Positions 1 to 64,000 of a DNA stretch of 64,000 nucleotides are shown piece by piece; position 1 is the stretch's first letter, and every line of letters begins with the position of its first letter. The DNA is taken from positions 1,598 through 65,597 of the forward strand of contig CADCFC010000003.1 in assembly GCA_902800645.1 (NCBI GenBank), given 5' to 3'. Position numbers and translations under genes: made by a program. The DNA comes from an uncultured Erysipelotrichaceae bacterium. Its GTDB lineage: Bacteria; Bacillota_I; Bacilli_A; RFN20; CAG-826. Under the pieces are notes generated by a model. It saw nothing but the letters and a program-made list of their open reading frames with translations, was not told the origin of the DNA and did no database searches.

Positions 1-1693
1 CAGTAATTGTTGCAGAACCAGCAGCTACGCCAGTAACAACACCAGTTGACGAATCAACCGATGCTACATCAGCATTGCTACTACTCCATGTTAATGTCTT
101 ATTATTTGCATCAGCTGGCAAAGCTTCTGCAGTTAAAGTAATTGTTTCATTAACATTTACAGTAGAAACACTGCTAGTAATGTTAACACTTGTAACTTGT
201 TGAACAACATCTGAAACAGTAACGTTGCAACTTGCACTTTTTTCTATTCCAGTATGAGCATGATCTTCTGAATAACTTATAGTTAAATTATTGCTTCCTT
301 TAGTTAATGGTACACCTGCAGTAATTACTGCTTCTGATGTAACATCTGCGGTTGTTCCATCATCATATGTAACCGTCAAAGTAATTCCTAAATCAGAAAT
401 TGAAGGATTGTCTCCAGCATTAAATGAACCGCTAACCGCAGTTGAAGCCAATGAAGAAGGACTTTTTGAATAAGCATATCCTTCAGATATTTCTGCTTTA
501 GTGCCGTTATACATGAATGGTGATCCAAATACTGTAATTTGATTTCCATTAGCAATAATTGAATTAGCAAGTGTATCATTAAACCCAGTTTTATTAGCAT
601 CACCATATGTTTTATAACAATTCAATTTATCTGTAGCGTTTGCAGTATCACCCAAATCAAAATTGGCTGTATGTGACGTTGAGTAATATGTTTTGTTGAT
701 GATGTAACCGTGAACATAATAGTTAACCGAAGGATCATCGCTTCCAGCTCTATTAGCTATCAATAAAGCATCAGCAACAGAAAGTGGGTCTGCGCGTGTT
801 CCAGCATGTTCAACATCGACGACATGAATTGTAGAATAAGCAGGCTCATCGCAATCAGAGCAAACAGCTTTAATAACAGCATCTCCTACTGCTGTACCTG
901 TAACAACAATACTGTCTCCAGTATTTTGTGCTGGTAAAGAAACGTATTGCGATCCACTTTCAATTGTCCAAGTAACAGTTCCACTAGCGCCGTTGTTTTT
1001 GGTGGCACTTAAAGAAGCTGTCTTTGTGTTTGAACCGTAATCAATTGTCGCAGAAGTGGTAACAGAAATTGATTTCGGAGCTACTTCACTATCGTCATAA
1101 TAAAATGTGGCACTAGAAAAAGTAATATACTTGTTTGTGTTAGTCGTGTTGGCAGGCATAACAAAACCAATTTCAAAATACTTATTTGACCAATCTTTCC
1201 CAGCTGGACGATTAAATGTAACTGACGACTGCCAAGAGCCATTGCTTAAATTGCCATCAGTTGAATCTCCTGCAGAAGAACCAACTTTTAGAGTGATATC
1301 AGTCACATTAATATAATCAGAAGCGGGCTTTGCAGTTGAAATAACAACTTTAGTAATATTGCGAGTCGATACTGCGGTTGTAGATTGAATTTTTCGTACC
1401 ACACCAGCTTCTGACAAATCTGTCTTTTTTCCACCAATTTTCCATGGGGTGGCATATGAATTAGCCGTGACATTCCAAGAAACAGTTCCTTGCGTAGTGG
1501 ATGCGGTTTGGTAATATGAATTATGCGGACCAGTATTTGTTCCGGTTGCCGTCATGCCACTTAAAGTATACGCAGTTTGTTCGTCAGCTTTAACTTCGAT
1601 AGGTTCGCTAGCGCTGTTTATAGCCACACCCACTCCGACTGCCATAGCCATTCCAACGAAAGCTGTGGCGATCTTTGTAAATAATTTGTTCAT
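1..1693 (-). CDS. Surface adhesin-like protein (paralog of 35589..38411); N-terminus complete, C-terminus lies beyond window start
   Basis: Absent from the ORF track because it runs off the edge. ATG at 1693..1691 is preceded by GAAAGGAGAA. Hand translation MNKLFTKIATAFVGMAMAVGVGVAINSASEPIEVKADEQ... stays open down to codon 4..2. The signal/anchor helix is nearly identical to MNKLFTKIAGVAIGLTMAIGVGVSVG of the 940-aa ORF. The last ~45 codons read as a Big_2-type Ig repeat (ITLTAEALPADANNKTLTWSSSNADVASVDSSTGVVTGVAAGSATIT). Confidence 0.7.
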   Translation of the reverse strand, partial: MNKLFTKIATAFVGMAMAVGVGVAINSASEPIEVKADEQTAYTLSGMTATGTNTGPHNSYYQTASTTQGTVSWNVTANSYATPWKIGGKKTDLSEAGVVRKIQSTTAVSTRNITKVVISTAKPASDYINVTDITLKVGSSAGDSTDGNLSNGSWQSSVTFNRPAGKDWSNKYFEIGFVMPANTTNTNKYITFSSATFYYDDSEVAPKSISVTTSATIDYGSNTKTASLSATKNNGASGTVTWTIESGSQYVSLPAQNTGDSIVVTGTAVGDAVIKAVCSDCDEPAYSTIHVVDVEHAGTRADPLSVADALLIANRAGSDDPSVNYYVHGYIINKTYYSTSHTANFDLGDTANATDKLNCYKTYGDANKTGFNDTLANSIIANGNQITVFGSPFMYNGTKAEISEGYAYSKSPSSLASTAVSGSFNAGDNPSISDLGITLTVTYDDGTTADVTSEAVITAGVPLTKGSNNLTISYSEDHAHTGIEKSASCNVTVSDVVQQVTSVNITSSVSTVNVNETITLTAEALPADANNKTLTWSSSNADVASVDSSTGVVTGVAAGSATIT

Positions 1694-1719
1694 ACTTAAA
1701 ATTTCTCCTTTCTTTTATT

Positions 1720-1757
1720 CCTCCGAATGCGTTTTCAATAAATTTACATTCGTGAGG
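1720..1757 (-). promoter_or_regulatory. Conserved bulged-A leader hairpin 27 nt upstream of the surface-protein ATG
   Basis: Transcript sense: CCTCACGAATG-TAAATTTATTGAAAACG-CATTCGGAGG, a 10-bp stem with one bulged A. The same architecture with compensatory stem changes occurs at 38437..38470 upstream of the paralog. Confidence 0.4.
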
Positions 1758-2411
1758 TATATGAACAACATGAACTCACTAATGGATTTTTAGTTATTCG
1801 ATTAATAACCAAAAGATATATATTCCATCAGTGTGTTGTTTTGTCACTTATGCCTAAAAGTTTTGATTGTTAAGAATAATCAAATAGTTAAGATAAGTGA
1901 CTCTAAGGAGAGATATCTTTTATATTAAAGAGCAATGTGCACTCATGTTCTTTTATATTTATGATATATCTTCCTTATATAAGGATATTGATATTCTCTA
2001 TGTCTAACCACATCGACCACATGTGGTTATCCATATACATTATTTCTATATCCTTATACTAAAAGTATATTTATATATAATTGCTTTTTCAAAGACTATC
2101 TATAAGGGGTGCTATTTATAAATACATTGTATTTATAGATAAATAATTATTATTTAATAGTCTACTCACTACCAGATGTCTTTAAAGAACTGTAATTCCT
2201 ATTTTTTATTTACTACAAATTATTCCGACTATATCAATCTCAATTAGAGGTGTGTTGAGCTATATACTATATTATAATTAATATAGTGTGTTATTTGATG
2301 ATACACTTATAATAATGCAAAATTGAAAACTAAAGCAAAACTGATACGATTATATCAAAACTGCCTATATTCCAAATCATGAATGAGAACAGACCCACTA
2401 TGATCGCTAAT

Positions 2412-5400
2412 TTAAAATTTCTTCTTGCTGTGTTCCAAAAGTACTCCAATGCTATTGTTGTTTGAAATTTTATCAATAAAGTACTTCTTTTTATTTTCAA
2501 TTAAACTATCATAATTTTCAATGCAATACCTACGAGCTATTAACCTTACACAATTTTTGTTAAATTCGGTATTATTTTTATTGTCTATATAATTAATTAC
2601 GCTATCAATAAATTGGTTTTCCCTAGCAGAAAAAGACATTATCATGAATCTTTGAATATCCTTTACTGGATTAGCGTCGTCTCTTAATCTCTCACACAAT
2701 CTTTCGTTTAACATAGGATTATCTAGCGGCCTAGAACCAACATCATATATACTCAAAACGGTTGCTGTAACATACGATAAGAGCAAATCAAAAAAGCGGC
2801 TTATAAATTTTGTAGAGTATTTCTTATTATTGCTCTGTTCTCTTTGCATTTGAACATACATTTTTTCTAAATCGTCATTTGTAATTGTTATATATTTATC
2901 TACAACAATATTTGGTAGAGTCAGCGCAATTGATGTTAATTTATCTTTGATGCCTTTTGTCAATTTTGATGGAGCTGAATTCAATAAATTTGATACCACT
3001 TGCGACTTATTTAGTAAGTCGATCATTTCTTTCATTGTTTCACTTGCATCCTTTTCATAGAAGAAATCATCAGAATGTTCTAAATAATTTTCGCGTTGAA
3101 TTTGTTCTGCTTTACTGATGTCTTGCTTTATTTCGCTTATTCTATTCTCATCCAGTAGTTCAATTCTTTTTCTTTCGCTTTCAAAATATTTACTGATGGA
3201 ACTAAAATCTTTAAGTTCTAATTTAGCTCCACTAATTTTGTTGTAAAGATCGTTTGTAAAAAAATCAAGAATATCATCATAATTATAGTTATTAGAAATA
3301 TTTAGCAAAATATATGAATTTAATGACGAATAGAGTCCTCTTGAAAGAACTACTTCGATTTCTATTTTGCTGTGCTTATTGTGCAAACAATTTACTATGT
3401 ATTCACTTATAAAATAAGCAAAAATCTTTCTATTGATAAAAGAATAGCTAAAATCTTCGTTTTTCTTTAAAATATCTAAATCAATTAATTTTGAAAGATA
3501 AAGCTCAATCTTTTTTTGATCAAACGGAGGATCGTAAAGAGCAATTTCTCGATCGTAGACATCACAAAAGTCATCCTTGCTAAATGAATTATGTTTTTTC
3601 ATGTAGCAATCATATGCCATGTCACCAAGCATTCTTATGGAGTTAAATCTTCCACAATTAGCAAAACTTTTATCTTTTTCAATCAAATCTAGTTTACTAT
3701 CATATTTTGTTTTTTGATGAGACCAATTTTTATCTACGTTATGAACATCAACATCGAACAACATGCTTGTTGATAGGTCTAAAATACTTTTTGGATCAAT
3801 ACTATTCATCTTGTCCATTTTTTCGATGACTTTATCAAAAGTAGTAATAAAAGTATCTTTTTTAAAATTTTCCAAAATATCCGGTTTAATTTTTGCTGCA
3901 GTATTATAAATCAGTTGTAAAAATTCGTCCCTTTTTGCTTTATAAAGAACGTCAATCGCTAGAACTAAAACATTATCGTTTAAAGCTTCATCATTAGAGA
4001 AAAAATCACAAACGTGAGAATTGGACATTAAAATTATATTCCCAAATAACGTCGTTGAATCCATTATTCTTTTGAAATCAGCAACATCAGAATCGTCAAT
4101 AATAAGGATTCTGGATTTTTCCTCTGTGTTCCAGTACAATTGTTCGGCTGACTGATTGTTATAATTATCTTTTATAATTGAAGACATTAATAATTTAGCG
4201 CTTTTGTTGGTTGACACTTTTGTAAAATTATTCCCAGAAGTAATTAAAGGATTAAAGCCTCTACTGACGAACAAATGAAAAAGTCGATTTGCAAGCACAC
4301 TTTTGCCAGACTCATCATCACCTTTGATGATTACTATTTTCTTTTTCTTGATGGCTTCTACGAATTTGTCAAAAGTTGTTATTTTTTTCTTTTCAAAATT
4401 CAGGTATTTCTTTTCTGTTAAGTTTGGAAACACAAAAATATTAGATATATCGGTAGAGGTGTGACCAAACTTCACAAAGTTATTCTGATCTACTTGTTTC
4501 AAATTAACTCTTAGTTTATCTTTTGTTGCTTCTTTTCTTTTAAAATCTATGGCGTTAATGCCATTATCATTTATTTCTTCGTATACATAATCATTTTCAT
4601 TAAAAAGATATAGTTGATAATACATTTTATTATTATCTATATGAAACAGTGTAAAGCCGGATTGCCCATCGGAATATAATGCCGGCGCAGTAAGTTCAAT
4701 ATACCCAGCACTATTTGCGACAATAGAATCCTCATGAGTGTGTCCAGTAAAAACAACATCAATATTATTTGAAACAATTTGAGACAATTTTCCTTTTGTT
4801 TCTTTTCTTAAATAGGAAAATGGTATGTGCATAATCAAAAAGCTTAACGTTTCGTTTTCTCTCTCAATTTTCAAATGGTCAGGAGCTATATAAATATTTC
4901 CAATATTTGCGGCGTCGTCGCCTTCAGGGCTTGAATATGCTGACAATAATGAATTATTCAATGAATAGACGCTTACCTTATTATTGTCATAGGTAAAATT
5001 GAATTTTAACAAAACGTTATTTATCTGGCTTTTAGATTCGAAATTAGTATTTACGAAATCGTTATAATTATCATTTAAATACATTAATTCATTTATTTTT
5101 TCATCAAAATTGCTATCTTTGATGCTTTTAACGTATTCCGAATCAATTGTCTCTTCATTAAATTTTCTGTCATGGTTTCCTGGACAAATAGCTATTCTAA
5201 TTTTCTTTTTTATTTTTGCCTTAATTTCATTAATAAAATTTGAAAAAACTTCGTAATCTTCTTTTAAGCCACTTTGAACAGCATCTCCAGTGAATAAAAT
5301 TAAAACATTATTAGAAAAGTCATCATTATTAACAATATTTTTTATGCTATCGATTTTTTCATCAAGAAAAGTTAGCCTACGATATAAGTGTAAATCAGTA

Positions 5401-5432
5401 ATATGTAAAACTATTAATTTCATAAAAATCAC
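2412..5432 (-). CDS. Calcineurin-like metallophosphoesterase fused to a P-loop NTPase and a ~500-aa helical C-terminal region (STAND/Avs-like architecture)
   Basis: All five metallophosphoesterase motifs are present in order: HITDLH, FTGDAVQSG, CPGNHDR, LIMHIP, FTGHTHED. Walker A is IIKGDDESGKSVL (~aa 370) and Walker B is RILIIDDSDV (~aa 450); the rest is helical with no motif I recognise. The track start at 5432 is a GTG; the ATG at 5423 (MKLIVLHITDLH) is the more likely start. Confidence 0.75.
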   Translation of the reverse strand: MIFMKLIVLHITDLHLYRRLTFLDEKIDSIKNIVNNDDFSNNVLILFTGDAVQSGLKEDYEVFSNFINEIKAKIKKKIRIAICPGNHDRKFNEETIDSEYVKSIKDSNFDEKINELMYLNDNYNDFVNTNFESKSQINNVLLKFNFTYDNNKVSVYSLNNSLLSAYSSPEGDDAANIGNIYIAPDHLKIERENETLSFLIMHIPFSYLRKETKGKLSQIVSNNIDVVFTGHTHEDSIVANSAGYIELTAPALYSDGQSGFTLFHIDNNKMYYQLYLFNENDYVYEEINDNGINAIDFKRKEATKDKLRVNLKQVDQNNFVKFGHTSTDISNIFVFPNLTEKKYLNFEKKKITTFDKFVEAIKKKKIVIIKGDDESGKSVLANRLFHLFVSRGFNPLITSGNNFTKVSTNKSAKLLMSSIIKDNYNNQSAEQLYWNTEEKSRILIIDDSDVADFKRIMDSTTLFGNIILMSNSHVCDFFSNDEALNDNVLVLAIDVLYKAKRDEFLQLIYNTAAKIKPDILENFKKDTFITTFDKVIEKMDKMNSIDPKSILDLSTSMLFDVDVHNVDKNWSHQKTKYDSKLDLIEKDKSFANCGRFNSIRMLGDMAYDCYMKKHNSFSKDDFCDVYDREIALYDPPFDQKKIELYLSKLIDLDILKKNEDFSYSFINRKIFAYFISEYIVNCLHNKHSKIEIEVVLSRGLYSSLNSYILLNISNNYNYDDILDFFTNDLYNKISGAKLELKDFSSISKYFESERKRIELLDENRISEIKQDISKAEQIQRENYLEHSDDFFYEKDASETMKEMIDLLNKSQVVSNLLNSAPSKLTKGIKDKLTSIALTLPNIVVDKYITITNDDLEKMYVQMQREQSNNKKYSTKFISRFFDLLLSYVTATVLSIYDVGSRPLDNPMLNERLCERLRDDANPVKDIQRFMIMSFSARENQFIDSVINYIDNKNNTEFNKNCVRLIARRYCIENYDSLIENKKKYFIDKISNNNSIGVLLEHSKKKF

Positions 5433-5736
5433 CGCTTATTTAAAAATCTTTCATTAACATAATCAACCATTTATACATCTTTTGTCAATTCTATTGAGAT
5501 GGAATATGTATTTTTCAAAAACATAACTTTTATATGCCTGACTATCGTTTTTTTAACTGATAGTCTTAAATCTAACAATTCACTATTTTTTGACAATGAT
5601 ATGGATATATAAAAAGCTTTATTTTTCAGTTTTCGACACAAAATAGTGACGATGAATAATAAATATAACAATATTTTTATTCTCAATAATTAGTGTTATG
5701 GAAGGTCGAACATTGAATAAAATCTGGCTAAGGAAA

Positions 5737-5837
5737 CTATATAATCTCCCACTTATAGATATCTCGGCAAGTGTTTGTCTCCGCCAACTACTAACCACAT
5801 ACAATCTCTAAGACAAACACGAGGCATGTGTCGTTTT
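5737..5837. repeat. Island repeat, copy 1 (right-hand hairpin half; a degenerate left half may extend back to ~5590)
   Basis: About 85% identical by eye to 17342..17442: ctataWaatctcc...ttatagatatYYcggcaaGTGTTTGTCT-N30-AGACAAACACgag. The 10-bp stem is 5771..5780 / 5811..5820. Confidence 0.7.
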
Positions 5838-5898
5838 TTGCAAACGAAATATATGAATTGTCATTGTAAGTAATAATCAATTATTTTATGATTGATTT

Positions 5899-6882
5899 AT
5901 GGCAGATAAATTATTCTTAACAATCGATGAACAATTGAACCATTTATCATTAGATAAAGAGATTTCTTGTGGTGAAGCGCATAAAGAATCATTACTGAGA
6001 ATTGGTTATTTTAATTTGGTTAATGGTTATAAAACACCATTTACATCTAGTAAGGATGCTCAGGGTAATCATATATACGCTAAAGGGACAACATTAGATG
6101 AGCTGATTAATCTTAAAAACTTTGATGATGACTTGAGATATATTTTGATTAGAACATTAACCAAATGTGAAGAAGAAATAAAAACAATCGCTAGTTATAT
6201 ATTAGAAAAATATAAGCCAGCTAAAATAACTTGGAGAAGTACAAACGCATATAATAAGGCGCTAGATAAATCTAATATTGATAGAATTAATAAGCTTATA
6301 AGCAGAATGCAAAAGCAATTAAACGAAAGAGAAGATTTGGAATATGTAAAGTTTTATAAATCGTCTCATAAAGGAAAAATCCCTATGTGGGTAATTACAA
6401 AAGCAATATATTTTGGAACATTCATTGATTTAATAGAATTATCTAAACCAATAGTCGCAGAATCGCTTTGTGAATTATATAATATTAAAGACATAAACAA
6501 TGATAACGATATTAAATTATTAATTGGTTCACTACACTGGATAAGAATTTTTAGAAACGCCTGTGCACATAATGAAAGAATATATTGCTTAAAAGGTGCA
6601 GGTAGAATTTTTGATATAGAAATAAGAAAATTTGGAAACAGATATATGAGAATCAAAGAAAGAAAACTATTTGATCTTCTTGTCTATCTCCGTTACTACA
6701 TGCAGAAGAAAGAATATCAACAATTAATTAAAAACATCAAAGATAAATTAATAAAACTCCAGTCATCTATATCAGTGTACGCTTTTGATAACATAAGAGG
6801 TGGGATGGGTATTAAAAATTTAGAAGACTTAGATATATTATCTAAAGATGGATTTGATAACGGTTACATGAAATTATATTAA
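5899..6882 (+). CDS. Abi_2 family (AbiD/AbiF-like) abortive-infection protein
   Basis: Family landmarks: RIGYFNLVNGYK (the YYRLSxY-like segment), NLKNFDDDLRYIL, and the hallmark SLHWIRIFRNACAHNERIY (RNxxAHxxR motif). Confidence 0.8.
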   Translation: MADKLFLTIDEQLNHLSLDKEISCGEAHKESLLRIGYFNLVNGYKTPFTSSKDAQGNHIYAKGTTLDELINLKNFDDDLRYILIRTLTKCEEEIKTIASYILEKYKPAKITWRSTNAYNKALDKSNIDRINKLISRMQKQLNEREDLEYVKFYKSSHKGKIPMWVITKAIYFGTFIDLIELSKPIVAESLCELYNIKDINNDNDIKLLIGSLHWIRIFRNACAHNERIYCLKGAGRIFDIEIRKFGNRYMRIKERKLFDLLVYLRYYMQKKEYQQLIKNIKDKLIKLQSSISVYAFDNIRGGMGIKNLEDLDILSKDGFDNGYMKLY

Positions 6883-6960
6883 TTGTACGATTGTAGTTGA
6901 CAATAGGTATTAAATATTGATAGATTATTGATACAAGAGATATCCTTTATAGGATGAAAA

Positions 6961-6985
6961 GGTGCCGAGTAATCGACGCCTTTTT
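6961..6985 (+). terminator. Probable intrinsic terminator of the Abi_2 gene
   Basis: GGTGCCGA-GTAA-TCGACGCC (one mismatch, one wobble) followed by TTTTT, about 80 nt after the stop codon. Confidence 0.45.
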
Positions 6986-7020
6986 AATTTTAAATATTTA
7001 AATTAATGAGATGAACAACG

Positions 7021-7239
7021 CTATTTAAAAAGTTTTGGAGTTATATAAACAAAGAACGTAAAAAATAGTAATTGGTTATAATTCTTACTATTAGAGTGAA
7101 TAACATAAGTTGCTAATACTTTATGATTACCTTTAGTCAATATTCCTCTTTTTAATATTGTTAACCAGAAGATGTAGTCCTCATGACGGTTATATGTTTC
7201 ATCAAAATATAAATCACCTTTAACACTTCTAACATACAT
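7021..7239 (-). pseudogene. C-terminal stump of a family-2 glycosyltransferase
   Basis: DETYNRHEDYIFWLTILKRGILTKGNHKVLATYVIHSNS matches the post-catalytic EDYxxWL...Y(R/V)xxxxS segment of GT2 enzymes. The frame closes with TAA 13 codons upstream of the Met, and no catalytic N-terminal half is present. Confidence 0.55.
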
Positions 7240-7537
7240 AGTGGATAGGCAAGATAAAGGGTTACTCTTAATGAATGTTTATAGTTCGTTACCCATGGCA
7301 TTATAAAATACATGCACGAATTTCAGCTCGTCTTCTATAGCTTATGGAAATTAAAACTTCGTGTTCTATACTAAAAAACTAAGTCGAAAATCAAAATGGT
7401 ATTTTATTAATCGTATTATCGAGATCTTAAAATTTAATTTTTTTAAGAAGATTACATAAATCCTGGGTTTCTTGGGTTAGTGGTGCTATACTCACCGAAC
7501 GATTGTTCCTTCGTCAATCCTAAAAGAATAAATGCTT

Positions 7538-8785
7538 TTAAAATGAAAATGGATTTTTGATTGCACCCTTAGTAACAAACAACAATTCAAATTGTACAAT
7601 ATTGCCAGTCACCTCGAAGATATCATTAACAAAAAATAAACTTAGAAATATGCGATTGTTTTTCTCGTTTGTATAAATCAATTCCTTAACAGCAATGTTC
7701 AAGGTTTCTTTTTTAGTGTTTTCTATAACATAAAATGATAAGGTTGGGTCGTCGTTCATTTGTTCAATTCTTTTTATGGAGTTAATATCAATAATTATTT
7801 CGTTGTTCTTCAATATAGGCCTATTTCTAACAATGCTCATGAGGAATTGGTTGATTGAATTGTGGTTTCTAACAATATATTCTGGCTTTCTCAAAAGCCT
7901 ACCCAGCGCGCGTCTGATTCTTCTTTTATCGTACCAGTAGTTTAAATTTTTTCCATTAATCAAATTTAGTGACTCTTTAATTAAATCCTCACACACTTCT
8001 ATTCCAATCCTATCGTTCATTTCGAATTTAATAGATTTTTCAATCATCTCATAGACTGGTTCCAATTCAATATTGTCACTTGTATAAGATTTAATCTCAA
8101 AATCATAATCAATCCTTTCAATGCCGTCGTTGAATGAATAGTAACTTTTTTTCAATAAGGCATATACTGTTTTTGCAAAAGAATATACATCACTTGCATA
8201 ATATTTGTCGGTGTCTATGATTGTTCTGTCCATGAGTTCTGGTGGAGTAAAAGTATATGAACCCATCCTTGAATGGTTTGTTTCTCCACCCTCTTCACTA
8301 ATCAGTCCAAAATCACACAAAATCAAAACGTACCCATCACCATTATCTTTCTTCTCAAATAAAATATTTGTTGGTTTAATATCGCGATGAGCAAATCCTT
8401 GCGAGTGTATATATTTGATTGCGTCAATTAAGTCTAAACAGTATTGAAGAATAGTCTTATTCGTTGGATTTGAAGCATAAAAATCATTGATCGTTAAATA
8501 TTTTTTCATAACAAAAAATTCAGGACCATTCTTATAAGAGTCAATAAGTTTAGGAATATGAATGTCTTTATTTTGATGTTTCTTTAAAAAATCTATTTCT
8601 TTGTTAAATCTCTCTAATCTGATTGCTCTATCGGTTCTAATTTCGGCTACATTAAAAACCTTCGCGACAATCTCGTTGTTACATGCAACAGATCTAATAA
8701 CGCCATTCCCGCCTTTGGGGTCGTTTTCATTTTTTACAATTTTATATGATTGAATGTATCCGTTTAATATTTCTGAATTATTCAT
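7538..8785 (-). CDS. Hanks-type Ser/Thr protein kinase with an unassigned ~150-aa C-terminal domain
   Basis: G-loop KGGNGVIRSV, catalytic Lys in EIVAKVF, HRDIKPTNILF, CDFGL, TFTPPEL. The start is set at ATG 8785..8783, which overlaps the TAA (8780..8778) of the upstream ORF (ATGAATAA). The track's longer start at 8842 lies inside the upstream gene. Confidence 0.8.
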   Translation of the reverse strand: MNNSEILNGYIQSYKIVKNENDPKGGNGVIRSVACNNEIVAKVFNVAEIRTDRAIRLERFNKEIDFLKKHQNKDIHIPKLIDSYKNGPEFFVMKKYLTINDFYASNPTNKTILQYCLDLIDAIKYIHSQGFAHRDIKPTNILFEKKDNGDGYVLILCDFGLISEEGGETNHSRMGSYTFTPPELMDRTIIDTDKYYASDVYSFAKTVYALLKKSYYSFNDGIERIDYDFEIKSYTSDNIELEPVYEMIEKSIKFEMNDRIGIEVCEDLIKESLNLINGKNLNYWYDKRRIRRALGRLLRKPEYIVRNHNSINQFLMSIVRNRPILKNNEIIIDINSIKRIEQMNDDPTLSFYVIENTKKETLNIAVKELIYTNEKNNRIFLSLFFVNDIFEVTGNIVQFELLFVTKGAIKNPFSF

Positions 8786-11700
8786 TTTCTGCAAAACGTC
8801 TTTCTGATTCTGCATCATGATAAAAACAATCCGCGACATCATTTAAAATCAAGGCGCTTTTTGGAAAGCCTGTTTGTTTTAGCAAGCGTGACTCGCTCTT
8901 ATAATAATTGGCTTTAACAATAAGATCCGACCCATCGCCAATAGTCCTGACTCCAACACCATTCATTATCGAGGTACAATAACTCGATTTTAAATAATTA
9001 TAAGCCTTGTCATTTTGAATGTTTTCAATGAAATCGGCAACCTCTTTAGGAATTAGTAACCCCTCTTCTTTTTTTGAGTAAGCAAAAAGTTTCCCAAGGG
9101 ATGAATAAAATAGATAATCTTTTTCATCGAAGTCTGTTTTATAAATCAATTCACGATACTGATTAACCCATTGTTTAAATAAATTGCCATCAAAAACACC
9201 ATGATAATATCCAGGACAAAATTTTAAATCAAAATATAATAATCCAAACAGTGTTGCTTTTCTTTTAGAATCCTCTTCCTTCTTGATATAAACACTTTCA
9301 ATAAATTCAAAGTATGTCTCAGGGTGTTTACCTAAATGATTGTATAAACAAATCGGTTCGCACTCATGCGTTTTAATAGCCATGATTTCCAGAGAAGCAA
9401 TTTGAAGTTCAATTGTCTCGTTGTTTGTAGAGGAAAATCTTTCATGAAGGATGTCTAACAAAAGTGGAAGATACATTAAGTGACTAGATGAAATTGCACC
9501 TGGCTCTGCTTTTGTCAAGCATTCAAGTACAACATCGCCCAAATCGCTCCCTTTATAATTGTGAGCAAAAAAGTAAAGTGCTTCCAAAATTGGGCTTTTT
9601 AAAGAATTATCTCTTTTAAAAGCATCGTTTAAGCTTTCAATAGCAAATGTAATCGATTTAGGGTTGGAGCAATCAATATTCACATAACTTTTAAAATTTG
9701 ACCAATACAAATCTTGAACGCATCGCGGGAGGACCTGATACATACTAGCAAATTCATCATCATTAAGATTAAAAGGAACAACATACAAATACTCTAAAAG
9801 AGCTGATTCATTATTGGTGGCTTGTACTTGTTTTAAAATTGAATAGTAATTTTTCTTATCGTTGTAAAACAAATCTCTACCTAGATAAGAGAACAAAGCG
9901 CTAACATTAGGTGTCTTAGCTAATAAAACTTCAACAAATTGATTAAGACTTCTATTATTAACAGTCATTTCGAAATCTTTTGCAAAATAATAAAATCTGT
10001 CAAAAACATTCACTTTACCAGCATTTTCGTTAAAATGTTGATACAAATAATCTATCGAGAGTCTGTCTTTTTTAAATTTGGCATACACCGTTTCTAAGAA
10101 TTGTTCATTATTTTTTTCTTGAAGCGCATATGAATAATTATTGCTATCATAAACGACAGGATTCGGGTTTTTAATTTCAAAGGATGTAAAATAATCTATA
10201 TATTCGATTTCAGGATTATCCAATTTAATTTTTGGAATTAACAACTCAAAGTCCTTGATAACTTCTTCAGGCGCAGCCCACCCTGCATTAGCAAATTCTC
10301 TATTCTTATGTATAAATGATTTAATTCTATTTATAACAATCATTTTATCGTAATCATTAGCTTCCTTACATACAGACATTATCTTTTTAATAACCATTTC
10401 TCTTGCTTTATTGCCGAAATATACAAAAGAGTGTTTGTCTATAATCTCAGCAATCTGAGTGCAATTATTTGCATGCTCCAAAACAATATCATTGTAGAAA
10501 CTATACCTTTCAGAAATAACTTTGTTTGTTAGTTGTTGCTCTGGCATTTTAAATGTCAAATAGACTGGATGATTAAACGGCATCGCCGTATCTCCACCAC
10601 CCGAATATAAAAGATCTATGAACAAATTAAACGCCGCATTTGAATCAATTTTAAAAAGATGCCTGCAAAGTTCAGTTCTTTCTTCTTCTGTAGCAGGGGT
10701 TGCTTGAAACCACGCCAAGAAAAAAACATGTAAAGTAGACTTAGGCGAATTTGAAATCTGGTAGGAGAGATTAAGTTGATATAAAGAAAAGAGTGCTTCA
10801 ACGGCTTTTTTTCTTTCGCTATCGAAAAAGAGGATCTTTTCCAAACACCACAGAACATTTGTGTACCAATTTTTTCCAAATATAAAATCAGGTTTGGAAG
10901 ATTTGTTTAAAAATAGTTTGCATAGCCCTGACTTGTTTTTTATATCAGATGATATTTTGTCTATAGTTAAAGAAGCATTAATTTCAACAATCTTATCTAA
11001 ATAATCAGAAAGATACCTATAATGTTGATCTGTTTGATTCTCATCGATCCATTTAAAAAAAGTGTCAACAAGATTGGCTGTTTGATTTTTAAACTTTCCT
11101 TTTTCGTTCAAAAAGATTAACGAAATAAAAATGCTCTCGATAAGAGAAGGAGAATAAGAACTTTCGCTGTTTTTAAAGACTAAAGGACTATCTCCGTATT
11201 TATCCGGAAGTGTACATAAAACATTTTTTGCCAATTCAAAAAACTTATCTGCAATAGAAGATGAAATATCAGAATAAAATGATTCGAATGAGCCTTCATA
11301 ATCAAGAACGATGAGATTTGTTTGGTGAAAGTCTACTATTTCCTTTGCGTATGGAGTTTCCGATAAAGATGGCGGTTGTATCTCCTCAATATAATCACTA
11401 ATTCCAAGGCCACTTATCTTTTCGATAAAATCCGCATCAAGAGGATTATTAACTTGGAACTTTCTTATTAGTAAAGAAGTTGATAAAACACGGGACTTAA
11501 TTGACGACTTAATTCTCGCTTCAAATGTATCGGTTTCTTTGCATAGTATTCTGTAGAGATTTGGAAAAGTATTTTTTGATCTCCTCATCAAAGATGAAAT
11601 ATCATCACTCTTAAAATCACTCTTCTTCAATGCTTCTCTTGTTGATTTTGCAAGTCTAGGCCTCAAAGTGATTTGAACACCAGATACTTTCCATTTAGAG

Positions 11701-12482
11701 ACAATATGAATGTTCATATATTGTCTAAATGCAGGGATAGATTCATCGGTAAAAAATTCATTAATCAGAATAGAATTATTAGGCAAAGAATAATGCTGAA
11801 CATTTAAATAATCTGCTCGGCTATTAAAAATGAAAACTCTTGAATTATAATCATCAGGAAAAATCTTTTTAAGCTCGCATAACGTTGCATAAAGGGTTTC
11901 TAATTGATAAGTCCCTTTGATAAGCAGTGGATTATTAGGACCTCTAAGCGATTCACTTAATTCACCGGAAAAATGTGCATCCTGAAAATCAAATAAATCT
12001 AGAGTAAGTGGCTTATTTTTGTTGTCCCTTGAAGAACAAGAAAGATAGTTATTTAATTCATCAATGGTAAAGTAATTTAGATTATAATAATAGGACGATT
12101 TTAATTCTTCTAGTTCCTTATCAAGTTTTTGCTTATCTAGTTTTAGTTCTTCAATGCTGGAATGCATTAAATCCTGTTGAATCAAAACATATAATAATGG
12201 TTGACTAGCTTTAATTTTATCAAGCAATGAGGATAAAAAGGAATTAATATCACTGTCCAAATATCCCTTATTGATAAGTAATTCCTTTATTGCCTTCACC
12301 ACTTTAACAAGGCTTTGTCTATAAGTATATTTAGCGACATCTAAGACGGCATCATAATCTATGTTCTGATTTTCTTTTTGTGCAAGAATATAATAGCCTT
12401 CCCAAGACGCCTTGCTAGCAAACAATTCAATAGCTTTGTATAAAACTTTTATAATAGAGGGCGCCGCATCAATAAATTTCAT
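8778..12482 (-). CDS. 1234-aa predicted all-helical protein of unknown function, translationally coupled to the kinase
   Basis: Long uninterrupted ORF with a coiled-coil-like segment SSIEELKLDKQKLDKELEELK. I found no intact Walker A, TM or nuclease motif. Residues ~185-225 resemble a decayed P-loop core (PLLIKGTYQLETLYATL ... SRVFIFNS). Its stop overlaps the kinase start. Confidence 0.7.
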   Translation of the reverse strand: MKFIDAAPSIIKVLYKAIELFASKASWEGYYILAQKENQNIDYDAVLDVAKYTYRQSLVKVVKAIKELLINKGYLDSDINSFLSSLLDKIKASQPLLYVLIQQDLMHSSIEELKLDKQKLDKELEELKSSYYYNLNYFTIDELNNYLSCSSRDNKNKPLTLDLFDFQDAHFSGELSESLRGPNNPLLIKGTYQLETLYATLCELKKIFPDDYNSRVFIFNSRADYLNVQHYSLPNNSILINEFFTDESIPAFRQYMNIHIVSKWKVSGVQITLRPRLAKSTREALKKSDFKSDDISSLMRRSKNTFPNLYRILCKETDTFEARIKSSIKSRVLSTSLLIRKFQVNNPLDADFIEKISGLGISDYIEEIQPPSLSETPYAKEIVDFHQTNLIVLDYEGSFESFYSDISSSIADKFFELAKNVLCTLPDKYGDSPLVFKNSESSYSPSLIESIFISLIFLNEKGKFKNQTANLVDTFFKWIDENQTDQHYRYLSDYLDKIVEINASLTIDKISSDIKNKSGLCKLFLNKSSKPDFIFGKNWYTNVLWCLEKILFFDSERKKAVEALFSLYQLNLSYQISNSPKSTLHVFFLAWFQATPATEEERTELCRHLFKIDSNAAFNLFIDLLYSGGGDTAMPFNHPVYLTFKMPEQQLTNKVISERYSFYNDIVLEHANNCTQIAEIIDKHSFVYFGNKAREMVIKKIMSVCKEANDYDKMIVINRIKSFIHKNREFANAGWAAPEEVIKDFELLIPKIKLDNPEIEYIDYFTSFEIKNPNPVVYDSNNYSYALQEKNNEQFLETVYAKFKKDRLSIDYLYQHFNENAGKVNVFDRFYYFAKDFEMTVNNRSLNQFVEVLLAKTPNVSALFSYLGRDLFYNDKKNYYSILKQVQATNNESALLEYLYVVPFNLNDDEFASMYQVLPRCVQDLYWSNFKSYVNIDCSNPKSITFAIESLNDAFKRDNSLKSPILEALYFFAHNYKGSDLGDVVLECLTKAEPGAISSSHLMYLPLLLDILHERFSSTNNETIELQIASLEIMAIKTHECEPICLYNHLGKHPETYFEFIESVYIKKEEDSKRKATLFGLLYFDLKFCPGYYHGVFDGNLFKQWVNQYRELIYKTDFDEKDYLFYSSLGKLFAYSKKEEGLLIPKEVADFIENIQNDKAYNYLKSSYCTSIMNGVGVRTIGDGSDLIVKANYYKSESRLLKQTGFPKSALILNDVADCFYHDAESERRFAENE

Positions 12483-12499
12483 GTTAATTACCTAGTTTG

Positions 12500-12508
12500 A
12501 TTATATCA
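12500..12508 (-). promoter_or_regulatory. Possible extended -10 element (TGATATAAT) for the giant-protein/kinase operon
   Basis: The minus strand reads tTGATATAATcaaactAGGTaattaacATG. This would give a very short leader, and the -35 is poor. Confidence 0.3.
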
Positions 12509-12808
12509 AAATATCGTGGATGTATAAATATATCAAAATTAGGGAAAACTATATATAGAAATGATAATTGGAATTTTAAAGACTACTTTTAACCTTAAAA
12601 AACATAAAAGATTCATTTTATTGTATAAGTCATTATTATCACTTTACTTATTTTTTTATATAGCAAAAATCCATCTTACTTTTATCACAGATATACATTC
12701 ATCATATTTATTTATAGGTAAATTGACATCAACTTTGAAAGAATATCAAACTTAAAACGATATTTGTCCCCTTAAAGAAATAAAATCGAAAGACAAATGT
12801 ATTATGAA

Positions 12809-12847
12809 TCCTAAGTCTAGCGCGTCTGCAAGTTCCGCCACGCAAGC
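12809..12847 (-). pseudogene. Orphan 5' half of a tRNA-Leu(UAG)-like gene (acceptor strand, D-arm, 5' anticodon stem and loop only)
   Basis: Minus strand: GCTTGCG-TG-GCG-GAACTTGCAGA-CGC-G-CTAGA-CTTAGGA. This is colinear with the intact tRNA-Leu at 39550..39634 (GCGGATA-TG-GTG-GAATTGGTAGA-CAC-G-CAAGA-CTTAGAA). After the anticodon loop the sequence (TTCAT...) no longer pairs, and there is no variable arm, T-arm or CCA. Confidence 0.55.
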
Positions 12848-13011
12848 AAGATATTAAACGCGCAAACCTAATACCTTTCTAATTTATATCTTGAAAGATA
12901 AAATTAGCAAATGTTTTCTATAATTATATATAAAATATTGTTATAAAAAAACTCGGGTATCTAATCCCAAGTCGTTTATTCAACAATAAAATACAAGGAT
13001 ATAAATAAGCA

Positions 13012-13188
13012 CTAAAAATTAACAAACTTGCTCAACTCATCAATTGTGATTTGTTCTTCTTTATTATTGGTCGCACTTAAAACAACTGTGCCACTTTTTG
13101 TATATGTTAATTTAACGTACTTAGCGTTATTAGTTTTTTCTTCTTCTGCAGCACTTGGATTACTCAAAAGTTTGTCGATCTCGGACAT
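13012..13188 (-). CDS. 58-aa small hydrophilic protein, third gene of the AbiH-like operon
   Basis: Below the track's size cutoff. AGGAGTAAAAAA-ATG lies 24 nt after the stop of the 2-TM gene. Hand translation: MSEIDKLLSNPSAAEEEKTNNAKYVKLTYTKSGTVVLSATNNKEEQITIDELSKFVNF*. Confidence 0.45.
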   Translation of the reverse strand: MSEIDKLLSNPSAAEEEKTNNAKYVKLTYTKSGTVVLSATNNKEEQITIDELSKFVNF

Positions 13189-13212
13189 TTTTTTACTCCT
13201 AGAAATATAATA

Positions 13213-14061
13213 TCATTTCTTGTAATGTTCGCATAGCATTAATAGGCTTGGATAAGAAACATTACCTTCTTTTTTATAAATATCATAATAGAACAACTTA
13301 ACAACTTCTATAATGATATCTTTGAATTGAGCGTCCACCAATTCTCTGTCTAATAAATTGTTCATATATTGAATGGCCAAGCTCTCAAAGAAATTCAAAA
13401 CCTTTATTCTTCTTTCATGATAAATCCTTAACACTTGGGAACAACCAATCGTGTTTTTGTCTAATTTATATCCTTTTTCACCATTATAAACTTTGCTGAT
13501 GTGTTCAGAAAAACTATTACTCACAACATTAGGTTCAATAGTTAAAAACAAAATAGTCTTTTTAATTAAAAGGTTTTGATATTCATCTTCGTTTTCAAAT
13601 TCAGATTCAAACTTTTTAATTGCTTCTTCTTGAATCTCTAATGATGGCTCAACTTTTAATCTCGCCTTTTTAAGCGAACCCCTAACTTCAACTTGAACAT
13701 TTTTTGTGAAGCGATAAAGAGGGGTTGTACTGTAGTTAAATTCTTTGATTGCTTCAATAACTGCACCAAGCTTAGTTTCTTTCTCCTTCGCTCTTCGAGA
13801 ACGTTCATTAAATAAATACGTTCCAACCGCATTTAATAAAATACCGGCAGAAAATAGAGATCCAGCAATACCAATTGCAATCGTATGTAGTTCCTTTGTG
13901 TTAAAGTTCTTATTTTCTAGGAAAAAGAAAATCAATAAAACAACAATTGCAATAACACCAATAACGAGAAATGCTCCAACAAACACATAGAAAACAATTG
14001 TTGGAATCTTAATCTCGCGTTTATTTGTATCATAATTCTTTTTGTTATCTTTCATATACAT
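13213..14061 (-). CDS. Two-TM membrane protein with a cytoplasmic C-terminal domain (DUF4760-like by eye)
   Basis: Two hydrophobic helices: IPTIVFYVFVGAFLVIGVIAIVVLLIFFFL and TIAIGIAGSLFSAGILLNAVGTYLF. The C-terminal LNFFESLAIQYMNNLLDRELVDAQF...YPSLLMLCEHY resembles my memory of DUF4760-type proteins. It lies 43 nt downstream of the AbiH-like gene. Confidence 0.6.
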   Translation of the reverse strand: MYMKDNKKNYDTNKREIKIPTIVFYVFVGAFLVIGVIAIVVLLIFFFLENKNFNTKELHTIAIGIAGSLFSAGILLNAVGTYLFNERSRRAKEKETKLGAVIEAIKEFNYSTTPLYRFTKNVQVEVRGSLKKARLKVEPSLEIQEEAIKKFESEFENEDEYQNLLIKKTILFLTIEPNVVSNSFSEHISKVYNGEKGYKLDKNTIGCSQVLRIYHERRIKVLNFFESLAIQYMNNLLDRELVDAQFKDIIIEVVKLFYYDIYKKEGNVSYPSLLMLCEHYKK

Positions 14062-14104
14062 TATTATCTTATAACTTTATTCTACTGTCTATGTTAAATG
14101 GGGA

Positions 14105-15271
14105 TTAAATTTTTCTAATTTGTAGCCTGTTTTCCAATTGTAATCTGCTGATAATTGTAGTGACTTTTTCTTCACTTCCTGATTTTTTAGCGTAGTCGGT
14201 CAGTAATTTATAGACAGAAGAAACAAAAGCTGCTCTAATATTGGCGTTTTCTTCTTCGGTTTCTTTGTATTCTGTATAGCAAAATATAAGCGATATACCA
14301 CTATTGTAAATGTCATAATAATCAAACAACGAATGAAAATAAGAATAGTCCTGTGGGCCAAGAGAATGACCATAAATTTTGATTTTATTAATATTTTCTT
14401 TTTTAGGCAATTCATACGGCTTGTCGGATAGATTCATTTTTTGCCATGCTTTGCTCATTTTAATGCTCAAAGTTTCGTTGTCAGAAACATCACCTGAATC
14501 AAACCCAATAATAATTTCATTTTCTAAACTTCCGTGTATATTGTAATAATTTCTTTTGAATTCATGACTTTCCGAATCAACAAACCATTTCAATGGATTT
14601 GTGTAATTGAATGAAATAATTGAAGTTGGCTCAGAATAAAAGTTAATTAATTTGCTTAGCAGTTTTTTACAATTGTTGGTGTATTCAGTATCACTGACAA
14701 CACAATTACTAATATACTCCTTAAAATCGGCTTCAAACTTTAATAGTTCTAAATACAAATATGAGTATATATTAAAACCAGATACTTCTATTTTTATTTT
14801 ACGGAAATGTTTTTTGATTGAAACTAATTGACTACGTTCCCCAACAATGTATCCTGACATTCTTGTAGAAAACAAGGAATTCAAATAATCTAAGTAATTT
14901 GAGCAATTGATAGGGAGGTTTATATTCATCCATTTATCATCTTTTTTATTAAATGTAACAATCTTTTTAACGAAACTTTCAATATCCATCCAACGCGGAT
15001 TACTAATAGGAATTTTTTCAACAATTTGATTAAACTCGCTATCATAATAAGTTTCGTCGTAAAAAGCAAAATAAAACAACAAATACCAAATATTATCGCA
15101 CACAACGTTTAAATAAGTGTCAGCAGCGGATTTAATAGTTGAAATTTTTGTTTTAAAAAAATCATTAAAACTACTTTTAAGGCCACAGTTTAAATCAAAA
15201 CCATTGCCGATAACCAATAATGTTCCAATTATTTCATTTTCGCTTGGGCTAATTCTATTTTTTGTATTCAT
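14105..15271 (-). CDS. AbiH-like abortive-infection protein
   Basis: The N-terminal LLVIGNGFDLNCGLKSSFNDFF matches the AbiH signature (IIGNGFDLxHGLxTxYxDF). The C-terminal IKIYGHSLGPQDYSYFHSLF matches the second AbiH block (GHSLxxxDxxYF). Confidence 0.75.
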   Translation of the reverse strand: MNTKNRISPSENEIIGTLLVIGNGFDLNCGLKSSFNDFFKTKISTIKSAADTYLNVVCDNIWYLLFYFAFYDETYYDSEFNQIVEKIPISNPRWMDIESFVKKIVTFNKKDDKWMNINLPINCSNYLDYLNSLFSTRMSGYIVGERSQLVSIKKHFRKIKIEVSGFNIYSYLYLELLKFEADFKEYISNCVVSDTEYTNNCKKLLSKLINFYSEPTSIISFNYTNPLKWFVDSESHEFKRNYYNIHGSLENEIIIGFDSGDVSDNETLSIKMSKAWQKMNLSDKPYELPKKENINKIKIYGHSLGPQDYSYFHSLFDYYDIYNSGISLIFCYTEYKETEEENANIRAAFVSSVYKLLTDYAKKSGSEEKVTTIISRLQLENRLQIRKI

Positions 15272-15790
15272 TTCGTCATCATTATATATTACATGGCACT
15301 AGAATCATATTAATCTTAGTCATAAGATGGGCAAATTTATCAGTCCTCTAAAGTTTTTCATTACACAAAACAAAACTTAATAGTGCTAAATTATTTTTGA
15401 TTTAGTGGCATTCTTTTTCTTTGATTCTATCAGGCATAAGTATTTTATCTTTCTTGTATTTCTCTTATAAAAATTAAAGCATAACGAGTCACCCATTAAT
15501 AAATATTTAGGGACGACATTAATGTTATTTTTTAGAACTACGTAAAATAAGTCTTTCGTTTTCTTTTGCCATAAAACGCCCATCCAATTACATAGAATCA
15601 ACTTCTAATCCAATTTGTTCCTTGGGTTTTATGATAAATGTAATGCATATATCTAATTAGTTTTAATTTGTTTCTAGACTTACTGTTTTCTAATATACAA
15701 TTGATGTCATATCCGTATCTTTAAAGCAATTCCGACCGAAACAAATATTATTATTTTTTTCTTCAATTGATTTATAAATATATAGGAAAA

Positions 15791-15947
15791 AATAGATTCA
15801 TAATTGATAAGAATCAGCCATATAAATATAACATCGCCATCATCATTCTTGGTGAACTATTTAATGAAGGAATAATAGATATTTTTGATATAGCGGAATC
15901 TCTTATTAAATTAACAAAACTATATAATCTCCCAGTAATAGATATTT
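15791..15947. repeat. Island repeat, copy 2 (left-hand 157 nt only)
   Basis: Colinear without indels with 17213..17369 (about 85% identity by eye): aatagattcataattgataaRaatcagccatat...gatatttttgatatag...ctcttattaaatt... It diverges just before the hairpin half. Confidence 0.7.
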
Positions 15948-16208
15948 ATAAAAAAGAAAGTAATTCCACTACTTCAAAGCGGTTGCCATGGAAGGAACTT
16001 CCTGGGTAATTGCGCCTCCAAAAACGTTTAGCAAAATTTCTCATACATTAAAATAAAAAACAATAATTCTTTCATGGCAATCTAGTCATCTCCTTTCCTC
16101 TACTACCATCAAAAAATCCAACATAAAAATGTAGGTATTACCAAAAGCATTAATTTTTGATTTTTTATTCAGTAACGAAAAATAGTTTCCGACTGTAATA
16201 ATACAAAG

Positions 16209-17132
16209 CTAATCCTTTGACAAAATAAATGATTTGTTTGTTTTCTTTACTATAAAATTATTTGTCTTCTCACAGCAAACAAATCCGTCACTCCCAAAAG
16301 AAATTAGTTGAAATTTCATTTCTAGTTTTGGCTGTACCATGAAAAAATTTTGAAATGCAATAATTATATTAGGAATATTATCAACAAGAAATTTTTCCCA
16401 TTTAGCTGCCTCCTGACGATAAATGATTGATTTCAATGTTGAATCAATAGGGTTGCCGTTTGACATTGAACCACCACCAGCGTTAGTTAAAACCAAGCCA
16501 TTATCAAGAACGGCAAAACCATTGATATTACATTCTCTCAGGGCCTTTATGTCATTATTAGAAAGTTCTTTAGAAGCAACGCCATTAACAATAAATGGGC
16601 TTAATAAGTTTGGCCAATTCCGATATATTATTTCCAAATAATCCTTGTCCGTAAAGCAATGAATATCATTATGATCTTTTACGGTAATGAAATATACAAA
16701 ATAATCTGTAACCCATGCGATAATCAAATGGTTGCTTCTTTGAACTCTGCCATCAGTCCTATATCTCCTGGACAAATGAAAATGGAATAAATTCCAATCA
16801 TTCAGGATACCATCGTTGTAAGTAACGTCATCATACTTTTCAGTTAAAAAGGGTTTTAAATTGTCTCCGTTAATTATTTTTATTTCAAGTTCACTCAATG
16901 CCAGCTCATATCCAGACGGACAGACAAATGAATCAGACTTTTTAACTTGTCTAGGCATTGGTTTTATTGTTTTCTTCATCATCTTAAACATTTCAATAGG
17001 TGCATTTCGATTTACTGTTGGTGAAAACCCATTATTAACAATATTGCTTTTAGCAATTTTTTCACAATCTTTTTCGAAATCAATTTCAGCAATCCATAAA
17101 TATTTTTCAGGAATTTTGGCTTTGTAAATCAT
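16209..17132 (-). CDS. Hypothetical 307-aa protein (orphan cassette between two repeat copies)
   Basis: Clean ORF with no motif I can assign. It contains WNLFHFHLSRRYRTDGRVQRSNHLIIAWV. It is flanked by repeat copy 3 upstream and copy 2 downstream. Confidence 0.55.
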   Translation of the reverse strand: MIYKAKIPEKYLWIAEIDFEKDCEKIAKSNIVNNGFSPTVNRNAPIEMFKMMKKTIKPMPRQVKKSDSFVCPSGYELALSELEIKIINGDNLKPFLTEKYDDVTYNDGILNDWNLFHFHLSRRYRTDGRVQRSNHLIIAWVTDYFVYFITVKDHNDIHCFTDKDYLEIIYRNWPNLLSPFIVNGVASKELSNNDIKALRECNINGFAVLDNGLVLTNAGGGSMSNGNPIDSTLKSIIYRQEAAKWEKFLVDNIPNIIIAFQNFFMVQPKLEMKFQLISFGSDGFVCCEKTNNFIVKKTNKSFILSKD

Positions 17133-17212
17133 GAGTTAATTATAGGATAAATAAACTTGCAATATATCTTTTTTGATAAACTTATAGATATATGAGAAAG
17201 CAAAGAGAGATG

Positions 17213-17442
17213 AATAGATTCATAATTGATAAAAATCAGCCATATGGATATAACATCGCCATCATTATTTTTGGTAAACTACGTAATGAAGTAATGATAG
17301 ATATTTTTGATATAGTAAAAGCTCTTATTAAATTTAGGATACTATAAAATCTCCAAGTTATAGATATTCCGGCAAGTGTTTGTCTACGCCAACTACTAGC
17401 CATGAACAACCTCTAGGACAAACACGAGCCATATATCATTTT
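17213..17442. repeat. Island repeat, copy 3 (full length, ~230 nt)
   Basis: The left half matches copy 2 and the right half matches copy 1. The stem is GTGTTTGTC (17376..17384) / GACAAACAC (17417..17425) with a ~32-nt loop. Confidence 0.7.
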
Positions 17443-17553
17443 AGAATCCAACTGACATCCTAACGAATTCTAATGAATCCAAAGAATAAAATGCTTAACA
17501 TTAATCTCTTGATAACAAATAAATTATTATGGAGAGCATTACTCGACAATGTT

Positions 17554-19809
17554 TTAAAGACTATCTACTCTATCTTTGAATGATTTAATATCTCTCAACG
17601 AAATAGAAAGATATGGGGAAATCATCATTGTTGTAGCATGATCGATTGCGTTATACATGACTGAAAAATCATTATGAATTTGTTGGCATCTCTCAACAAA
17701 TGCATTTAATCCATGAACAGGTGTAGATTTATTTAACGAAGAAATAGAACTAATAATCGATTGGAGTCCACACGCTTTTTTCATTTTTACATCCATTATG
17801 CTTGAGGAAAAACAAGAATAACCTTTATCCACCACTTTTTTCTCAAACTCAAATTTGATAGTTTCAATCATTAATGCCTTTAAGAAGATATAGTTTATAA
17901 CATCAGAATATTTGTTGCTTCTAAACGAATTAAAAGGTCTTTTTGCAACATTCTCCCTAAATGTTACCATTAATCTAGAATCTCCATTGTAAGCTGATGG
18001 CACATTTTTATTACTATCGTGTGTCCTTACATAAAGCTGAGCCAAAGATGCTATTGTCAAAGTGCTTGTTCTATCCATATTTTTTCCCGCAAAATAATTA
18101 TTTGAACGATAATGTTCAAAACACGAAACAATCTTATCTTTAACATCATTACTCCAACCTACATCAATTTTTCCTGTTTTCGTTACAATTTCTAGATATT
18201 TCAACTTCTTAATTGTTTCTGTGTTTATGTTTCTTAGCGGAAGCGACATCGCGCAAAACATTAAATCAGGATCATAAGGGTACGTTGTCTTTTTGGTGGT
18301 AATAAAATCAACAAGAAAATACAAATCGTTTTTTCCAATCTTTTTTACCTCTTTGCTTGTGCATTTTTGATGCCAGTAATTATATGAGGAATCATTATAA
18401 ACATAATCTGGATCGTCTAAATAAAAGATGGCATCACATTTTTGAATCTCTGAGAGGTTATAAACGCATTCAAAATCATTAGTAAGCATATACCAATTAT
18501 GCAAACGCCTAAGTTTTAAAATCTTTTTTATATATTTAATGGCTAATAACTTAGTGTAATCATCATAGCTATCTATCGGATCATCAAGAATTAAAACGTC
18601 TGTGTCAGAAAAATATATTTCTGCGTAAAGCGTAACTAAAACCAATCTCTTAAATTCGCTTGTAGACAAGAATTCTTTGGCAGATTGTTTTTTGTTGTTG
18701 ATTTTAAAAACAAAGCCTTTCTTTCCATCAAGAGGTAAAATTTTAATATCATCATCAAGATGAATAATAGATCTAATCTCATTTATTACAAACAAATTAA
18801 AATTATTAATTTTTTTCAAATCTTTATTAGTTGTTCCATCTATTTCACCGATTTTGCTTTCAAGTTTATTTATTTTATCTAAACAACCAAAAATAGTGTC
18901 ATCTTCTTCTGGAATATTAATTTCTCCAATTTTATTAGACATCAAATATACATTGTCCATACATAATTGTATGTATAGCTTAAGAGCGATAAATAATTTT
19001 CTTTTATTGTTATTTGATTCTATACTATCAAATATTTTCTTAATTATTGGATTATCAGTTTTTTCCTTGAATAGAATCAGCCTTTTAACAAGGCTGTTCA
19101 TTTCTCTAACAGCGTTTTCATTTTTTATTATTTTTAATTGAGAATAGTGATTTTCAATATGTCTTATCAAAGAATTATAGTTTCTATACCTTTTTCCACA
19201 TAAAAGACATGTCTTAAAATGATTTAACTTTGAATAAAGTAGTATTGAAAAAACACTATCTTTAATCTCTTGATCTACATATAAATCATCTAGTTCGTCT
19301 TTCTCGATTTTGTCATAAGCATCATATCTATCAATAAACGATTTAATATCTAAATAAAGAGGATAATCTAAAGAAACATCCATATTTTCAATCGCACTAT
19401 CATCATAGTCTGCATATTTTTCCCTGATCCGACTTACATTCTTTTTAATGAGTTTAGGTTTATCACTTGCTTTGGTAACGTGATAAAACATTAAAACAAA
19501 ACTATTTTTAACAGCGGCCGTTAATGATTTTACCCCTAGCCCATTAACAAATGGTTTTGCTTTTTCGATTGACTCTTCGATGTGCTTCTTTTTTGTTTGC
19601 ATCTTCGCTGTTGAGCCAAGAAAAAATTCATCATCAAATTCATCAATTAAATCTTCAAGACTTTTGTTAGTAAATAATTTTACTTTTTTCCCATCTTTTC
19701 TTAGTTCATCTGCCATTTTAACGGAATTTGTAGTTTTTCCAAATCCATTAGGGGCATATATGATTGTTTTATTCCATTCTGTGAGAAAAGAGTTGCTATA
19801 TGGGTACAT
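17554..19809 (-). CDS. AAA_13-type ABC/SMC-like ATPase with a coiled-coil insert and CxxC, plus a ~340-aa C-terminal domain (RloC/PrrC-like architecture)
   Basis: Walker A is IIYAPNGFGKTT. A long helical insert contains CLLCGKRY. There is an ABC-signature-like LSTSEFKRLVLVTL, then Walker B/D-loop DVLILDDPIDSYDD. The C-terminal third is unassigned. Confidence 0.65.
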   Translation of the reverse strand: MYPYSNSFLTEWNKTIIYAPNGFGKTTNSVKMADELRKDGKKVKLFTNKSLEDLIDEFDDEFFLGSTAKMQTKKKHIEESIEKAKPFVNGLGVKSLTAAVKNSFVLMFYHVTKASDKPKLIKKNVSRIREKYADYDDSAIENMDVSLDYPLYLDIKSFIDRYDAYDKIEKDELDDLYVDQEIKDSVFSILLYSKLNHFKTCLLCGKRYRNYNSLIRHIENHYSQLKIIKNENAVREMNSLVKRLILFKEKTDNPIIKKIFDSIESNNNKRKLFIALKLYIQLCMDNVYLMSNKIGEINIPEEDDTIFGCLDKINKLESKIGEIDGTTNKDLKKINNFNLFVINEIRSIIHLDDDIKILPLDGKKGFVFKINNKKQSAKEFLSTSEFKRLVLVTLYAEIYFSDTDVLILDDPIDSYDDYTKLLAIKYIKKILKLRRLHNWYMLTNDFECVYNLSEIQKCDAIFYLDDPDYVYNDSSYNYWHQKCTSKEVKKIGKNDLYFLVDFITTKKTTYPYDPDLMFCAMSLPLRNINTETIKKLKYLEIVTKTGKIDVGWSNDVKDKIVSCFEHYRSNNYFAGKNMDRTSTLTIASLAQLYVRTHDSNKNVPSAYNGDSRLMVTFRENVAKRPFNSFRSNKYSDVINYIFLKALMIETIKFEFEKKVVDKGYSCFSSSIMDVKMKKACGLQSIISSISSLNKSTPVHGLNAFVERCQQIHNDFSVMYNAIDHATTMMISPYLSISLRDIKSFKDRVDSL

Positions 19810-20003
19810 AATATTGTTGTCTCCACTTCTTATATGATTATATCTTTAATTTGTTTGCTTAAGAAAGAGATATCTAAGGATGATTTTGGAAATTAATTCC
19901 TTATACCATTCAAAAAGAAAAAAGATTTGTCGAACCTCTTGAAACTAGAAAGAACGGGCAAATCAATAATTATAGATAGTCGGTTATTATAAATAAGTAA
20001 ATT

Positions 20004-21191
20004 CTATTTCTTCATTGACTCCAATGTGGAAATTAATTTATTCATAAAAATAGACTTACTATATTTGTTGAAGTAAACATTTTTAGAATGTTCACCAATC
20101 AATTGTAATTCTTTTGGGTTAAGATTCTTTATAAGATTCGCAAGCGATTCACTATCGCCAGATGGGCAAACAAATCCAACGTTATTATTCTTTATAAAAT
20201 TAGCACAACTCCCGTTGATAGCACCAATAATCGGCTTTCCAACCGCCATATAAGATTGAACTTTTCCTGGTATGGTCATGTTAGCATAAGGTTTATCTTC
20301 TAATGTAACAAGCATTGCATCAGCAATCTTATATAATCCTGGCATATCTTCTAATGGTCTTTGACCATAGAAAACAGCATTGTCTGTTTTTAATTCAGAA
20401 GCAAGTTTCTTAACATTATCTAATTCACTACCACTACCGACTATATGGAATTTAAAGTTTGGATCATCTTTTAATAACGCTGCTGCTCTTATAATAGTAT
20501 CTACTGATTGGGCTTTGCCAATATTCCCAGCAAACATTAGATCGATAACACCATTATCTTCGTTTTCAAAATCTGACTCTTCAAAAACAGTGTCAGCATA
20601 CTGAGGTAAATATCCAATATCTAATTCATTACAATTAGGTAATAATTTTATATAATCAATATGTTCTTTAGTACTAACCAAAATTTTGTCACACTTAGAA
20701 TATATATTAGATGATACTTTCTTATAGTGATTATAAATAAGCGAATCTTTTTTAATGCCACCCGCTAATAAGGACTCTGGCCATAAATCCATTTCATACA
20801 TCACTACTTTTTTATTATATTTCTTAGCATATTTAAGACCAGGATTAGCGCTCATAATAGGCGATAATTCATTAATTAAAACAACATCAAAATCTTTATC
20901 TAATTTATTAATTAACTTATTAGCATAGTGAGGAAAAGACCAATAGTTAAGAAATCTAAACAATATTCCATGTCTTCTCCCTATTTCTTTAGCGCGAATT
21001 ATCTTCACACCATTATGCTCTTGTACTCTATTTTTTCCGTGTTTGTAGTCATCAAAAATATATCCTTTTGGATAATTTGGGAGGCCACATAAAACAGTTA
21101 CTTGATGTCCTAAAGAAACTAAAGATTCCGCTATATCAGTAATACGGAAGTTTTCGGGCCAAAAGCGTTGCGAAATAATTAATATTTTCAT
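20004..21191 (-). CDS. GT-B (GT4, WbuB/WcaI-like) glycosyltransferase
   Basis: MKILIISQRFWPENFRITDIAESLVSLGHQVTVLCGLPNYPKG is a typical WbuB-like N-terminus. ATG 21191..21189 overlaps the upstream TGA (an ATGA junction); the track start at 21203 is an upstream in-frame alternative. Confidence 0.75.
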   Translation of the reverse strand: MKILIISQRFWPENFRITDIAESLVSLGHQVTVLCGLPNYPKGYIFDDYKHGKNRVQEHNGVKIIRAKEIGRRHGILFRFLNYWSFPHYANKLINKLDKDFDVVLINELSPIMSANPGLKYAKKYNKKVVMYEMDLWPESLLAGGIKKDSLIYNHYKKVSSNIYSKCDKILVSTKEHIDYIKLLPNCNELDIGYLPQYADTVFEESDFENEDNGVIDLMFAGNIGKAQSVDTIIRAAALLKDDPNFKFHIVGSGSELDNVKKLASELKTDNAVFYGQRPLEDMPGLYKIADAMLVTLEDKPYANMTIPGKVQSYMAVGKPIIGAINGSCANFIKNNNVGFVCPSGDSESLANLIKNLNPKELQLIGEHSKNVYFNKYSKSIFMNKLISTLESMKK

Positions 21192-22399
21192 TTTTTTATG
21201 CACAATAATTCTTTTATTAGATTCAAATAGTTTGTAAGCATTACCTGCTTTGAAAATAAAATATCATCCTGAAATGAATAATTTAATTCACCATTTGCCA
21301 TTTTTTGCATCATTTCAAATGCGCCAATATAATCACCTTTTTCAACAGCAAACCTTTGGTCAATCATTTCACACGAACCGCCGGTTTTGTAAGAAATAAC
21401 TGGGCATCCACAACAAAGCGCTTCTAAATTAACAGTTGGATAATTATCGTCGTAAGTTGGATTGAAAAACACGAAAGCAGACGAATATAACATCGCTAAT
21501 TCTTCTGGGCTATTCAGTCGATCAATGTGGTATATAGAATCAATTAACGGAATGTTGGGATTAATTTTCCCAACAATAATGATTTGAAAGTCATCTGAAA
21601 TTAGTTTTCCTAATGAAAGAATATCATTTAATCCTTTTTTTTCATTAAAAACACTGGCAACACATAAAATAATTTTCTTATCACTAAATTGTTTATTATC
21701 TTCAAAGTAGATATTTGTCTTATGGAATATTTTTGTATCAATCCCGTTGTTAATAACACGAATATCGTTTTTCTTAAAAAAGGATTCCTTTACAAGATTT
21801 GACATCCAAATAGAAGGAGTAACAATTACACCATCTTTGATCTTTGAAAATAAACTTTTTTTCAATAAATAATTGCGTTTTGAATTATCAAATAAAACCG
21901 AAGACGGATATTCATTTTTGCAAGGGCAACGATAGCATTGAGTTTTCCATTTTTCACATTTTTTATTGGCAAAATGCGCACAATGGCCTGTAAAATTCCA
22001 ACAATCATGAAAAACAAAAATGCTCTTTGTTTCACTATTAGCAATCCATTTTAAAAGAATCTTAATGTCTAAATAATATCCGTGCAAATTATGAGAGATA
22101 ATTAAATCGGGTTTAAATTTTGAAAGCATTTTAACTAATTTTTTTGTCGAAAAAAAAGAGCAAAAACCAGAATTGTCAAGTATTCTAGAGCTTAATGCGT
22201 GAATAGGCACCGAGAAGGGGAGCGAAAAGTTAGTTACATTTTTTTCTGTTTGTTTTACCTTCATTTTTCTTCCAAAAAAAACACGTGTTTCAAAACCACT
22301 CTTTTGAAGAAATTCATTAAGTTCAAAACATATTCTACCCGTTGACCCATATCGATAAACAGAGTTAATAATGGCAATTTTAAATTTCTTATTCATCAT
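21188..22399 (-). CDS. GT-B (GT4) glycosyltransferase
   Basis: C-terminal donor-binding region: FFNPTYDDNYPTVNLEALCCGCPVISYKTGG. Confidence 0.7.
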   Translation of the reverse strand: MMNKKFKIAIINSVYRYGSTGRICFELNEFLQKSGFETRVFFGRKMKVKQTEKNVTNFSLPFSVPIHALSSRILDNSGFCSFFSTKKLVKMLSKFKPDLIISHNLHGYYLDIKILLKWIANSETKSIFVFHDCWNFTGHCAHFANKKCEKWKTQCYRCPCKNEYPSSVLFDNSKRNYLLKKSLFSKIKDGVIVTPSIWMSNLVKESFFKKNDIRVINNGIDTKIFHKTNIYFEDNKQFSDKKIILCVASVFNEKKGLNDILSLGKLISDDFQIIIVGKINPNIPLIDSIYHIDRLNSPEELAMLYSSAFVFFNPTYDDNYPTVNLEALCCGCPVISYKTGGSCEMIDQRFAVEKGDYIGAFEMMQKMANGELNYSFQDDILFSKQVMLTNYLNLIKELLCIKK

Positions 22400-22883
22400 A
22401 TTCTTTGATTTCTTTTTGAAACGAACTGCCTACTAATGAATTAGGCTTAATATTTTTGTTTACAAAGCAACACGCCGCTACAACAGAAGAGTGTCCAATG
22501 ACTATATCTCCCAGCAATGTTGCTCTTGAACAAATCCAACAGCCATCTTCAATTACAATTGTAAGTTGATGACCAGCACCAGCCCTACGACTAGAATTTC
22601 CTATTTCGTGAGTTCCAGTTAATAAAACAACATGCGGGGCAACATCAACATTATTACCAATTTCAACGATACCATTTCCTTCGATTGAAAAGTCTCTTCC
22701 TATCCATGTTCCAGTCTTAACATAAAAGGAATTGATTTTTCCAAAAAAAATAGGTCCAACTATTTTAACATTCTTTTCTATTTTTACGTTTCTAATTGAA
22801 TTGAGCAAAAATCTTTTAAGTCTAAAGAATCTTGTTTTCGATAAAAAGTGATTTATAACAAATAAAACAAAGTTTCTCCACAT
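22389..22883 (-). CDS. Hexapeptide-repeat (LbH) sugar O-acetyltransferase, WcaF-like
   Basis: Hexapeptide-type repeats: IGNNVDVAPHVVLLTGTHE...IVIEDGCWICSRATLLGDIVIGHSSVVAACCFV. Confidence 0.75.
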   Translation of the reverse strand: MWRNFVLFVINHFLSKTRFFRLKRFLLNSIRNVKIEKNVKIVGPIFFGKINSFYVKTGTWIGRDFSIEGNGIVEIGNNVDVAPHVVLLTGTHEIGNSSRRAGAGHQLTIVIEDGCWICSRATLLGDIVIGHSSVVAACCFVNKNIKPNSLVGSSFQKEIKEYDE

Positions 22884-22984
22884 ATATTGAATTATACAAT
22901 AACCTTCTTTTTTTTAAAACAAATTATCTTTAAGATAAATGATATTTGAAATAATAATTAATGTATGATTAAATCAAATGTAGA

Positions 22985-24091
22985 ATGAAATCAAATGTCT
23001 TGTTAATAACTAATCTTCCATCATCATATTTTGTCGAATATGCAAATGAATTAGGCCGATATCTCGATTTAACAGTTGTTTTTGAGCGTGATTACGATTT
23101 GCACAAGAAGAAGGCGTCTGGTTACAATTTTGATAGCATGACTTTTAAGACTCTTTTTTTAACTAAAAGTAAAAGTAAAAAGGAAGATATCTTAACATTT
23201 AAATTAAGATTTTTCTTAAAGAAACAATATAGAAAATATAATAGAATTGTTTTTTGCAACCCTTGCTCTCCTACATCAATTCTTGCAGAACTATATTGTA
23301 TCAAAAAAAATATTCCCTATTGTGTCCAAAGCGAAGGAGGTTTCCCAAAAAACGGAAACGGTATCAAAGAAAAGATTAAAAAAATCATATATAAAAATGC
23401 ATCTTTATACCTAACAGGGATGCTTAATGAAAATAACTATTTTCTTCATTATGGTGCAAAAGAAAACAAACTTCGAAAGTACAATTTTTCTTCATTGCAT
23501 GAAAGCGATATACAAACCAGAGTTATCGCCGAAGAAGAAAAACAACAATTAAGGAAAAAACTCGGAATAAATGGAAAACGACTCGTACTGTGTGTAAGTC
23601 AAGTTATCCAAAGGAAAGGTATTGATACACTAATAAGGGCGGCTGCAGAGTTTAATGATGATGTTGCTTTTTATGTTATTGGAGGGAAACCAGATTATTA
23701 CTATTCTTCTCTAATTAAAGACTTAAAAATACGTAATTTTTATTTTGTTAAAAGAATATCTAAAGACTTGTTAAGCCTTTACTATAAGGCTGCTGATTTA
23801 TTTATATTGTTAACAAGGGAAGATGTGTGGGGTTTGGTTATAAACGAAGCAATGGCGTATGGGCTACCTGTTATAACAACAAACAAATGCCTTGCTGGTG
23901 TACAATTGATTAAGGATCTCGAAAATGGTTTTATAATTGATAGTGATGATTATAAATTGGCACGAGACAAAATTATTTTTTTACTCAACGATGAAAAGCT
24001 GAGAAAAAGGATTGCTATTGCAAATTTAAAAAAAATTAAAAATTACACGATTGAAAGAATGGCGGAAACAATTGCCAATTATCTCAAATAA
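22985..24091 (+). CDS. GT-B (GT4) glycosyltransferase
   Basis: RKGIDTLIRAAAEF...LLTREDVWGLVINEAMAYGLPVITTN (EX7E-type region). Confidence 0.75.
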   Translation: MKSNVLLITNLPSSYFVEYANELGRYLDLTVVFERDYDLHKKKASGYNFDSMTFKTLFLTKSKSKKEDILTFKLRFFLKKQYRKYNRIVFCNPCSPTSILAELYCIKKNIPYCVQSEGGFPKNGNGIKEKIKKIIYKNASLYLTGMLNENNYFLHYGAKENKLRKYNFSSLHESDIQTRVIAEEEKQQLRKKLGINGKRLVLCVSQVIQRKGIDTLIRAAAEFNDDVAFYVIGGKPDYYYSSLIKDLKIRNFYFVKRISKDLLSLYYKAADLFILLTREDVWGLVINEAMAYGLPVITTNKCLAGVQLIKDLENGFIIDSDDYKLARDKIIFLLNDEKLRKRIAIANLKKIKNYTIERMAETIANYLK

Positions 24092-24092
24092 T

Positions 24093-25265
24093 ATGAAAAA
24101 GATCGCTTTTTTTATGTCATCATTGAAAATTGCTGGTGTTGAGCAAGCGCTGGTCAACTACATTAATTTTCTCAACGATAGTTTTCCTTCACACCAAATA
24201 CATTTATATCTATTAAAAAAAGAAGGTGAACTTCTCAATGAGCTTAATTCCAATTGCCTTGTACACGAAATAATTATGGATAATCACGATAAAAAACTAC
24301 TTTTTTTGGGTGGATTTAAAGAATCGATCAAATATTATTTAAAGAGGTTAAAAATACTTTCTGCTCTTCGAATTGCTTTTAGAAGAATCGTTTTACACCG
24401 CATAGATTATGATTTAATAAACTTCGAAAAGATAGAAAGCATTACAAATCAATTTGATGTAGCAATTTGTTATATGGCTCACATGCCATTTTTGATAAAA
24501 TACGTTATTTCCAAAGTAACAGCTAAACAAAAATCTTTATTTATTCACAGTGACTTTGTTAAAACTGGTTATCGAATTGATTATTTTAAAAAATATATTA
24601 CTCTTTATGAAAACTTCTGCTGTGTTTCAAAAGACCTTGAGAAACAATTTTTAAATATTTATCCAGAATTAAAATCTAAGACTTGTGTAATTCATAATTT
24701 TTTTCCTTACAAAAAAATAATTTTAAACTCCAATAAAGAAACAATACAAAAGGACGCTAATAAATTAAATCTTTTGACCGTAGGTAATTTTACCAAAGAA
24801 AAAGGGTATGACATTGCGATTAAAACGGCCAACATTCTCAAGTCTCGCAACATTAATTTTTGCTGGACAATGATAGGCGACGGGAAAGAACTTAAAAAAA
24901 TGCTATCTCTAACAAAGAAATGGGGCTTATCTGATTATTTAGTTTTTAAAGGCAAATTGAGCAATCCATATCCATATTACAAAGCTTGCGATTTATATGT
25001 TCAAACTTCAAAAACAGAAGGTTATTGCACCACGGTCGTAGAATCAAAACTATTCAACAACAAAATTATTACAACTAATGCTCCAGGAATGAAAGAAATA
25101 TTGACTAACTATAAACAAGCAATCATATGCGACTCTTTTAATCCAACAACAATCGCTGATCAAATTGTTCTTTTATCAAATTATTCTGGTAGCAAATCAA
25201 TATTTGATCCAAAAGAGTACAACAACACTATTCTAAAAATTTCAAAAACCGTCTTCAACCTTTAG
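24093..25265 (+). CDS. GT-B (GT4) glycosyltransferase
   Basis: KEKGYDIAIKTA...VQTSKTEGYCTTVVESKLFNNKIITTN. The start is set at ATG 24093 (MKKIAFFMSSLKIAGVEQAL), directly after the TAA of the previous gene; the track start at 24051 overlaps that gene. Confidence 0.7.
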   Translation: MKKIAFFMSSLKIAGVEQALVNYINFLNDSFPSHQIHLYLLKKEGELLNELNSNCLVHEIIMDNHDKKLLFLGGFKESIKYYLKRLKILSALRIAFRRIVLHRIDYDLINFEKIESITNQFDVAICYMAHMPFLIKYVISKVTAKQKSLFIHSDFVKTGYRIDYFKKYITLYENFCCVSKDLEKQFLNIYPELKSKTCVIHNFFPYKKIILNSNKETIQKDANKLNLLTVGNFTKEKGYDIAIKTANILKSRNINFCWTMIGDGKELKKMLSLTKKWGLSDYLVFKGKLSNPYPYYKACDLYVQTSKTEGYCTTVVESKLFNNKIITTNAPGMKEILTNYKQAIICDSFNPTTIADQIVLLSNYSGSKSIFDPKEYNNTILKISKTVFNL

Positions 25266-26215
25266 ATGCGTTTTAAAATAAGTTTTAATTTAAGATATTT
25301 AATAAAGTATTTAATGCCTAGAGGCGCGTTTTTCTTAATTAGTAAAGTGGGATATGCATTTAGTGTCTTTCTCAGCTTTGCTTTTTCACTATCTGAGAGT
25401 AACGAAATCTTAATATGCCAGACAGTGTCAAGCAAAGTTTTTGAATAATTTTTCAATAAAAAAGAGAACAATTCATTATAATTATTAAGCGATAATTGCA
25501 TATTATTAATGTCCGAAATTCTTAACAAACAAGCTTGCTGCATGCCTATAGCTGTTTTGTTAGTAATTCTTTTTCTCAAAATAGAATCAGGGTTGTCCCT
25601 ATAGAAATACAAACTGCAGTCTAATACAGCAACCTTATTTGCATTTAAAAAGGTTTTATAAATTGTCGCAACATCTTCGTATAAGGAAATGTCTTCTGGA
25701 TAACGAACGGATTCCCAAAGATAAGCTTTGTACATCTTCACACAAGAAAAAGAAAAAATTTCATTTTTAAAAAGTTTAAGTAACGCTTCTTCTCTTTCAC
25801 AAACGCACATTAAACCGTTGTCCTCAAAACAATTTTCTATACACGTCACATTTCCTGTTGCAATATCGGAATTTGTGTTAATTATAATTTTCAAATAACT
25901 ATTAATAAAATGAGGAGATAAAACATCGTCCGAATCTAGAAAAACAAAATACGAATCTCGTATAATGTTGGCATATTTTTCAAAAATATAATTTAGAGCA
26001 AAATTTCTTGCTGAAGAACTGCCGCCGTTATTTTTATTAAGTATTACATAATTATCAAATTTTAAATAATTCTCCAAAATATAGTGTGAAGAATCAGTTG
26101 AACCGTCGTTAACACAAACAACAAAAATATTCTTATACGTTTGCGCAAATACGGAGTCCAAGCACTCTTTCAAATACTTCTCGCTGTTAAATACAGGAAT
26201 AATAACAAAAACCAT
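25262..26215 (-). CDS. Family-2 glycosyltransferase
   Basis: VIIPVFNSEKYLKECLDSVFAQTYKNIFVVCVNDGSTDSS and FLDSDD (DxD motif). Confidence 0.8.
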   Translation of the reverse strand: MVFVIIPVFNSEKYLKECLDSVFAQTYKNIFVVCVNDGSTDSSHYILENYLKFDNYVILNKNNGGSSSARNFALNYIFEKYANIIRDSYFVFLDSDDVLSPHFINSYLKIIINTNSDIATGNVTCIENCFEDNGLMCVCEREEALLKLFKNEIFSFSCVKMYKAYLWESVRYPEDISLYEDVATIYKTFLNANKVAVLDCSLYFYRDNPDSILRKRITNKTAIGMQQACLLRISDINNMQLSLNNYNELFSFLLKNYSKTLLDTVWHIKISLLSDSEKAKLRKTLNAYPTLLIKKNAPLGIKYFIKYLKLKLILKRI

Positions 26216-29055
26216 TAAATTGAAATCTCCAAATAAATATCGATAGTTTGTGGTTTTTTGGCAGAGCTAAATTCACACTGAAACAAGTTGAAACTATCTT
26301 TTTTAATTACATAAAGTAAAAGCCATATTAATGAAACAATAATTAATGGAATTGAAGAGAACAAAACAGGATAAAGAGCCTTTAAGATTAGAGATATCAC
26401 AATATTAATTATAACGACAGCCCCAACAAAAATAGCAGATAAATAAAGTTTTCTTTTTGCGGTTAATTCAAGGAATAGAACATAGCATATGACAGACATA
26501 AAATTAAAGAGAAAGGAACTGACAATTCGTATTTTTAGCAAGTAGTCATTATAAGAATAGTTTCGGCATATTATTCTATAATTTAAAGAAATAGATGGGT
26601 CTTTTTTGGAAACCAGTTCTACAGGAATACTGCCATAGGAGATAGCGGCTCTTGTTAAATAATTATCTACTATTCCATTTTTGTTGAAATAAGCTCTTCC
26701 TTCTGTTTGTCTAGCATCAAATCTCAAATCTTCCAATTCAACTGGATATATCTTCCCATTATCATATTCTATATAAACGTCGATTTTTTTAATCGTTCCA
26801 ATAGTCCACCAATAATCGTGGTTTATAAATTTGAGAGGTTTAATGGATTTAATATGAAAATTATATGTTTTAATAATATCGTTGTTAGACAATGATGCTA
26901 TTTTCAAAAATGCTTCACCACCGCCATTACATTTTATTTCCTTTGACAAAGGAAAGTAACTCAAGTTATTTGAATGCTCTACTTTTATGCCTTGATCAAC
27001 TTTACTACTTCCAAAAATGTCTGTTAGAGAAATAATATCCTTCTCGTATAAAGTATCTGGAATTACAAGATTGATTGATTCTGGAGGTATTAAAACGGTA
27101 TCAGAAACCGATAGGTGAATTTGGTTTGTGCTGTATACCGTATTATGTGGACCAACAATAGAAGCAGTAATAAAACAACTACCATTATTTTTGGTTCTTA
27201 AATAAGAATTATTAATTATTTCGCAGACATTGTTATCTGAAGAAGAAAAAGTAATATTGGCATTATAACCACAGTACTTTTCGTTATAAAATAAAGCCCG
27301 TGTCTCATTTATATCCATATCTATATGTTCGTCTAAAGAGAAAGATGTTGGATCTGTAGAAATGAGAAGATTATTCAATGAGTATTGTTCATAATCTACT
27401 ATTCTAACTACAATTTCCTTATATATTTTTTTTCTAAGTAAGGTTGCAGAAATTGTTACGCTTCCTGTTCTCTTTGCTTTCGCATTACCTGTCAATGGAT
27501 CAATTTCCAATATTGATGAATTGTAGCTTAGCCAAGACACCTCCTTATCTGTTGCTTCAGCAGGTGCTACAGAAGAAGTAAACAAGACTTCCTGACCAAC
27601 AAACATTTCTGATACAGAATTAATATCGATGGTTTTTGGCTCGATATATGTCGCGGGAGTTTTATCGGCTGGCAAAAAATCGACAACTTGCTTTGAAAGA
27701 GAGTTGTATTGAGGTGGAAGAAGCATAAAAGAAAAGGAGACAACACTTAAAATTCCCAACATTGTTGAAATAAATACTTTTTTAGAAGTAATCCGTTCAA
27801 CAATTCGATCATGATAAACCTTTTTGAATAGCACAGAATCAAAGCAATTTGATGAATATGAGATTCCTAACAACAACCAAAAAATAAAGATTTTAGCACC
27901 AGGACCATAAAAGCCATATCCTTCAAACAGTGAATTAAAAATAAAAAAGACGACAAGATTTTTTAATAAATAGCTTTCGTACGTATTTAGAGACGTATTT
28001 TTTTTCAGGAGGAAAAAGGGGGAGATTAAAATAGGGAGAAACATCAATGTTCCAATAATTCCGTAGCAACAAACAATCAAAATTGGCATGCAATCAACAT
28101 ATGTTGTGCCAGAACCAAGAAATGGTTGAAATTTAGAAAATTGATAGATAATTTCTTCGATTCTTCCAGATGATAAAGCGCTAATTACATCTGTTGTTTT
28201 GTTGTTTAACAAAATTTTAATAATAATCAAATTATTCAGATAAGGCACTGAAACAATTAAAGCAACTGCCGCAATCGCCAAAAAGCAAAACATCAGGCGA
28301 TAAAAAATTGACTTTACATAATCAAAATAAAATACAAACACATAAATGAATATGAAAAATATGACTGCGCGACATTTTAAAAGAAATATTATAGTAGAAA
28401 AAAACAATAGAACACCAACATCTAAAACAATGTTAAACCAAGATTTTGTTTTATATTTCAAAGTATAGAAGTGAAACAGAATAACGGCGATAAACAAAAT
28501 TGGCCCGGCTGAATTTTTTGATGAATAAGCGTAAATTTGTTTTGAAAGATCATAGCCAAATAGGCTACTCAAATAAATATAAATTGCTAATAACAAAGTT
28601 GAAACAACATAAATGATTATAATGTATTTGAGGTGAATGTCTTTATTTATAACATAACCAGCACAGCATCCGATAAGAAATAAAACCAATGAAACGAATA
28701 CAGTTCTAGTAAAACCGTTTGAATAAGATGGGACACCAGCAACGCCAGAAATTAATAAATACACCAAAAACGGAATCGCTATTGTAAAAACCAATAATAA
28801 AGATTTAAAAAATTTCTTATAGTTCAACAGTATAAGCGGAATTAAAGTAACTACCCAAATGACAATTGCCATAGAATTAAGATTTCGACTAACGAACACT
28901 GGCGCTTGTAGTGAGATAGTGGCAAAAGCAGAAATATAGATTAATAAAATAGAAGCAAAATAAAGACATTTTTGGTATTTGTTCCCTGTTGTACACAAAA
29001 ATGATTTAAAAAAATCAGTGAATCCTTTTTTAATTGAATTATTTAATAATTTCAT
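26215..29055 (-). CDS. Wzy/O-antigen-polymerase-like polytopic membrane protein fused to a ~400-aa Big_2-containing extracytoplasmic region and a C-terminal TM bundle
   Basis: The first ~440 aa are about a dozen hydrophobic helices. Then comes a soluble region including VGQEVLFTSSVAPAEATDKEVSWLSYNSSILEIDPLTGNAKAKRTGSVTISATL (Big_2-like). It ends with 2-3 further TM helices (VICYVLFLEL..., AIFVGAVVIINIVISLIL..., IPLIIVSLIWLLLYVI). Confidence 0.6.
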   Translation of the reverse strand: MKLLNNSIKKGFTDFFKSFLCTTGNKYQKCLYFASILLIYISAFATISLQAPVFVSRNLNSMAIVIWVVTLIPLILLNYKKFFKSLLLVFTIAIPFLVYLLISGVAGVPSYSNGFTRTVFVSLVLFLIGCCAGYVINKDIHLKYIIIIYVVSTLLLAIYIYLSSLFGYDLSKQIYAYSSKNSAGPILFIAVILFHFYTLKYKTKSWFNIVLDVGVLLFFSTIIFLLKCRAVIFFIFIYVFVFYFDYVKSIFYRLMFCFLAIAAVALIVSVPYLNNLIIIKILLNNKTTDVISALSSGRIEEIIYQFSKFQPFLGSGTTYVDCMPILIVCCYGIIGTLMFLPILISPFFLLKKNTSLNTYESYLLKNLVVFFIFNSLFEGYGFYGPGAKIFIFWLLLGISYSSNCFDSVLFKKVYHDRIVERITSKKVFISTMLGILSVVSFSFMLLPPQYNSLSKQVVDFLPADKTPATYIEPKTIDINSVSEMFVGQEVLFTSSVAPAEATDKEVSWLSYNSSILEIDPLTGNAKAKRTGSVTISATLLRKKIYKEIVVRIVDYEQYSLNNLLISTDPTSFSLDEHIDMDINETRALFYNEKYCGYNANITFSSSDNNVCEIINNSYLRTKNNGSCFITASIVGPHNTVYSTNQIHLSVSDTVLIPPESINLVIPDTLYEKDIISLTDIFGSSKVDQGIKVEHSNNLSYFPLSKEIKCNGGGEAFLKIASLSNNDIIKTYNFHIKSIKPLKFINHDYWWTIGTIKKIDVYIEYDNGKIYPVELEDLRFDARQTEGRAYFNKNGIVDNYLTRAAISYGSIPVELVSKKDPSISLNYRIICRNYSYNDYLLKIRIVSSFLFNFMSVICYVLFLELTAKRKLYLSAIFVGAVVIINIVISLILKALYPVLFSSIPLIIVSLIWLLLYVIKKDSFNLFQCEFSSAKKPQTIDIYLEISI

Positions 29056-31040
29056 TTTTGTGATTCCTCGGCAAGATTACGTTTAATAAAAGATATTGAA
29101 GGATTATTATTGACTTTTGCGTAAGTTTCTTTCAAATCAATAATCTTTTCATATTCTAAATCAACACATATTTCACTAAACAAAGAAATAATTCTAGAAT
29201 CCATACCTTCCCTTTTAATAATATAAACCTTCTTTCCATATATGATAGAGAAGACAATTGCGTGAAATGAATCAGTAATAATAAGCGACGATTCTTTTAT
29301 TAATTTAACAAAATCAAAATGATTAACTGAATTATACTTTGAGGATTTGTCTCGTAAATCAATGACGCTACTAGTTGAAATATTATCGATAATTTGTTTG
29401 TTTTCATCACCTAGTATATAAATAAGAGTGAAGTCGGACGGCAAATCAATTTTTGAATATTTTGTCAAAGCAACATCCCAATCAAACCGTTTCAATAATA
29501 ATGTAGGATCTAAAGTAAGCTGGCAAGGTACTTTTAATTTGTTTAAAATTGTCACACCGGCGCATTCTCTTACACCAATCGATTTAAAAGATGAAAAACC
29601 CTCAAGATAAAAACGTTTAATCTCTTCAGGCAAATACGAAACACCAAAAGAGGCTCCATAAGCTATTTTTTTGTTGTTATCCAAACCATCAACAATCCCC
29701 AATGTAAATAGTAAGTCAGTTGTATGATACGACCAATTCCAAATTTGGTCGCTACCATATATTAAATATTCAAACGAATTTAGCTGCTTTATTGAAGAAA
29801 CGGAGTTATTAAAATATGAGTTTTTTTCACCACTTTTGATTGAGGCTTTATAAATATGTTTATATTTCTTTGATTTAACAAAGCATTTCAAAAACCTTAT
29901 ATAATTCAATAGAGGAAAACACCATCTATCTGCCAATTCGTCATACTTAAGATTGTATGCAGAAAAACCCATCCGATTCAAAATAGTTCTCAAGGCATAG
30001 TTTTGCAATCTATTACCAAAATTCGAATAGCCAAAATCTGTTATAATTCCTATTTTTTTCTTATATTTATTTATTCGAATTGGTCTAGGAAACAAGCGAA
30101 TAATCGATGACAAAAATGATCTCATCACTCGCTTGCCATTATTAGTATTACCCCCTATAAACAGTTGAATCGTTTTAGCAAAACCATTTTTGTTTAATGA
30201 ATCATCAAAGTCGTTCTTATTACTTGGTCTAACAGCAGAAGAATAATACGAGATGTTAGGTTTTAAAGAAATTGAATAAGAAACTTCTCTCACCTTGCAT
30301 TTAAATTTCAAAGCATCTAATAAACCAAATTTATCGTTTCTAATAACAACTAAAGACACACCATGTTTATCATATAAAGATGGATAGGATTGTTTTATGC
30401 CCCAAAAATCTCCTAAAGTGATGTCTGAAAATCTATGTTCGCCTTTAAATTTGCAAGAATAACAAGATTCCATGAGAATATAGTCATGCAAAAAAGCTCT
30501 CATGTATGCATTACGGTTATGCCTTTGGCAAATACCATTTATTTCTACAAAATAGTTTTCCCAAGAATGTCTTTTTTTTCTAAAATTAGTACTATTTATG
30601 CAATTAATAGAACCAAACTTTTCTTTTATATACATATCCCAATATTTTTTTAGTGGAACTCCGTGGCAAATGGTATCACAAGTAACTAGATTATCCAGCG
30701 AAACATTTTTTAATTCTAGATATTTTTTTAGAGCATATATTTGGCAAGGTGTCCCCGCAAATAAAACTTTTTGATTGTTCTCTAAATCATGTAAGCATTC
30801 GTTAAACGTATGTTTTAGATCGCTTGCAACATACTTGGTTGACATAACTGAATATAAATCATCAATTGAAGAGACTCTTTTGTGAAAAACATTGCCATGT
30901 TCTATTGTGACACCATAAACAAAGCCTCCAGAAGTTAGTATTTTGCTTGCGAGATAATAAAAAGCTCCACCACTTGATGATTGGCTAAGTATCTTCTTAT
31001 TCTTCGATATTACAGCAAAGCATCTTGGAAGTTCGTTCAT
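29052..31040 (-). CDS. Fusion of an FrhB/FdhB-like (F420-hydrogenase beta-like Fe-S flavoprotein) domain and a polysaccharide pyruvyl transferase domain
   Basis: N-terminal half: SQSSSGGAFYYLA, CDTICHGVP, CYSCKFKG. C-terminal half: GSDQIWNWSY and a CsaB/WcaK-like tail. The ATGA junction couples it to the next gene. Confidence 0.65.
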   Translation of the reverse strand: MNELPRCFAVISKNKKILSQSSSGGAFYYLASKILTSGGFVYGVTIEHGNVFHKRVSSIDDLYSVMSTKYVASDLKHTFNECLHDLENNQKVLFAGTPCQIYALKKYLELKNVSLDNLVTCDTICHGVPLKKYWDMYIKEKFGSINCINSTNFRKKRHSWENYFVEINGICQRHNRNAYMRAFLHDYILMESCYSCKFKGEHRFSDITLGDFWGIKQSYPSLYDKHGVSLVVIRNDKFGLLDALKFKCKVREVSYSISLKPNISYYSSAVRPSNKNDFDDSLNKNGFAKTIQLFIGGNTNNGKRVMRSFLSSIIRLFPRPIRINKYKKKIGIITDFGYSNFGNRLQNYALRTILNRMGFSAYNLKYDELADRWCFPLLNYIRFLKCFVKSKKYKHIYKASIKSGEKNSYFNNSVSSIKQLNSFEYLIYGSDQIWNWSYHTTDLLFTLGIVDGLDNNKKIAYGASFGVSYLPEEIKRFYLEGFSSFKSIGVRECAGVTILNKLKVPCQLTLDPTLLLKRFDWDVALTKYSKIDLPSDFTLIYILGDENKQIIDNISTSSVIDLRDKSSKYNSVNHFDFVKLIKESSLIITDSFHAIVFSIIYGKKVYIIKREGMDSRIISLFSEICVDLEYEKIIDLKETYAKVNNNPSISFIKRNLAEESQK

Positions 31041-32554
31041 ATTTTTAAAACCTTCTTCATATATTCTTTTTCCTGTTTGTTAAGGCCAACCAGCCCAACC
31101 GAAATAAGATAAATAGAGGAAAAAGATAAAATGCTCTTTATAAATGTAAGCCAGTTAGAGTATCCGTTAATCATAAGCAAAACACCAATTGCAATTGGAA
31201 GGATAGTGGACGGCAAAGTTTTTAAAATATTCTTCCAAAAGAAAGCCATATCTATTTTTATATTTTTTTCATAATAAATATTCATAATAATGATGTTTGC
31301 TACAATAATTGAAATTGTTGTGCCAAACGCAACACCAACCACGCCAAAATAGTAGCAACATAAAATACTAATGCCAACATTAATAAAAGCCATTATCAAA
31401 TAAATAATGCTTCTAAATTGGTGTTTATTTTTGGCTCTTTGTATTTCTATTCCAGTATTCTGAATTAAAGGGACTATCTCGGGGACCATTAGCAACAAAG
31501 CAACATAATAGCTCTGTTCATAACCTGGTCCAGCCCAATGGTTAATAAAAAACTGACCAAAAAAAATAAAACCAGAAAGAATAAAAAACAAAACAAAAAA
31601 TTGAATGCGACCAACCTTGGTCATTAAATTTGTTAATTCTAAATCACAAGTCGCTTTGCCTTCACTAACAATTCTATTGATTCTAGGTGAGAACAATGAA
31701 GATATGGCAGTACTAAATTGAATAAAATATGTATTAAAAATTGCTCCAATAGCATAAATAGACACTGCAGAACTAGAAATCATACGCCCAAGTATTACTT
31801 TGTCTGTTTGCCAATTGATCTGATCAATTATTTGATTAATAGCAATAAAAATAGAAAATACAAAAATGTCCTTAAATAAACCTTTTTCAAATCCTTTTAT
31901 AGCAATTTTCATCTTAAGTTTTTTAAAGCAAAACAAAACGTTGATGATATCAACCGTAATTGAAACAAAAATAGTGATAGCAACCAAGCCTACTGAACCA
32001 TAACCAAAATATAAGGCAACAATAGAAAGAATGGGAGACAAAATCGTTTTCCCCATATTCAATAATTTTTCAAAAACGAATTGCTCTTGGCTGATAACGT
32101 ATCCTGAAAAAAGGCTCATCGGAAATGATATAGCTAAATTAATCGATAATAATATCATTAAATATTTAGCGGTATTTAGATTACTCTGGGTGTATGTTTC
32201 ATTAAAAAAAATTTTTACATTAAAAGAGAGGATTAATCCGGCGATAAGAGCCACTATTCCGATTCCACAAAAAACAACAAAATATAATCCGTTTAAACTC
32301 GCTATTTTATCAGGCTTGTTTTTTTTATATATCGAATAGAACCTTATATAACTAGCTCCAAGCCCAAGCGAAAATAAAGAAAGATAAGAAACTATTGATA
32401 TTGCAAGGTTATAAAGCCCATATTCAGACTGTCCTAAAATTTTAAGCATGAAAGGCGTATATACCAAACTAATTATTATGCTTAAAGCCATCTGAACGTA
32501 CTGAAGAATGCTTCCTAAACTTATTTGTCTATTCATGCTTACCTTCCACTTCAT
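31037..32554 (-). CDS. wzx: Wzx-type polysaccharide flippase (MOP superfamily)
   Basis: About 500 aa with ~12-14 TM helices and a typical oligosaccharide-flippase N-terminus (SLGSILQYVQMALSIIISLVYTPFMLKILGQSEYGLY). The likely start is the internal MNRQ at 32536. Confidence 0.7.
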   Translation of the reverse strand: MKWKVSMNRQISLGSILQYVQMALSIIISLVYTPFMLKILGQSEYGLYNLAISIVSYLSLFSLGLGASYIRFYSIYKKNKPDKIASLNGLYFVVFCGIGIVALIAGLILSFNVKIFFNETYTQSNLNTAKYLMILLSINLAISFPMSLFSGYVISQEQFVFEKLLNMGKTILSPILSIVALYFGYGSVGLVAITIFVSITVDIINVLFCFKKLKMKIAIKGFEKGLFKDIFVFSIFIAINQIIDQINWQTDKVILGRMISSSAVSIYAIGAIFNTYFIQFSTAISSLFSPRINRIVSEGKATCDLELTNLMTKVGRIQFFVLFFILSGFIFFGQFFINHWAGPGYEQSYYVALLLMVPEIVPLIQNTGIEIQRAKNKHQFRSIIYLIMAFINVGISILCCYYFGVVGVAFGTTISIIVANIIIMNIYYEKNIKIDMAFFWKNILKTLPSTILPIAIGVLLMINGYSNWLTFIKSILSFSSIYLISVGLVGLNKQEKEYMKKVLKI

Positions 32555-33152
32555 CTTTGCCTTTAAATGCTTGAAAAAAAGTTTTAAATACTATCAAACT
32601 GTCAAACCAAATATTGAATTTTTTAACGTATTCGCCATCAAGCTTGGCTTTTTCTGTTATTGGCAATGTATCTCTTCCGTTACATTGAGCCCAGCCAGAC
32701 AATCCTGGTTTGATATCATTTGCGCGATATTTATCCCTCTCCGCAATTAAGTCATCTTGATTCCAAAGAGCAGGTCTTGGTCCAACAACAGACATTTGTC
32801 CAACAAAAATATTAAAAGCTTGTGGAATTTCGTCGAGAGAAGTTTTTCTTAAAAATCTACCAATACCTGTTATATGTGATTCAGGGTTTTCAAGCATATG
32901 GGTAGGAATATCTTTTGGTGTATCGATTCTCATTGTTCTGAATTTCAAAATATTAAATGTCTTCTTGCTTTTTCCGATTCTTTTTTGCTTAAAAAATATA
33001 GGTCCTCTAGACGTCAGCTTTACAAGAATGGCTATTATCAAATAAAGAGGAGAAAAGACAACAATAGCTAGAAATGAACAAAGAATGTCAAAAAATCTTT
33101 TGAAAGGTAAATATATTTTCTGCCTGGTTGTTAGAAATGAATAATCGCTCAT
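32529..33152 (-). CDS. PglC/WcaJ-type small monotopic phosphoglycosyl transferase (bacterial sugar transferase)
   Basis: FKRFFDILCSFLAIVVFSPL...RIGKSKKTFNILKFRTM...SLDEIPQAFNIFVGQMSVVGPRPALWNQ...KPGLSGWAQ. Confidence 0.85.
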   Translation of the reverse strand: MSDYSFLTTRQKIYLPFKRFFDILCSFLAIVVFSPLYLIIAILVKLTSRGPIFFKQKRIGKSKKTFNILKFRTMRIDTPKDIPTHMLENPESHITGIGRFLRKTSLDEIPQAFNIFVGQMSVVGPRPALWNQDDLIAERDKYRANDIKPGLSGWAQCNGRDTLPITEKAKLDGEYVKKFNIWFDSLIVFKTFFQAFKGKDEVEGKHE

Positions 33153-33155
33153 ATT

Positions 33156-35051
33156 CTATTTTCTCTTCTTGCCTATTTTTTGATTATCGTTTTCAGTAAT
33201 TGTATAAGTAGTGATAAGAGATGCGAGTAATTCTTTGACACTTCTCTTATCATTCATGTTGAATGCATTTTTAACAACTTCAAGATCATTCATAACGTTT
33301 TCGTTAGTGACTTCTCTAGGTTCAATAAAGATCTTTCTATTTTCAGTTTTGATTTGGTTTTCTTTGTCTAAGAGAAGTTCTTCATAAAGTTTCTCACCAG
33401 GTCTTAGACCAATCTCAATAATCTTGATATCTTTATCAGGGACTTTACCGGCTTGACGAATAAGACGTTCCGCTAAATGGTAGATCATCACAGGTTGGCC
33501 CATATCAAGAATAAAGATCTCTCCCCCTTTAGCGAATAGTCCACATTGTAAGATTAAAGATACCGCTTCAGGAATAGTCATGAAGTATCTCACAATACGT
33601 TTATCTGTAATAGTGACTGGTCCGCCTTCTTCAATTTGTTTTTTAAATAGAGGAACAACACTACCGTTACTACCTAAAACATTACCGAATCTAACAGCAG
33701 CATATTTAGTAGTTTTGCTCTTCTCAGCGTAATATTGGATAATCATCTCAGCAAAGCGTTTAGTAGCACCCATTACATTAGTGGGTCTAACAGCTTTATC
33801 AGTAGAGACTAATACCATCTTCTTAACTCCATATTTATCAGCGAGTCTAGCAACGTTATAAGTACCAATAACATTAGTCCTAATCGCTTCAGCAGGACTA
33901 TCTTCCATTAGAGGAACATGTTTATATGCTGCCGCATGAAATATATAATCAGGACGATAAGTAGAGATAATTTGTTCCACTCTAAATTCGTTATATGTAG
34001 AACCGATTAATGTAACGAGATCAATATCATCAATATTCTCTTCTCTCATCTTTCTAGTGAGTTCCATTTGAATATCGTAAGTAGAGTTTTCATAGATATC
34101 AAAAAGAATAAGAGTTTTAGGATGAGTCTTAAATATTTGTCTAGTGAGTTCACTACCAATAGAGCCACCCGCTCCAGTAATCATCACCACTTTATTACCG
34201 AGCATATCATTAACTTCGTGGTTATCTAATATAACTGGATCACGGGATAATAAATCATTTAAATCAACATCAATGATTCTTGTATCGTTAGGACCTTCCA
34301 TTTCTGAAATCATTGGAAGTCTTCTAACTCTAACAGGACATTCATTAAGGATAGAAATAATCTCATGTAATCTTTCTTGAGAGATATCACTAATAGCGAT
34401 AATCACTTCTTCAATATCATAAAAATCAATAATAGTAGAAATCTTACTAATAGGTCCTTTTACTGGTAAACCACAGAAGTTGCCACCAATCTTATTAACG
34501 TCATCATCAACAAAAGCGATAACTTGGTTATGGTTAGATGCGTTTCTTCTTGATTCATCAACAACGATCTTTCCACTTACACCCGCGCCAATGACAAGAG
34601 TTCTAACTTTATCTTTCTTATGCAACATATGAAGTAAAAGATAGAACGCTCTAACAACAATTCTTAATCCTGGAAGAGTAAATGATAAAGTAGCCGCGTA
34701 TATAAACCAAGTCCAAACAAAATCAGTGAATCTTGGTAATTGAGGAACAAAAGCGATAACAAAGATAGATAGTAATAAACATCCTAAGGTAACCACCATC
34801 ATCTTTACGGTTTCATATAAACCGATATCGATAACTTGCATCCTATAAAATCTGAGTAATGCAAATATACCGCTAATAAAGAAAGACATACCGCCAGCAA
34901 AAGATAAAACAGCAATATAGTTTTTAACAAATCCGTTTAAGCCATAAAACGAAAGAAAAGCGATAAGAGTTATCGCAAAAATAACTATGATATCAACTGG
35001 GACAAATAATAGTTTTCTTTTCAGTTTTAAGAAATTATATCTCTCACTCAT
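33156..35051 (-). CDS. capD: Membrane-anchored CapD/PglF-like nucleotide-sugar 4,6-dehydratase
   Basis: Four N-terminal TM helices, a Rossmann motif VMITGAGGSIGSEL, and AAYKHVPLME. Confidence 0.85.
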   Translation of the reverse strand: MSERYNFLKLKRKLLFVPVDIIVIFAITLIAFLSFYGLNGFVKNYIAVLSFAGGMSFFISGIFALLRFYRMQVIDIGLYETVKMMVVTLGCLLLSIFVIAFVPQLPRFTDFVWTWFIYAATLSFTLPGLRIVVRAFYLLLHMLHKKDKVRTLVIGAGVSGKIVVDESRRNASNHNQVIAFVDDDVNKIGGNFCGLPVKGPISKISTIIDFYDIEEVIIAISDISQERLHEIISILNECPVRVRRLPMISEMEGPNDTRIIDVDLNDLLSRDPVILDNHEVNDMLGNKVVMITGAGGSIGSELTRQIFKTHPKTLILFDIYENSTYDIQMELTRKMREENIDDIDLVTLIGSTYNEFRVEQIISTYRPDYIFHAAAYKHVPLMEDSPAEAIRTNVIGTYNVARLADKYGVKKMVLVSTDKAVRPTNVMGATKRFAEMIIQYYAEKSKTTKYAAVRFGNVLGSNGSVVPLFKKQIEEGGPVTITDKRIVRYFMTIPEAVSLILQCGLFAKGGEIFILDMGQPVMIYHLAERLIRQAGKVPDKDIKIIEIGLRPGEKLYEELLLDKENQIKTENRKIFIEPREVTNENVMNDLEVVKNAFNMNDKRSVKELLASLITTYTITENDNQKIGKKRK

Positions 35052-35588
35052 AACATTACACTTTTATAAAGTGTTCATTTAATATAACTAGATTATAAGA
35101 CAAAAGTCAATAAAACGTTACATATATGCGCACATAACTAATTGGAATTATTAATCTTAAAATTATTAGATTATATCAATATTTGATACAAAAATAACAA
35201 CTATAAAAGACTCCATATCTATCTAACGGTCAATTAGAAGATTAATTAGGAGTCTTATTATTTCCGATACTAAGTATCGGCATTAGGTATCCTAATATAG
35301 TTCAACTATTAGGAATAGACAAATAAGTCACAACCACTATTGAATCAATAACCACTAGGGTAAGAAAGGAGATCAATAAGCGATTGCCCAAACATATATA
35401 ATGGATCCCACATTTAAATATATAGATATAGAAATGGATGCAATAGGATAACCATTATATTAGAGGAAACGTATATGTTCCTCCCTTACAGGTTTTAAAA
35501 ATAAATATATCTAAAGCCCATAAAGGAAGAAGGAACTCCCTAGTGGTCAAACCTAATAGAGTTCCTAATTTCTATTAATTAAAAATTA

Positions 35589-38411
35589 TTATTGTACTTT
35601 ACGTCTACGTAAGAAGAAGTAACCACCGATAGCGGATACTGAAATCATAGAAACGATGACAATGATTGTTGTAGCACTTGAATCGTTGACGGTATTCAAT
35701 AATGAATTAATTTTAGCTGAGCTAAATGCGCCGCTTTGTTCATTTAAAGTATCACCATTAATTCTTGCCCATTCGGACAACCTATTTTTAATTTCGTTGT
35801 AAGTGTACTTGTGTTCTCCAACAATTCCATATACAGATTTACTCTTTAAGATAATTTCTTTTTGAGCATCAGTAAGTTGGGTGAAATGGTATTTAGCACC
35901 ACTAGTTCCATTTTTATCATAATAATTAACGCAAGATCCATTACCACTGGTAGAACCAATAGTTCCACCGTTGTCATAGTCTAAGTGCATATAACCAGCA
36001 ACAAAGGCATCAACAGCATTAACATCGGATTCATCATGAACATAACTCCATGTGATAACAATTTCGTCAAGCCAAAGTGCTCCAGATTTAGAACGTAAAC
36101 CGATGTATTGATATTCACTATTAATATCAATTGTTTGGTCAGCTCCATCACTTAAAACTGCGCTACCAATTATTGTTCCTTGAAGAGAACTATTATATAA
36201 ATTTGTAGCTGCAGAATATGCAGTGTTTTTACCATAAATATCAACTTCTCTAGAAGTGTCAGTTGTGTGTTCGTTAAAAACAATTCTTACAGATTTAACA
36301 TACCCGTGTTGGCTAGTTGTAACAATTCCAGAATTTGAGTTGTTAGATCTTAATTGAATGGTGCTATATTGACTTGCTGTTTGAGCGACATAAGTTATAC
36401 CAGATTCATCACCATCATTTGTCCAATCTGCATAAGTTGTTCCAGCAGATTCAATTCCTGTAAATGCAAAATCAAGAGTATCAATTCTTTCTGTAATCAC
36501 TTCTCTTGGTTTAGAAACACTTACTAAAACATCAACTGAATCAGACGCTCCGCCAGCAGTTGCTGTAATAGTTAATACTCCAGCTTCATCTACTCCCATT
36601 GCAGCAGGCGTTTCTGGACTATATGTCCAAGCAATTTCACCAGAATAAGAGGTACCACTTTCCCATGATGCAGAGGCGGTAATACCATTGTGATTCCAAG
36701 AATCAGTTGTCAGGAAATCTGGGTTTGTTAATTCATCTCCAGAAATTGTTACTGATAAAACATCATCTTTAACTGTAATGGTGTCAATAGTAACTAAGAT
36801 TGAATTATCTTCTTTGTAAGTGCCAACGACATTTTGGCCAGCCACTAAAGTGCTCCATTCAAAATCAGAAGCAATAATTGTGGCAGGATCTGGGTTTGTT
36901 TTGTTGTAAATAGGTGTGAATGTTAAGCCTTCTGGATTAAATGCATTCCCAACATATTGTGTTTTGTGAGTTAATCCGGTCTGGTCAACTGTAATGCTTA
37001 CTAAAACAGGTGTGCTTGCGTCAACTGCAGTTAGAACAAGTGTTGCAGAAACACTACTTCCATCAGTAGCTGAGACAGTAATGGTTTGTGACCCAGAAGT
37101 TAAACCTTTACCTGTAACAGTAAAAGTGCCGTCCCCGGTCATAGAAGATTTACTGACTGTGGCAACATTTTCTCCGCCTTTATCAATTGTAAGAGCTAAA
37201 ACATCTGCATCATTTGGTTCAACATTTACTTCAATTGTTTGTGCAGATAAATTATCTGATAAAACATTCAATGCAGAAGGCGTTAAAGTAATAGACTCGA
37301 CTGGTTGAGTGCCTAAAGTAATCTCTACAGATTTTAAACGCCAATGGCCACTACCACTTGGACGAGTAAATGTAATAGCGTTAGACAATCCACTCCATTC
37401 GCCAGAACTTACAACGTAAGTACCAACACTAACATCAGTTGTATTGGCCGGTTTGTTACTTCCGTCCCATGTTGTTAAAATAGTGGCTATTTTTTTACTA
37501 TCCTTAGCAGTAATGGTAAAAGATCCGCCACCATAAGTCCTAATGCCAGAACCGGTCGTATAATACATGCCATCGTTATTGCCACCAGCAAACTCGATTG
37601 TAAAGTTTAAATAAGAACGGTCGCTGCCATCACTATCATCATCAGTTCCGAACAATGCGTATTGGACTCCATTTTCCAAGCCTTCTTCTGCAAAAATAAT
37701 TTTGTTTGGAGTGACGACCTTATTCCAGTGAGCGTATAAAGTTAAAGAGTTGTTTGTGCTAATTTCAGTAAGATCAACTTGTTCACCAAAATCATACACT
37801 TTCGCACCATTTTCGCTTGTTGCCCAACCATCAGTTGTATAACCAGAACGTGACATAGAACCAGCAACTGCTAATGTATAAGCTTCAGCATCTTCTTCAG
37901 AGATATTGATGTCATTTTCAGGAGCACCCTCACCGCTATTTGCGTTGTAATACACAGAATAGGTTGTGGTCTCGCCACCTTGTCCATCATCATATGTAAC
38001 TATAATAGATGTAATTCTTGCCTGTCCGGAAGTGGTAGTAGTCCAAGTTGTTTGATTTAATCCGCTAACATCCGACAATCCGCCTCCATACGAACCGCTA
38101 GTTGTAAAGTCAATTGCCGAAATATTACCTGCGCTTGAACTAATAGTTAATGTACCACCAGAATAAACCCTAAACTGAGTTGTTCCATATCCTTTATCTG
38201 TTGATACGGTAATTGAATCAATTGTTGCGCTACAAGATGAACCACTACCAGATGTACCTTGACCAGAGAAATTTGAAGGCGCAAAAGTAGCGGTCTGTGT
38301 TTCAGCGCGTACAGGTAGCGCTTCCTTATTACTTCCAACACTAACCCCAACTCCGATTGCCATAGTGAGACCAATCGCTACACCGGCAATCTTCGTAAAT
38401 AATTTATTCAT
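35589..38411 (-). CDS. 940-aa surface protein with a signal peptide, a Listeria-Bacteroides (Flg_new) repeat, Big_2-like repeats and a C-terminal TM anchor
   Basis: Signal peptide MNKLFTKIAGVAIGLTMAIGVGVSVG. Flg_new-like YSVYYNANSGEG...SGYTTDGWATSENGAKVYDFGEQV...LTLYAHW. Ig-like ITLTPSALNVLSDNLSAQTIEVNVEPNDADV... The C-terminus TTIIVIVSMISVSAIGGYFFLRRRKVQ is a hydrophobic helix plus a basic tail, with no LPXTG motif. Confidence 0.8.
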   Translation of the reverse strand: MNKLFTKIAGVAIGLTMAIGVGVSVGSNKEALPVRAETQTATFAPSNFSGQGTSGSGSSCSATIDSITVSTDKGYGTTQFRVYSGGTLTISSSAGNISAIDFTTSGSYGGGLSDVSGLNQTTWTTTTSGQARITSIIVTYDDGQGGETTTYSVYYNANSGEGAPENDINISEEDAEAYTLAVAGSMSRSGYTTDGWATSENGAKVYDFGEQVDLTEISTNNSLTLYAHWNKVVTPNKIIFAEEGLENGVQYALFGTDDDSDGSDRSYLNFTIEFAGGNNDGMYYTTGSGIRTYGGGSFTITAKDSKKIATILTTWDGSNKPANTTDVSVGTYVVSSGEWSGLSNAITFTRPSGSGHWRLKSVEITLGTQPVESITLTPSALNVLSDNLSAQTIEVNVEPNDADVLALTIDKGGENVATVSKSSMTGDGTFTVTGKGLTSGSQTITVSATDGSSVSATLVLTAVDASTPVLVSITVDQTGLTHKTQYVGNAFNPEGLTFTPIYNKTNPDPATIIASDFEWSTLVAGQNVVGTYKEDNSILVTIDTITVKDDVLSVTISGDELTNPDFLTTDSWNHNGITASASWESGTSYSGEIAWTYSPETPAAMGVDEAGVLTITATAGGASDSVDVLVSVSKPREVITERIDTLDFAFTGIESAGTTYADWTNDGDESGITYVAQTASQYSTIQLRSNNSNSGIVTTSQHGYVKSVRIVFNEHTTDTSREVDIYGKNTAYSAATNLYNSSLQGTIIGSAVLSDGADQTIDINSEYQYIGLRSKSGALWLDEIVITWSYVHDESDVNAVDAFVAGYMHLDYDNGGTIGSTSGNGSCVNYYDKNGTSGAKYHFTQLTDAQKEIILKSKSVYGIVGEHKYTYNEIKNRLSEWARINGDTLNEQSGAFSSAKINSLLNTVNDSSATTIIVIVSMISVSAIGGYFFLRRRKVQ

Positions 38412-38436
38412 TTTCTTTTCTCTCCTTTCAATAAGT

Positions 38437-38470
38437 CTCCTAAGCCGTTTTGGTTATTTAGCCTAGTGAG
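38437..38470 (-). promoter_or_regulatory. Conserved bulged-A leader hairpin 26 nt upstream of the surface-protein ATG
   Basis: Transcript sense: CTCACTAGGC-TAAATAACCAAAACG-GCTTAGGAG. It has the same bulged A, the same loop ends (TAAAT...AAAACG) and the same distance to the ATG as 1720..1757, with 3-4 compensatory stem substitutions. Confidence 0.4.
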
Positions 38471-38955
38471 CATGAATAAATTTTTTTGTTTGTTTATTTC
38501 GTTTAAACCTTTGAACATCCAATTTCAGTTCAAATAAAACGAAAAACAAACTTGTGTCATTCAAATTGGAATGACGTTTACTCTTAGGAGAGTTTATTAA
38601 GAGTCATGTGCACCGTGATTCTTGTTTTCTCTACCAAAAGTAAACAAAGAGAAATAACGATTATCTAAACTCTATTGACCACTCGAGTCTATCTAACGAA
38701 ATCCTCTTACGCTTTATATTCTATAAAGAAGAAGAAGAAGAAGCAAGCACTCACCAGTGTTGAGTGCTAATTATTAATACATAAGTATTAATAAGGTTTC
38801 ATTCTCATTCATATTTTTTTGTTGTTTTCATTATTTTTAGGTCTCTAACGTTCCAATATCTGTCAAATGTTTTTTTCTAGATTTTTGCTATAAGGAAAAA
38901 TCCCTATGTGACATAAGGGTAATGTGCTTAGGCGACAGGGTTATATTGCCTATAT

Positions 38956-39390
38956 ATGGGAAGATACACCTCAAAATTTAAAGTAGTCGCCTATCACCTA
39001 GATGGGAGAATATTTCGTATATATGATTCCGCTAGAAGAGCAGCAGTAAATAGACACGCTCATCCTCGAAGTATTGATAAATGTATCCGAGGAGAAAGTT
39101 TAACCGCATTTAATCTAATGTGGAGAAGATATCCGGTTGAATCAATACCAGAAAGAATTGATCCACTAGAAAAAACCATCACTAATCATTCACCTATCCC
39201 AATTGTAGAAATTGATAAAAAAGGAAACGTCATCCGTTATTTCAAATCCATAAAAAAAGCGAGTAAAGAATTGGGTATAGATTCTCACTCAATTAGAGAC
39301 AACTTAAAAGGTAAAATTAAAAAGACTAATGGTCATATGTTTAGATATCTAAACAGTGAAGAATTAAATGATCAAAATATACCAAAATAA
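38956..39390 (+). CDS. Stand-alone tandem NUMOD1/IENR-type DNA-binding protein (homing-endonuclease-associated module, no nuclease domain)
   Basis: Two repeats of the V..Y...G..I..F.S...A...LG.....I......G pattern: VVAYHLDGRIFRIYDSARRAAVNRHAHPRSIDKCIRGESLTAFNLMWRRY and IVEIDKKGNVIRYFKSIKKASKELGIDSHSIRDNLKGKIKKTNGHMFRYL. The RBS is weak. Confidence 0.5.
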   Translation: MGRYTSKFKVVAYHLDGRIFRIYDSARRAAVNRHAHPRSIDKCIRGESLTAFNLMWRRYPVESIPERIDPLEKTITNHSPIPIVEIDKKGNVIRYFKSIKKASKELGIDSHSIRDNLKGKIKKTNGHMFRYLNSEELNDQNIPK

Positions 39391-39549
39391 AAGTGATATA
39401 TTAACCATCATTCAATTGACTCTTGACAGGAAGTACATAAAACAATTTTCAAGCGTCAAAAAAACCGCTGAATCTTTAGGCAAACAAAAAAAGCGACAAT
39501 TTCATTCTATAATACTAAGTATTATGGTATTGTCGCAGTTTGCGCTTTT

Positions 39550-39634
39550 TGGTGCGGATAACAAGAATCGAACTTGCACGAGTTTCCTCACAAGATTCTA
39601 AGTCTTGCGTGTCTACCAATTCCACCATATCCGC
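39550..39634 (-). tRNA. tRNA-Leu (anticodon UAG), type II with long variable arm, CCA encoded
   Basis: GCGGATA-TG-GTG-GAATTGGTAGA-CAC-G-CAAGA-CTTAGAA-TCTTG-TGAGGAAACTCGT-GCAAG-TTCGATT-CTTGT-TATCCGC-A-CCA. Confidence 0.9.
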
Positions 39635-39680
39635 ATAAAAATAAAATAGTGACAATTAAGCCACTATTATTTTTTTTAAA

Positions 39681-39756
39681 TGGTGCCGTCTATCGGAATC
39701 GAACCAACAACCTACTGATTACAAATCAGTTGCTCTGCCAATTGAGCTAAGACGGC
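39681..39756 (-). tRNA. tRNA-Thr (anticodon UGU), CCA encoded
   Basis: GCCGTCT-TA-GCTC-AATTGGCA-GAGC-A-ACTGA-TTTGTAA-TCAGT-AGGTT-GTTGG-TTCGATT-CCGAT-AGACGGC-A-CCA. Confidence 0.9.
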
Positions 39757-39763
39757 AACTACT

Positions 39764-39838
39764 TGGTGGACACTACAGGGATCGAACCTGTGACCTCTTC
39801 CGTGTGAAGGAAGCGTTCTCCCGCTGAACTAAGTGTCC
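39764..39838 (-). tRNA. tRNA-Val (anticodon CAC), CCA encoded
   Basis: GGACACT-TA-GTTC-AGCGGGA-GAAC-G-CTTCC-TTCACAC-GGAAG-AGGTC-ACAGG-TTCGATC-CCTGT-AGTGTCC-A-CCA. Confidence 0.9.
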
Positions 39839-39894
39839 CTATAGTGTGCTTAATTTAATTAAAGCCCTAACTAAAGGGCTTCTATACGCGAATT

Positions 39895-39971
<77 letters not shown>

Positions 39972-39987
39972 GAATACGCGCTTAAAT

Positions 39988-40016
39988 AATATACAATAAT
40001 GAAATATATAAATCAA
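39988..40016 (-). promoter_or_regulatory. Sigma-70-type promoter for the tRNA cluster
   Basis: Minus strand: TTGATT (40016..40011), a 17-nt spacer, then TATATT (39993..39988). It sits ~16 nt upstream of tRNA-Ile and just downstream of the rpsI terminator. Confidence 0.4.
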
Positions 40017-40025
40017 CAAGAAATC

Positions 40026-40060
40026 TTAAAAACAAAAAGGAAGCAAAATTTTGCTTCCTT
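40026..40060 (-). terminator. Intrinsic terminator after rpsI
   Basis: Minus strand: AAGGAAGCAAAATTTTGCTTCCTT (a perfect 24-nt palindrome) followed by TTTGTTTTTAA. Confidence 0.65.
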
Positions 40061-40105
40061 AATTGTCTTTTTCTTGTTTCTGATATCAAAGATATCAAAT
40101 AAAGA

Positions 40106-40507
40106 TTAACGCTTAGAGAATTGTGGAGCTTTTCTAGCAGCTTTGAGACCGTATTTCTTTCTTTCCTTCTTACGGGAATCTCTAGAAACAAGTCCTGCTA
40201 CTTTTAAGACCTTACGGTCGCATCCAGCTTCGAGTAAAGCGCGTGTAATGCCAAGTCTAATCGCACCAGCTTGACCGGTGAATCCACCACCCTTAACTTC
40301 ACATTTGACATCATATTTGTCTTCAGTACCTGTTAAGACGAGTGGCTGTTTAAGATCCATGACTAAGGTAGCGTATGGCATATATTCACTCACATCTCTA
40401 CCATTAACAACGATCTTGCCACTTCCTTGAAGGACATAAACACGAGCAATAGATGATTTTCTTCTACCAGTACCGTAGTATTGGAGAGTTGACTTCTTAG
40501 TTGCCAT
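40106..40507 (-). CDS. rpsI: 30S ribosomal protein S9
   Basis: [16 protein letters not shown]...[19 protein letters not shown]...[22 protein letters not shown]. Confidence 0.95.
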
Positions 40508-40521
40508 TATTAATTTCCTCC

Positions 40522-40962
40522 TTAGAATTTGAGCTCAAGAACTTCTGGTTTTTGAGCTTCGTGCTTGTGATCTGGTCCAGCGTAGACAAATAATTTCTTT
40601 TCAATTTGTCTTCCTAAACGGCCTTTTGGCACCATACCGTGAACACTTCTCTCAATCATTTCACAAGGGAATTCTTTGAGCATTGTGCCCGCAGTTCTTG
40701 TTCTAAGACCGCCATCATAACCAGAAACGTTATAATATTTCTTGTTGTGGATTTTATCTCCAGATAAGCTCACTTTTTCAGCGTTGATAATGATGACATA
40801 ATCACCACAGTCAACATTTGGTGTCCATGTTGGTTTCACCTTTCCTGTTAAAACTTGAGCAACTTGGGAGACTAATCTACCTAATGGTTTGTCAGTGGCA
40901 TCAACGACATACCATTTTCTTTGGATTTCATTTGCTTTTGCAATAGTAGTTTGACGTTGCAT
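40522..40962 (-). CDS. rplM: 50S ribosomal protein L13
   Basis: [49 protein letters not shown]...[11 protein letters not shown]. Confidence 0.95.
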
Positions 40963-41203
40963 ACAATTAATCCTCCTTTACCAAACTAACTTATTCCTTA
41001 CCGGGGACTTCATTATTTTTGGCTTGTGCCGTGTTAAATCATACTATCATTTAATAAAATAAATCAATTTATTTTTCATAAATATATCAAAATGTAGGTT
41101 TTGAATATCTCTTTTTAAGAGTTGCTTGTAACAAAAAATATTTTAACGCTTAGGAAAAACAACTAATTATATACTATGTATATAAAAAAGAGATTAGCAT
41201 TTT

Positions 41204-41551
41204 CTAATCCCTATTTTCACTTAGTATCTTCTTGCAATATTCATTTAATGGCGGAATATCTAACAAGGCTGTGTTCCACACTCTATCTAAATCAATAGTG
41301 CCATATCCGTGTCCTATTTTGTCTCTCATTCCTTTAATATGCTTCCAAGGAACTCCACCATATCTATTAATGAATTCTTGATCGAAGTTTTTTGCAAGTT
41401 CACCAATTTGAAAGATATTAAAACAAATAATTTCTCTTATATCTTCATCTTCATCGAATGATTTTCGATCCAAAGTTGCTATTTTAGCGCTTATCTTCTC
41501 GCAATGTTTAACTATATTGATTAGAAGACCTTTTTCTTTAACTGTTAACAT
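41204..41551 (-). CDS. hepT: HepT (DUF86/HEPN) toxin of a type VII MNT-HepT module
   Basis: The Rx4HxY HEPN motif is present in MRDKIGHGYGTIDLDRVW. It overlaps the MNT gene by 7 nt. Confidence 0.8.
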   Translation of the reverse strand: MLTVKEKGLLINIVKHCEKISAKIATLDRKSFDEDEDIREIICFNIFQIGELAKNFDQEFINRYGGVPWKHIKGMRDKIGHGYGTIDLDRVWNTALLDIPPLNEYCKKILSENRD

Positions 41552-42000
41552 AGTTTTATCATATCACTTTCTAATTGTGCTTTAAAATAATCATCCATCA
41601 GTGAGCCAATAAAGACTATATCTACTTTCTTATTAAGGGCGTTTTCTAATTCGTCTTCGAAAAGTCCTTGTTCAATAAGTGTTTGAATGTCCCCACTTTC
41701 ACAATATATATCTATATCACTATGACTATTAGCTTCTCCCCTAGCGTAACTACCAAATAGATATATCTCACTAATATTATGTTTGGCCATAATAGGTTTA
41801 ATCCTATCCTTGATTTCTTTAATTGATAAAACCGATGAATTGATATCATTTTCAATCAAACCAACAATATACTTGTTCTTATTAGAAACACTATTAAGTT
41901 TATTAATTACACTCATATTATCTTTTCTAACCCTAAAAGGAAACATCTTATATGTTTCTTTGTTAAACTCATCTATATATTTTATTTGATTAAACGCCAT
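41545..42000 (-). CDS. mntA: MNT-type nucleotidyltransferase antitoxin with a ~65-aa N-terminal extension (RHH-like by eye)
   Basis: IYLFGSYARGEANSHSDIDIY (GSxxRG...DxD). The N-terminal MFPFRVRKDNMSVINKLNSVSNKNKYIVGLIENDI resembles a strand-helix-helix (Arc/CopG-like) module. Confidence 0.75.
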   Translation of the reverse strand: MAFNQIKYIDEFNKETYKMFPFRVRKDNMSVINKLNSVSNKNKYIVGLIENDINSSVLSIKEIKDRIKPIMAKHNISEIYLFGSYARGEANSHSDIDIYCESGDIQTLIEQGLFEDELENALNKKVDIVFIGSLMDDYFKAQLESDMIKLC

Positions 42001-42013
42001 AAGATATCCTCAA

Positions 42014-42031
42014 ACATATGCTATCATATGT
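42014..42031. promoter_or_regulatory. Perfect 7+7 palindrome abutting the MNT RBS (candidate operator)
   Basis: ACATATG-CTAT-CATATGT lies 14-31 nt upstream of the MNT ATG, immediately 5' of the GAGGA Shine-Dalgarno. Confidence 0.35.
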
Positions 42032-42234
42032 AAAACAATTGTTCAACAAAATACCTCCTAACGTTTTATTTTCGTTAAGAGGATTTTTAAATCAAACAAT
42101 AATTTCTATGCATATTACGATCTTTTTTAGCTGTATTTTTTCATTCTTAATATGGTCTCAATCTTAATCCTCATTTCTTATAAATATCTTATAAAAAAAT
42201 AAAGAGGTCATTTCCTACCTCTACTTTTTTCGGT

Positions 42235-42341
42235 CCCCGCTTAGTGGTGGGGGCTCACCGCTTTTTTAGGTTCTCTGTTATGGTCGAGACTCGCCGCTTT
42301 TTTAGGGCCCCGCTTAGTGGTGGAGGCGCACCGCTTTTTTA
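42235..42341 (+). repeat. Tandem GC-rich terminator-like repeats (two full 34-nt copies plus one partial)
   Basis: CCCCGCTTAGTGGTGGGGGCTCACCGCTTTTTTA (42235..42268) and CCCCGCTTAGTGGTGGAGGCGCACCGCTTTTTTA (42308..42341), with a partial CTCGCCGCTTTTTTA at 42290..42304. Each full copy folds as AGTGGTG-N6-CACCGCT plus a T6 run on the + strand. Confidence 0.6.
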
Positions 42342-42465
42342 TAGATAGATTTCTATCTACATATTTAATATATAAATATTTATTTATTGAGTCAAATAGA
42401 ATTTAGTTTTACGTTCATTTTAAAAGCGGATCAAGTTTGACCCGCTTCTATATATTTAATTTTGA

Positions 42466-43797
42466 TTACGATTTTTGTCTTTTAGCTAAGATGCGTTCAA
42501 CAATAATCGCGGTACTCATAAGAATGACAAACACTAAAGTCACTACCGCTGAAGGACCAGCACCAAAACCAGAAAGAGTTACTCCACCATATTGTTTAGA
42601 GAACATATCTTGGAAGAAGCTAGCTGATAAGATACCACTAGCAAGAGTAAGTCCACCACTAATGATCATTAATGGAATGGCAAATACTCCTTTTTTAAAG
42701 GCAACTGCTAAATAGGTTGAAACAAATAAGAATCCCCATGAAACCATACCGAAGACATAAGAGACAATAGCGGCCCCACCATTAAGATTGCTACCAGTAG
42801 AGGATGAATAGTAATTAATTGCACCGTTAGAACACATTGTGCCATTATAGAAAACTCCATAAGTGTATCCATTAGCGCTAGCAACACTAGCTAAAGCAGT
42901 GACAGCGATAATAGGTAAAGCAATTGTGACAAATCCTCTTAATAAAGTTGAAGCAATATTCTTTCTTTCAAATATCGCGACAAATAATTCATATAAGAAC
43001 ATGAGCGATAGACCAGCGATCATTGCCCCAAATAGCATACCAACTCCCCAGCCAGGTTGAGTACTTATAAATGTGGTTCCAATACTCATCTTGAGATTAT
43101 ATCTCATGTAGATAAGACACATATAAGGAACATAAGAAGTAATTGCTAGAGCAAAAAACTTAAAGTCAGGTTTTTTATTTGCACCAGCTATAGCTGATTT
43201 GATGTTTTTAAAGACTGAAAAACCAAGGAAAGTAAACATTCCAATTAATCCTAAGTAATAGAAGACATATTCAATAATCGTCTCTGCTATTATCATTCCG
43301 TTACTATTAGAGGAACTAATATTTCTAAACGCTCCACCAAACATGTAATCAATGGTTTCACTATTAAGAGTTCTACCCATAGCATCTTTAGCGCAAGCAA
43401 CATCGCCAAATGAACCAACGATTAATAAAATTAAAACGATGAACGAAGTAAAGATAAAACTAAGATTTAGAATCTTGTTTACGTTACTTACATTTGTAAC
43501 TGGTTCAGCAACATTTTTGTTTTCAACTTTAGCTTCGCTCTTAATAAATCCACCCTCATCAATTTTTGCTCCACACTTAGAGCAAAATTTCGCATCACCT
43601 TCTAAGTGAGCACCACATTGAGGACATACTTTTTCTCTAACAAGTTTGTGCCCACAAGATGGACAAAATTTAGCGTTAGCGTCAACTGGCGCACCACATT
43701 CTGGGCAAACATCCTTGCTTAATAATTTGTTTCCACATTCAGGACAAAACTTAACACTATCATCAAAAGTCTTGTTGCATTTATCGCAATATTTCAT
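42466..43797 (-). CDS. Quadruple zinc-ribbon N-terminus fused to a polytopic membrane domain
   Basis: Four successive CxxC...CxxC pairs: CDKC..CPEC, CPEC..CPSC, CPQC..CSKC. About 8-9 hydrophobic helices follow. Confidence 0.7.
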   Translation of the reverse strand: MKYCDKCNKTFDDSVKFCPECGNKLLSKDVCPECGAPVDANAKFCPSCGHKLVREKVCPQCGAHLEGDAKFCSKCGAKIDEGGFIKSEAKVENKNVAEPVTNVSNVNKILNLSFIFTSFIVLILLIVGSFGDVACAKDAMGRTLNSETIDYMFGGAFRNISSSNSNGMIIAETIIEYVFYYLGLIGMFTFLGFSVFKNIKSAIAGANKKPDFKFFALAITSYVPYMCLIYMRYNLKMSIGTTFISTQPGWGVGMLFGAMIAGLSLMFLYELFVAIFERKNIASTLLRGFVTIALPIIAVTALASVASANGYTYGVFYNGTMCSNGAINYYSSSTGSNLNGGAAIVSYVFGMVSWGFLFVSTYLAVAFKKGVFAIPLMIISGGLTLASGILSASFFQDMFSKQYGGVTLSGFGAGPSAVVTLVFVILMSTAIIVERILAKRQKS

Positions 43798-43954
43798 TAT
43801 CTGATTCTCCTATTTACGATTATAGAAATTATAAAAAGAATATGTGTTTATATCAATAAGGAAAAGATAGATTGTAACACCGTGAATTTGTGTATATTCG
43901 CTATTTAGGCAAAAAGAAAAGAGGCATAGCCTCTTATAGAAATATATTTTTTTA

Positions 43955-44659
43955 CTATTTAACGTTATGATAAACGTTTTGGACGTCTTGAAGCTCATCA
44001 AGCATGTCACATAGCTCATCAAATTTTCTTTGATCTTCAGGATCAGTGATCTCAATTGGATCATTTGCTAAGAAGGTAATTTCAGCGGTTTCAAATTCTG
44101 TAATACCCATTCCATTAAGAACTTCTCTAGCTTGTCCAAATGCGGTTGGTTCAACAAGAACTTCAATCATTCCATCTTCTTCAGTTACTTCTCTAACGTC
44201 AACATCACTTAAGATAAGAGTTTCTTCGACTTCATCACGGTTAGTGCCATTGAAATCAAAGACACCAGTTTCAGTGAAGTTAAAGATAGTAGAACCTAAG
44301 TGACCACCTTTTTTAGTAACAGCAGTACGAACTTCCACTAAAGCACGATTAGTGTTATCGGTTAAGGTATCAATAATAAATAAACTTCCACCTGGACCAA
44401 ACGCTTCATATCTACCAGTTTCATAACTTTCAGCAGATCCACCTTTAGCCTTTTGGATTGCTCTTTCAATAACATCTTTAGTGACGTGTTGAGATTTCCA
44501 TTTTTCAATCGCAGAGCGTAACGCTAAGTTACTATCTGGATCAGGAACTCCACTTTTCGCAGCCATATAAATTTCTTTACTGGCTCTCATAAATAATGCA
44601 CTTCTAGCAGCTGCAGTAGCCGCCATTGCTTTAGCTCTTACTTCGTGTGCTCTTCCCAT
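43955..44659 (-). CDS. yebC: YebC/PmpR family DNA-binding regulator
   Basis: MGRAHEVRAKAMAATAAARSALFMRASKEIYMAAKSGVPDPDSNLALRSAIEKWKSQHVTKDVIERAI. Confidence 0.85.
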   Translation of the reverse strand: MGRAHEVRAKAMAATAAARSALFMRASKEIYMAAKSGVPDPDSNLALRSAIEKWKSQHVTKDVIERAIQKAKGGSAESYETGRYEAFGPGGSLFIIDTLTDNTNRALVEVRTAVTKKGGHLGSTIFNFTETGVFDFNGTNRDEVEETLILSDVDVREVTEEDGMIEVLVEPTAFGQAREVLNGMGITEFETAEITFLANDPIEITDPEDQRKFDELCDMLDELQDVQNVYHNVK

Positions 44660-44758
44660 AATATAAAACCTTCTTTTATATAAATTTCCTTAAAATAATA
44701 TCACAATGTCTTTTTTCTGTTAATAAATAAGTAAGAAACACGCGCGTGCGAAGATTTG

Positions 44759-45085
44759 TTAACGATCATATCTTTTTATTAGTTTGTCAATCTCTTTTAT
44801 CTCTTTAAGATACATTCTTTTTCTTTTTTCTAAAGCTTTTCTATTTTGAATATCAAGTTTAATTCTATCAATTTTTTCCTTGCTTAAATCTTTTCCTAAA
44901 TACAAAGAAACAGTCTTACCGTGGTCATAGTATTTTAAGTAAAAATAATTATTAATAACAAACAACGAACCTTTTCTATATTTGGGTATACGTTCATCAA
45001 TTCGCTCAATAAGTGAAACCAAATTCTCTTTAACTAGTTTAAGTTCGAAAGCAATATCTTTTCTATACATAAATTTATTGTACAA
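44759..45085 (-). CDS. Hypothetical basic 108-aa protein
   Basis: ORF only, inserted between truA and yebC. It has a Lys/Arg-rich helical tail. Confidence 0.45.
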   Translation of the reverse strand: MYNKFMYRKDIAFELKLVKENLVSLIERIDERIPKYRKGSLFVINNYFYLKYYDHGKTVSLYLGKDLSKEKIDRIKLDIQNRKALEKRKRMYLKEIKEIDKLIKRYDR

Positions 45086-45123
45086 GGTTTATTAAGATTA
45101 GCAACATTTCTTGTACAAAGATT

Positions 45124-45870
45124 TTAGTATTCAACATCCACTAAAGTTAAACCTTGTGGAGGAGCTTTAAAAGCAACAACATTTCTAGGCGCATTATCAT
45201 CTAATAATTCATCAATAATTAAAGGTGAAAGATCTTTGTCAACAATTCTAATAGACATACCGACAATAAGGCGAACCATATATCTCATAAATCCATTACC
45301 TTTTAAGATGATATAGATTAATCCATTATTTTCATTAACTTCTATTGAATATATTTCTCTAATAAAATTGTCTTTATCTTCTTCTTTCGAAGTGAAGTTT
45401 TTAAAGTTATGAACACCAACAAAGTGGGTTAGTGTTTCTCTTAATTTATCAATATTAATTTTATTAGGATGAAGGAACGTTGTTTCATATAAAAAAGGAT
45501 CTTTACTATCTTCCAAAATGCAATATGAATAAGTTTTACTTTTAGCGGAAAATCTCGCGTGAAATGATTCGTCAACTTCTTCAATATCATCTATTTTAAT
45601 ATCGTTTGGTAACATTTGATTTATTGAATAAATTAAACGATCTAAATCAACTTCATCAACATCAATATCAAAATGGAATTTTTGACCAAAAGCGTGCACT
45701 CCAGCGTCAGTTCTTCCCGCTCCATAAATCGTAATTTCACGATTAAAATATTGAGATAATTTATCTTCGATTACTTCTTGAACAGTGATGACATTTGGCT
45801 GTCTTTGCCAGCCGAAGTAATTTGTTCCTTTATAGTACACACTTGCAAATAATCTCATAAAATTCTCCAC
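45124..45870 (-). CDS. truA: tRNA pseudouridine(38-40) synthase
   Basis: YYKGTNYFGWQRQPN...GAGRTDAGVHAFGQKFHFD. The true start may be the MRLF Met at 45858. Confidence 0.9.
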   Translation of the reverse strand: MENFMRLFASVYYKGTNYFGWQRQPNVITVQEVIEDKLSQYFNREITIYGAGRTDAGVHAFGQKFHFDIDVDEVDLDRLIYSINQMLPNDIKIDDIEEVDESFHARFSAKSKTYSYCILEDSKDPFLYETTFLHPNKINIDKLRETLTHFVGVHNFKNFTSKEEDKDNFIREIYSIEVNENNGLIYIILKGNGFMRYMVRLIVGMSIRIVDKDLSPLIIDELLDDNAPRNVVAFKAPPQGLTLVDVEY

Positions 45871-46754
45871 TAAAATAAAGGTTTTGCACCAAAAATCCAG
45901 TAGATGAAGTCAATTTTAATAATATAACCATCATAAATTCGTAAAGTTAAGAAGCCTGCAAAAATCGCTCCAACAATAATAAAAGCGAATAAATCAGAAA
46001 GGTGGAACTTTAATACACGATATCTGCTTCGCTTCGCATATGGATCATATCCTCTAGCTTCCATCGCGTTAGAAAGCTCTTCACTACGAGAGATCGCACT
46101 TACAAATAAAGGAATAATTAAAGAGATAATCGCTCCCACTCTTTTAAATAAGCCTCCGCGATTAAAATCAACGCCTCTACTCGCTTGAGCTTTCATAATA
46201 CGTTGTGTCTCATCAAGTAAAGTAGGAATAAATCTTAAAGCAATGCTTAAAGTCATTGCTACGATATGAGCGGGGAATTTAACTAGTTTTAATGGCGTCA
46301 TATACCACTCTAAAGCATAGGTTAAATCCATAGGTGAAGTAGTACTAGTTAAAATCATGGTAATCATCACCATTAAAATAAGTCGGAAAATGATATAACC
46401 GCTCTGATAAAAAGCGTCATAATTAACTCCATACGTTCCTATATAAAAAGCAATATGATTTGGATTATAACTTGGATTAGGAATAAAAACATAAATCACC
46501 ATTAAGATGATAATTAAAAACCACATTGTGGAAAGTGATTTAAATAAATCTAAAAATCTAATCTTACTGATAATCATGACGATTACTAAAAATAAGAAAA
46601 TGAATCCAGTTAATATTAAAGTTGTTGACCAGCTATCTACTTTTAAAAAGATAGAAACCATAAGTAAAAGCATCATAAAGATCTTGTTTCTTGGATCTAA
46701 ACGATGGACACAAGTATTAAAAGGAGAATATCGACCAAATGTTAAATTATTCAT
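45870..46754 (-). CDS. ecfT: ECF transporter transmembrane (T) component
   Basis: CVHRLDPRNKIFMMLLLMV... and the ARG motif region MEARGYD. Synteny with ecfA1-ecfA2. Confidence 0.9.
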   Translation of the reverse strand: MNNLTFGRYSPFNTCVHRLDPRNKIFMMLLLMVSIFLKVDSWSTTLILTGFIFLFLVIVMIISKIRFLDLFKSLSTMWFLIIILMVIYVFIPNPSYNPNHIAFYIGTYGVNYDAFYQSGYIIFRLILMVMITMILTSTTSPMDLTYALEWYMTPLKLVKFPAHIVAMTLSIALRFIPTLLDETQRIMKAQASRGVDFNRGGLFKRVGAIISLIIPLFVSAISRSEELSNAMEARGYDPYAKRSRYRVLKFHLSDLFAFIIVGAIFAGFLTLRIYDGYIIKIDFIYWIFGAKPLF

Positions 46755-47596
46755 TTGATCTCCTTTAGTTGATTAATTAAATCATCAACATTTTTAATCT
46801 TCTCAATATCGATATTTAATTGATGCTCTTTAAGTAATAAAGCAAATTTAAATAATTCTGGTATTTCAATTGAATAGTTAGAAACATCTCTAGTAAATAG
46901 TTCACTAGGAGTGCCTTTAAAAGACAAAGTACTATCATTTAAAACAATTACGTAATCACTATGGTTTAAAACAATATTCATATCATGGGTAACTAGAATT
47001 ATTGTTTTGCCATTACGATTAAGTTCTTTAATTAAATTTAAAATTAACTCACTCCCTTTAGGGTCAAGTCCCGCGGTAGGTTCGTCTAATATTAATATTT
47101 CTGGATCGATCGCTAATATGCCTGCGATTGCTACTCTTCTCTTTTCTCCTCCAGATAGTTCAAATGGAGAACGTTTATAAAATGATTTATCAAGTCCTAC
47201 TTCTTTTAAAGCAAGATGAGCTTTTTCTATCGATTCATTTTCTTTAAGTCCATAGTTTTTAAGTCCAAAGGCTACATCTTTTTCTACTGTCTCTTCAAAA
47301 AGTTGATATTCAGGGAATTGGAAAACAATAGAAACATGTTTTCTAAGGTCTTTGATTCTTTTATTCTTTCTTTTTTCACTCGTAACTTTAAAGTCATCAA
47401 TTTCTAAAAAGCCACTATCAGGGAGAAGCAAGCCATTTAACATTTGAATTAAAGTAGATTTTCCGCTACCGGTGTGACCAATAATAGAAGTAATCTTACC
47501 TTTAGGTATTTCAAAAGAAACATGGTCGAGTGCCTTCACTTCATTAGGAGTCTTTTTTAAATAAGAGAAAGATACGTCATTTATTTTGATTGCCAT
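46751..47596 (-). CDS. ecfA2: ECF transporter ATPase component 2
   Basis: GHTGSGKSTL, LSGGEKRRVAIAGILA, ILILDEPTAGLD. It is second in the operon. Confidence 0.9.
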   Translation of the reverse strand: MAIKINDVSFSYLKKTPNEVKALDHVSFEIPKGKITSIIGHTGSGKSTLIQMLNGLLLPDSGFLEIDDFKVTSEKRKNKRIKDLRKHVSIVFQFPEYQLFEETVEKDVAFGLKNYGLKENESIEKAHLALKEVGLDKSFYKRSPFELSGGEKRRVAIAGILAIDPEILILDEPTAGLDPKGSELILNLIKELNRNGKTIILVTHDMNIVLNHSDYVIVLNDSTLSFKGTPSELFTRDVSNYSIEIPELFKFALLLKEHQLNIDIEKIKNVDDLINQLKEIK

Positions 47597-48402
47597 ATCT
47601 TTTCTCCAATCTCATTTAATGAAGAAGAATCATCAATATCATATCCGAGATCTTTTAATCTCATCTTTAGCTCAACAATAAAAGGAACAGAGAGATTATA
47701 TTTTTTAATTATCTCTCTATTTTTAAATAATTCATTAGGTAAACAAGAAAGCACTATTTCACCTTCATTAAGTAAAATAATACGGTCGCTTAAATAAGCT
47801 TCTTCAATATCGTGAGTAATAGAAATAATAGTTAAAGAAGGATTCTCTTTTCGCATTTCTCTAACTAAAGAAAGAATCTCAGCTTTACCATTAGGATCAA
47901 GCATAGAAGTAGCTTCATCTAAAATTAAGATATCAGGTCTTCTAATTAAAGCGTCAGCGATCGCCACTCTTTGTTTTTGTCCACCAGAAAGATAAGAAGG
48001 TTCTTTATTTAAGAATTCAAGCATCCCCACCTTTTTAGCGTATTCCCTTACTAGAGGAATCATTTCATTTCTAGGAACATTATCATTTTCTAAAGAGAAG
48101 GCGATATCATCTTCAACAGTAACACCAATAAATTGATTATCAGGGTTTTGGAAAACAATCGCCACTTTATGACGAATATCATTTAACGTGTCTTTATTTA
48201 GTTCCACTCCATCAATAATGATTGAGCCACTATTTTTTTCTAATAAACCAATCATGAGTTTGCATAATGTCGATTTTCCTGAGCCATTATGCCCCACGAT
48301 TGATACATATTCACCTTTATCAATAGTTAAAGATAAATCTTTAATAACAGGTGTATTAACGTTATATGAATAGTTTAAGTTTTTAATTTCGACGCTTTTC
48401 AC
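47581..48402 (-). CDS. ecfA1: ECF transporter ATPase component 1
   Basis: GHNGSGKSTL, LSGGQKQRVAIADAL, ILILDEATSMLD. Confidence 0.9.
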   Translation of the reverse strand: MKSVEIKNLNYSYNVNTPVIKDLSLTIDKGEYVSIVGHNGSGKSTLCKLMIGLLEKNSGSIIIDGVELNKDTLNDIRHKVAIVFQNPDNQFIGVTVEDDIAFSLENDNVPRNEMIPLVREYAKKVGMLEFLNKEPSYLSGGQKQRVAIADALIRRPDILILDEATSMLDPNGKAEILSLVREMRKENPSLTIISITHDIEEAYLSDRIILLNEGEIVLSCLPNELFKNREIIKKYNLSVPFIVELKMRLKDLGYDIDDSSSLNEIGEKIWQSK

Positions 48403-48428
48403 GTCGCTTATTATACACGATATTTTGA

Positions 48429-49034
48429 TTATTCTTTAGAATTATACAAAATATTTATCACTTTCGCTTTAACGCTATTGATTCTTCTTCTAATAGTAGC
48501 TTCTTTAAGATGAAACAGATTCACTAATTGAGCGATTGAATATCCTTCAAAATAAAATAGTTCAAATTGAACTACATATTCTTTTCTTAAATCACTTTTA
48601 GGATCATGAAGAATCTTCTTAATAAAGTCTAATTCGATTTTCGCGTTAACTTCTCTTTTAACATCATCCTCACTAGCGAGCACTCCTTCAATTTCATCAA
48701 CGCTCCCTAGATAATAGAACGCTCTCTTATTTTCATAAAAGAGGAGATTATTTTTAACCATAGCAATAATCTCATTTTTAGCAATCACATTAAAATAAGA
48801 TTTAAAGTGATTACCGTTTAAATCAAATTTCTTTGCTGCGTTAAATAAGGTGAAATAAAGAGTTGAAACAACTTCATCAAAATCTAAATCGCAAATATAC
48901 CCATATTCGCATTTTGAAGAATTAGCGATTTTGAAAATAATGCCTTTATATCTTTCTAAAAGCAAATTAAAAGCGGAGTTATCTCCACTTTGAAAAGATT
49001 TAACTAATTCTTCATCAGTCTTTTTTGGTTCCAT
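48429..49034 (-). CDS. Sigma-70 family factor, SigH-like by synteny (cysS-rlmB-sigma)
   Basis: The N-terminal LVKSFQSGDNSAFNLLLERYKGIIFKIA is region-2-like. The C-terminal GYSIAQLVNLFHLKEATIRRRINSVKAKV is a region-4 HTH. Confidence 0.6.
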   Translation of the reverse strand: MEPKKTDEELVKSFQSGDNSAFNLLLERYKGIIFKIANSSKCEYGYICDLDFDEVVSTLYFTLFNAAKKFDLNGNHFKSYFNVIAKNEIIAMVKNNLLFYENKRAFYYLGSVDEIEGVLASEDDVKREVNAKIELDFIKKILHDPKSDLRKEYVVQFELFYFEGYSIAQLVNLFHLKEATIRRRINSVKAKVINILYNSKE

Positions 49035-49078
49035 AAAAAAACCTCCTAGTTTCTTAGGAGAAATCTTTTAGGAGGTTT
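49035..49078 (-). terminator. Hairpin plus U-run after rlmB whose 3' arm is the Shine-Dalgarno of the sigma gene
   Basis: Minus strand: AAACCTCCTA-N20-TAGGAGGTTT-TTTT-ATG. It is a 10-bp perfect stem, and the GGAGG sits 7 nt before the sigma ATG. Confidence 0.5.
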
Positions 49079-49086
49079 CTTACGCT

Positions 49087-49815
49087 TTAATTGGAACGAA
49101 TTCTAGCAAGGAGTATACCGCACGCCACAGAAGCATTGAGTGAATTGACATGTCCATATTGAGGGATCTTCACTACGTAATCAGAATTCTTGATTACGAG
49201 AGGAGAAACACCATTACCTTCACTACCAACCACCAAGGCAACAGGAAAATCGTACTTAATTTTTGAATAATCAAGTGTGGCGCTCCCATCAGTAGAAACA
49301 ATCCAGAATCCATTATCTTTTAATTTCTGAATAGTTTGATTGACACTACCGATTTGAGCAACTGGAACATAATTAATTGCACCAGCGCTAGATTTCGCTA
49401 CAGTCGCATTCAAAGGAACTTGATTATGTTTTGAAATAAGAACTCCGGTAACATTAAAGACATCACAGCATCTTAATATTGCACCAAGATTATGGGTGTC
49501 GTTAATTCCATCTAAAATGACGATAACAGGGACTTCTACTTTTCTAGATCGACGAATAATTTCATCTAAATCAAGGTACTCATAAGGCTTTATTTCTGCC
49601 GCGATTCCTTGATGAACTCCGCCTTTAGACATAGAAGATAATTCGCCCTCTTTAACTACTTTAATAAGAGGTTTATATTCTTTGAAAAGTTGGTTAATTT
49701 CTTTATCGGAAAAATTCGGTAGAATAAAGACCTTAGTAACGCGATTAGAGCGTAAAGCCTCCTTTACTGGATTTCTCCCAAAAATAAGACCATTATGTTC
49801 GTTAGAATTCTTCAT
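49087..49815 (-). CDS. rlmB: TrmH-family 23S rRNA 2'-O-methyltransferase (RlmB-like)
   Basis: The SpoU fold tail is LVVGSEGNGVSPLV...IPQYGHVNSLNASVACGILL. There is an N-terminal substrate-binding domain. Confidence 0.85.
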   Translation of the reverse strand: MKNSNEHNGLIFGRNPVKEALRSNRVTKVFILPNFSDKEINQLFKEYKPLIKVVKEGELSSMSKGGVHQGIAAEIKPYEYLDLDEIIRRSRKVEVPVIVILDGINDTHNLGAILRCCDVFNVTGVLISKHNQVPLNATVAKSSAGAINYVPVAQIGSVNQTIQKLKDNGFWIVSTDGSATLDYSKIKYDFPVALVVGSEGNGVSPLVIKNSDYVVKIPQYGHVNSLNASVACGILLARIRSN

Positions 49816-49823
49816 ATTTCCTC

Positions 49824-51161
49824 CTACATAATGCCTAAATCTATAAGTTCTTGACGGAGAATATCTGATTGTTCAAAGTTTTTATTTTCTCGAGATTCGA
49901 GGTATTTTTGATATAATTTTTTATCGTTTTCAGTCATTTTCACGTATTTAATATCTAAGCCTAAAATGGAGAACATATCTTCTAAAGTCTTTAAAATATT
50001 ATTTAAGTCAACAAGGTCTACTTCTTTAGATCTAACAAGTTGATTGCCCTTCTTAATTACTTCATACATCTCGCTTAACGCGTTTGCAGTATTTAAGTCG
50101 TCCGCTAAAGAGGATAAGAAACATTCAATGTAGGTTGGCTTACCTTCGCTTAAATTAACATCATTGCTTTGAAGTTTTAAAGCTATTTGTTTTATTGCCA
50201 TACTCATTTTATTTACTTCTTGAATCGCCGCGTTAACAGTCTCTTCAGTAAAGTTAACTGGTTGACGATAGTGAGCGCTTAAAATAACAAGACGAGTAAC
50301 GGGTCCGCCATATTTTTCAATCATGTCTTTCGCGTAGACGACATTACCTAAGCTCTTAGACATCTTTTCATTTCCAAAATTAATGAAAGCGTTATGAATC
50401 CAATATTTCGCAATTTTATTTCCATGAGTGGCTTCACTTTGTGCAATTTCATTTTCATGATGTGGGAATTTTAAATCGTATCCACCACCATGAATATCGA
50501 TATAGTGTTCTGGGAATATTGTGTCGATCATGACGCAGCATTCAGTGTGCCAACCAGGCCTACCATTTCCCCACGGAGAAGGCCAGTTAATGCCTTCACT
50601 AGTTTTCTTCCATAAAGCAAAATCTAAAGGAGATTCTTTTTGAGAATTCTCTTCGATTCTCGCTCCAACAATTAAGTCATCAATATTAATGCCGCTTAAA
50701 GAACCATAATCTTTAATTTTGTTTACTCTAAAATAGACATCTCCATCAATAACGTACGCTGCACCTATTTTTACTAAATTATCAACATAAGAAATGATCT
50801 TATTAATATATTCAGTTACTTTAGGGGTAATTGAAGGAATATCACTTCCGATAGCCCTAGTGGCCTTTTTAAATTCTTGAATATAGAATTCAGTTAATTC
50901 TTTTTCAGTTTTGTTTTCTTTCTTTGCTTCTTTAATGATTTTGTCATCAACATCAGTAAAGTTAGAAACATATGTAACTTTATAGCCAACATAAGTTAAA
51001 AACTTTCTAAGAACATCAAAAACCACAACAGGACGCATATTTCCTATATGAGGATAGTTATAGACTGTTGGTCCACAAACATACATTGAAACTTCCCCTT
51101 TTTTAAGAGGAATAAATGGTTCAATTTTATTTGATAATGAGTTATATATTTTAATTTCCAT
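49824..51161 (-). CDS. cysS: Cysteinyl-tRNA synthetase
   Basis: MYVCGPTVYNYPHIGN (HIGH motif), KMSKSLGN, WHTECC. Confidence 0.95.
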   Translation of the reverse strand: MEIKIYNSLSNKIEPFIPLKKGEVSMYVCGPTVYNYPHIGNMRPVVVFDVLRKFLTYVGYKVTYVSNFTDVDDKIIKEAKKENKTEKELTEFYIQEFKKATRAIGSDIPSITPKVTEYINKIISYVDNLVKIGAAYVIDGDVYFRVNKIKDYGSLSGINIDDLIVGARIEENSQKESPLDFALWKKTSEGINWPSPWGNGRPGWHTECCVMIDTIFPEHYIDIHGGGYDLKFPHHENEIAQSEATHGNKIAKYWIHNAFINFGNEKMSKSLGNVVYAKDMIEKYGGPVTRLVILSAHYRQPVNFTEETVNAAIQEVNKMSMAIKQIALKLQSNDVNLSEGKPTYIECFLSSLADDLNTANALSEMYEVIKKGNQLVRSKEVDLVDLNNILKTLEDMFSILGLDIKYVKMTENDKKLYQKYLESRENKNFEQSDILRQELIDLGIM

Positions 51162-51219
51162 AATTCAACAATGTGATTATAACACGATAATTAAATATTA
51201 TTTAATATATTAATAATAA

Positions 51220-51248
51220 TTTAAAAGGCCTATCAATTAAGATAGACC
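51220..51248 (-). terminator. Intrinsic terminator after hydA
   Basis: Minus strand: GGTCTATC-TTAATT-GATAGGCC (one wobble), then TTTTAAATT. Confidence 0.5.
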
Positions 51249-51268
51249 ATTTTAAGATATAAAGTTAA

Positions 51269-53032
51269 TTACTTAACATCAGGGAACTTTTCGCGATTTG
51301 CATTATAAGTTGTGTGTAATAACTCTTCTGCAATTTCACTACCAGGTTCACCGAGGAATTCTTTATAAAGCTTTTGAATGTCTTTATTGTTGTGAGATTG
51401 TCTAACAACTTGTCGCTCATCTTCACTATATAAGACACTCGCTCTTTTAGCCTTGTAAGTCTCTAAGATATTATCATCTTCATTTGGCAAGAAGAGAGGT
51501 TTAACAAATGGTTGACCACCACCGTTAATACATCCACCAGGACAGCCCATGATCTCAATAAAGGCATAATCACTCTTACCCGCTTTGACATCATCAAGTA
51601 ACTTCTTAGCATTGCTCATACCAGAAGTAACAGCGACTTTAATAACTGTTCCGTTAATATCAAGCGAAGCTTCTTTAACGCCTTCTAAGCCACGAACAGA
51701 TTCAAAAGCAATCTTTTCATGCTCTTTACCAGTGAGCCAATAATAAGCAGTTCTTAAGGCCGCTTCCATAACTCCACCAGTAACACCGAAGATAACACCC
51801 GCACCACTATATTCGCCGAGTAAATCATCATCAAATTCTTCTTCAGGGAGTCTAGCCCAATTAATACCATTACGTTTAATGAGTTTAGCGAGTTCTCTAG
51901 TAGTAAGAACTGCGTCGACGTCATTAGGCATCTCTTCTCTTTGTCTTTCATATTTTTTCGCAATACAAGGCATAATGGAAACGACAAAGATATCGTTAGG
52001 ATCAATCTCATGAGTTTTTGCGAAATATGACTTAATAATCGCACCCATCATCATATGTGGGGATTTGCAGCTAGAAACATGAGGAATGACTTCTGGATAA
52101 TAATATTCAAGATAATTAATCCATCCTGGAGAACAGGAAGTAATTTGAGGAAGAACACCTTTATTTTTGATTCTCATCATCAATTCATGAGCTTCTTCCA
52201 TAATGGTTAAGTCGGCGGCAAAGTTTGTATCAAAGACACGGTAGAAACCAAGTCTATGAAGCGCGGCAACCATTTTACCAGTACCAGGAGTACCAATTCT
52301 TTCACCGAACTCTTCAGCGATAGCCGCTCTAACAGCAGGAGCGGTTTGAACAATGACTTTCTTACCCGCTTTCATCGCCGCGTCAACTTTATCAATTTCA
52401 GAGTGCTCCATTAAAGCACCAGTAGGACAGACGTTAACACATTGACCACATTGAATACATGGAGAAGTAGCAAAGCTACGATTTCCAACAGGAGAGACAA
52501 TCGTCTTAAATCCTCTATTTTCAAAACCTAAGATAGAAATACCTTGGGCTTCTTTACATCTTTCAATACATCTACCACAAAGAATACATTTAGAAGTGTC
52601 TCTAATTAAGCCTGGAGCAAGAGTGTCCAATGTTGAAGGAGTTTGTTCACCTTCATACATATGATCTCTAGCACCGACGAGTTTAGAAACTTCAAGTAAT
52701 TCACAGTGACCGTTTTTCTCACATTGTAAACAGTTTTTGTGATGGTTAGAAAGAATGAGTTCAACACTTGCTCTTCTCGCTTCAGTTGCTTTTTGAGAAG
52801 AGATAGTAATTTCCATTCCTTCCGCTACTGGATAAACACAGCTAGCGACAAGTCCACGTGCACCTTTAACTTCAACTAAACAAACTCTACAGCTTGCTCT
52901 AGAACATTTTCCGTTATTAAACGCACATAAAGAAGGAATGTTATATCCGCATTTTCTTGCGGCTTCTAAGATCGTAAGACCACTTTCAACTTGGTAAGCT
53001 TGGCCTTCAATTTTAATATTAACTAACGCCAT
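51269..53032 (-). CDS. hydA: [FeFe]-hydrogenase catalytic subunit
   Basis: An N-terminal 2Fe-2S ferredoxin domain plus Fe-S Cys clusters. H-cluster motifs are ITSCSPGW, MPCIAKKYE and EIMGCPGGCINGGGQP. Confidence 0.9.
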   Translation of the reverse strand: MALVNIKIEGQAYQVESGLTILEAARKCGYNIPSLCAFNNGKCSRASCRVCLVEVKGARGLVASCVYPVAEGMEITISSQKATEARRASVELILSNHHKNCLQCEKNGHCELLEVSKLVGARDHMYEGEQTPSTLDTLAPGLIRDTSKCILCGRCIERCKEAQGISILGFENRGFKTIVSPVGNRSFATSPCIQCGQCVNVCPTGALMEHSEIDKVDAAMKAGKKVIVQTAPAVRAAIAEEFGERIGTPGTGKMVAALHRLGFYRVFDTNFAADLTIMEEAHELMMRIKNKGVLPQITSCSPGWINYLEYYYPEVIPHVSSCKSPHMMMGAIIKSYFAKTHEIDPNDIFVVSIMPCIAKKYERQREEMPNDVDAVLTTRELAKLIKRNGINWARLPEEEFDDDLLGEYSGAGVIFGVTGGVMEAALRTAYYWLTGKEHEKIAFESVRGLEGVKEASLDINGTVIKVAVTSGMSNAKKLLDDVKAGKSDYAFIEIMGCPGGCINGGGQPFVKPLFLPNEDDNILETYKAKRASVLYSEDERQVVRQSHNNKDIQKLYKEFLGEPGSEIAEELLHTTYNANREKFPDVK

Positions 53033-53049
53033 AATAGTTGTCTCCTCTC

Positions 53050-54954
53050 TTAGTCCTTAATAACTGCACCGAAGCGGCAGTTAGATTGACATAATCCACA
53101 CTTAACACAGTTAGATGGATCAATTCTATGAACACGAAGTGGTAAGCTTGGATTTTTACCAACTGGAACGATATCTGTCTTAACGATTGTGTTAGCAGGA
53201 CAATTACGAGCGCACATACCACAACCGACACATTTCTCTTCAATAATCTTATATTGCATTAAAGTCTTACAAACGTGAGCAGGACACTTCTTATCAACGA
53301 TATGCGCAACATATTCATCATAGAAGGCATTCATCGTAGAAAGAATTGGGTTAGGAGCAGTTTGACCTAAGCCACAAAGTGAATTGCTCTTAATGACATT
53401 AGCGAGATTCTTGAGTTCTTCAAGATCTTCCATAGTGCCTTTACCGTCAGTAATCTTTGTTAAGATTTCTAAACAACGTTTAGTACCGATACGACATGGA
53501 GAACATTTACCACAGCTTTCATCGCAAATAAATGTCATATAGAATTTCGCGACGTCAACCATACAGTTGTCTTCATCCATAACGATCGCGCCACCACTAC
53601 CCATCATTGAGCCAGCAGCGACAAGGTTATCATAATCAATAGGAGTGTCTAAATCTTTTTCAGTTAAACATCCTCCAGATGGTCCACCGGTTTGAATGGC
53701 TTTAAATTTCTTACCGTTAGGAATTCCTCCACCAATATCAAAGATGAGTTGTCTTAATGTAATTCCCATAGGAACTTCAACTAGACCAACATTATTAACT
53801 TTTCCACCTAAAGCGAAAACCTTAGTTCCTTTACTTCTTTCAGTACCAATTGCAGCGTATTCTTTCGCACCATGGAGAAGAATAAATGGAACGTTAGCGA
53901 GTGTTTCAACGTTATTGATAACAGATGGTTTTCCCCATAAACCTTTAACAGCAGGGAAAGGTGGACGAGGACGAGGCATACCTCTTTGACCTTCGATAGA
54001 ATTAAGAAGAGCGGTCTCTTCACCACAAACGAAGGCACCAGCGCCAAGTCTAATATGACATCTAAAGGAGAAATCAGTTCCTAAAATGTTATCACCAAGT
54101 AAACCGAGTTCTTCACATTGTTTAATTGCGTTTTTAAGTCTATTAACAGCGATAGGATATTCAGCACGAATATAGAAGTAACCATTTTTAGCACCGATCG
54201 CGTATGCTTCAATCATCATACCTTCGATAACGTTAATTGGGTTACCTTCGATAATGGAACGATCCATGAATGCACCTGGATCACCTTCATCACCATTACA
54301 GACGACATATTTTTCATCGCTTTGAACGTCATAAGCAAATTGCCACTTTCTTCCAGTTGGGAAGCCAGCGCCACCTCTACCACGAAGTCCACTATTAAGA
54401 ACTTCAGTGATGACTTCTTGTCTACTCATATGGAGTGCTTTATTTAAAGCGAGGAATGCACCTTGACCAATTGCTTCATTAATATCTTCAGGGTTAATTT
54501 CAGCGTTACCCTTTAAAGCGATATCACGTTTTTGTAATTTGTAGAAATTAATTTCGTGTTGTTTCGCCACTCTTTGTTTACTTTGAGGATCAATAAAGAG
54601 TAATCTTTCAACAACTTCTCCACCAATAATATCTTTTTGAATAATTTCTTCAGCGTCTTCAACTTTAACTTTTGTGTATAAAGTTTCTTCAGGGAAGATT
54701 TTAACGAATGGACCTTGGCTACAGAATCCAAAGCAACCAACAATATTCGCGGTTACTCTATCTTCAAGTCCGTTTTCTTTAATAAGTTCTTGTAATCTTA
54801 ATAGGAGATCATGACTATTTGAGGATAAACATCCTGTACCACCACAAACAACGATTGCGCGTTTGCCTTCTTCGCAGTGGAATTTCATATCGAGTTCACT
54901 AGCAAACTTCTTATGAGATTTAATTAATTCTTCAGAGGTTTTAATTTTAACCAT
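53050..54954 (-). CDS. hydB: NuoF-like flavoprotein subunit of a bifurcating hydrogenase
   Basis: GLRGRGGAGFPTGRKW, ESCGKCSPCRIG, and two C-terminal 4Fe-4S motifs (CVGCGMCARNCP, CVKCGLCQSNC). Confidence 0.9.
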   Translation of the reverse strand: MVKIKTSEELIKSHKKFASELDMKFHCEEGKRAIVVCGGTGCLSSNSHDLLLRLQELIKENGLEDRVTANIVGCFGFCSQGPFVKIFPEETLYTKVKVEDAEEIIQKDIIGGEVVERLLFIDPQSKQRVAKQHEINFYKLQKRDIALKGNAEINPEDINEAIGQGAFLALNKALHMSRQEVITEVLNSGLRGRGGAGFPTGRKWQFAYDVQSDEKYVVCNGDEGDPGAFMDRSIIEGNPINVIEGMMIEAYAIGAKNGYFYIRAEYPIAVNRLKNAIKQCEELGLLGDNILGTDFSFRCHIRLGAGAFVCGEETALLNSIEGQRGMPRPRPPFPAVKGLWGKPSVINNVETLANVPFILLHGAKEYAAIGTERSKGTKVFALGGKVNNVGLVEVPMGITLRQLIFDIGGGIPNGKKFKAIQTGGPSGGCLTEKDLDTPIDYDNLVAAGSMMGSGGAIVMDEDNCMVDVAKFYMTFICDESCGKCSPCRIGTKRCLEILTKITDGKGTMEDLEELKNLANVIKSNSLCGLGQTAPNPILSTMNAFYDEYVAHIVDKKCPAHVCKTLMQYKIIEEKCVGCGMCARNCPANTIVKTDIVPVGKNPSLPLRVHRIDPSNCVKCGLCQSNCRFGAVIKD

Positions 54955-54956
54955 AA

Positions 54957-55442
54957 CTAGTTAGCCTCCTTATTTCTATATTCATTAATAATGTTTTCAA
55001 CTTGTCCAACTTGCACCATTGGGAAAACTTTACCGTTAATAGAAACCGCTGGAGCAATCGCGCACGCTCCAACACATCTAAGTGCATCAAGTGTAAATAA
55101 ACCATCTTCACTAGTTTCACCTGGTTTAATTTTTAAGAGCTCTTCAAATTTGTCTAAAACGAGTTGAGAACCTTTAACGTAACAAGCAGTACCTAAACAG
55201 ACACCGATGACGTATTTTCCTTTTGGGGTAAGAGAGAAGAATGAATAAAAAGTGACAACACCATAAATCTCACTCACTGGAATACCAGTAAGAGAGGAGA
55301 CGAGTTCTTGAACTTCAAGAGGAATATAACCGTATTCCTTTTGAATATCAGAAAGAATCATCATAAGAGGTGTGCCTTCGTCTTTATAACGATTAACAAT
55401 CTCTGTAATTTGCTTCCTAGCAGCGTCTTGTAAACGAGCCAT
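54957..55442 (-). CDS. hydC: NuoE-like thioredoxin-fold [2Fe-2S] subunit
   Basis: VCLGTACYVKG...LRCVGACAIAP. Confidence 0.85.
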   Translation of the reverse strand: MARLQDAARKQITEIVNRYKDEGTPLMMILSDIQKEYGYIPLEVQELVSSLTGIPVSEIYGVVTFYSFFSLTPKGKYVIGVCLGTACYVKGSQLVLDKFEELLKIKPGETSEDGLFTLDALRCVGACAIAPAVSINGKVFPMVQVGQVENIINEYRNKEAN

Positions 55443-55547
55443 AGAGTTCCTCCTATTTATTACAAACGTAATAATTAATCGATATTATTTTATGTTATAG
55501 ATATTATCTATTCAATATAAAAAAACTAGAAGGATAATGTGGATACA

Positions 55548-56723
55548 CTACAATCTAGTTTTAATAATATTTTGAATTGTTTCAATCTGCTTAGAAATCT
55601 CATTGTATTGAGATTTGTAATTATCTAGTTCTTTTAAAATAATATCGGCCTCTTTTTTAAGCAAGTCATTCGCTTCTATTTTTGTATATGAGAAATATTC
55701 TGCTATCTCAATTATTCCTTCCTTATTATCTTTTAGACCAAATGAAAGAGCAAAATCACCTTCAAATAATGATGGATTAACATCAAACATTGGAGAAAGC
55801 TTATATCCTTTCTCTTCCATAATAAATGCATGGTTTCTTAAGTGATTATCAGTATTATTAATCAAATAGGTAAATATGATCCTACGATATAATTCTTTTA
55901 AATCTTCCTTAACATTAACACCGTTAGACCTAATAAAATTCACTAAATCTAAATATGAATATAAGTCGCTTCTACCGTCATTAGTTGCTAGAGCAGTCAC
56001 GCCACTGAGATAGTGAATTCGATTATTACCATCACGATCAAATCTTTTAACAAGAAGTGTGTAACCATTTTTAGAAAGCTTTTGAGCGTTACAATCAGGA
56101 ACATTTATCCCACATAATTTTGCGATTCTTAAAGTAATATATTCCAAAAGCTCAACATCGTAATCATCGCCTTTTGAAGGAAACTTAGCAATATATACTT
56201 CATCATTAAAATAGATATTACTTTTAGGCCTAGCCCCACCAAGAGAAGAGCCAGGAAGAAGTAGCTTCCTAAATAATTCATCTTTTATAGTTTCCTCTTT
56301 TTCGAGTTCATAAGAAGCTTGCTCGATATCTCTTAAATAGATATATGGAGGAATTGCGTCTTTCTTTTCATTTATAAACGGGCCATCTATCGCTTCTTTT
56401 ACTCTTAAAGCACCCATTCTCGATAAATCATTAACTCTAACTAGATAGTCAAAAGAGTTTAACTTTCGATTACTTTTTTCTTCTATATCAATTAATCTTT
56501 TTCCAAATCTATCAGGGATCATATCCTCAATGAAGCCAAAACTAAGTTCATCTGGATATTGCCTTCCAAAATACTTTTTAATAAGCGGATCAATAATGGG
56601 AAGATTAGGATTTTCTATATATTCACTTGAACACTCAAAAGAAAAGATTCCACTAGTGTAATAAATATCACCAATGTAATAATCTTTACCTTTGAAATTT
56701 AAAAATAGTTTTAATGAATTCAT
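55548..56723 (-). CDS. hipA: HipA-family Ser/Thr kinase toxin
   Basis: LPGSSLGGARPKSNI and NNTDNHLRNHAF (the HipA catalytic motif). Confidence 0.85.
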   Translation of the reverse strand: MNSLKLFLNFKGKDYYIGDIYYTSGIFSFECSSEYIENPNLPIIDPLIKKYFGRQYPDELSFGFIEDMIPDRFGKRLIDIEEKSNRKLNSFDYLVRVNDLSRMGALRVKEAIDGPFINEKKDAIPPYIYLRDIEQASYELEKEETIKDELFRKLLLPGSSLGGARPKSNIYFNDEVYIAKFPSKGDDYDVELLEYITLRIAKLCGINVPDCNAQKLSKNGYTLLVKRFDRDGNNRIHYLSGVTALATNDGRSDLYSYLDLVNFIRSNGVNVKEDLKELYRRIIFTYLINNTDNHLRNHAFIMEEKGYKLSPMFDVNPSLFEGDFALSFGLKDNKEGIIEIAEYFSYTKIEANDLLKKEADIILKELDNYKSQYNEISKQIETIQNIIKTRL

Positions 56724-57031
56724 TTTCTTGCTCTTCTTGGTGTTTTAATATTCAAATCTTGTAAGGTTCTACCAAGTTTATCTTCCTTCATGATATTACA
56801 AAACTCGATATCGTTATTACCTATTGCATTTAACACAGCAGCATAAATCCCAATAGAGACATCAGGAGAACCTTTTTCAACACGCATTAAAGTAGGACGA
56901 GAAATACCCGCTCTATCACAAATTAAAGTAGTAGATAAATTTCTTCTTAATCTAGCAATGCGGATATTATTTCCCATGATTTCTAAATTTTTTAAAATAT
57001 TGGGTAGTAATGGATTTTTAACGGTTCTCAT
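56720..57031 (-). CDS. hipB: XRE-family HTH antitoxin (HipB-like)
   Basis: IRIARLRRNLSTTLICDRAGISRPTLMRVEKGSPDVSIGIYAAVL. It overlaps hipA by 4 nt. Confidence 0.75.
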   Translation of the reverse strand: MRTVKNPLLPNILKNLEIMGNNIRIARLRRNLSTTLICDRAGISRPTLMRVEKGSPDVSIGIYAAVLNAIGNNDIEFCNIMKEDKLGRTLQDLNIKTPRRARK

Positions 57032-57163
57032 TTTAATCTCCTAATGATAAATATATTTTACACTTAGACGGTTAAATATTAAATATATTTTACATTACGT
57101 TTTTATTTTTAATTATAAAAAAGGGATGAAAACAAATTCATCCCAATTTCAATTTAATTAATA

Positions 57164-58411
57164 TTATAGTCTAATATCTTTTATCTTTCTTCCGGGTTTC
57201 GCTGTCTTTTTAAAGACAATCTCACCTTGAGAAATCGCACCTACTGGGCAGACGTGTCCACAGAGTAAACAGCCAACACATTTATCGTGATTACATGTAG
57301 GTCTACGACTATCTTCATCCCATTCCATGGCTTGATGCGCGCCATCGTAACATGAGATATAGCATCTACCACAGCCAACACATTTATCCTTATCGATTTC
57401 TGGATAAACGATATAGTCTCTATCGAGATCTTCAGCAGGAATAATATTTTTATTAGCTAAACCTACTAGTTGCTCTAAATGATCAACTTTTTGTTCTTCC
57501 ATATAATGCATTAAACCGTTTTTCATATCTTCAACGATACGATAACCATATTGCATAATACCGGTAGTAACTTGAATAGTTCTTGAACCAACTAAAATAA
57601 ATTCCGCTGCATCTTCCCAAGTTTCACAGCCTCCAATACCAGAGATCTCCACTCCTGGAATACCCATTCTTAATTGTTGAATAAATCTTAAGGCAACTGG
57701 TTTAACAGCTTTACCACTATATCCAGAAATAGAAGATTTACCGTTAACAATTGGCATACCAATCTTCTTATTTAAATCAACATTACAAATAGATTTAATC
57801 GTGTTAATCGCAGCAATACCATCCGCTCCACCTTCTAAACACGCTTTAGCGACTTCTACCATATCAGTGATATTTGGAGTCATCTTCGCCATCATTGGAA
57901 GCTTACTTCCGCGTTTAACAGCTTGACAATATCTCTTACAGAGTTCTGGATTACTACCAACATCGCTACCCATCGCATGAGAAGTCATTTGAGGACATGA
58001 TAAGTTCATTTCAATCATATCCGCGCCAGCTTCAGTAACTTTACGAGCGAGATCTTCCCAAGTTGCTTCGTCGTTTCCCATAATAGAAGCGATAAGAACT
58101 TGATTTGGATATTCTTTCTTTAATCTTGCTAAATCAGCAAGATTTTCTTCTAATGAGTGCTCAGCGATTTGTTCCATATTCTTAAAGCCAACGAATGGTT
58201 CGGCTTCTTTTGATAAGGTATCAAATCTAGGAGAGACTTCGTTAATTACATATGATTTAGGACCGATGGTCTTAAAGACAATTCCACCCCATCCGACATC
58301 ATATGCTTTTTTACACATGTCATAATCATTTCCTACTGGAGAAGATGATAGACAGAAAGGATTAGGGAACTTAACACCTAAGAAGGTAATAGATAAATCT
58401 TTCTTAACCAT
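57164..58411 (-). CDS. preA: PreA-type dihydropyrimidine dehydrogenase subunit (DHOD-like barrel plus 2x[4Fe-4S])
   Basis: The N-terminal [11 protein letters not shown] is DHOD-like. The C-terminal Fe-S motifs are [11 protein letters not shown] and [12 protein letters not shown]. Confidence 0.8.
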
Positions 58412-58413
58412 AA

Positions 58414-59622
58414 TTATTTACCTCCTAAATATTTCTTCACTGCATACGCAGTTTCTTTAGCGCTTCTAACCGCATATACCACTGTCTTTTCTCCGCTTGG
58501 AGAGACATCGCCACATACGAATAAATTACCTTTCGCATTGGTAACTTGTTGTAACTTATCAACTTCTAAACCAAGTAGACCCGCTTCAGTATATTGACCA
58601 ACAGCGAGAATAATTAAATCTGCTTTAACTTCAAGCTTTGCAGGGATGAAACGATGATTAAAGACAACTTTCTTTCCTTTTAAAGCAACTGGAACATAGC
58701 CGTCAATAATAGAGACATGCTCGTCTTGAGCGCCTTGAAGTTCTTTCTTACTCGCTTTAAATTCATCAAATGTTTCATAAACCACATCAGTGACTTGTTT
58801 AACACCGAGTAATCTTAAAGTGGTAACGGTATCCATAGCGACATCTCCGCCACCAATAACTAAAACATTTTCAGGAACTTTCACATTTCCTTTCTTGCGT
58901 TTAACATCGTGTAAGAAATCAACTGCGGTCTTTACAAAATGTTTGCCCGCAAACATTGGAAGCATCTTACCTTTAGAGTGACCAACCGCGACAACTACCG
59001 CATCATTTTCTTTCTTTAAAGATTCTAAGTCTTCAACTGGAGTATTGAGTAAAATCTCAACACCAATTTTTTGAATTCTCTTAATTTCTTTATCAACGAC
59101 AGTAGAAGGTAGACGATATTCAGGAATGCCATATCTTAGATATCCACCTGCTTTAGCTTCTTTTTCATATACTTTAACTATGTAGCCTTCACTAGCAAGA
59201 AGTCCCGCAACTGATAAACCAGCAGGACCACTACCAACGACTGTAACCTTTTTACCGTTAAGTGGTTTCTTTTCTAAGATATCCATCTTCATCGCGTCTT
59301 CAAAATCAGTGACATATCTTTGGATTCTTCCAATATCAATTGGTTTATCAATACCACTTCTAGAACAACCTTGTTGACAATATCTTTCGGTAGGACACAC
59401 TCTCGCGCATATCGCTCCTAAGATGTTATTAATACGAACCGTTTCTGCCGCTCCTTTAAAGTTTCTAAAACGGACAGAACGAATAAATTTAGCTGGATCT
59501 GTTCCAGCTGGACAAGCTTTAGAACATGGGGCGTCATGACAAAGAAGACAACGGCTTGCCTCTTCCATCACGAGTTTAGGAGTGTATCCCGCCTCATATT
59601 CTTTCATGTACTTTTCGGACAT
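58414..59622 (-). CDS. preT: PreT-type (GltD-like) NAD(P)H oxidoreductase subunit
   Basis: [43 protein letters not shown]. Confidence 0.8.
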
Positions 59623-59927
59623 TAAAAATCCTCCTATGAAAGTATAAAAGTATTTAGATGTAATAATTTTAATACAAAATTAAGGTTTTATTCAATATAG
59701 CGATTACCTGATAGGATGAAGAAAAATGCAAATTTTTTATAGTTATCTATAACTATTTTAATTTTTTTTGAAACTTTTTCTTAATTCGACCCTATTTAAT
59801 ATATGAGGGGGAAAAATTACCTCCAAATATAGTCGGCTAGTCGAAATATCGATTCGTCGAAACTTCTTTCTGTGATTTCTTATATCGGCGTAACCACTAG
59901 TCGACAAATAGAAAGGAGATGATGCTT

Positions 59928-59993
59928 ATGAGTGAATTCTTAATCTTTTTATTCATCATTTATTTGATAATAATAGAAAAAAAGAACCGCTAA
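59928..59993 (+). CDS. Candidate 21-aa hydrophobic peptide (type I toxin-like)
   Basis: AAAGGAG lies 9 nt before the ATG. The peptide is MSEFLIFLFIIYLIIIEKKNR*, one TM-length hydrophobic stretch plus a basic tail. It is below the ORF-track cutoff. Confidence 0.3.
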   Translation: MSEFLIFLFIIYLIIIEKKNR

Positions 59994-60003
59994 GTAAGCG
60001 ATT
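59977..60003 (-). terminator. Intrinsic terminator of the GT4-fusion gene, antisense to the 3' end of the small ORF
   Basis: Minus strand: AATCGCT-TACTT-AGCGGTT followed by CTTTTTTTC. Confidence 0.5.
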
Positions 60004-60066
60004 CGAAACTCTATTTATAGTAAATCACAAGGAAGGAGGTTAGTCAACTCCCCCTCAATGATTTGT

Positions 60067-62004
60067 TCATTTGTTAATTTCGATATAAATGTCGCTGATC
60101 TTTTTCGCCCATTTATCTGGTGCGAATTGTTTCATGGTGTCTTTAGCTTTATCGATAATCTTTTTGTTATTAGTAAATAAGGCTTTCTCAATTCTTTCAA
60201 CCCATTGATAGAAGTCTTTATAGATATAAGCGTTTTCTCCGTCTATAAAGATGCCTTCTAACGCTTTATCTTCTTTAGCGAGGATTGGGGTCCCACAAGT
60301 CGCGGCTTCAAAATAAGTTAAACCTTGGGTTTCAAAATTTGATGCAGTCACAAAAACGTCAAGCATACCGTAATAATATTTAAGTTTTGCATTTTCCACT
60401 TCACCAACAAAAATAACATCATCTTCTAATTTAAGTTTCTTAGTTAATTTTTTAAGTGGCTTAACTGCGTCTCCATCTCCAACAATGACAAAGGCAATAT
60501 TAGGAATCTCATTTTTAACATTAGCAACATATTCAAGAGTTTCCGCGATATTCTTTTCACTACTAACTCTACCGATATAACCAATTACTTTCTTCTTTTC
60601 TAAATGATATTGTTCTTTAAGCGACTTAATGATTTTTTGATCGTCTTTTGTAATAGTAAAGCGATCAAAGGCAATTGAAGAAGGAATGACTCTAATATCT
60701 TTAACTCCACTATCAGCGTCGAGTATTTCATAAGTCTTTTGACTTGGAACAATAACTACAGGACATTCTTTATAGATACGAGAAAATAAGAGGTCTCTTG
60801 CGGTGTTATAGGTAAAATCGCCAGCGAATTTACCAAACTTCTTCTCGTAATACATCTTCCATAAAGTGTGATAGCTATAAACCATTTTAATGCCAGTAAA
60901 TTTAGCGAGGAATAAAGCGATTTGACCGATTGAATATTCAGTGTGTAAATGTAAATAATCAAAGCCAAACATCGAAAGCATCTTCGCATTCTTTTGGAAG
61001 ACAAAGCTTCTTAATAGATGAAGTTCCCTATGTCCTTTAATTAAAGAAGCACTACGGCCGCTAACTGGAATATAATCAGCGGGTAATTTCTCTAGAGGAA
61101 CTTTCTTATCCCATAAGGCGATAATATAAGTTTCATAACCCATCTTATCGAGTTCTTCTTTCAATAGATTAACTACTGTAATCACTCCATTAATAAATAA
61201 TGGGAAAACATCAGTGAGTAAAGCCACTCTCTTTTTAAATGGTTTATCTTCAAGTACTAAAAATAAATGTTCAAAGAAACGAATGTTATATTTAGCTTCA
61301 CTTACCATAGGAATTTCTTTAATTCGATAATCGCTACCAGTAACTAAATCAATTCCTTTATAACGATATTCATCTTCTAATGAAATCGATAAAGCGGCTT
61401 CATAATATAAGAAATATCCGACATTAGGATAAGAAGAGAAAAACACCTTCTTATTCGTATGACCATTTTCAAAAATAGAATAACGGCTATCGATATTATT
61501 TACCGAATCATTCTGTCCATAAAAGATATAAGTTGGAATAGAGAAAGTCTTAATATCTCTAGCGATAAAATAATCATCTTTATAGTGATTAAGAGGGCTA
61601 AGTAAAATGAACTTAGAAATACGTTTAATCTTAGTCTTTTCTAAATAAGACGCAATCGTTGCTCCAGCGCCAAAGCCCATAACAATTAATTCTTCTTTTT
61701 TAATGTAATTATGTTTGATGCATTCGTTAATTAAAAATTCAAAAGCCTTCGCGTAATAATTTAAAAATAACGCTCGATCACCTTTAGATAATAAATTAAA
61801 GGTAAAGACTTTATATCCCTTTTCTATAATCGGATTAAGTAAATCTAAAAATTGATTATCTCCGTTATAGTGAAAAATCGGGAAAAGAATTATTTTTCCA
61901 TTACTTTTATTTGGGCTATAAACCGAAACTTCATATGGATTATGATCGATATCAAATTTATAAGTCACAGGAGCTTTTTTAACGTTAATAGAAACTTTCA
62001 CCAT
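60067..62004 (-). CDS. Alpha/beta-hydrolase-fold domain (nucleophile Ser apparently replaced) fused to a GT4 glycosyltransferase
   Basis: The C-terminal GT4 is RVSSEKNI...FVTASNFETQGLTYFEAATCGTPILA (EX7E). The N-terminal ~280 aa are hydrolase-like, with VMGFGAGATIA where GxSxG is expected. The start is set at ATG 62004 (MVKVSINV) because the track's TTG-initiated extension covers the rplQ terminator. Confidence 0.7.
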   Translation of the reverse strand: MVKVSINVKKAPVTYKFDIDHNPYEVSVYSPNKSNGKIILFPIFHYNGDNQFLDLLNPIIEKGYKVFTFNLLSKGDRALFLNYYAKAFEFLINECIKHNYIKKEELIVMGFGAGATIASYLEKTKIKRISKFILLSPLNHYKDDYFIARDIKTFSIPTYIFYGQNDSVNNIDSRYSIFENGHTNKKVFFSSYPNVGYFLYYEAALSISLEDEYRYKGIDLVTGSDYRIKEIPMVSEAKYNIRFFEHLFLVLEDKPFKKRVALLTDVFPLFINGVITVVNLLKEELDKMGYETYIIALWDKKVPLEKLPADYIPVSGRSASLIKGHRELHLLRSFVFQKNAKMLSMFGFDYLHLHTEYSIGQIALFLAKFTGIKMVYSYHTLWKMYYEKKFGKFAGDFTYNTARDLLFSRIYKECPVVIVPSQKTYEILDADSGVKDIRVIPSSIAFDRFTITKDDQKIIKSLKEQYHLEKKKVIGYIGRVSSEKNIAETLEYVANVKNEIPNIAFVIVGDGDAVKPLKKLTKKLKLEDDVIFVGEVENAKLKYYYGMLDVFVTASNFETQGLTYFEAATCGTPILAKEDKALEGIFIDGENAYIYKDFYQWVERIEKALFTNNKKIIDKAKDTMKQFAPDKWAKKISDIYIEINK

Positions 62005-62036
62005 CTTTATATAATAAAAATAATATAGTAGAGAAG

Positions 62037-62074
62037 CAAAAACAACAAAAAACCTACCGGAAATAACCGATAGG
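62037..62074 (-). terminator. Strong intrinsic terminator after rplQ
   Basis: Minus strand: CCTATCGG-TTATTT-CCGGTAGG followed by TTTTTTGTTGTTTTT. Confidence 0.7.
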
Positions 62075-62098
62075 TAATTGTTTTTAATAAATACTTTA

Positions 62099-62500
62099 TT
62101 AATCAACCCAAGTGACTAAGACCACTGGAGCGTCATCACCACGACGATTTTCAAGTTTTAATCTACGGGTGTAACCACCATTTCTAGCCTTCATCTTTGG
62201 ACCGATGGTGTTGAAGAGTTTATCAAGCGCGGAGACTCCTTCACTAGCGTCGATATTTCTAACGAATCTACTAGCTTGTCTTTTCGCATTCATAACATCT
62301 TCTTTTTTGGTTAAAGAGACTAAACGATCAGCTTCTTTAACAACATCACGCGCAACGGCTTCGGTAACCTTCACGGATTCGTGAATGATTAAATCGGTAA
62401 CGACATTGCGGAGCATGTTTTCATATTTACTCTTGGTATAAGCGGCTTTAAATCTAACACCGGTTTTACCATGAACATTTTTACGACCTTGTGCTGGCAT
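62099..62500 (-). CDS. rplQ: 50S ribosomal protein L17
   Basis: LRNVVTDLIIHESVKVTEAVARDV...NGGYTRRLKLENRRGD. Confidence 0.95.
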   Translation of the reverse strand: MPAQGRKNVHGKTGVRFKAAYTKSKYENMLRNVVTDLIIHESVKVTEAVARDVVKEADRLVSLTKKEDVMNAKRQASRFVRNIDASEGVSALDKLFNTIGPKMKARNGGYTRRLKLENRRGDDAPVVLVTWVD

Positions 62501-62517
62501 TTTGTTTTCCTCCTAAA

Positions 62518-63483
62518 TTATTCGAAATCCCTGAATGATAAACCAATCGCAGCAAGTTTCTCTTTAATTTCTTTAAGAGATTTCTTACCGAGATTTTTGA
62601 CTTTCATCATATCATCTTCACTTCTCTCAGTTAATTCGAGAACTGTGGAGATTTGCGCTCTCTTTAAGCAGTTATAGCTTCTAACAGATAAGTCGAGATC
62701 TTCAATCGCGATATTTTCGTATTTATTTTCTTCGACTTTTTCTTCTTCTTTCTCGATATTGATATCTTGAGTGATTTCACCGAGATTGAGGAATTTTTCT
62801 AAGTGTTTAATTAATAATTCCGCAGCCCAAGTAACGGCTTCTTGAGGAAGGATAGAACCATCTGTCCAGACTTCAAGAGTGAGCTTATCAAATTTAGAAT
62901 CGTGACCAACACGGGTGTTATCAACGACGTAATTTGCTTTTCTAACTGGGGAATAATTGCTATCAGTAGCGATAACTCCAACGGCGAAGTTTGGATGGAG
63001 AACTTTATTTTGTTCACCAGTGACATAACCTCTACCATTACGAGCGTGAAGAACAGCGTGGAGTTTTCCACCTTCAGCGATATGGGCGAGTTCAACGTCT
63101 TTATTAACAACAGTGACACCAGTTGGGCAAACGATATCTGCACCAGTGACCACTTTTGGTCCTTCGACATTGATTTCAAGTCTCTTATTCGCGTTTTCTT
63201 CGTCTTCAATTTTTAAGACTAAGTCTTTTAAATTTAAAATGATGTTTGTAACGTCTTCTTCAACTCCTGGAAGAGCAGAGAATTCGTGTTGAGCACCTTC
63301 AACTTCAATAGCGTAAACGCTTGCTCCAGGAAGAGCAGAGAGAAGGACTCTTCTAAGGGCGTTACCAAGAGTTAAACCAAAACCTCTTTCGAGTGGTTCG
63401 ATGATGAATCTGCCATAGTTTTCATTTCCATCATAGTCTGCTTGGGTAATGCCAAATCTTTCAAAAGGATTAGCGATATTCAT
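62518..63483 (-). CDS. rpoA: DNA-directed RNA polymerase alpha subunit
   Basis: GRFIIEPLERGFGLTLGNALRRVLLSALPGASV...LDLSVRSYNCLKRA. Confidence 0.95.
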   Translation of the reverse strand: MNIANPFERFGITQADYDGNENYGRFIIEPLERGFGLTLGNALRRVLLSALPGASVYAIEVEGAQHEFSALPGVEEDVTNIILNLKDLVLKIEDEENANKRLEINVEGPKVVTGADIVCPTGVTVVNKDVELAHIAEGGKLHAVLHARNGRGYVTGEQNKVLHPNFAVGVIATDSNYSPVRKANYVVDNTRVGHDSKFDKLTLEVWTDGSILPQEAVTWAAELLIKHLEKFLNLGEITQDINIEKEEEKVEENKYENIAIEDLDLSVRSYNCLKRAQISTVLELTERSEDDMMKVKNLGKKSLKEIKEKLAAIGLSFRDFE

Positions 63484-63503
63484 TTTTTGATCCTCCTAAT
63501 ATA

Positions 63504-63893
63504 TTATCCACGTGGGCGTTTTGGTGGACGGCAACCATTATGTGGAATTGGGGTTGTATCAACGATACTTAAGACTTGTAAGCCACTGACAGCGAGAGAA
63601 CGGATTGCGCCTTCTCTACCTGGGCCTGGGCCTTTGACATCAACATCAACTTGTCTAATACCTTGATCATAAGCGCTCTTAGCAGCAGCTTCAGCAGCTT
63701 GTTGAGCAGCAAATGGAGTAGATTTCTTCGCACCTTTGAATCCTAATGCACCAGCGCTAGACCAGGCAATTGCGTTACCTTGGCTATCGGTGATAGTGAC
63801 AATGGTGTTATTGAAAGTTGAATGAATGTGAGCAACGCCTTTAGTAAAGGAACGTTTGACTTTCTTTTTACGAGTAGTTGTTTTACTTGCCAT
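63504..63893 (-). CDS. rpsK: 30S ribosomal protein S11
   Basis: [46 protein letters not shown]...[15 protein letters not shown]. Confidence 0.95.
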
Positions 63894-63911
63894 GATTCTA
63901 TTCTCCTTTCA

Positions 63912-64000
63912 TTAACCTTGTGGAGCGCTCTTCTTATTGGCGATTGTCTTACGAGGACCTTTTCTAGTACGGGCGTTAGTCTTGGTTCTTTGACCACGGA
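63912..64000 (-). CDS. rpsM: 30S ribosomal protein S13, C-terminal end only (gene continues beyond the window)
   Basis: Minus-strand translation: ...RGQRTKTNARTRKGPRKTIANKKSAPQG*, with the TAA at 63914..63912. Confidence 0.85.
   Translation of the reverse strand, partial: RGQRTKTNARTRKGPRKTIANKKSAPQG

Follow-up and report, generated by a model that had tools for sequence, protein, structure and literature searches.

The gene and its surroundings

In the window (the whole stretch of 64,000 nucleotides that was analysed) there is an intact single gene from an uncultured gut bacterium, which joins three parts in one protein: a metal-dependent phosphoesterase, an ATPase switch resembling that of NLRs, and a presumed sensor tail. 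The sequence-only reading had described it as an open reading frame of 1006 aa at 2412-5432. The frame itself was confirmed on the minus strand in the list of open reading frames, and its start was moved 9 nt downstream. The ATG at 5423 is the true start, giving a protein of 1003 aa, in agreement with P0001, a 100 % identical protein of 1003 aa found on 7-8 metagenome contigs, and with the N-termini of all homologues. The GTG at 5432 falls within a Shine-Dalgarno-like GGTGA, 5 nt ahead of the ATG. Further upstream, TTGACA-18-GATTAT is taken as a plausible candidate promoter and nothing stronger, since the scan returned 30 promoter-like sites against 31.4 in shuffled sequence, i.e. no excess. 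Coordinates are collected in Table 1; residue numbers refer throughout to the 1003-aa protein, and adding 3 gives the numbering of the 1006-aa frame.

Table 1. Features of the gene and its flanking DNA, in window positions
Feature	Residues	Position	Strand	Basis or remark
Whole gene, 1003 aa + stop		2412..5423	-	Single-gene phosphoesterase-STAND protein
Probable translation and transcription signals		5429..5488	-	GGTGA 5429-5433; TTGACA-18-GATTAT promoter-like site 5459-5488
Intergenic repeat copy		5731..5837	+	Separates this gene from the divergent AbiD gene
N-terminal metallophosphoesterase head, Calcineurin-CE-like	1-295	4539..5423	-	Pfam Metallophos, NCBIfam DS9_1, AF2
Linker with near-invariant FVFP (330-333; window 4425-4436)	296-345	4389..4538	-	Conservation
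P-loop nucleotide-binding domain	346-492	3948..4388	-	nSTAND3, Foldseek, conserved motifs
Walker A GDDESGKS	368-375	4299-4322	-	
Walker B ILIIDDSD	439-446	4086-4109	-	
STAND-core helical and winged-helix modules	493-690	3354..3947	-	AF2 secondary structure, NLR alignments
C-terminal all-helical domain, presumed sensor	691-1003	2415..3353	-	Non-repeat, collinear across family

The gene had been said to sit at the edge of an island, and it is indeed the leftmost member of a defence cluster at 2.4-19.8 kb; beyond it lies a Big_2 surface-protein gene that runs off the start of the window. Its companions in the cluster are the divergent AbiD gene, AbiH, PD-T4-7 and a defence-type kinase. The GC content of the gene is 28 %, compared with 34 % in the core region. 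A surface-polysaccharide locus adjoins the gene, and the same is true of three homologues. Whether homologues lie in defence neighbourhoods had been proposed as a check, and they do: Hachiman-like, Thoeris, Pycsar, AbiH, reverse-transcriptase, KAP+deaminase, SIR2 and AAA_15/21 genes were found among their neighbours. No neighbour family was common to the seven loci compared (the window locus and L004, L006, L036, L038, L039 and L042). As far as gene context goes, the lack of a conserved neighbouring gene fits a single-gene system.

The repeat that had been noticed upstream of the gene was also recovered. The copy in Table 1 recurs at 17336-17442 with 84 % identity, with a related piece at 15791-15946, and a 26-nt core of the repeat is present three times, against a chance expectation of none. 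The repeat probably lies outside the mechanism of the protein.

The similarity of the protein to its family greatly exceeds what chance would give: at E<=1e-30 it matches 1,486 cluster representatives, and the best 150 of these are nearly all about 1,000 aa long and matched end to end. The distribution is patchy: 185,579 species genomes hold 27 loci, scattered across Bacilli, Collinsella, Dyella, Fibrobacter and other taxa. Among 217 sampled representatives, 23 belong to the clade of the window protein and about 25 to DS-8 proper.

Domains of the encoded protein

All phosphoesterase and Walker motifs quoted in the sequence-only reading were found in the protein. In the head these are DLH (10-12), GD (46-47), GNHD (82-85), H199 and GHTHED (227-232), which supply the metal ligands D10, H12, D47, N83, H199, H228 and H230, together with H84 and D85. 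Conservation of the phosphoesterase residues had been put forward as a test, and in an alignment of 73 diverse relatives, which are 15-37 % identical to the window protein, every ligand is invariant; the full invariant set comprises D10, H12, G46, D47, G82, N83, H84, D85, H199, H228, H230, G373, D443 and R498. Pfam Metallophos matches above its cutoff (E=1.9e-15), and the head alone was modelled by AF2 with a pLDDT of 90.3. The complete set of invariant ligands and the fold identify it as a metallophosphoesterase with a binuclear centre, of the Calcineurin-CE type, a family reportedly defined in a NAR study of 2023.

To place the head among metallophosphoesterases, profile and structure matches were compared. 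The NCBIfam model NF053862 (DS9_1 phosphoesterase) matches it at E=2.7e-10 over 161 residues, ahead of YaeI (1.3e-3), YfcE (2.3e-3) and CpdA (5.9e-3), and DS9_1 was likewise preferred over other phosphoesterase models in all nine relatives tested. By these E-values the metallophosphoesterase family nearest to the head is Calcineurin-CE, through its member DS-9A/PUA-Cal. Sequence-profile matches were led by Lmo2642 (E=3.5e-8, residues 26-277) and GpdQ. Foldseek placed YydB, Rv0805, purple acid phosphatase, GpdQ, Lmo2642, UshA and acid sphingomyelinase among the best 50; the closest solved enzyme fold is that of Rv0805 (E=7e-11, TM 0.69 to target), a class III cNMP phosphodiesterase. Judged from the models, the head resembles small-molecule phosphodiesterases and not Mre11/SbcD. 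Similarity of fold is a poor guide to substrate among metallophosphoesterases. The head also carries a family-specific motif, LNNxxxS, that holds the 97 % conserved N156.

In the linker, FVFP sits about 35 residues ahead of the P-loop. In the alignment of relatives P333 never varies, and conservation reaches 99 % at F332 and 82 % at each of F330 and V331; by analogy with the pre-P-loop segment of other STAND/AAA+ proteins, we infer that this segment might contact adenine.

The earlier proposal had asked for HMM and structure searches to tell whether the central domain falls with STAND proteins or with KAP and AAA ATPases, and both searches place it as STAND/NACHT-like. As an isolated domain it scores 31.4 bits on Pfam nSTAND3 (gathering threshold 27.2), compared with 24.9 bits for the whole protein, and the homologue P0004 scores 28.9 bits. 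Pfam NACHT (PF05729) does not match the window protein, and matches the relative P0201 weakly at 26.5 bits (cutoff 26.7). In the 73 relatives the Walker A lysine K374 is 96 % conserved, next to the invariant G373. Searched with the whole-protein AF2 model (pLDDT 80.6), Foldseek returned NLRC4, NLRP3, NOD2 and NAIP at E~1e-8, followed by Avs4 (E=3.9e-5) and a STAND-TPR protein. The NLR alignments span 560-615 columns, far beyond the P-loop domain, and rank ahead of ORC/Cdc6 and RuvB. A KAP NTPase was considered and rejected, as this family was unmatched in Pfam, PADLOC, NCBIfam and among the listed Foldseek matches.

The roughly 500 residues that follow had been described as a helical half with no motif. 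It is indeed non-repetitive and outside any Pfam family; it is nevertheless structured, with STAND-core modules at about 493-690 and then a helical domain. The modules contain the invariant R498 (in KAKRDE) and an invariant F662 in a beta-hairpin/helix segment, YSFINRKIFAYF. Relatives match Pfam nSTAND_NTPase4 at about 612-670, where the window protein matches weakly (E=1.2). In the C-terminal domain proper neither a Pfam family nor tandem repeats were found. Pairs of sequences among the 73 relatives are on average 20 % identical in this domain, with 3 % gaps, compared with 26 % identity in the head. The sensors of Avs and NLR proteins are typically swapped or hypervariable. Judged from the alignment, the C-terminal domain is unusually evenly conserved for one that would sense a phage protein.

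Proposed mechanism and alternative readings

The order effector, NTPase, sensor had been read as the logic of an antiviral STAND protein, and this is supported by the NLR-type core, the defence neighbourhoods and the invariant catalytic residues. A further clue comes from E. coli DS-8 (WP_032203427.1; DefensePredictor, Science 2026; NF053861 DS8_antiphage), which protects against phage. Its mutants D52A, N84A and K375A lose defence, so that both phosphoesterase residues and the Walker A lysine are needed (Science 2026). The DS8_antiphage model matches the window protein with 236 bits (E=6.4e-70; residues 10-472 against 1-482 of 994). Pairwise BLASTP to a DS-8 equivalog aligns residues 3-448 only. 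In contrast, when a window-clade profile was compared by hhalign with one built from five DS-8 equivalogs (831-1068 bits on the DS-8 model, with one at 748), the probability was 100 % and E=4.3e-65 over 940 columns, 4-976 against 1-988, so that the C-terminal domain aligns as far as residue 976. These profile comparisons indicate that the window protein is homologous to DS-8 over its full length, yet belongs to a separate, deeply diverged clade. Assignment as a DS-8 equivalog was rejected, the curated cutoff being 790 bits. Within DS-8 and the window clade, defence has been demonstrated for DS-8 alone.

The protein is probably an anti-phage STAND switch of the DS-8/PDC-S60 superfamily, in a clade of its own, whose head hydrolyses a nucleotide-type molecule, likely with depletion of NAD+ or nucleotides and abortive infection as the outcome. 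As in STAND proteins generally, the P-loop domain, helical domain and winged helix would keep the protein an inactive monomer at rest. The C-terminal helical domain would detect an infection cue, and ATP-dependent oligomerisation through the NTPase would then gather the N-terminal heads and switch them on. The head would cut a phosphodiester or phosphoanhydride bond of a nucleotide-type small molecule, and this would most likely deplete NAD+ and/or nucleoside di- or triphosphates and so stop phage replication through abortive infection. Depletion of NAD+ or nucleotides is suggested because the nearest characterised head, that of PUA-Cal/DS-9A, cleaves NAD+ to NMN + AMP and (d)NDP to (d)NMP (bioRxiv 10.64898/2026.01.15.699771). 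This substrate assignment is drawn from the 161-residue DS-9A HMM match and from motif spacing: N156 lies 73 residues past N83, and in PUA-Cal the substrate-recognition residue N367 lies 75 past N292, a comparison of spacing alone. For the function, our best inference is a hydrolase of nucleotides or NAD+ that is gated by the STAND core and brings about abortive infection.

With the same sensor and switch, the head might instead degrade a cyclic nucleotide or oligonucleotide signal (cNMP, cGAMP-like or 2',3'-cNMP) and leave bulk metabolites alone, which we regard as unlikely. Such an activity is favoured by the authors of DS-8 through an analogy with SMPDL3A (Science 2026); DS-8 was reported to be a homologue of SMPDL3A/SMPDL3B whose predicted structure agrees with theirs, and acid sphingomyelinase, of the SMPDL3A family, is among the structural matches of our head. 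Rv0805 and Lmo2642, its best solved enzyme matches, point the same way, as does the effector class named in the bNACHT paper. The Foldseek ranking discriminates weakly, because the E-values of cNMP phosphodiesterase, acid phosphatase and nucleotidase lie within 1-3 orders of magnitude of each other. Against a cyclic signal as substrate stand the lack of a conserved cyclase or signal-producing gene beside the family members examined, and the activity of the nearest named HMM relative, DS-9A/PUA-Cal, on NAD+ and NDPs. Destruction of a signal would also be an odd output where activation of a single gene product must itself halt the phage.

A second alternative is a nuclease head of the Mre11/SbcD kind, one of the classes named in the sequence-only reading, which would degrade phage and/or host DNA or RNA once the STAND core has assembled, as Avs nuclease heads do. 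Nucleases are the commonest effectors of STAND and Avs proteins. Weak SbcD/Mre11 profile matches do occur in the first 90-105 residues or so (E=5e-4 and E=3e-4), and the relative P0191 weakly matches TIGR00619 (sbcd; 27 bits, cutoff 77.65). However, these SbcD/Mre11 matches span only motifs I-III, which are common to all metallophosphoesterases, and Mre11/SbcD is absent from the best 50 structural matches of both the head-only and the full model. Moreover, the head is without a capping domain, no SbcC/Rad50-type partner lies nearby, and the ATPase is of the STAND and not the SMC/ABC type. A nuclease head is therefore very improbable.

That the gene encodes a housekeeping or regulatory phosphoesterase-ATPase fusion with no role in immunity, lying by chance in a variable region, can hardly be entertained: the adjoining polysaccharide locus, shared with three homologues, speaks for it, and against it speak the sporadic distribution, the low GC content, the immediate neighbours AbiD, AbiH, PD-T4-7 and kinase, the defence genes that flank homologues in unrelated genomes, and the validation in defence of a full-length homologue, DS-8.

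Within the preferred reading of a STAND-gated hydrolase, the window clade could be functionally distinct from DS-8. Its C-terminus would then sense a conserved small molecule or host-derived by-product of infection, its head would act alone as an NAD+ or nucleotide pyrophosphatase, and its repeated occurrence within surface-polysaccharide loci would reflect co-selection. We consider this unlikely. It differs in that the cue sensed by the non-repeat C-terminal domain, whose conservation is as even as that of the enzyme domains, would not be a variable phage protein. If true, the protein would be a STAND-gated metabolite-depleting enzyme, a chemistry not yet demonstrated for any NLR-like protein, and receptor variation and intracellular immunity would be co-selected in one hypervariable region.

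Comparison with named systems

Structurally, the head is matched best by YydB of B. subtilis (E=1.4e-17, TM 0.65 on query, 399 columns), taken from PDB 9a6c chain B, which is part of an integrative model of YydD-YydB. No match of YydB to the head was detectable at the sequence level. YydB is a separate protein of 481 aa that pairs with YydD, whereas the window head is fused to its NTPase; the yydBCD operon is horizontally acquired and silenced by Rok.

An Avs/bNACHT-type antiviral STAND protein had been suggested. The STAND part of this assignment stands, and the effector-NTPase-sensor logic is shared with Avs and bNACHT proteins; membership of a named Avs family (Avs1-5) was rejected, as PADLOC gave PDC-S60, PDC-S10 and mad8 only. 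The resemblance to Avs4 is that of the generic STAND fold. The window protein differs from Avs and bNACHT proteins in that its C-terminal domain holds no TPR or other repeat array and shows much the same even conservation as the remainder of the protein. A phosphoesterase effector had been called unusual, a view now outdated: calcineurin-like heads on STAND/NACHT NTPases were predicted in 2021-2023 and catalogued in 2021-2022, the bNACHT paper lists them as an effector type under 'nucleotide-signal-generating/degrading enzymes', and DS-8 was validated experimentally. The phosphoesterase-STAND architecture is thus already known.

DS-9A and PUA-Cal represent one type of protein, in which cleavage by the Calcineurin-CE domain occurs during dNTP depletion. 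PUA-Cal-HAD/DS-9 shares with the window head seven metal ligands and a place as effector of a defence activated by assembly, predicted in the case of the window protein. In PUA-Cal-HAD the corresponding part is a PUA-like domain; in the window protein the sensor and switch is a fused STAND NTPase. For dNTP depletion PUA-Cal requires a HAD partner (bioRxiv 10.64898/2026.01.15.699771), and no HAD partner gene lies near the window gene.

The PADLOC search that had been recommended gave as its best match PDC-S60 (PDLC05051; E=1.3e-21, residues 8-474 against 3-502 of 1027). This candidate single-gene system, of which no mention was found in the literature searched, agrees with the window protein in length class and in the architecture of its N-terminal part, the match being confined to the model's first half. 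Also among the closest systems is DS-8, which like the window protein has about 1000 aa encoded by a single gene, with a metallophosphoesterase, a NACHT-like STAND NTPase and a helical C-terminus in that order. They differ in that identity to DS-8 equivalogs is only 16-20 %, in the winged-helix signature nSTAND_NTPase4, which is present in the equivalogs and not significant in the window protein, and in their hosts, a proteobacterium for DS-8 and an uncultured Bacilli bacterium for the window protein. The three residues needed for DS-8 defence, D52, N84 and K375, have almost identical positions to D47, N83 and K374 of the window protein, in the GD, GNH and Walker A motifs respectively.

Gene, motifs and family membership

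The ORF listing gives a single long ORF on the reverse strand, 2412..5432, with 1006 aa if counted from a GTG, and this was the gene described in the sequence-only reading. The GTG at 5432 lies inside a Shine-Dalgarno-like GGTGA, and an ATG at 5423 is located five bases downstream of GGTGA. The database protein P0001, 100 % identical to the window protein, has 1003 aa with the N-terminus MKLIVLH, and the homologues all begin likewise. Therefore the ORF is real, but its start has to be moved from the GTG to ATG 5423, and the gene is 2412..5423 (-), encoding 1003 aa. The identical gene is present on 7-8 metagenome contigs. A promoter-like site directly upstream of the gene start is a candidate; a scan of promoters (30 vs 31.4) and terminators (2 vs 1.3) showed no excess over shuffled sequence.

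All motifs quoted previously were found in the protein, and their positions in the 1003-aa numbering are given in the table. Pfam Metallophos was matched at E=1.9e-15, exceeding the gathering score. Conservation was analyzed in 73 representatives with 15-37 % identity to the window protein. The residues of the metal-ligand motifs were invariant in this set (D10, H12, G46, D47, G82, N83, H84, D85, H199, H228 and H230), as were P333, G373, D443, R498 and F662, and K374, N156, S161, G227 and F332 were conserved in at least 90 %. It can be seen that the binuclear phosphoesterase site is complete and conserved.

A PADLOC run, which the sequence-only reading had proposed, matched the defence candidate PDC-S60 (E=1.3e-21, residues 8-474 against model positions 3-502 of 1027); no mention was found in the literature searched for 'PDC-S60'. 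Among NCBIfam models, NF053861 'DS8_antiphage' was matched at E=6.4e-70 with 236 bits against an equivalog cutoff of 790 bits, with a best stretch of residues 10-472 only, and NF053862 'DS9_1 anti-phage phosphoesterase' at E=2.7e-10 over residues 7-167. DS-8 is a single phage-protective protein of E. coli (WP_032203427.1, 1014 aa) with metallophosphatase and NACHT domains, and its defence is abolished by D52A, N84A and K375A (DefensePredictor, PMC13092281). In the window protein D47, N83 and K374 lie at nearly the same positions as these three residues, within the motifs GD, GNH and Walker A.

An exhaustive profile search returned 11,301 cluster representatives at E<=1e-3, of which 1,486 reach E<=1e-30; the superfamily is thus large, with at least 1,486 clusters of 50 % identity within the latter threshold. 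Among the 150 best, almost every protein has a length of about 1000 aa and matches the profile end to end. A second search with the 73-sequence profile returned proteins above NCBIfam's DS-8 cutoff, which were used as stand-ins for DS-8 itself: P0184 (1068 bits on the DS-8 model), P0187 (925 bits, named 'STAND family AAA ATPase' by NCBI), P0175 (833 bits) and P0181 (831 bits). D52, N84 and K375 at exactly these positions were absent from every protein retrieved, and the DNA of the best DS-8 equivalog had no blastn match in complete E. coli genomes. In pairwise comparison the window protein matched P0184 at residues 3-448 only (23 % identity, E=5e-25). When the window clade was compared with five DS-8 equivalogs profile to profile, the match extended over 940 columns, 4-976 vs 1-988 (probability 100 %, E=4.3e-65). 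When 217 full-length members were clustered by average linkage, the window protein fell into a stable clade with 23 representatives, apart from the DS-8 clade (about 25 representatives, 16-20 % identical to the window protein) and from a third clade of 131 representatives. Taken together, the cutoff, the profile-profile match and the clustering show that the window protein is a full-length, deeply diverged homologue of this validated defence protein, not an equivalog. No match was obtained by tblastn against 50,697 phage records; five distant plasmid matches (C. botulinum, Paenisporosarcina, Jeotgalibaca) covered the N-terminal half only and are uninformative.

The NTPase core and the C-terminal domain

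A full-length AF2 model of the window protein (mean pLDDT 80.6) was compared with the PDB. NLRC4, NLRP3, NOD2 and NAIP matched at E~1e-8 over 560-615 columns, followed by Avs4 (E=3.9e-5) and then a STAND-TPR protein; ORC/Cdc6 and RuvB ranked later, and no KAP NTPase was among the matches listed for this model. Pfam nSTAND3 scored 31.4 bits on the isolated NTPase domain, against a gathering score of 27.2, and 24.9 bits in the whole protein. Pfam nSTAND_NTPase4 falls on the winged-helix segment in relatives, and the same place in the window protein is hit only weakly, at E=1.2. The central domain, for which the sequence-only reading had weighed STAND against KAP, is by its NLR matches and nSTAND3 score a STAND/NACHT-like ATPase core and not KAP, and its Walker motifs are conserved. 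RecA appeared as the top PDB profile match (E=6e-14) and was rejected as an artefact of tandem-fusion chains with summed scores; taken singly, the matching stretches are 38-residue P-loop segments with E of about 4-6. No usable match came from searching PDB sequences with the head or with the NTPase plus tail, and a viral structure library gave generic metallophosphatase, AAA and NLR-like matches only.

The core is followed by a collinear helical C-terminal domain. Neither repeats nor a Pfam family were found in residues 691-1003, in agreement with the earlier description of the last ~500 aa as motif-less. Conservation is almost flat along the phosphoesterase-STAND proteins (20-26 % by region): mean pairwise identity is 26 % in the head, 25 % in the NTPase, 22-23 % in the helical and winged-helix modules and 20 % in the C-terminal third, the presumed sensor, where gaps amount to only 3 %. 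The sensors of Avs and NLR proteins are variable repeats, whereas this tail has no repeats and is evenly conserved. Such even conservation is suggestive of a sensor of a conserved target rather than a swapped or fast-evolving sensor.

Genomic surroundings

The window gene has a GC content of 28 %, compared with 34 % in the 40-64 kb core region. The window is chromosomal DNA of a Bacilli-class bacterium, because the housekeeping genes on its right side fall in 90 %-identity clusters with named members that are MAGs labelled 'Bacilli bacterium'. The gene had been placed at the edge of the island, and it is indeed the leftmost gene of the defence cluster, with a Big_2 surface-protein gene on its left. 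The two Big_2 genes flank or lie inside the variable region. Four clustered tRNA genes follow the 940-aa surface protein, just past the low-GC region on its right side; they may mark a limit of the variable region.

Within the defence cluster, the 1234-aa protein has no match in Pfam, PADLOC or NCBIfam. Together with the adjoining kinase gene it looks like a two-gene operon, possibly an undescribed kinase-based system. The 282-aa and 751-aa ORFs matched no family in Pfam or PADLOC and lie amid AbiH, PD-T4-7 and the kinase pair; therefore they are candidate defence genes. Copies of an intergenic repeat sit between defence genes. Its 26-nt core, CTATAWAATCTCCMASTWATAGATAT, occurs at 5737, 15920 and 17342, where chance predicts none, and a 10-bp stem, GTGTTTGTCT...AGACAAACAC, is kept in two copies, only one of which folds better than shuffled sequence (z = -3.5 vs -0.95). 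A shared operator or promoter is one possible reading of the repeat, a remnant of a cassette junction another.

Features of the window and polysaccharide genes at related loci
Feature	Position	Strand	Remark
Big_2 (bacterial Ig-like) surface-protein gene	1-1693	-	1037 aa in locus L001; extends past window start and is hence not among the listed ORFs
Phosphoesterase-STAND gene	2412-5423	-	1003 aa
DLH, head	residues 10-12
GD, head	residues 46-47
GNHD, head	residues 82-85
H, head	residue 199
GHTHED, head	residues 227-232
Walker A, GDDESGKS	residues 368-375
Walker B, ILIIDDSD	residues 439-446
C-terminal third, presumed sensor	2415-3353	-	residues 691-1003
Intergenic repeat	5731-5837 and 17336-17442 (+)		84 % identity
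AbiD/Abi_2	5899-6882	+
Ser/Thr kinase	7538-8842	-	like mad6, MkoA, PD-T4-6; called 415 aa in L001
1234-aa protein, no family	8778-12482	-	overlaps start of kinase gene
ORF without family, 282 aa	13213-14061	-
AbiH	14105-15271	-
Intergenic repeat	15791-15946 and 17213-17368 (+)		87 % identity
PD-T4-7	16209-17132	-
ORF without family, 751 aa	17554-19809	-
Surface-polysaccharide locus, complete	20004-35051		glycosyltransferases, flippase, pyruvyl transferase, Bac_transf, Polysacc_synt_2
Big_2 (bacterial Ig-like) surface-protein gene	26215-29055	-
Listeria-Bacteroides-repeat surface protein	35589-38411		940 aa
tRNA cluster	39550-39971	-	Leu-TAG, Thr-TGT, Val-CAC, Ile-GAT
rpoA	62518-63483		housekeeping, right side, with preA and iron hydrogenase; 90 %-identity clusters
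Polysaccharide genes, locus L006	13212-23007
Polysaccharide genes, locus L036	4122-7788
Polysaccharide genes, locus L038	1671-2897, 6414-11077

Homologues are likewise found among defence genes. The neighbours of P0004 are a reverse transcriptase, HamA with a helicase, a deaminase, KAP with adenosine deaminase, and SIR2; P0005 has AAA_15/AAA_21 pairs and a DUF1016 gene; ThsA_Macro and ThsB_TIR lie near P0002, and a Pycsar-type cyclase with PycTM, AbiH, a 991-aa reverse transcriptase and a RES gene near P0006. The DS-8 equivalog P0181 adjoins a 1723-aa YjiV-type helicase and a Schlafen-like ATPase. No neighbour gene conserved across the homologue loci was found, which fits a single-gene system. 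Central-domain class, homologue neighbourhoods and conservation of the catalytic residues, the three points on which the sequence-only reading could have failed, thus all speak for it.

Of the five window-clade loci whose flanks could be used, four have the phosphoesterase-STAND gene within or directly next to surface-polysaccharide biosynthesis genes, interleaved with defence genes; at L038 its neighbours on the two sides are a dTDP-sugar isomerase and an epimerase. The adjacency suggests that receptor variation and immunity share one hypervariable region.

The head, its possible output and known systems

The window protein is very probably an anti-phage STAND protein of the DS-8 superfamily. 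A head-only model (residues 1-340, 53-sequence alignment; pLDDT 90.3, pTM 0.88) matched B. subtilis YydB best (9a6c chain B, E=1.4e-17) and Rv0805, a cNMP phosphodiesterase, second (7e-11); purple acid phosphatases, the glycerophosphodiesterase GpdQ, Vps29, Lmo2642, an ADPRibase-like zebrafish enzyme, the 5'-nucleotidase UshA and acid sphingomyelinase followed in this order. In the sequence profile of the head, Lmo2642 (E=3.5e-8, residues 26-277) and GpdQ lead. Therefore the head groups with small-molecule phosphodiesterases and pyrophosphatases, and not with DNA-end nucleases.

Of the NCBIfam phosphoesterase models, DS9_1 alone fits the head well, and the same holds in 9/9 relatives tested. 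DS-9A has 549 aa, a phosphatase domain at 200-533 and a HAD partner, with mutants D207A and N292A; it shares its architecture and the D207 position with PUA-Cal of E. coli ECOR28 (PUA 6-179, Calcineurin-CE 202-465; ligands D207/H209, D255, H420 and H462/H464). The name Calcineurin-CE stands for a family of conflict-effector phosphoesterases whose predicted targets are nucleotide pools. The domain turns (d)NDP into (d)NMP once HAD has removed the gamma-phosphate, and without HAD it cleaves NAD+ to NMN and AMP; with the PUA-Cal-HAD system as a whole, dNTP pools collapse and infection is aborted (10.64898/2026.01.15.699771). In PUA-Cal a conserved asparagine implicated in substrate recognition, N367, stands 75 residues after N292 (10.64898/2026.01.15.699771). 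In the window family N156 (97 % conserved, motif LNNxxxS) stands 73 residues after N83, and the offsets of the HMM matches are consistent with N156 occupying the N367 position.

From the workings of STAND proteins and the DS-8 mutants, the C-terminal domain would sense an infection cue and ATP-dependent oligomerisation would switch the heads on. By analogy with PUA-Cal/DS-9A, the heads would then hydrolyse NAD+ and/or nucleoside di- or triphosphates, draining an essential pool so that infection is aborted. Depletion of nucleotides or NAD+ is the favoured, though tentative, proposal for the output. Cleavage of a cyclic-nucleotide signal, the view of the DS-8 authors, seems unlikely. The link of the head to Calcineurin-CE (NAD+ and NDP hydrolysis) offers a concrete, testable alternative to this view. 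Nuclease activity, to which the earlier Mre11/SbcD-class option would lead, is very improbable, since the top 50 PDB matches of the head model include no Mre11 or SbcD and the profile matches of these two are limited to the first ~90-105 residues (motifs I-III, common to all metallophosphoesterases). A housekeeping SbcCD/Mre11-Rad50 role was rejected on the grounds of fold, ATPase class, lack of a partner and genomic context.

YydB is modelled in complex with YydD (9a6c), and yydBCD is a horizontally acquired operon silenced by Rok; it may follow the same effector logic in split form, over several genes. Kaur et al. 2021 (PMC8195603) and the bNACHT study (10.1101/2022.07.19.500537) both list STAND NTPases with calcineurin-like phosphoesterase heads; the definition of the Calcineurin-CE family dates from NAR 2023 (PMC10681802), as described in 10.64898/2026.01.15.699771; PDC-S60 is the PADLOC entry of the kind, and DS-8 was validated in 2025-2026 (PMC13092281). 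The design is therefore already known with one member proven, and the window gene is a further, divergent member. The questions of substrate and trigger are family-wide and not locus-specific. Apart from the Calcineurin-CE link and its phylogenetic reach the window is a data point and not a new principle; with it, the phosphoesterase-STAND design, of which the one validated case is from E. coli, reaches a clade that is deeply diverged and lies in gut Bacilli not yet cultured.

Follow-up and report, generated by a model that had tools for sequence, protein, structure and literature searches.

How did about 17 kb of anti-phage genes come to lie at the distal end of a surface-polysaccharide gene cluster, with one mobile element or piece by piece? 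The question is raised by positions 2412-19809 of a 64,000-nt stretch of DNA (the window) from an uncultured Bacilli bacterium with a small genome. An earlier note on this DNA proposed serial gain of defence cassettes in a hotspot rather than the arrival of a single mobile element, and our analyses support this proposal, as individual blocks recur with different neighbours elsewhere and other cargo occupies the same place in related genomes. The region very probably constitutes a chromosomal anti-phage defence island in a lineage-wide hotspot, formed as a stack of separately exchanged transcription units, and it holds two candidate new defence genes.

Setting and composition of the island

Six units lie back to back in 2412-19809, as the note had described, and every feature named there is present at its stated position, with the genes recovered as open reading frames (ORFs). 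Four of the units gave strong matches to known defence families (a DS-8-like metallophosphatase-STAND protein, AbiD, AbiH and PD-T4-7), which speaks against most of the genes having other functions. The other two, a 1234-aa protein with a Hanks-type kinase and a 751-aa SMC/Rad50-like ATPase, match no known defence family and are candidates for defence by context.

The GC content of the island is 29.3%, compared with a genome median of 33.8%, and falls within the lowest 0.3% of 17.4-kb windows of the genome. The description of the island as more AT-rich than the core genes to its right holds only for genes beyond about 36 kb; it fails for the polysaccharide locus, which is nearly as AT-rich (30.5% GC), so that the whole 2.4-35 kb stretch is better regarded as a variable region. 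The coding fraction is 82% in the island and 99% in the polysaccharide locus.

According to Pfam, that locus (20004-35051, minus strand) encodes four GT4 glycosyltransferases, a hexapeptide transferase, a GT2, a Big_2 protein, a pyruvyl transferase, a flippase, an initiating transferase and a Polysacc_synt_2 dehydratase; its last two genes alone are conserved in relatives. The general order at the hotspot runs from rplM/rpsI and a tRNA cluster through the polysaccharide locus to the defence genes. On the left, the surface-protein gene surfA (2-1693, minus strand; Pfam Big_2, 2e-14) extends past the window edge; its full ORF, taken from contig C3, encodes about 1040 aa with Big_2 domains and a C-terminal membrane anchor. 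The contig ends about 160 nt beyond the surfA stop, at an IS copy, and the left island boundary is thus without an anchor. A junction element, J2 (2174-2314; blastn 78-80% over 70-89 nt), sits downstream of the first cassette; it recurs twice in G041, at cassette 3' ends, and in G006 at the edge of the island.

The six cassettes

Cassette 1 (2356-5622, minus strand) encodes, as judged from profile matches, a DS-8-like metallophosphatase followed by a STAND/NACHT-type P-loop NTPase and a helical C-terminal half. Its ORF (2412-5432, called 2412-5423 in public assemblies) matches Pfam Metallophos (1.9e-15), PADLOC PDC-S60 (1.3e-21), weakly nSTAND3, and NCBIfam DS8_antiphage (6.4e-70), the latter over residues 10-472, i.e. 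the N-terminal half only, and at 236 bits, where the cut-off is 790. The DS-8 system from DefensePredictor, a metallophosphatase with NACHT, has been validated experimentally (PMC13092281). Both proteins belong to the same length class (1003-1006 aa compared with a 994-position model) and carry an N-terminal metallophosphatase before the P-loop NTPase, but the score far below the family cut-off and the unmatched C-terminal half make the present protein a distant DS-8 relative with a different presumed sensor.

Cassette 2 (5739-6992, plus strand) contains an AbiD/Abi_2 abortive-infection gene (ORF 5899-6882; Abi_2, 1.9e-36; PADLOC AbiD, 8e-37) with its own upstream region and a terminator-like 3' end; Abi_2 is present in only 5 of 23 genus genomes. 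Cassette 3 (7482-12808, minus strand) combines a 1234-aa helical protein (8778-12482), for which no family was matched, with a Hanks-type Ser/Thr kinase (7538-8842; Pkinase, 3e-25) whose ORF overlaps it and has an alternative 415-aa form starting at 8785. The PADLOC matches of the kinase (mad6, MkoA and PD-T4-6) are at the level of the kinase domain. The pairing is retained at 42% identity in L062 and 24%/31% in L064, and the cassette is a candidate two-gene defence system. Cassette 4 (13012-15271, minus strand) is an operon of AbiH (14105-15271; Pfam 5.6e-19, PADLOC 1.3e-6) with a downstream 282-aa protein with two TM segments (13213-14061) and a 58-aa ORF (13012-13188). This gene set is repeated in same-strain contigs; no close copy was found outside them, and its mobility is putative.

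The ORF of cassette 5 (16179-17132, minus strand), described in the earlier note as a 307-aa orphan, proved to encode a PD-T4-7 homologue (16209-17132; PADLOC, 6.2e-32, profile positions 8-301 of 337). Cassette 6 (17503-19867, minus strand) carries the 751-aa ABC ATPase (17554-19809), assigned from a structure model and belonging to a rare family (17 clusters, no Pfam domain); a coiled-coil insertion carries CxxC, and a 340-aa helical domain forms the C-terminus. The top Foldseek matches of its AlphaFold model (pLDDT 86.5) are Lamassu LmuB and cohesin/condensin/Rad50 ATPase heads. Its previous designation as an AAA_13 ATPase applies loosely at most: no match to Pfam AAA_13 was obtained even at E<=10, and it was hhalign (E=5e-4) that related it to the true AAA_13 protein which occupies this position in G006. 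It shares with RloC/PrrC-type AAA_13 proteins and LmuB an N-terminal Walker A, the long CxxC coiled-coil insertion, an ABC-signature-like motif, Walker B and an extra C-terminal domain, and with SMC/Rad50/LmuB heads the predicted fold. Unlike AAA_13 proteins, its C-terminal domain matches no known nuclease and, unlike in Lamassu, the gene stands alone, with no LmuA/LmuC-like partners.

Remnants and repeats between the cassettes

The GT2 stump reported at 7021-7239 is real and common to three other contigs. It belongs to a remnant at 7069-7339 (minus strand; TuaG 3e-4, blastn, and blastx to intact GT2 genes) that covers residues ~117-212 of a glycosyltransferase of 248 aa and represents the L065/L034 allele type (78% aa identity; blastn 85-86% to L028, L034 and L060). 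A second remnant, at 15553-15696 (minus strand; blastn to the GT2 genes of G041 and G022, and blastx), was missed by the earlier note; it covers residues ~202-249 of the same family and is of the G041 allele type (71% aa identity, against 38% to the L065 type), and is therefore separate from the first. The reported tRNA half was likewise confirmed as the 5' half of a tRNA-Leu(UAG) (12809-12847, minus strand), recognized from its sequence and the tRNA-Leu of relatives: it breaks off after the anticodon loop, at the precise start of cassette 3, and 32 of 33 bases are identical to the tRNA-Leu(UAG) of G041 and G002.

The repeat family is also real and, within this genome, confined to the island, although it is not an anonymous repeat but consists of a hairpin and a conserved junction gene of 66-77 aa whose copies have decayed. 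Copy A (5731-5837, plus strand), a 3' remnant with the hairpin GGCAAGTGTTTGTC...GACAAACACGAGGC, travels with the AbiD cassette, and the same arrangement is found upstream of AbiD in G041. Copy B (15767-16009, plus strand), an 80-aa ORF with a 77-aa-type C-terminus, is probably decayed, judging from the deletion of its usual start region, and copy C (17213-17442, plus strand) combines a premature stop with the hairpin. The junction gene shows 64-94% identity across 162 protein clusters and is multi-copy in islands.

Cassette exchange and hotspot recurrence

For five blocks, copies with 91-95.5% nucleotide identity were detected in other genomes or contigs; the ends of the matches are sharp and enclose promoter and terminator, the flanks are unrelated, and non-island genes in common are only 69-81% identical. 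Apart from that in G041, the 91-95% copies lie on metagenomic contigs that are unbinned and of unestablished genome-wide relatedness to this strain. Cassette 1 matches L067 over 3269 nt with 95.5% identity, next to different neighbours; cassette 2 is 92.3% identical over 1254 nt to G041 (GCA_045113315.1), within a different island; and cassette 3 matches L060 over 5342 nt with 93.1% identity, where it is flanked by other genes. The block 16179-18036, comprising the 3' end of the 751-aa gene, repeat copy C and PD-T4-7, is 94.5% identical to L070, in which other genes follow, and cassette 6 is 91.3% identical to L028, again with other neighbours.

The island genes are accessory: none was found in the syntenic region, about 40 kb beside the anchor gene, of four same-genus genomes (G001, G002, G009 and G022). 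The same position is filled by other defence genes in no fewer than five genomes and in a number of metagenomic contigs, including AEP-TOTE, CBASS, AAA_21, AbiD, HD, PIF1 and AbiH next to the GT2 gene in G041; the AAA_13 protein in G006; two AbiL, AbiE and a PrimPol-helicase in G016; GmrSD in L028; Abi_2 and a methyltransferase in L030; Fic, SIR2 and Abi_2 in L060; and DUF3800, AAA_21 and a methyltransferase in L062. These sequence comparisons support an exchange of defence genes as self-contained promoter-to-terminator blocks, apparently without mobile-element machinery.

High identity to G041 begins inside a junction-gene remnant, and cassettes begin directly downstream of the GT2 3' end in L060, L067 and G041. 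The repeats and the cassette ends are separated by 60-170 nt, the ends have no motif in common, and no microhomology was found at the junctions examined; it is for these reasons that the recombination route can only be inferred. The units, each consisting of a promoter, one to three genes and a terminator-like end, would have been exchanged horizontally between related species independently of one another. Recombination of incoming DNA may use short conserved sequences of the hotspot as anchors (the terminal GT2 gene at its 3' end, the junction gene together with its hairpin, and the short 3' elements), and the far side would join illegitimately, i.e. by homology-facilitated illegitimate recombination. 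Older anchors would be displaced and truncated in repeated rounds, which would account for the two GT2 remnants with their different alleles, for the three copies of the decayed junction gene, for the tRNA-Leu half and for the long spacers.

An integron-like site-specific system, in which the hairpin repeats act as attC-like sites and a trans-acting recombinase (e.g. Xer-like), or the junction protein as an accessory factor, moves the cassettes, appears improbable. The repeat copies are indeed in the same orientation, hairpin-bearing, conserved across species and placed between cassettes, cassette ends are sharp without flanking homology, and the junction gene stands out by its conservation and its multiple copies. 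However, the hairpin occurs at only two island junctions and nowhere else in the genome, shows no supporting compensatory changes and matches no Rfam family; the offset of cassette ends from the repeats, the lack of an adjacent integrase and the mostly decayed state of the junction-gene copies also argue against it, and the GT2 and tRNA remnants indicate ordinary recombination scars.

Arrival of the whole 17 kb as a single element (an integrative island, ICE remnant or composite transposon), with the tRNA-Leu half as an old attachment-site scar and an ISL3 copy as one end, is very improbable. Uniformly low GC and an identical arrangement in 8 contigs from different samples would fit this scenario, as would the tRNA fragment inside the region and an ISL3 transposase that adjoins surfA in the same-strain assembly L035, just outside the window and ~4 kb left of the first cassette. 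The earlier statement that integrases, transposases and recombinases are missing thus holds inside the window and is qualified by this gene beyond surfA. Nevertheless, the IS ends present at three contig ends indicate that the IS is simply multi-copy, and neither a relaxase nor a second IS copy accompanies the region. No integrase or recombinase was found in the window or on the contig, and a genome-wide search yielded only two tyrosine recombinases, both Xer-like and on other contigs. Moreover, the tRNA piece is an internal 5' half rather than a 3' repeat at an edge, the polysaccharide locus is equally low in GC, close relatives differ cassette by cassette, and two or more cassettes with the same outer boundaries have so far been found in no genome except same-strain assemblies.

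That the genes are non-immune regulators or modifiers of polysaccharide and surface-protein genes (e.g. an export-controlling kinase or a cell-wall-polymer phosphoesterase) has a very low probability: the region adjoins both kinds of gene, GT2 remnants lie among the units, and capsule synthesis is often regulated by bacterial Ser/Thr and Tyr kinases, but four units strongly match defence families, the best PADLOC matches of the Hanks-type kinase are defence kinases, its pairing with the 1234-aa protein is always beside other defence genes whichever polysaccharide genes are nearby, and no unit is co-conserved with polysaccharide genes in relatives.

The units would provide this host with independent layers of abortive-infection or sensor-effector immunity. 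Cassette 1 would be a DS-8-like STAND protein with a metallophosphatase effector, AbiH may act with its membrane partner, and AbiD and PD-T4-7 would form further layers. The large 1234-aa protein, an uncharacterised candidate, might function in a sensor-like manner with the kinase as its partner, and the 751-aa candidate might be an SMC-like ATPase with a C-terminal effector of uncharacterised kind.

Comparison with known hotspots and cassette systems

Chromosomal defence hotspots are an already known kind of locus, of which the present one is a well resolved case. Defence islands and hotspots between core genes have reportedly been described by Makarova et al. in 2011, in the E. coli pangenome and as core defence hotspots in Pseudomonas aeruginosa. 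Described hotspots mostly harbour recognisable mobile elements (prophages, satellites or integrative islands) or lie between two housekeeping genes. The island shares with them the clustering of several unrelated anti-phage systems, the mixture of known and unknown genes, low GC and a content that varies among related genomes at one conserved position. It differs in its site at the distal end of a polysaccharide locus, with no mobility gene inside, and in that exchange can be traced to single cassettes, each running from promoter to terminator, with anchor-gene scars.

In capsule and O-antigen switching, loci are exchanged by homologous recombination in conserved flanking genes, such as dexB/aliA in pneumococcus and galF/gnd in Enterobacteriaceae. 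There too, a variable block is replaced via conserved edge genes and remnants of different alleles are left, whereas here the cargo consists of intracellular immunity genes instead of sugar genes, a conserved anchor exists on one side only, and blocks accumulate serially rather than replacing one another. Sedentary chromosomal integron arrays and CALINs likewise are rows of cassettes in one orientation that can be exchanged independently, some of them separated by a recurring hairpin-bearing element; in contrast, the present island has no intI, its cassettes have their own promoters and end away from the repeats, and its recurring element is a decayed protein-coding gene with a hairpin, present at some junctions only.

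Gene content and composition of the island

The source bin comprises 1.31 Mb in 60 contigs (90% complete, 33.8% GC), the window corresponding to bases 1598-65597 of its contig C3, with long open frames throughout under translation table 11. The six candidate defence units first recognized from the sequence alone were all recovered within the island (2412-19809), and known defence families were identified among them by Pfam, PADLOC and NCBIfam searches. Defence islands and hotspots are well established as a kind, and here profile matches to DS-8-like, AbiD, AbiH and PD-T4-7 proteins and to a defence-type kinase cluster within 17.4 kb; that the island genes have a non-immune role is much less likely.

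The leftmost unit (2412-5432, minus strand) encodes a DS-8-like metallophosphatase and P-loop NTPase. Residues 10-472 match the NCBIfam model DS8_antiphage (NF053861, 6.4e-70) at 236 bits, far below the model's cut-off of 790, and Pfam returned Metallophos (1.9e-15) and, weakly, nSTAND3 (1.8e-5). The motifs read in the sequence follow the DS-8 layout, with N-terminal metallophosphatase motifs (DLH, GD, GNHD, GHTHED) preceding a NACHT/STAND P-loop (Walker A GDDESGKS, Walker B ILIIDD). The AbiD/Abi_2 gene (5899-6882) lies on the plus strand, opposite to the other units, and matches Pfam PF07751 at 126.5 bits (gathering score 25.6) and PADLOC AbiD at 8e-37. A Hanks kinase gene (7538-8842, minus), with HRD and DFG motifs, overlaps the 3' end of a gene for a 1234-aa protein without family match (8778-12482, minus). 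AbiH (14105-15271, minus) is recognized by PF14253 at 69.7 bits against a gathering score of 30.9, and is followed downstream by genes for a 282-aa protein with two transmembrane segments and a 58-aa ORF, the latter yielding nothing useful from Pfam at E<=10. The 307-aa protein (16209-17132, minus) was formerly regarded as an orphan, a claim that fails in view of its nearly full-length PADLOC match to PD-T4-7 (6.2e-32; residues 17-297 against profile positions 8-301 of 337), a model that carries no curated cut-off. The last unit is a putative SMC/Rad50-like ATPase gene of 751 codons (17554-19809, minus), recognized from motifs, an AlphaFold model and Foldseek matches.

The GC content of the island is 29.3%, below that of 99.7% of same-size genome windows, and its coding share is 82%, compared with 99% in the polysaccharide locus to its right (20004-35051). 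The earlier note had described the island as more AT-rich than the core genes to the right; its low GC holds against the genome, but the polysaccharide locus is nearly as AT-rich (30.5%), so the compositional contrast marks the entire 2.4-35 kb variable region and not the defence part alone.

A conserved position with exchangeable cargo

Macro-synteny running from rplM and tRNA genes through the polysaccharide locus to the island is kept in the genome of the window (G000) and in the related genomes G041, G006 and G016, with different cargo in each. G041 (GCA_045113315.1) has the order of the window, namely tRNA cluster, polysaccharide locus, terminal glycosyltransferase (GT2) gene and island, while in G006 rplM/rpsI and tRNAs are followed by the polysaccharide locus, a hairpin fragment and an AAA_13 gene at the contig end. 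In G016, two AbiL genes, AbiE and a PrimPol-helicase occupy the distal end of the polysaccharide locus, about 30 kb from rplM. Two further contigs carrying distant homologues of the 751-aa (L030) and 1234-aa (L062) proteins show polysaccharide genes followed by defence-type genes. The right side of the island is anchored, and the left ends at the surface-protein gene surfA (2-1693, minus) and an ISL3 copy at the contig end. Content thus varies at a conserved position and, as judged from these gene orders, the position of the island is a defence hotspot, defined from its right flank. An exact look-up of the first glycosyltransferase of the polysaccharide locus returned no further contig, and little literature was found on defence hotspots attached to polysaccharide loci.

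Comparison of the locus within the genus bore out the accessory nature of the island. The nine island proteins had no tblastn match within about 40 kb of the conserved Polysacc_synt_2 gene, towards the island, in G001, G002, G009 and G022, four genomes of the genus that do retain the rplM/rpsI block together with the initiating transferase and dehydratase genes; elsewhere the cargo differs. Abi_2 is present in 5 of 23 genomes of the genus.

Several other features of these regions were recorded. G002, the closest relative within the genus, encodes a PHP-domain protein of 802 aa that weakly matches SMC_N/AAA ATPases (L014:6596-9004; G002:C1 about 188.6-191.0 kb); its gene lies about 30 kb to the island side of the anchor gene and may be the G002 occupant of the hotspot. 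Inside the G016 island region, a 67% amino acid homologue (L072:1416-1904; G016:C1:139415-139903) of the window gene 41545-42000, which adjoins rplM/rpsI, suggests that the surroundings of the hotspot have been rearranged. Between the 751-aa gene and the first glycosyltransferase, the spacer (19859-19981) resembles two intergenic sites of the G022 polysaccharide region at 73-74% identity, and the start region of surfA (1623-1712) is 75-79% identical to three sites in that of G009, the latter presumably being signal-peptide or leader sequences common to paralogous surface proteins.

Cassettes recur singly and with sharp ends

Near-identical copies of several island proteins were found in the public protein collection, on contigs with differing contexts. 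The DS-8-like block (2356-5622) is 95.5% identical to L067, where it stands right after the GT2 3' end and before AAA_14/DUF4143, radical-SAM and DUF3800 genes. The AbiD block (5739-6992) shares 92.3% identity with G041, within an island of about 25 kb that also holds AEP-TOTE helicase, CBASS, AAA_21, HD, PIF1 and AbiH genes. The block of the 1234-aa gene and kinase (7482-12808; 93.1% to L060) lies there between a GT2 stump and a Fic gene, with SIR2 and Abi_2 beyond. A block comprising the 3' end of the 751-aa gene, repeat copy C and the PD-T4-7 gene (16179-18036; 94.5% to L070) precedes a 157-aa gene and an SMC_N ATPase there, and the 751-aa gene block (17503-19867; 91.3% to L028) comes after a Flg_new surface protein and before a GmrSD-type gene pair. 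Cassette identity, boundaries and differing neighbours, like the anchor-gene remnants described below, are here observed directly, and the serial cassette gain postulated beforehand is upheld by these five blocks, which recur one by one. The AbiH operon is the sole unit lacking a close copy elsewhere.

In every partner the homology ends abruptly 30-330 nt beyond the coding sequence, and the shared blocks include an upstream -10-like box and a downstream terminator-like end. Neither microhomology nor a common motif was seen at the joins examined. Identity is 69-81% for the other genes in common with these partners, compared with 91.3-95.5% for the cassettes, which are therefore much younger than their host genomes.

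Remnants of proposed anchors within the island

The earlier note had also reported a GT2 stump and a tRNA half, both of which were confirmed. The stump (7021-7239) aligns with residues about 117-212 of a glycosyltransferase of 248 aa whose gene is found whole in G041, G022 and the contig L065; it has no paralogue in its own genome and yielded nothing useful from Pfam at E<=10. GT2 genes truncated as in the window also occur in L028/L034 and L060 (85-86% identity), the stump lying upstream of the large-protein/kinase cassette in L060 and downstream of it in the window. A second remnant (15553-15696; residues about 202-249) is 71% identical to the G041 allele and 38% to that of L065. Since the stump shows the opposite allele preference, the two remnants come from different sources. 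That they are halves of one gene split by insertion was rejected, their order being permuted and their alleles different. In G041, L060 and L067 the first cassette begins just past the GT2 stop codon, and the GT2 3' end is taken as a putative recombination anchor.

The tRNA half (12809-12847) agrees in 32 of 33 bases with the tRNA-Leu(UAG) of G041 and G002 and stops exactly at the start of the 93%-conserved 1234-aa/kinase cassette. It resembles the tRNA-Leu allele of these relatives and not the resident one (39550-39634), which is about 81% identical to that of G041 (L051:1357-1441) and has the opposite orientation relative to the adjacent tRNA-Thr/Val genes. A short junction element downstream of the DS-8-like gene (2174-2314) has copies of 78-80% identity in G041, behind the CBASS cyclase gene and again behind the AEP-TOTE gene, and in G006, at the polysaccharide/island edge.

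The repeat family noticed earlier proved to be real and, within this genome, confined to the island. Its copies A, B and C (5698-5811, 15767-16009 and 17192-17347) derive by decay from a small gene on the plus strand, which is also found at L038:2376-2576 and L065:8001-8234. This junction gene, intact in G041 and L065, encodes 66-77 aa and forms 162 protein clusters of 64-94% identity, many of them on short contigs, as expected for a repeat. It is present in 5 of 23 genus genomes, with multiple copies in the island of G041, and wherever it can be placed (G000, G006, G009, G016 and G041) it is found to the polysaccharide side of the rplM/tRNA anchor. Copies A and C are accompanied by a 60-nt hairpin found nowhere else in the genome, and an exact-pattern scan of the genome contig collection returned no match to it. 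The 92% identity of the AbiD block to G041 starts inside a junction-gene remnant.

The product is a predicted two-helix hairpin without family match. A helix-turn-helix regulator was considered and rejected, the model having two helices only and no Pfam family, as was a genome-wide MITE, the repeat occurring in the island only. The junction gene may do more than offer passive homology: it always points away from the adjacent cassette (in L065, from the GT2 gene), and so could act as a shared regulator or recombination helper.

Mobility genes and alternative explanations

No recombinase is encoded in the window, as previously stated. Phage_integrase matches are absent from contig C3, and the genome-wide search, which covered tyrosine recombinases, returned two Xer-like enzymes of about 300 aa, both on other contigs. 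Contig C3 ends about 160 nt beyond the surfA stop; in a 112-kb assembly of the same strain (100% identical), an ISL3 transposase follows surfA (L035:17006-18259; PF01610, 2e-41). The transposase gene itself is missing from the bin, where a 99-nt IS end is found at three contig ends (C3:1-160 region, C8:1-99 and C34:11618-11716); the IS is therefore multi-copy, which accounts for the assembly break. This ISL3 copy lies outside the island and brackets nothing.

Acquisition of the island as a single mobile element is much less likely, as neither a Phage_integrase match on C3 nor direct repeats flanking the region were found, and the tRNA piece, which might recall an integrative element at a tRNA gene, is an internal 5' half. 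A site-specific cassette system of the integron type is likewise much less likely: there is no integrase, the hairpin stands at two junctions only, and cassette ends lie 60-170 nt from the repeats, where attC would be expected at every junction; Rfam gave zero matches (window 1-26 kb, E<=1).

Two candidate immune modules

The kinase carries the kinase motifs HRDIKPTN and DFG, and among PADLOC models it comes closest to the kinase domains of mad6, MkoA and PD-T4-6. For the 1234-aa protein, Pfam gave nothing useful at E<=10. The pairing of the two, with overlapping frames, is kept in four contexts at 93%, 42% and 24%/31% identity, with defence-type genes among the annotated neighbours. The most distant homologues of the 1234-aa protein carry trypsin-like domains, which, together with the maintained pairing, suggests that the large protein is a sensor or scaffold whose effectors can be exchanged. 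Only one distant relative was found in the genome contig collection (L064:9317-14519, from a MAG labelled uncultured Clostridium sp.), a 24% homologue of the trypsin-domain-carrying type next to an overlapping kinase homologue (31%, E=1e-36), with a tRNA-Leu(CAA) gene 2.2 kb downstream.

The 751-aa protein has an N-terminal P-loop, a long helical insertion with an invariant CxxC (C201 and C204, invariant across the family), an ABC-signature-like LSTSEF motif, the Walker B LILDDPIDSYDD, and a helical C-terminal region of 340 aa with invariant R526, H566, R618, E656 and H724. Members of the family are rare: a collection of 5.8 billion proteins contains 17 clusters of them, all lacking Pfam domains. 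An AlphaFold model built from 16 homologues is confident (pLDDT 86.5), and Foldseek ranks Lamassu LmuB and the heads of cohesin, condensin and Rad50 as its best matches in the PDB (probability about 1); PDB sequence searches gave zinc-finger noise only. Profile comparison by hhalign with the genuine AAA_13 protein that occupies the corresponding position in G006 gave E=5e-4 and a probability of 31%, over the ATPase C-lobe and C-terminal domain. The former label of AAA_13 ATPase stands in part: Pfam AAA_13 (PF13166) is unmatched even at E<=10, but the prediction is of an ABC/SMC-type head interrupted by a coiled coil that bears a zinc-hook-like CxxC. Based on motifs, model, fold matches and the G006 comparison, we call the protein a putative SMC/Rad50-like ABC ATPase with an AAA_13-like layout and an unassigned C-terminal domain. 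Its gene recurs beside polysaccharide and defence genes (L028, L030), and the protein constitutes a candidate defence system with a presumed effector part. The 1234-aa/kinase pair is likewise a candidate.

A proposed model of defence turnover

The data fit a recombinase-free hotspot that would gain promoter-to-terminator defence cassettes from related species. From sequence comparison we infer a route in which incoming cassettes would recombine through short conserved anchor sequences and join illegitimately on the other side, older anchors being displaced and then eroded. A broader reading, possible but on balance doubtful, is that in this genus of reduced-genome Bacilli recombinase-free, self-promoted defence cassettes circulate between species by docking at portable anchors, namely the GT2 3' end and the unusually conserved multi-copy two-helix gene with its hairpin, perhaps a regulator or recombination helper, and that two undescribed immune modules (the sensor-like 1234-aa protein with its kinase, and the SMC-like ATPase) lie in the same region.

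Surface polysaccharides act as phage receptors or shields, so that, with immune genes at the edge of the locus, one hypervariable stretch carries both layers of phage resistance, and a single recombination event can alter both surface polysaccharide and intracellular immunity. The case is unusually well resolved, single cassettes being traceable between genomes with base-level boundaries, and offers a testable picture of defence turnover in small genomes without prophage or ICE hotspots. It also nominates two rare families, the 1234-aa protein with its kinase and the 751-aa ATPase, as candidate new defence systems, and the small conserved junction gene merits study as well.

Relation to known systems

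Integrons and CALINs are marked by intI, by attC sites at each cassette junction, or by both, whereas the island has neither an integrase nor a hairpin at every junction. The 751-aa protein has its layout in common with AAA_13 proteins (RloC/PrrC-like) but lacks their Pfam match. For DS-8, experiments have validated a single protein that combines metallophosphatase and NACHT and needs both activities for defence (PMC13092281); the window protein shares the metallophosphatase to P-loop order, the match being confined to its N-terminal part. Finally, kinases of the PD-T4-6 and Stk2 type act alone, whereas the island kinase, whose gene overlaps that of its partner in every context examined, comes translationally coupled to the 1234-aa protein.

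Follow-up and report, generated by a model that had tools for sequence, protein, structure and literature searches.

A repeat between the defence modules of an uncultured Erysipelotrichaceae bacterium is a composite of small-gene relics and a hairpin unit, probably left by serine recombinase-associated cassettes

Introduction

How defence islands come together has been worked out well in integrons, SCC elements and phage/satellite hotspots and is poorly understood in uncultured small-genome gut and rumen Bacillota. A defence island encoded in a stretch of 64,000 nucleotides (hereafter, the window) from an uncultured Erysipelotrichaceae bacterium (GCA_902800645.1, CADCFC010000003.1:1598-65597) carries a repeat between its modules, which raises the question of what this repeat is and how it came to lie there. 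A sequence-only reading of the window had described a single hairpin-bearing element of ~230 nt, in one full and two half copies, and had listed recombination seams, a shared promoter/leader, a decayed small gene and a structured RNA as its possible roles.

Composite Structure of the Repeat

In the whole 1,306,068-base assembly (a 1.3-Mb genome) the repeat was detected at exactly three places, all in the window and all on the + strand (3/3). The repeat search in the window aligned 15791-15946 with 17213-17368 (87% identity, 156 nt) and 5731-5837 with 17336-17442 (84% identity, 107 nt), confirming the three same-orientation copies of about 85% identity reported by the sequence-only reading. Their reported location at module boundaries was likewise supported, the neighbours of the copies being the defence modules Metallophos-STAND, AbiD, kinase, AbiH and PD-T4-7. 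The notion of one element of ~230 nt was not: the repeat is a composite of small-ORF relics joined to a separable hairpin unit of ~85 nt (Table 1), and the 33 nt in which both supposed halves overlap correspond to small-ORF codons ~46-60. The natural partner of the small ORF, a large serine recombinase (LSR), had been overlooked.

Table 1. Position and supporting evidence of the repeat components and associated features in the window.
Feature	Position	Strand	Evidence
Right copy, last ~15-25 codons of the small ORF only	5729..5808	+	HMM positions 46-67
AbiD cassette: small-ORF tail, hairpin unit, abiD, terminator	5729..6990	+	Cross-genus identity
Hairpin unit copy 2, arms 5771-5779 / 5812-5820	5755..5842	+	Model R1
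Left copy, 80-codon open frame, TTG start	15767..16009	+	ORF list, HMM
LSR 5' remnant, first ~20 codons, degenerate, start codon lost	15946..16005	+	BLASTN
PD-T4-7-like defence gene, cargo of one module	16209..17132	-	PADLOC, E 6e-32
Conserved 5' region before the small ORF, full copy	17154..17191	+	BLASTN
Small-ORF pseudogene, full copy	17192..17347	+	Translation and comparison
Hairpin unit copy 1, arms 17376-17384 / 17417-17425	17360..17447	+	Covariance model R1

In the full copy, a small-ORF pseudogene is fused at codon ~60 to a hairpin unit. Its reading frame opens with the ATG at 17192 and runs for 51 codons to an in-frame TAA at 17345-17347 (TAT in the related genome G027), a second in-frame stop (TAG) is found at 17414-17416, and the nonsynonymous load exceeds that of intact copies (Nd 14-20 vs 3-8). 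BLASTN homology upstream of the frame begins at 17154 with G205 and at 17170 with G027, inside the 60-nt gap facing the divergent PD-T4-7 gene (start 17132), and a TTGAT.AACTTATAGA.ATATG block also precedes the small ORF in G027 and L071. The PD-T4-7-like gene points away from the full copy and towards the left copy.

The copy taken for a left half actually spans a whole small ORF, ends in the canonical C-terminal tail of the family (...PVIDIYKKESNS) and continues into ~20 degenerate LSR codons. It has lost the ATG and first codons and carries a 12-nt deletion, matches the small-ORF HMM at E 1e-38 and forms its own cluster (P0001, 35 relatives), with a dN/dS of ~0.2 against G027, G205 and L078 (0.23 against G027 or G205). 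BLASTN of the window against the small-ORF/LSR junction of G205 reaches 15968, that is, 24 nt into the LSR gene; beyond this point a weak colinearity with LSR codons ~10-18, read by eye, may continue, and homology to intact genes stops at the end of the remnant. A degenerate extension of the right copy to ~5590 had been suspected and finds no support, since the homology shared with the intact gene of G320 begins only at 5729.

The Small Gene and Its Recombinase Partner

The small ORF encodes an unannotated protein of 66-69 aa, a length kept by members sharing 33-96% identity (the intact frame of G027 has 78 aa). In a six-frame search 23 of 301 related genomes matched, mostly with open frames of ~71 aa, and database searches retrieved 36 proteins that share a conserved consensus of 69 aa; among 1.84 billion protein representatives the family numbers just 52 clusters, each of them short. 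No Pfam domain was detected in these proteins and no family model matched them. The sequence-only reading saw no codon bias in the substitutions. Over 62 pairs, the median dN/dS is 0.13 (range 0.03-0.35), and the small ORF is a protein-coding gene under purifying selection. Hence, the proposal of a decayed small gene holds for the left two-thirds of the repeat, and the argument raised against coding does not.

In the relatives, the end of the small ORF overlaps the start of a co-oriented LSR gene of ~555 aa. This overlap of stop and start is present in all intact modules, suggesting translational coupling. An LSR was defined as a protein of ~450-700 aa with a Resolvase catalytic domain bearing the Ser motif, a Recombinase domain and a zinc ribbon, a combination encountered in the relatives only: the enzymes of L045, L051 and L055 contain Resolvase, Recombinase and Zn_ribbon_recom (in L045, 561 aa, PF00239 at 1e-27, PF07508 at 2e-11 and PF13408 at 1e-7; L055 and L051 are similar), and the YVRVST motif is present. 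Broken LSR copies were detected in L012 and L046, and L071 keeps LSR codons 1-37 before switching to the hairpin unit. These observations establish the LSR as the partner of the small ORF. In the genome of the window it has been lost, as no LSR homologue or PF07508 domain was found in the assembly, which is 90% complete, so that the absence is not absolute.

The Hairpin Unit and the Exchange Seams

The hairpin unit (~85 nt; TCGGCGAGTGTTT...AAACACGAGCCA..ATCGTTTT) includes the stem that had been noticed in the right half, GTGTTTGTC-N32-GACAAACAC, found at 17376-17425 and 5771-5820. Both window units match covariance model R1 (93.9 bits, E 7e-24 for copy 1; 86.8 bits, E 8e-22 for copy 2), and the model finds no other in this genome, both lying in the defence island. 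Of 401 genomes, 17 contain the unit, with about 30 copies in all, arranged in same-strand arrays (G067, G122, G006, G001, G243 and G142); the only recombinase type seen beside such arrays is a serine recombinase. Hairpin units also follow non-defence genes, and the spacers between a unit and the next gene measure 110-530 nt. Loci with an intact LSR (G205, G163, and G064 up to the contig end) have no hairpin unit and 10 of the 17 unit-bearing genomes have no LSR Recombinase domain; enzyme and site are thus never seen together intact.

Both edges of the hairpin unit are exchange seams between swappable blocks. At least six different breakpoints in the small ORF or the LSR join the same unit edge (TCGGCGAG), at least eight pairs share the unit alone, and at least five share the left flank and the unit and break at its right edge. 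G243 is a mosaic in which the partner switches exactly at the right edge of the unit, and in G013 a truncated acetyltransferase abuts the unit.

The right copy belongs to an AbiD cassette in which the abiD gene (5899-6882; Abi_2/AbiD) is followed by its own intrinsic terminator (~6957-6985). Two genomes of other genera contain this cassette, G320 with 93.1% identity across 1262 nt and G122 with 92.3% across 1254 nt; the resemblance stops at either end of the cassette, and the right boundary, just after AAAAGGTGCCGAGTAATCGACGCCTTTTT, coincides with the ordinary terminator. This cross-genus identity shows that the cassette has been shared horizontally. The genes flanking the repeat differ between genomes, yet are defence genes. 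Eleven metagenome contigs with identical proteins have the same gene order and displayed no strain-level polymorphism; together with the absence of the recombinase from the genome, this suggests that the repeat copies are inert scars here. The recombination seams envisaged by the sequence-only reading are therefore evident across genomes, at both unit edges and in the AbiD cassette, and find no support as a current process in this species.

Alternative Explanations

The strongest competing reading, possible and on balance doubtful, is that the hairpin unit is a + sense RNA transcribed from the divergent control region or small-ORF promoter, acting as a small regulatory RNA or as a terminator/insulator that stops antisense transcription into the convergent gene, and that selection for its preservation is the sole reason why cassette boundaries fall there. 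The gene downstream of the unit is convergent in 28 of 31 cases, its stop lying -11 to +107 nt away in 21 of these 28, and an ordinary terminator forms the opposite end of the AbiD cassette. In folding tests, the + strand scores better than shuffles (z -2.8, with -20.8 kcal/mol, for copy 1, and a second value of -1.6), and the - strand does not (-1.4 and +0.6). Pairing is retained in 96.8% of the cells of the unit alignment, and the stem variation consists almost wholly of one-sided changes to G-U (20 cells), a pairing available solely to a + sense RNA. Furthermore, the stem is bordered on that strand by a conserved tandem GA/GA, the + strand loops are C-rich and G/T-poor, and most copies are followed by a T-run 8-9 nt beyond the stem base.

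Against the RNA stands the covariation, which is not significant: the stems contain two double-sided changes, and 55 of 500 shuffles do as well, in an alignment fitted to the model. Moreover, the arms are conserved in sequence and not in pairing alone. Rfam families, among them the abiF motif and those of group II intron domains, gave no match at E<=1 for 5000-18000 on either strand. The terminator scan made no call at 5755-5842 or 17360-17447; a Rho-independent terminator was defined by a G+C-rich stem, a loop of 3-8 nt and a T-run 0-2 nt from the stem, and the distance of the T-run and the loop of ~14 to ~34 nt account for this result. A non-canonical terminator is possible, and the hairpin unit may be the structured RNA that had been suggested for the repeat. 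The RNA reading leaves unexplained the independent breakpoints at the same unit edge and the truncated genes that abut it.

A second possibility, which appears unlikely, is that the small protein regulates the divergent cargo gene on its own, the repeat being a shared promoter-regulator module and the LSR linkage secondary. Purifying selection on the small ORF agrees with it, as does the distance of ~45-370 nt, commonly ~60 nt, that separates the small-ORF start from the start of a divergent gene at nearly every locus, and intact small ORFs persist without a downstream LSR (for example, P0021 on eight contigs, and those of G225, G259 and G265). However, many of the latter are nearly identical between genera, suggesting a recent spread, so that their intactness need not mean function. 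The AlphaFold model is a bare two-helix hairpin (pLDDT 82) with no sequence or fold similarity to solved structures and no match to DNA-binding folds, the small-ORF stop overlaps the LSR start wherever the module is intact, and two of the three window copies are broken.

It is improbable that the unit is a selfish miniature element of the MITE, REP or PATE type that an IS200/IS605 Y1 transposase, for instance, moves in trans and that has no role in cassette exchange. Such an element would be consistent with a palindrome with sharp edges on both sides and with the many pairs that share it alone, strand-specific transposition could yield the uniform orientation, and Y1 transposase genes are present in 11 of the 17 unit-bearing genomes, with three copies in that of the window. 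The other six gave no Y1 match, the IS605 copies of G000 carry no unit motif either inside or at their shared ends, and no further unit is recovered from the genome by the model. Units number 1-4 per genome, all within variable polysaccharide/defence regions, and their interiors diverge far more than the arms, unlike those of recently transposed MITEs.

Abi_2 genes have known upstream ncRNA antitoxins, and the antitoxin RCd22 resembles the unit as a structured element upstream of, and co-oriented with, Abi_2 (bioRxiv 10.1101/2025.04.15.648962). That the hairpin is such an antitoxin or leader of the following Abi_2 (AbiD/AbiF) gene would fit the arrangement in the window, G320 and G122, where the unit lies 57 nt upstream of a co-oriented Abi_2 gene of 327 aa; nevertheless these cases represent one cassette (92-93% identical), the other 28 units follow unrelated genes with no Abi_2 nearby, and the abiF motif is missing, so that the idea is very improbable and largely refuted by the unit distribution. 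Finally, the right-half copy comes before the left-half copy and both contain the 33-nt core, an order that mimics the circular permutation expected of attL and attR of a 10-kb circle integrated through a crossover in these 33 nt, with the full copy attP-like; this can be practically discarded given that the left copy is a complete type-A gene, the overlap consists of shared codons 46-60, the right copy lies in a 1.26-kb cassette with its own history and the 10-kb interval has no recombinase.

Proposed Origin of the Repeat Copies

Based on this evidence, the repeat is rather probably the backbone of an LSR-associated cassette family plus a hairpin unit at cassette joints, the copies in the window being scars. 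The family would circulate among uncultured rumen/gut Bacillota, in variable polysaccharide/defence regions, its intact module consisting of cargo on one strand, a short divergent control region, the 66-69-aa gene and the overlapping LSR gene; a separate imperfect palindrome would mark the cassette joints, the DNA to its left and right being exchanged independently. After loss of the LSR, the window would have kept a whole small gene with ~20 LSR codons in the left copy and a small-gene pseudogene fused to the hairpin unit in the full copy, and the right copy, a small-gene tail plus unit, would have arrived within the AbiD cassette. Their position at the module boundaries would follow from the joining of the modules at these points.

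It can be hypothesized that the LSR, with or without the small protein, assembled such islands, and that the unit served as a DNA site in cis, folded in all probability as a single strand. The lack of any locus with enzyme and site both intact and the uniform arrangement of the 11 contigs weigh against this reading. LSR att sites have a fixed geometry of ~40-50 bp, which the variation in unit loop length appears to misfit. The seams at the unit edges could also be produced by homologous exchange within the conserved arms of 25-30 nt, or by selection for a functional RNA or terminator during the deletion of junk around it. A broader proposal, rather unlikely as it stands, is that the small protein, the LSR and the unit constitute a system for cassette acquisition and exchange in uncultured gut/rumen Bacillota, integron-like but based on a serine recombinase, in which folded ssDNA hairpins (conserved stems, unpaired GA/GA and variable centre) would mark the cassette ends and which would stock defence and surface-polysaccharide genes.

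In at least seven genera, the joints between exchangeable blocks are thus recognisable by two undescribed markers, an LSR-tied small orphan gene and a conserved hairpin unit, and both can be used immediately as bait for cassette boundaries and new cargo genes in metagenomes, an approach comparable to that based on small serine recombinases (PMC13552941). If the unit were an LSR recombination site, it would add a novel type of substrate to those of an enzyme family widely used in genome engineering. The window copies appear to be scars of the assembly of an anti-virus island and no working device in this genome, and no annotation as a functional repeat system is warranted; recombinationally inert as they seem to be, they may still supply promoter or termination signals.

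Comparison With Known Systems

Serine recombinases are known to act with small accessory proteins or RDFs, such as XisH/XisI with XisF, SprB with SprA and TP901-1 Orf7. The small protein is similarly encoded beside an LSR, here probably with translational coupling; unlike these proteins, it also persists without the LSR, and such a function is putative.

Sedentary chromosomal integrons store defence genes (bioRxiv 10.1101/2024.07.02.601686). Like attC sites, the units form same-orientation arrays of imperfect palindromes located just past the stop of a cassette gene, sometimes overlapping it, with conserved stem boxes, unpaired positions and a centre whose sequence and length both vary, and their strand-asymmetric features hint at a folded single strand; the recombinase gene is likewise divergent from the cargo. 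On the other hand, the associated enzyme is a serine recombinase and not the tyrosine recombinase IntI, the phylum is Bacillota, the unit is antisense to the gene that precedes it, and the spacers leave room for a promoter of the cassette's own. The unit arms are GTGTTT...AAACAC (GAGTGTTT ... AAACACGAG) and not RYYYAAC...GTTRRRY, the polarity (GTT first, AAC second) being opposite to that of the attC core boxes R'' (RYYYAAC) and R' (GTTRRRY), and recombination at the units is putative.

SCC/Ccr islands consist of defence cassettes in tandem that are mobilised by Ccr LSRs and have att sites of the same strand at their borders (Hossain et al., bioRxiv 10.1101/2023.03.17.533233). The LSR of the relatives scores far below the NCBIfam cut-offs (96-98 vs 900 bits for CcrB and 54-77 vs 900 for CcrC) and is a single enzyme encoded after a 66-69-aa orphan gene instead of a ccrAB pair; the site is an ~85-nt hairpin with a variable centre and not a short direct-repeat att core, the locus is a polysaccharide locus, and mobilisation is putative. 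Conversely, SCCmec and the Enterococcus cassette chromosome (PMC6222049) share with the islands described here the tandem, anti-phage-rich cassettes, the repeated same-strand sites, the existence of cassettes without a recombinase of their own and an LSR as recombinase, and the tandem-cassette arrangement is found in the window with two units and three small-ORF relics.

Repeat Copies and Their Genomic Setting

A sequence-only reading had described a repeat, stem-bearing in its right half, that punctuates a defence island. Repeat searches within the window established that the copies are real: 15791-15946 and 17213-17368 share 87% identity over 156 nt and 5731-5837 and 17336-17442 share 84% over 107 nt, all on the + strand, and in the whole assembly (1.306 Mb, 60 contigs) the repeat is confined to these three places. 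The stem was recovered in two of them (Table), and the copies indeed lie amid defence genes, with Metallophos-STAND, AbiD, a Ser/Thr kinase plus a 1234-aa protein, AbiH and PD-T4-7 as neighbours; glycosyltransferases are found to the right of the island.

Table. Positions of the features discussed. Window positions are given unless a genome (G; G000 is the window's own) or a locus carrying the small ORF or hairpin unit (L) is named; LSR, large serine recombinase.
Feature	Position	Strand	Remarks
Second conserved intergenic element	~2177-2340	+	~190 nt; left edge of island
Right copy	5729-5842	+	Small-gene tail and unit only; left end of abiD block
abiD block	5729-6990		1.26 kb, discrete: right copy, abiD, own classic terminator
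Unit arms	17376-17425 and 5771-5820	+	9 bp, GTGTTTGTC/GACAAACAC, 32-nt spacer
Orphan 5' half of tRNA-Leu(UAG)-like gene	12808-12848	-	Acceptor strand, D-arm, anticodon stem-loop
Left copy	15767-16009	+	Whole small gene, canonical ...PVIDIYKKESNS tail; ATG and first codons lost
Different small hairpin	15966-16000	+	TTGCCATGGAAG-GAA-CTTCCTGGGTAA; past left copy's LSR remnant
36-nt match	15974-16009		94% to tail of G013 small-ORF locus (L054 9532-9567)
307-aa gene between two repeat copies	16209-17132	-	PADLOC PD-T4-7, E 6e-32; no Pfam match
Full copy	17192-17447	+	Small-gene pseudogene joined at codon ~60 to hairpin unit
Window's own tRNA-Leu	39550-39634
IS200/IS605-type elements (n=3)	G000 C43:4418-4783, C17:27215-27580, C2:548-910		~91-94% identical
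Intact tRNA-Leu(UAG), 50 nt from first unit of a three-unit array	L109 (G067:C4) 7729-7813, 7863-7947	-, +
tRNA-like gene near units	G006:C6 (L110 12497-12583)
Short unit variant	L114 (G142:C1) 8917-8978, 9730-9791		62 nt, ~14-nt loop; stem GUGUUGC/GCAAUGC; also in G080, G287
IS66-family element	L075 (GCA_020047475.1 contig) 427-2770		TnpB_IS66, DDE_Tnp_IS66; ~270 nt upstream of small-ORF copy

The abiD block is 92-93% identical to sequences in G320 and G122, both of other genera, with which the flanks on either side are not shared; outside this block, the islands of relatives have no DNA in common with the window's island except the small ORF and the unit. The anatomy of the copies and the separate history of the abiD block rule out attL/attR ends of an integrated circle. 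Proteins identical to PD-T4-7 and AbiD were each found on 11 contigs, which derive from several rumen samples and agree throughout in gene order and spacing, so that the rearrangement at the repeat anticipated between strains was not seen in this look-up, which reaches near-identical strains only. As the window's genome contains no recombinase of the kind described below, the copies in it are best read as scars.

A Conserved Small Gene and Its Recombinase Partner

The left two-thirds of the repeat is, to judge from its coding conservation in relatives, a small gene, which bears out one of the four proposed roles, that of a decayed small gene. In G027, a genome of another genus, a full-length copy (82%) located between unrelated defence genes carries in its + frame an intact ATG-started ORF of 78 codons, and a six-frame search with the peptide gave ~30 matches in 23 of 301 family genomes, mostly uninterrupted frames of ~71 codons and frequently several per island on one strand. 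The median dN/dS was 0.13 (62 informative pairs), and with such coding conservation the earlier view that the substitutions are not codon-biased proved wrong. In the window two in-frame stops interrupt the full copy, a pseudogene that reads TAA where G027 reads TAT and carries ~2x the nonsynonymous load of intact copies; the left copy compared with intact copies shows a dN/dS of ~0.2.

In a large protein database the small protein has 36 close relatives, unnamed and without a Pfam domain (consensus MGKQREKNRFVIDKNQPYEYNIAIIILGELCNEGIIDIFDMAEALIKLRKLYNLPVIDIYGKKESNSSN), and among 1.84 billion representatives its profile matched 52 clusters only, all short stand-alone proteins. The AlphaFold2 model is a two-helix hairpin (pLDDT 82), for which no significant structural neighbour was found and the PDB fold search returned nothing below E=2; Pfam and NCBIfam gave no match to the protein. 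A phage origin was rejected, as IMG/VR contained no relative and the PHROGs matches were insignificant.

In G205, G064 and G163 the last codons of the small ORF overlap the start of a co-oriented gene of ~555 aa with Resolvase, Recombinase and zinc-ribbon domains, and this LSR is the natural partner of the small ORF. NCBIfam detected in it a resemblance to XisF/CcrB/CcrC, sub-threshold only. Broken recombinase copies also occur in G027 and G205, and ~20 degenerate LSR codons follow the small gene in the left copy, whose homology to G205 stops 24 nt inside the LSR. The DNA of the different small hairpin past this remnant is read in other frames by several database members. Upstream of the small ORF a cargo gene runs in the opposite direction, the two starts commonly being ~60 nt apart; at one locus (L075) an IS66-family insertion takes the place of the cargo gene.

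The Hairpin Unit as a Separate Element

The hairpin half, a unit of ~85 nt, is by sequence comparison an element separate from the small gene. On the metagenome contig L071 the complete small ORF is followed by the LSR for exactly 37 codons (...RVCAYVRVST), after which the sequence switches to ATTCTCGGCGA-GTGTTTGTC... and the remaining LSR is absent. This L071 remnant most resembles the LSR of the G064-type locus, which extends past its contig end. Database proteins that read through the unit do so in different frames and with ragged ends, which indicates that it is conserved as nucleic acid, and no conserved ORF was seen upstream of units lacking the small gene.

A first survey used a search pattern that required the arms and was thus biased toward invariant arms and fixed spacing; the idea of a fixed-geometry ~50-bp LSR att site rested on these pattern-selected N30-33 sites only and was dropped when a covariance model, trained on nine sites and run over 401 related genomes, found loops of 14-34 nt. 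This model recovered ~30 units in 17 of the genomes, with a conserved core of TCGGCGAGTGTT(T) ... (A)AACACGAGCCA ... AT(C)GTTT around a centre variable in sequence and length. Same-strand arrays occur in G067 and G122 (three units each) and in G006, G001, G243 and G142 (two to four). Of 31 units, 28 have a convergent gene downstream, and in 21 of these 28 its stop is -11 to +107 nt from the unit; the remaining three units represent one AbiD cassette. The adjoining genes include those for an epimerase, a sugar transferase, a nucleotidyl-transferase, a surface repeat protein and a KAP NTPase, so the units are not tied solely to defence genes. The short variant of G142 occurs twice, 813 nt apart, in a duplication that includes 188 nt of left flank, and the two copies adjoin the stops of different genes.

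Several other elements were observed. The orphan tRNA half breaks after the anticodon loop and matches the 5' half of the intact G067 tRNA-Leu(UAG) at 95% identity over 41 nt, a closer match than it has to the tRNA-Leu of the window itself; it may have been left behind at a junction formed by integration or rearrangement. The ~190-nt element is 75-83% identical to sequences in G027, G225 and, twice, G013; TCCGACTrTrwCAATCC occurs in it twice as a direct repeat, with a palindrome (ACTATATTAT.AATAATATAGT) at its centre, and Rfam gave no match to it.

Joints in DNA or a Structured RNA

The proposal that the repeat marks recombination seams was sustained by breakpoints at both unit edges across genomes, and not by the 11 contigs. 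Upstream sequences break off at no fewer than six different positions (small-ORF codons ~38, ~44 and ~60; LSR codons ~10-16, ~28 and 37) and all meet the unit's left edge within a few bases of one point, and one unit of G013 directly adjoins an acetyltransferase gene that has lost its 5' end. When all unit loci were compared in pairs, at least eight pairs had the unit alone in common, and at least five independent pairs had both the left flank and the unit in common and parted 4-16 nt short of the unit's right end, as do the two units of G142. The mosaic G243 tracks G122 through the whole unit and then G006 from the right edge into the adjacent gene; a crossover inside the loop, suggested by a BLAST coordinate, was discarded when a three-way alignment placed the switch at the right edge.

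Based on these fixed edges with variable partners and on the truncated genes adjoining units, the unit may well act as a cis-acting DNA joint, a reading we hold tentatively and consider more likely than RNA. Junctions at TCGGCGAG or ATYG|TTTT would support a recombination site. The main weakness of the link between unit and LSR is that, in the loci compared, the two were never found together intact.

A structured RNA, as had also been proposed, is the rather less probable role and would be of + sense. Only the + strand folds better than shuffles, one-sided changes go to G-U, a tandem GA/GA is conserved, a T-run follows the unit, and the loops are C-rich and G/T-poor (C 28% vs 17% background, T 22% vs 35%); however, covariation is not significant, the arms are conserved in sequence, the unit is not a canonical terminator and Rfam gave no match in a scan of 5000-18000 at E<=1. 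The asymmetry between strands in these features is compatible with a folded single strand of DNA or RNA alike. A discrete + sense RNA ending in ...ATCGUUUU would favour the RNA reading, and its absence the DNA role.

For a shared promoter or leader, promoter/terminator consensus scans performed no better than shuffles. An AbiF-type ncRNA was rejected on the distribution of the unit and a missing motif. An origin as an IS200/IS605 PATE was also discarded: Y1 transposases are present in the genome, encoded outside the window by elements in which a TnpB-like ORF comes after a 135-aa Y1 TnpA, but the ends and sequence of these elements are unrelated to the unit.

Comparison With Known Systems

Altogether, the observation made from the sequence stands and its interpretation is supported in part only. 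Mechanistically the nearest system is the SCC family, in which tandem defence cassettes lie between same-strand att sites and are moved by Ccr large serine recombinases (bioRxiv 10.1101/2023.03.17.533233); the recombinase associated with the repeat, however, scores far below the Ccr cut-offs, which places it outside the family. In layout the closest analogue is the integron attC array, from which the unit differs in that its arms mismatch the attC boxes; that the system is a serine-recombinase analogue of integrons with hairpin sites seems improbable. The finding belongs with recombinase-associated cassette islands, and two of its components, the small gene and the unit, are undescribed and can be used as markers.
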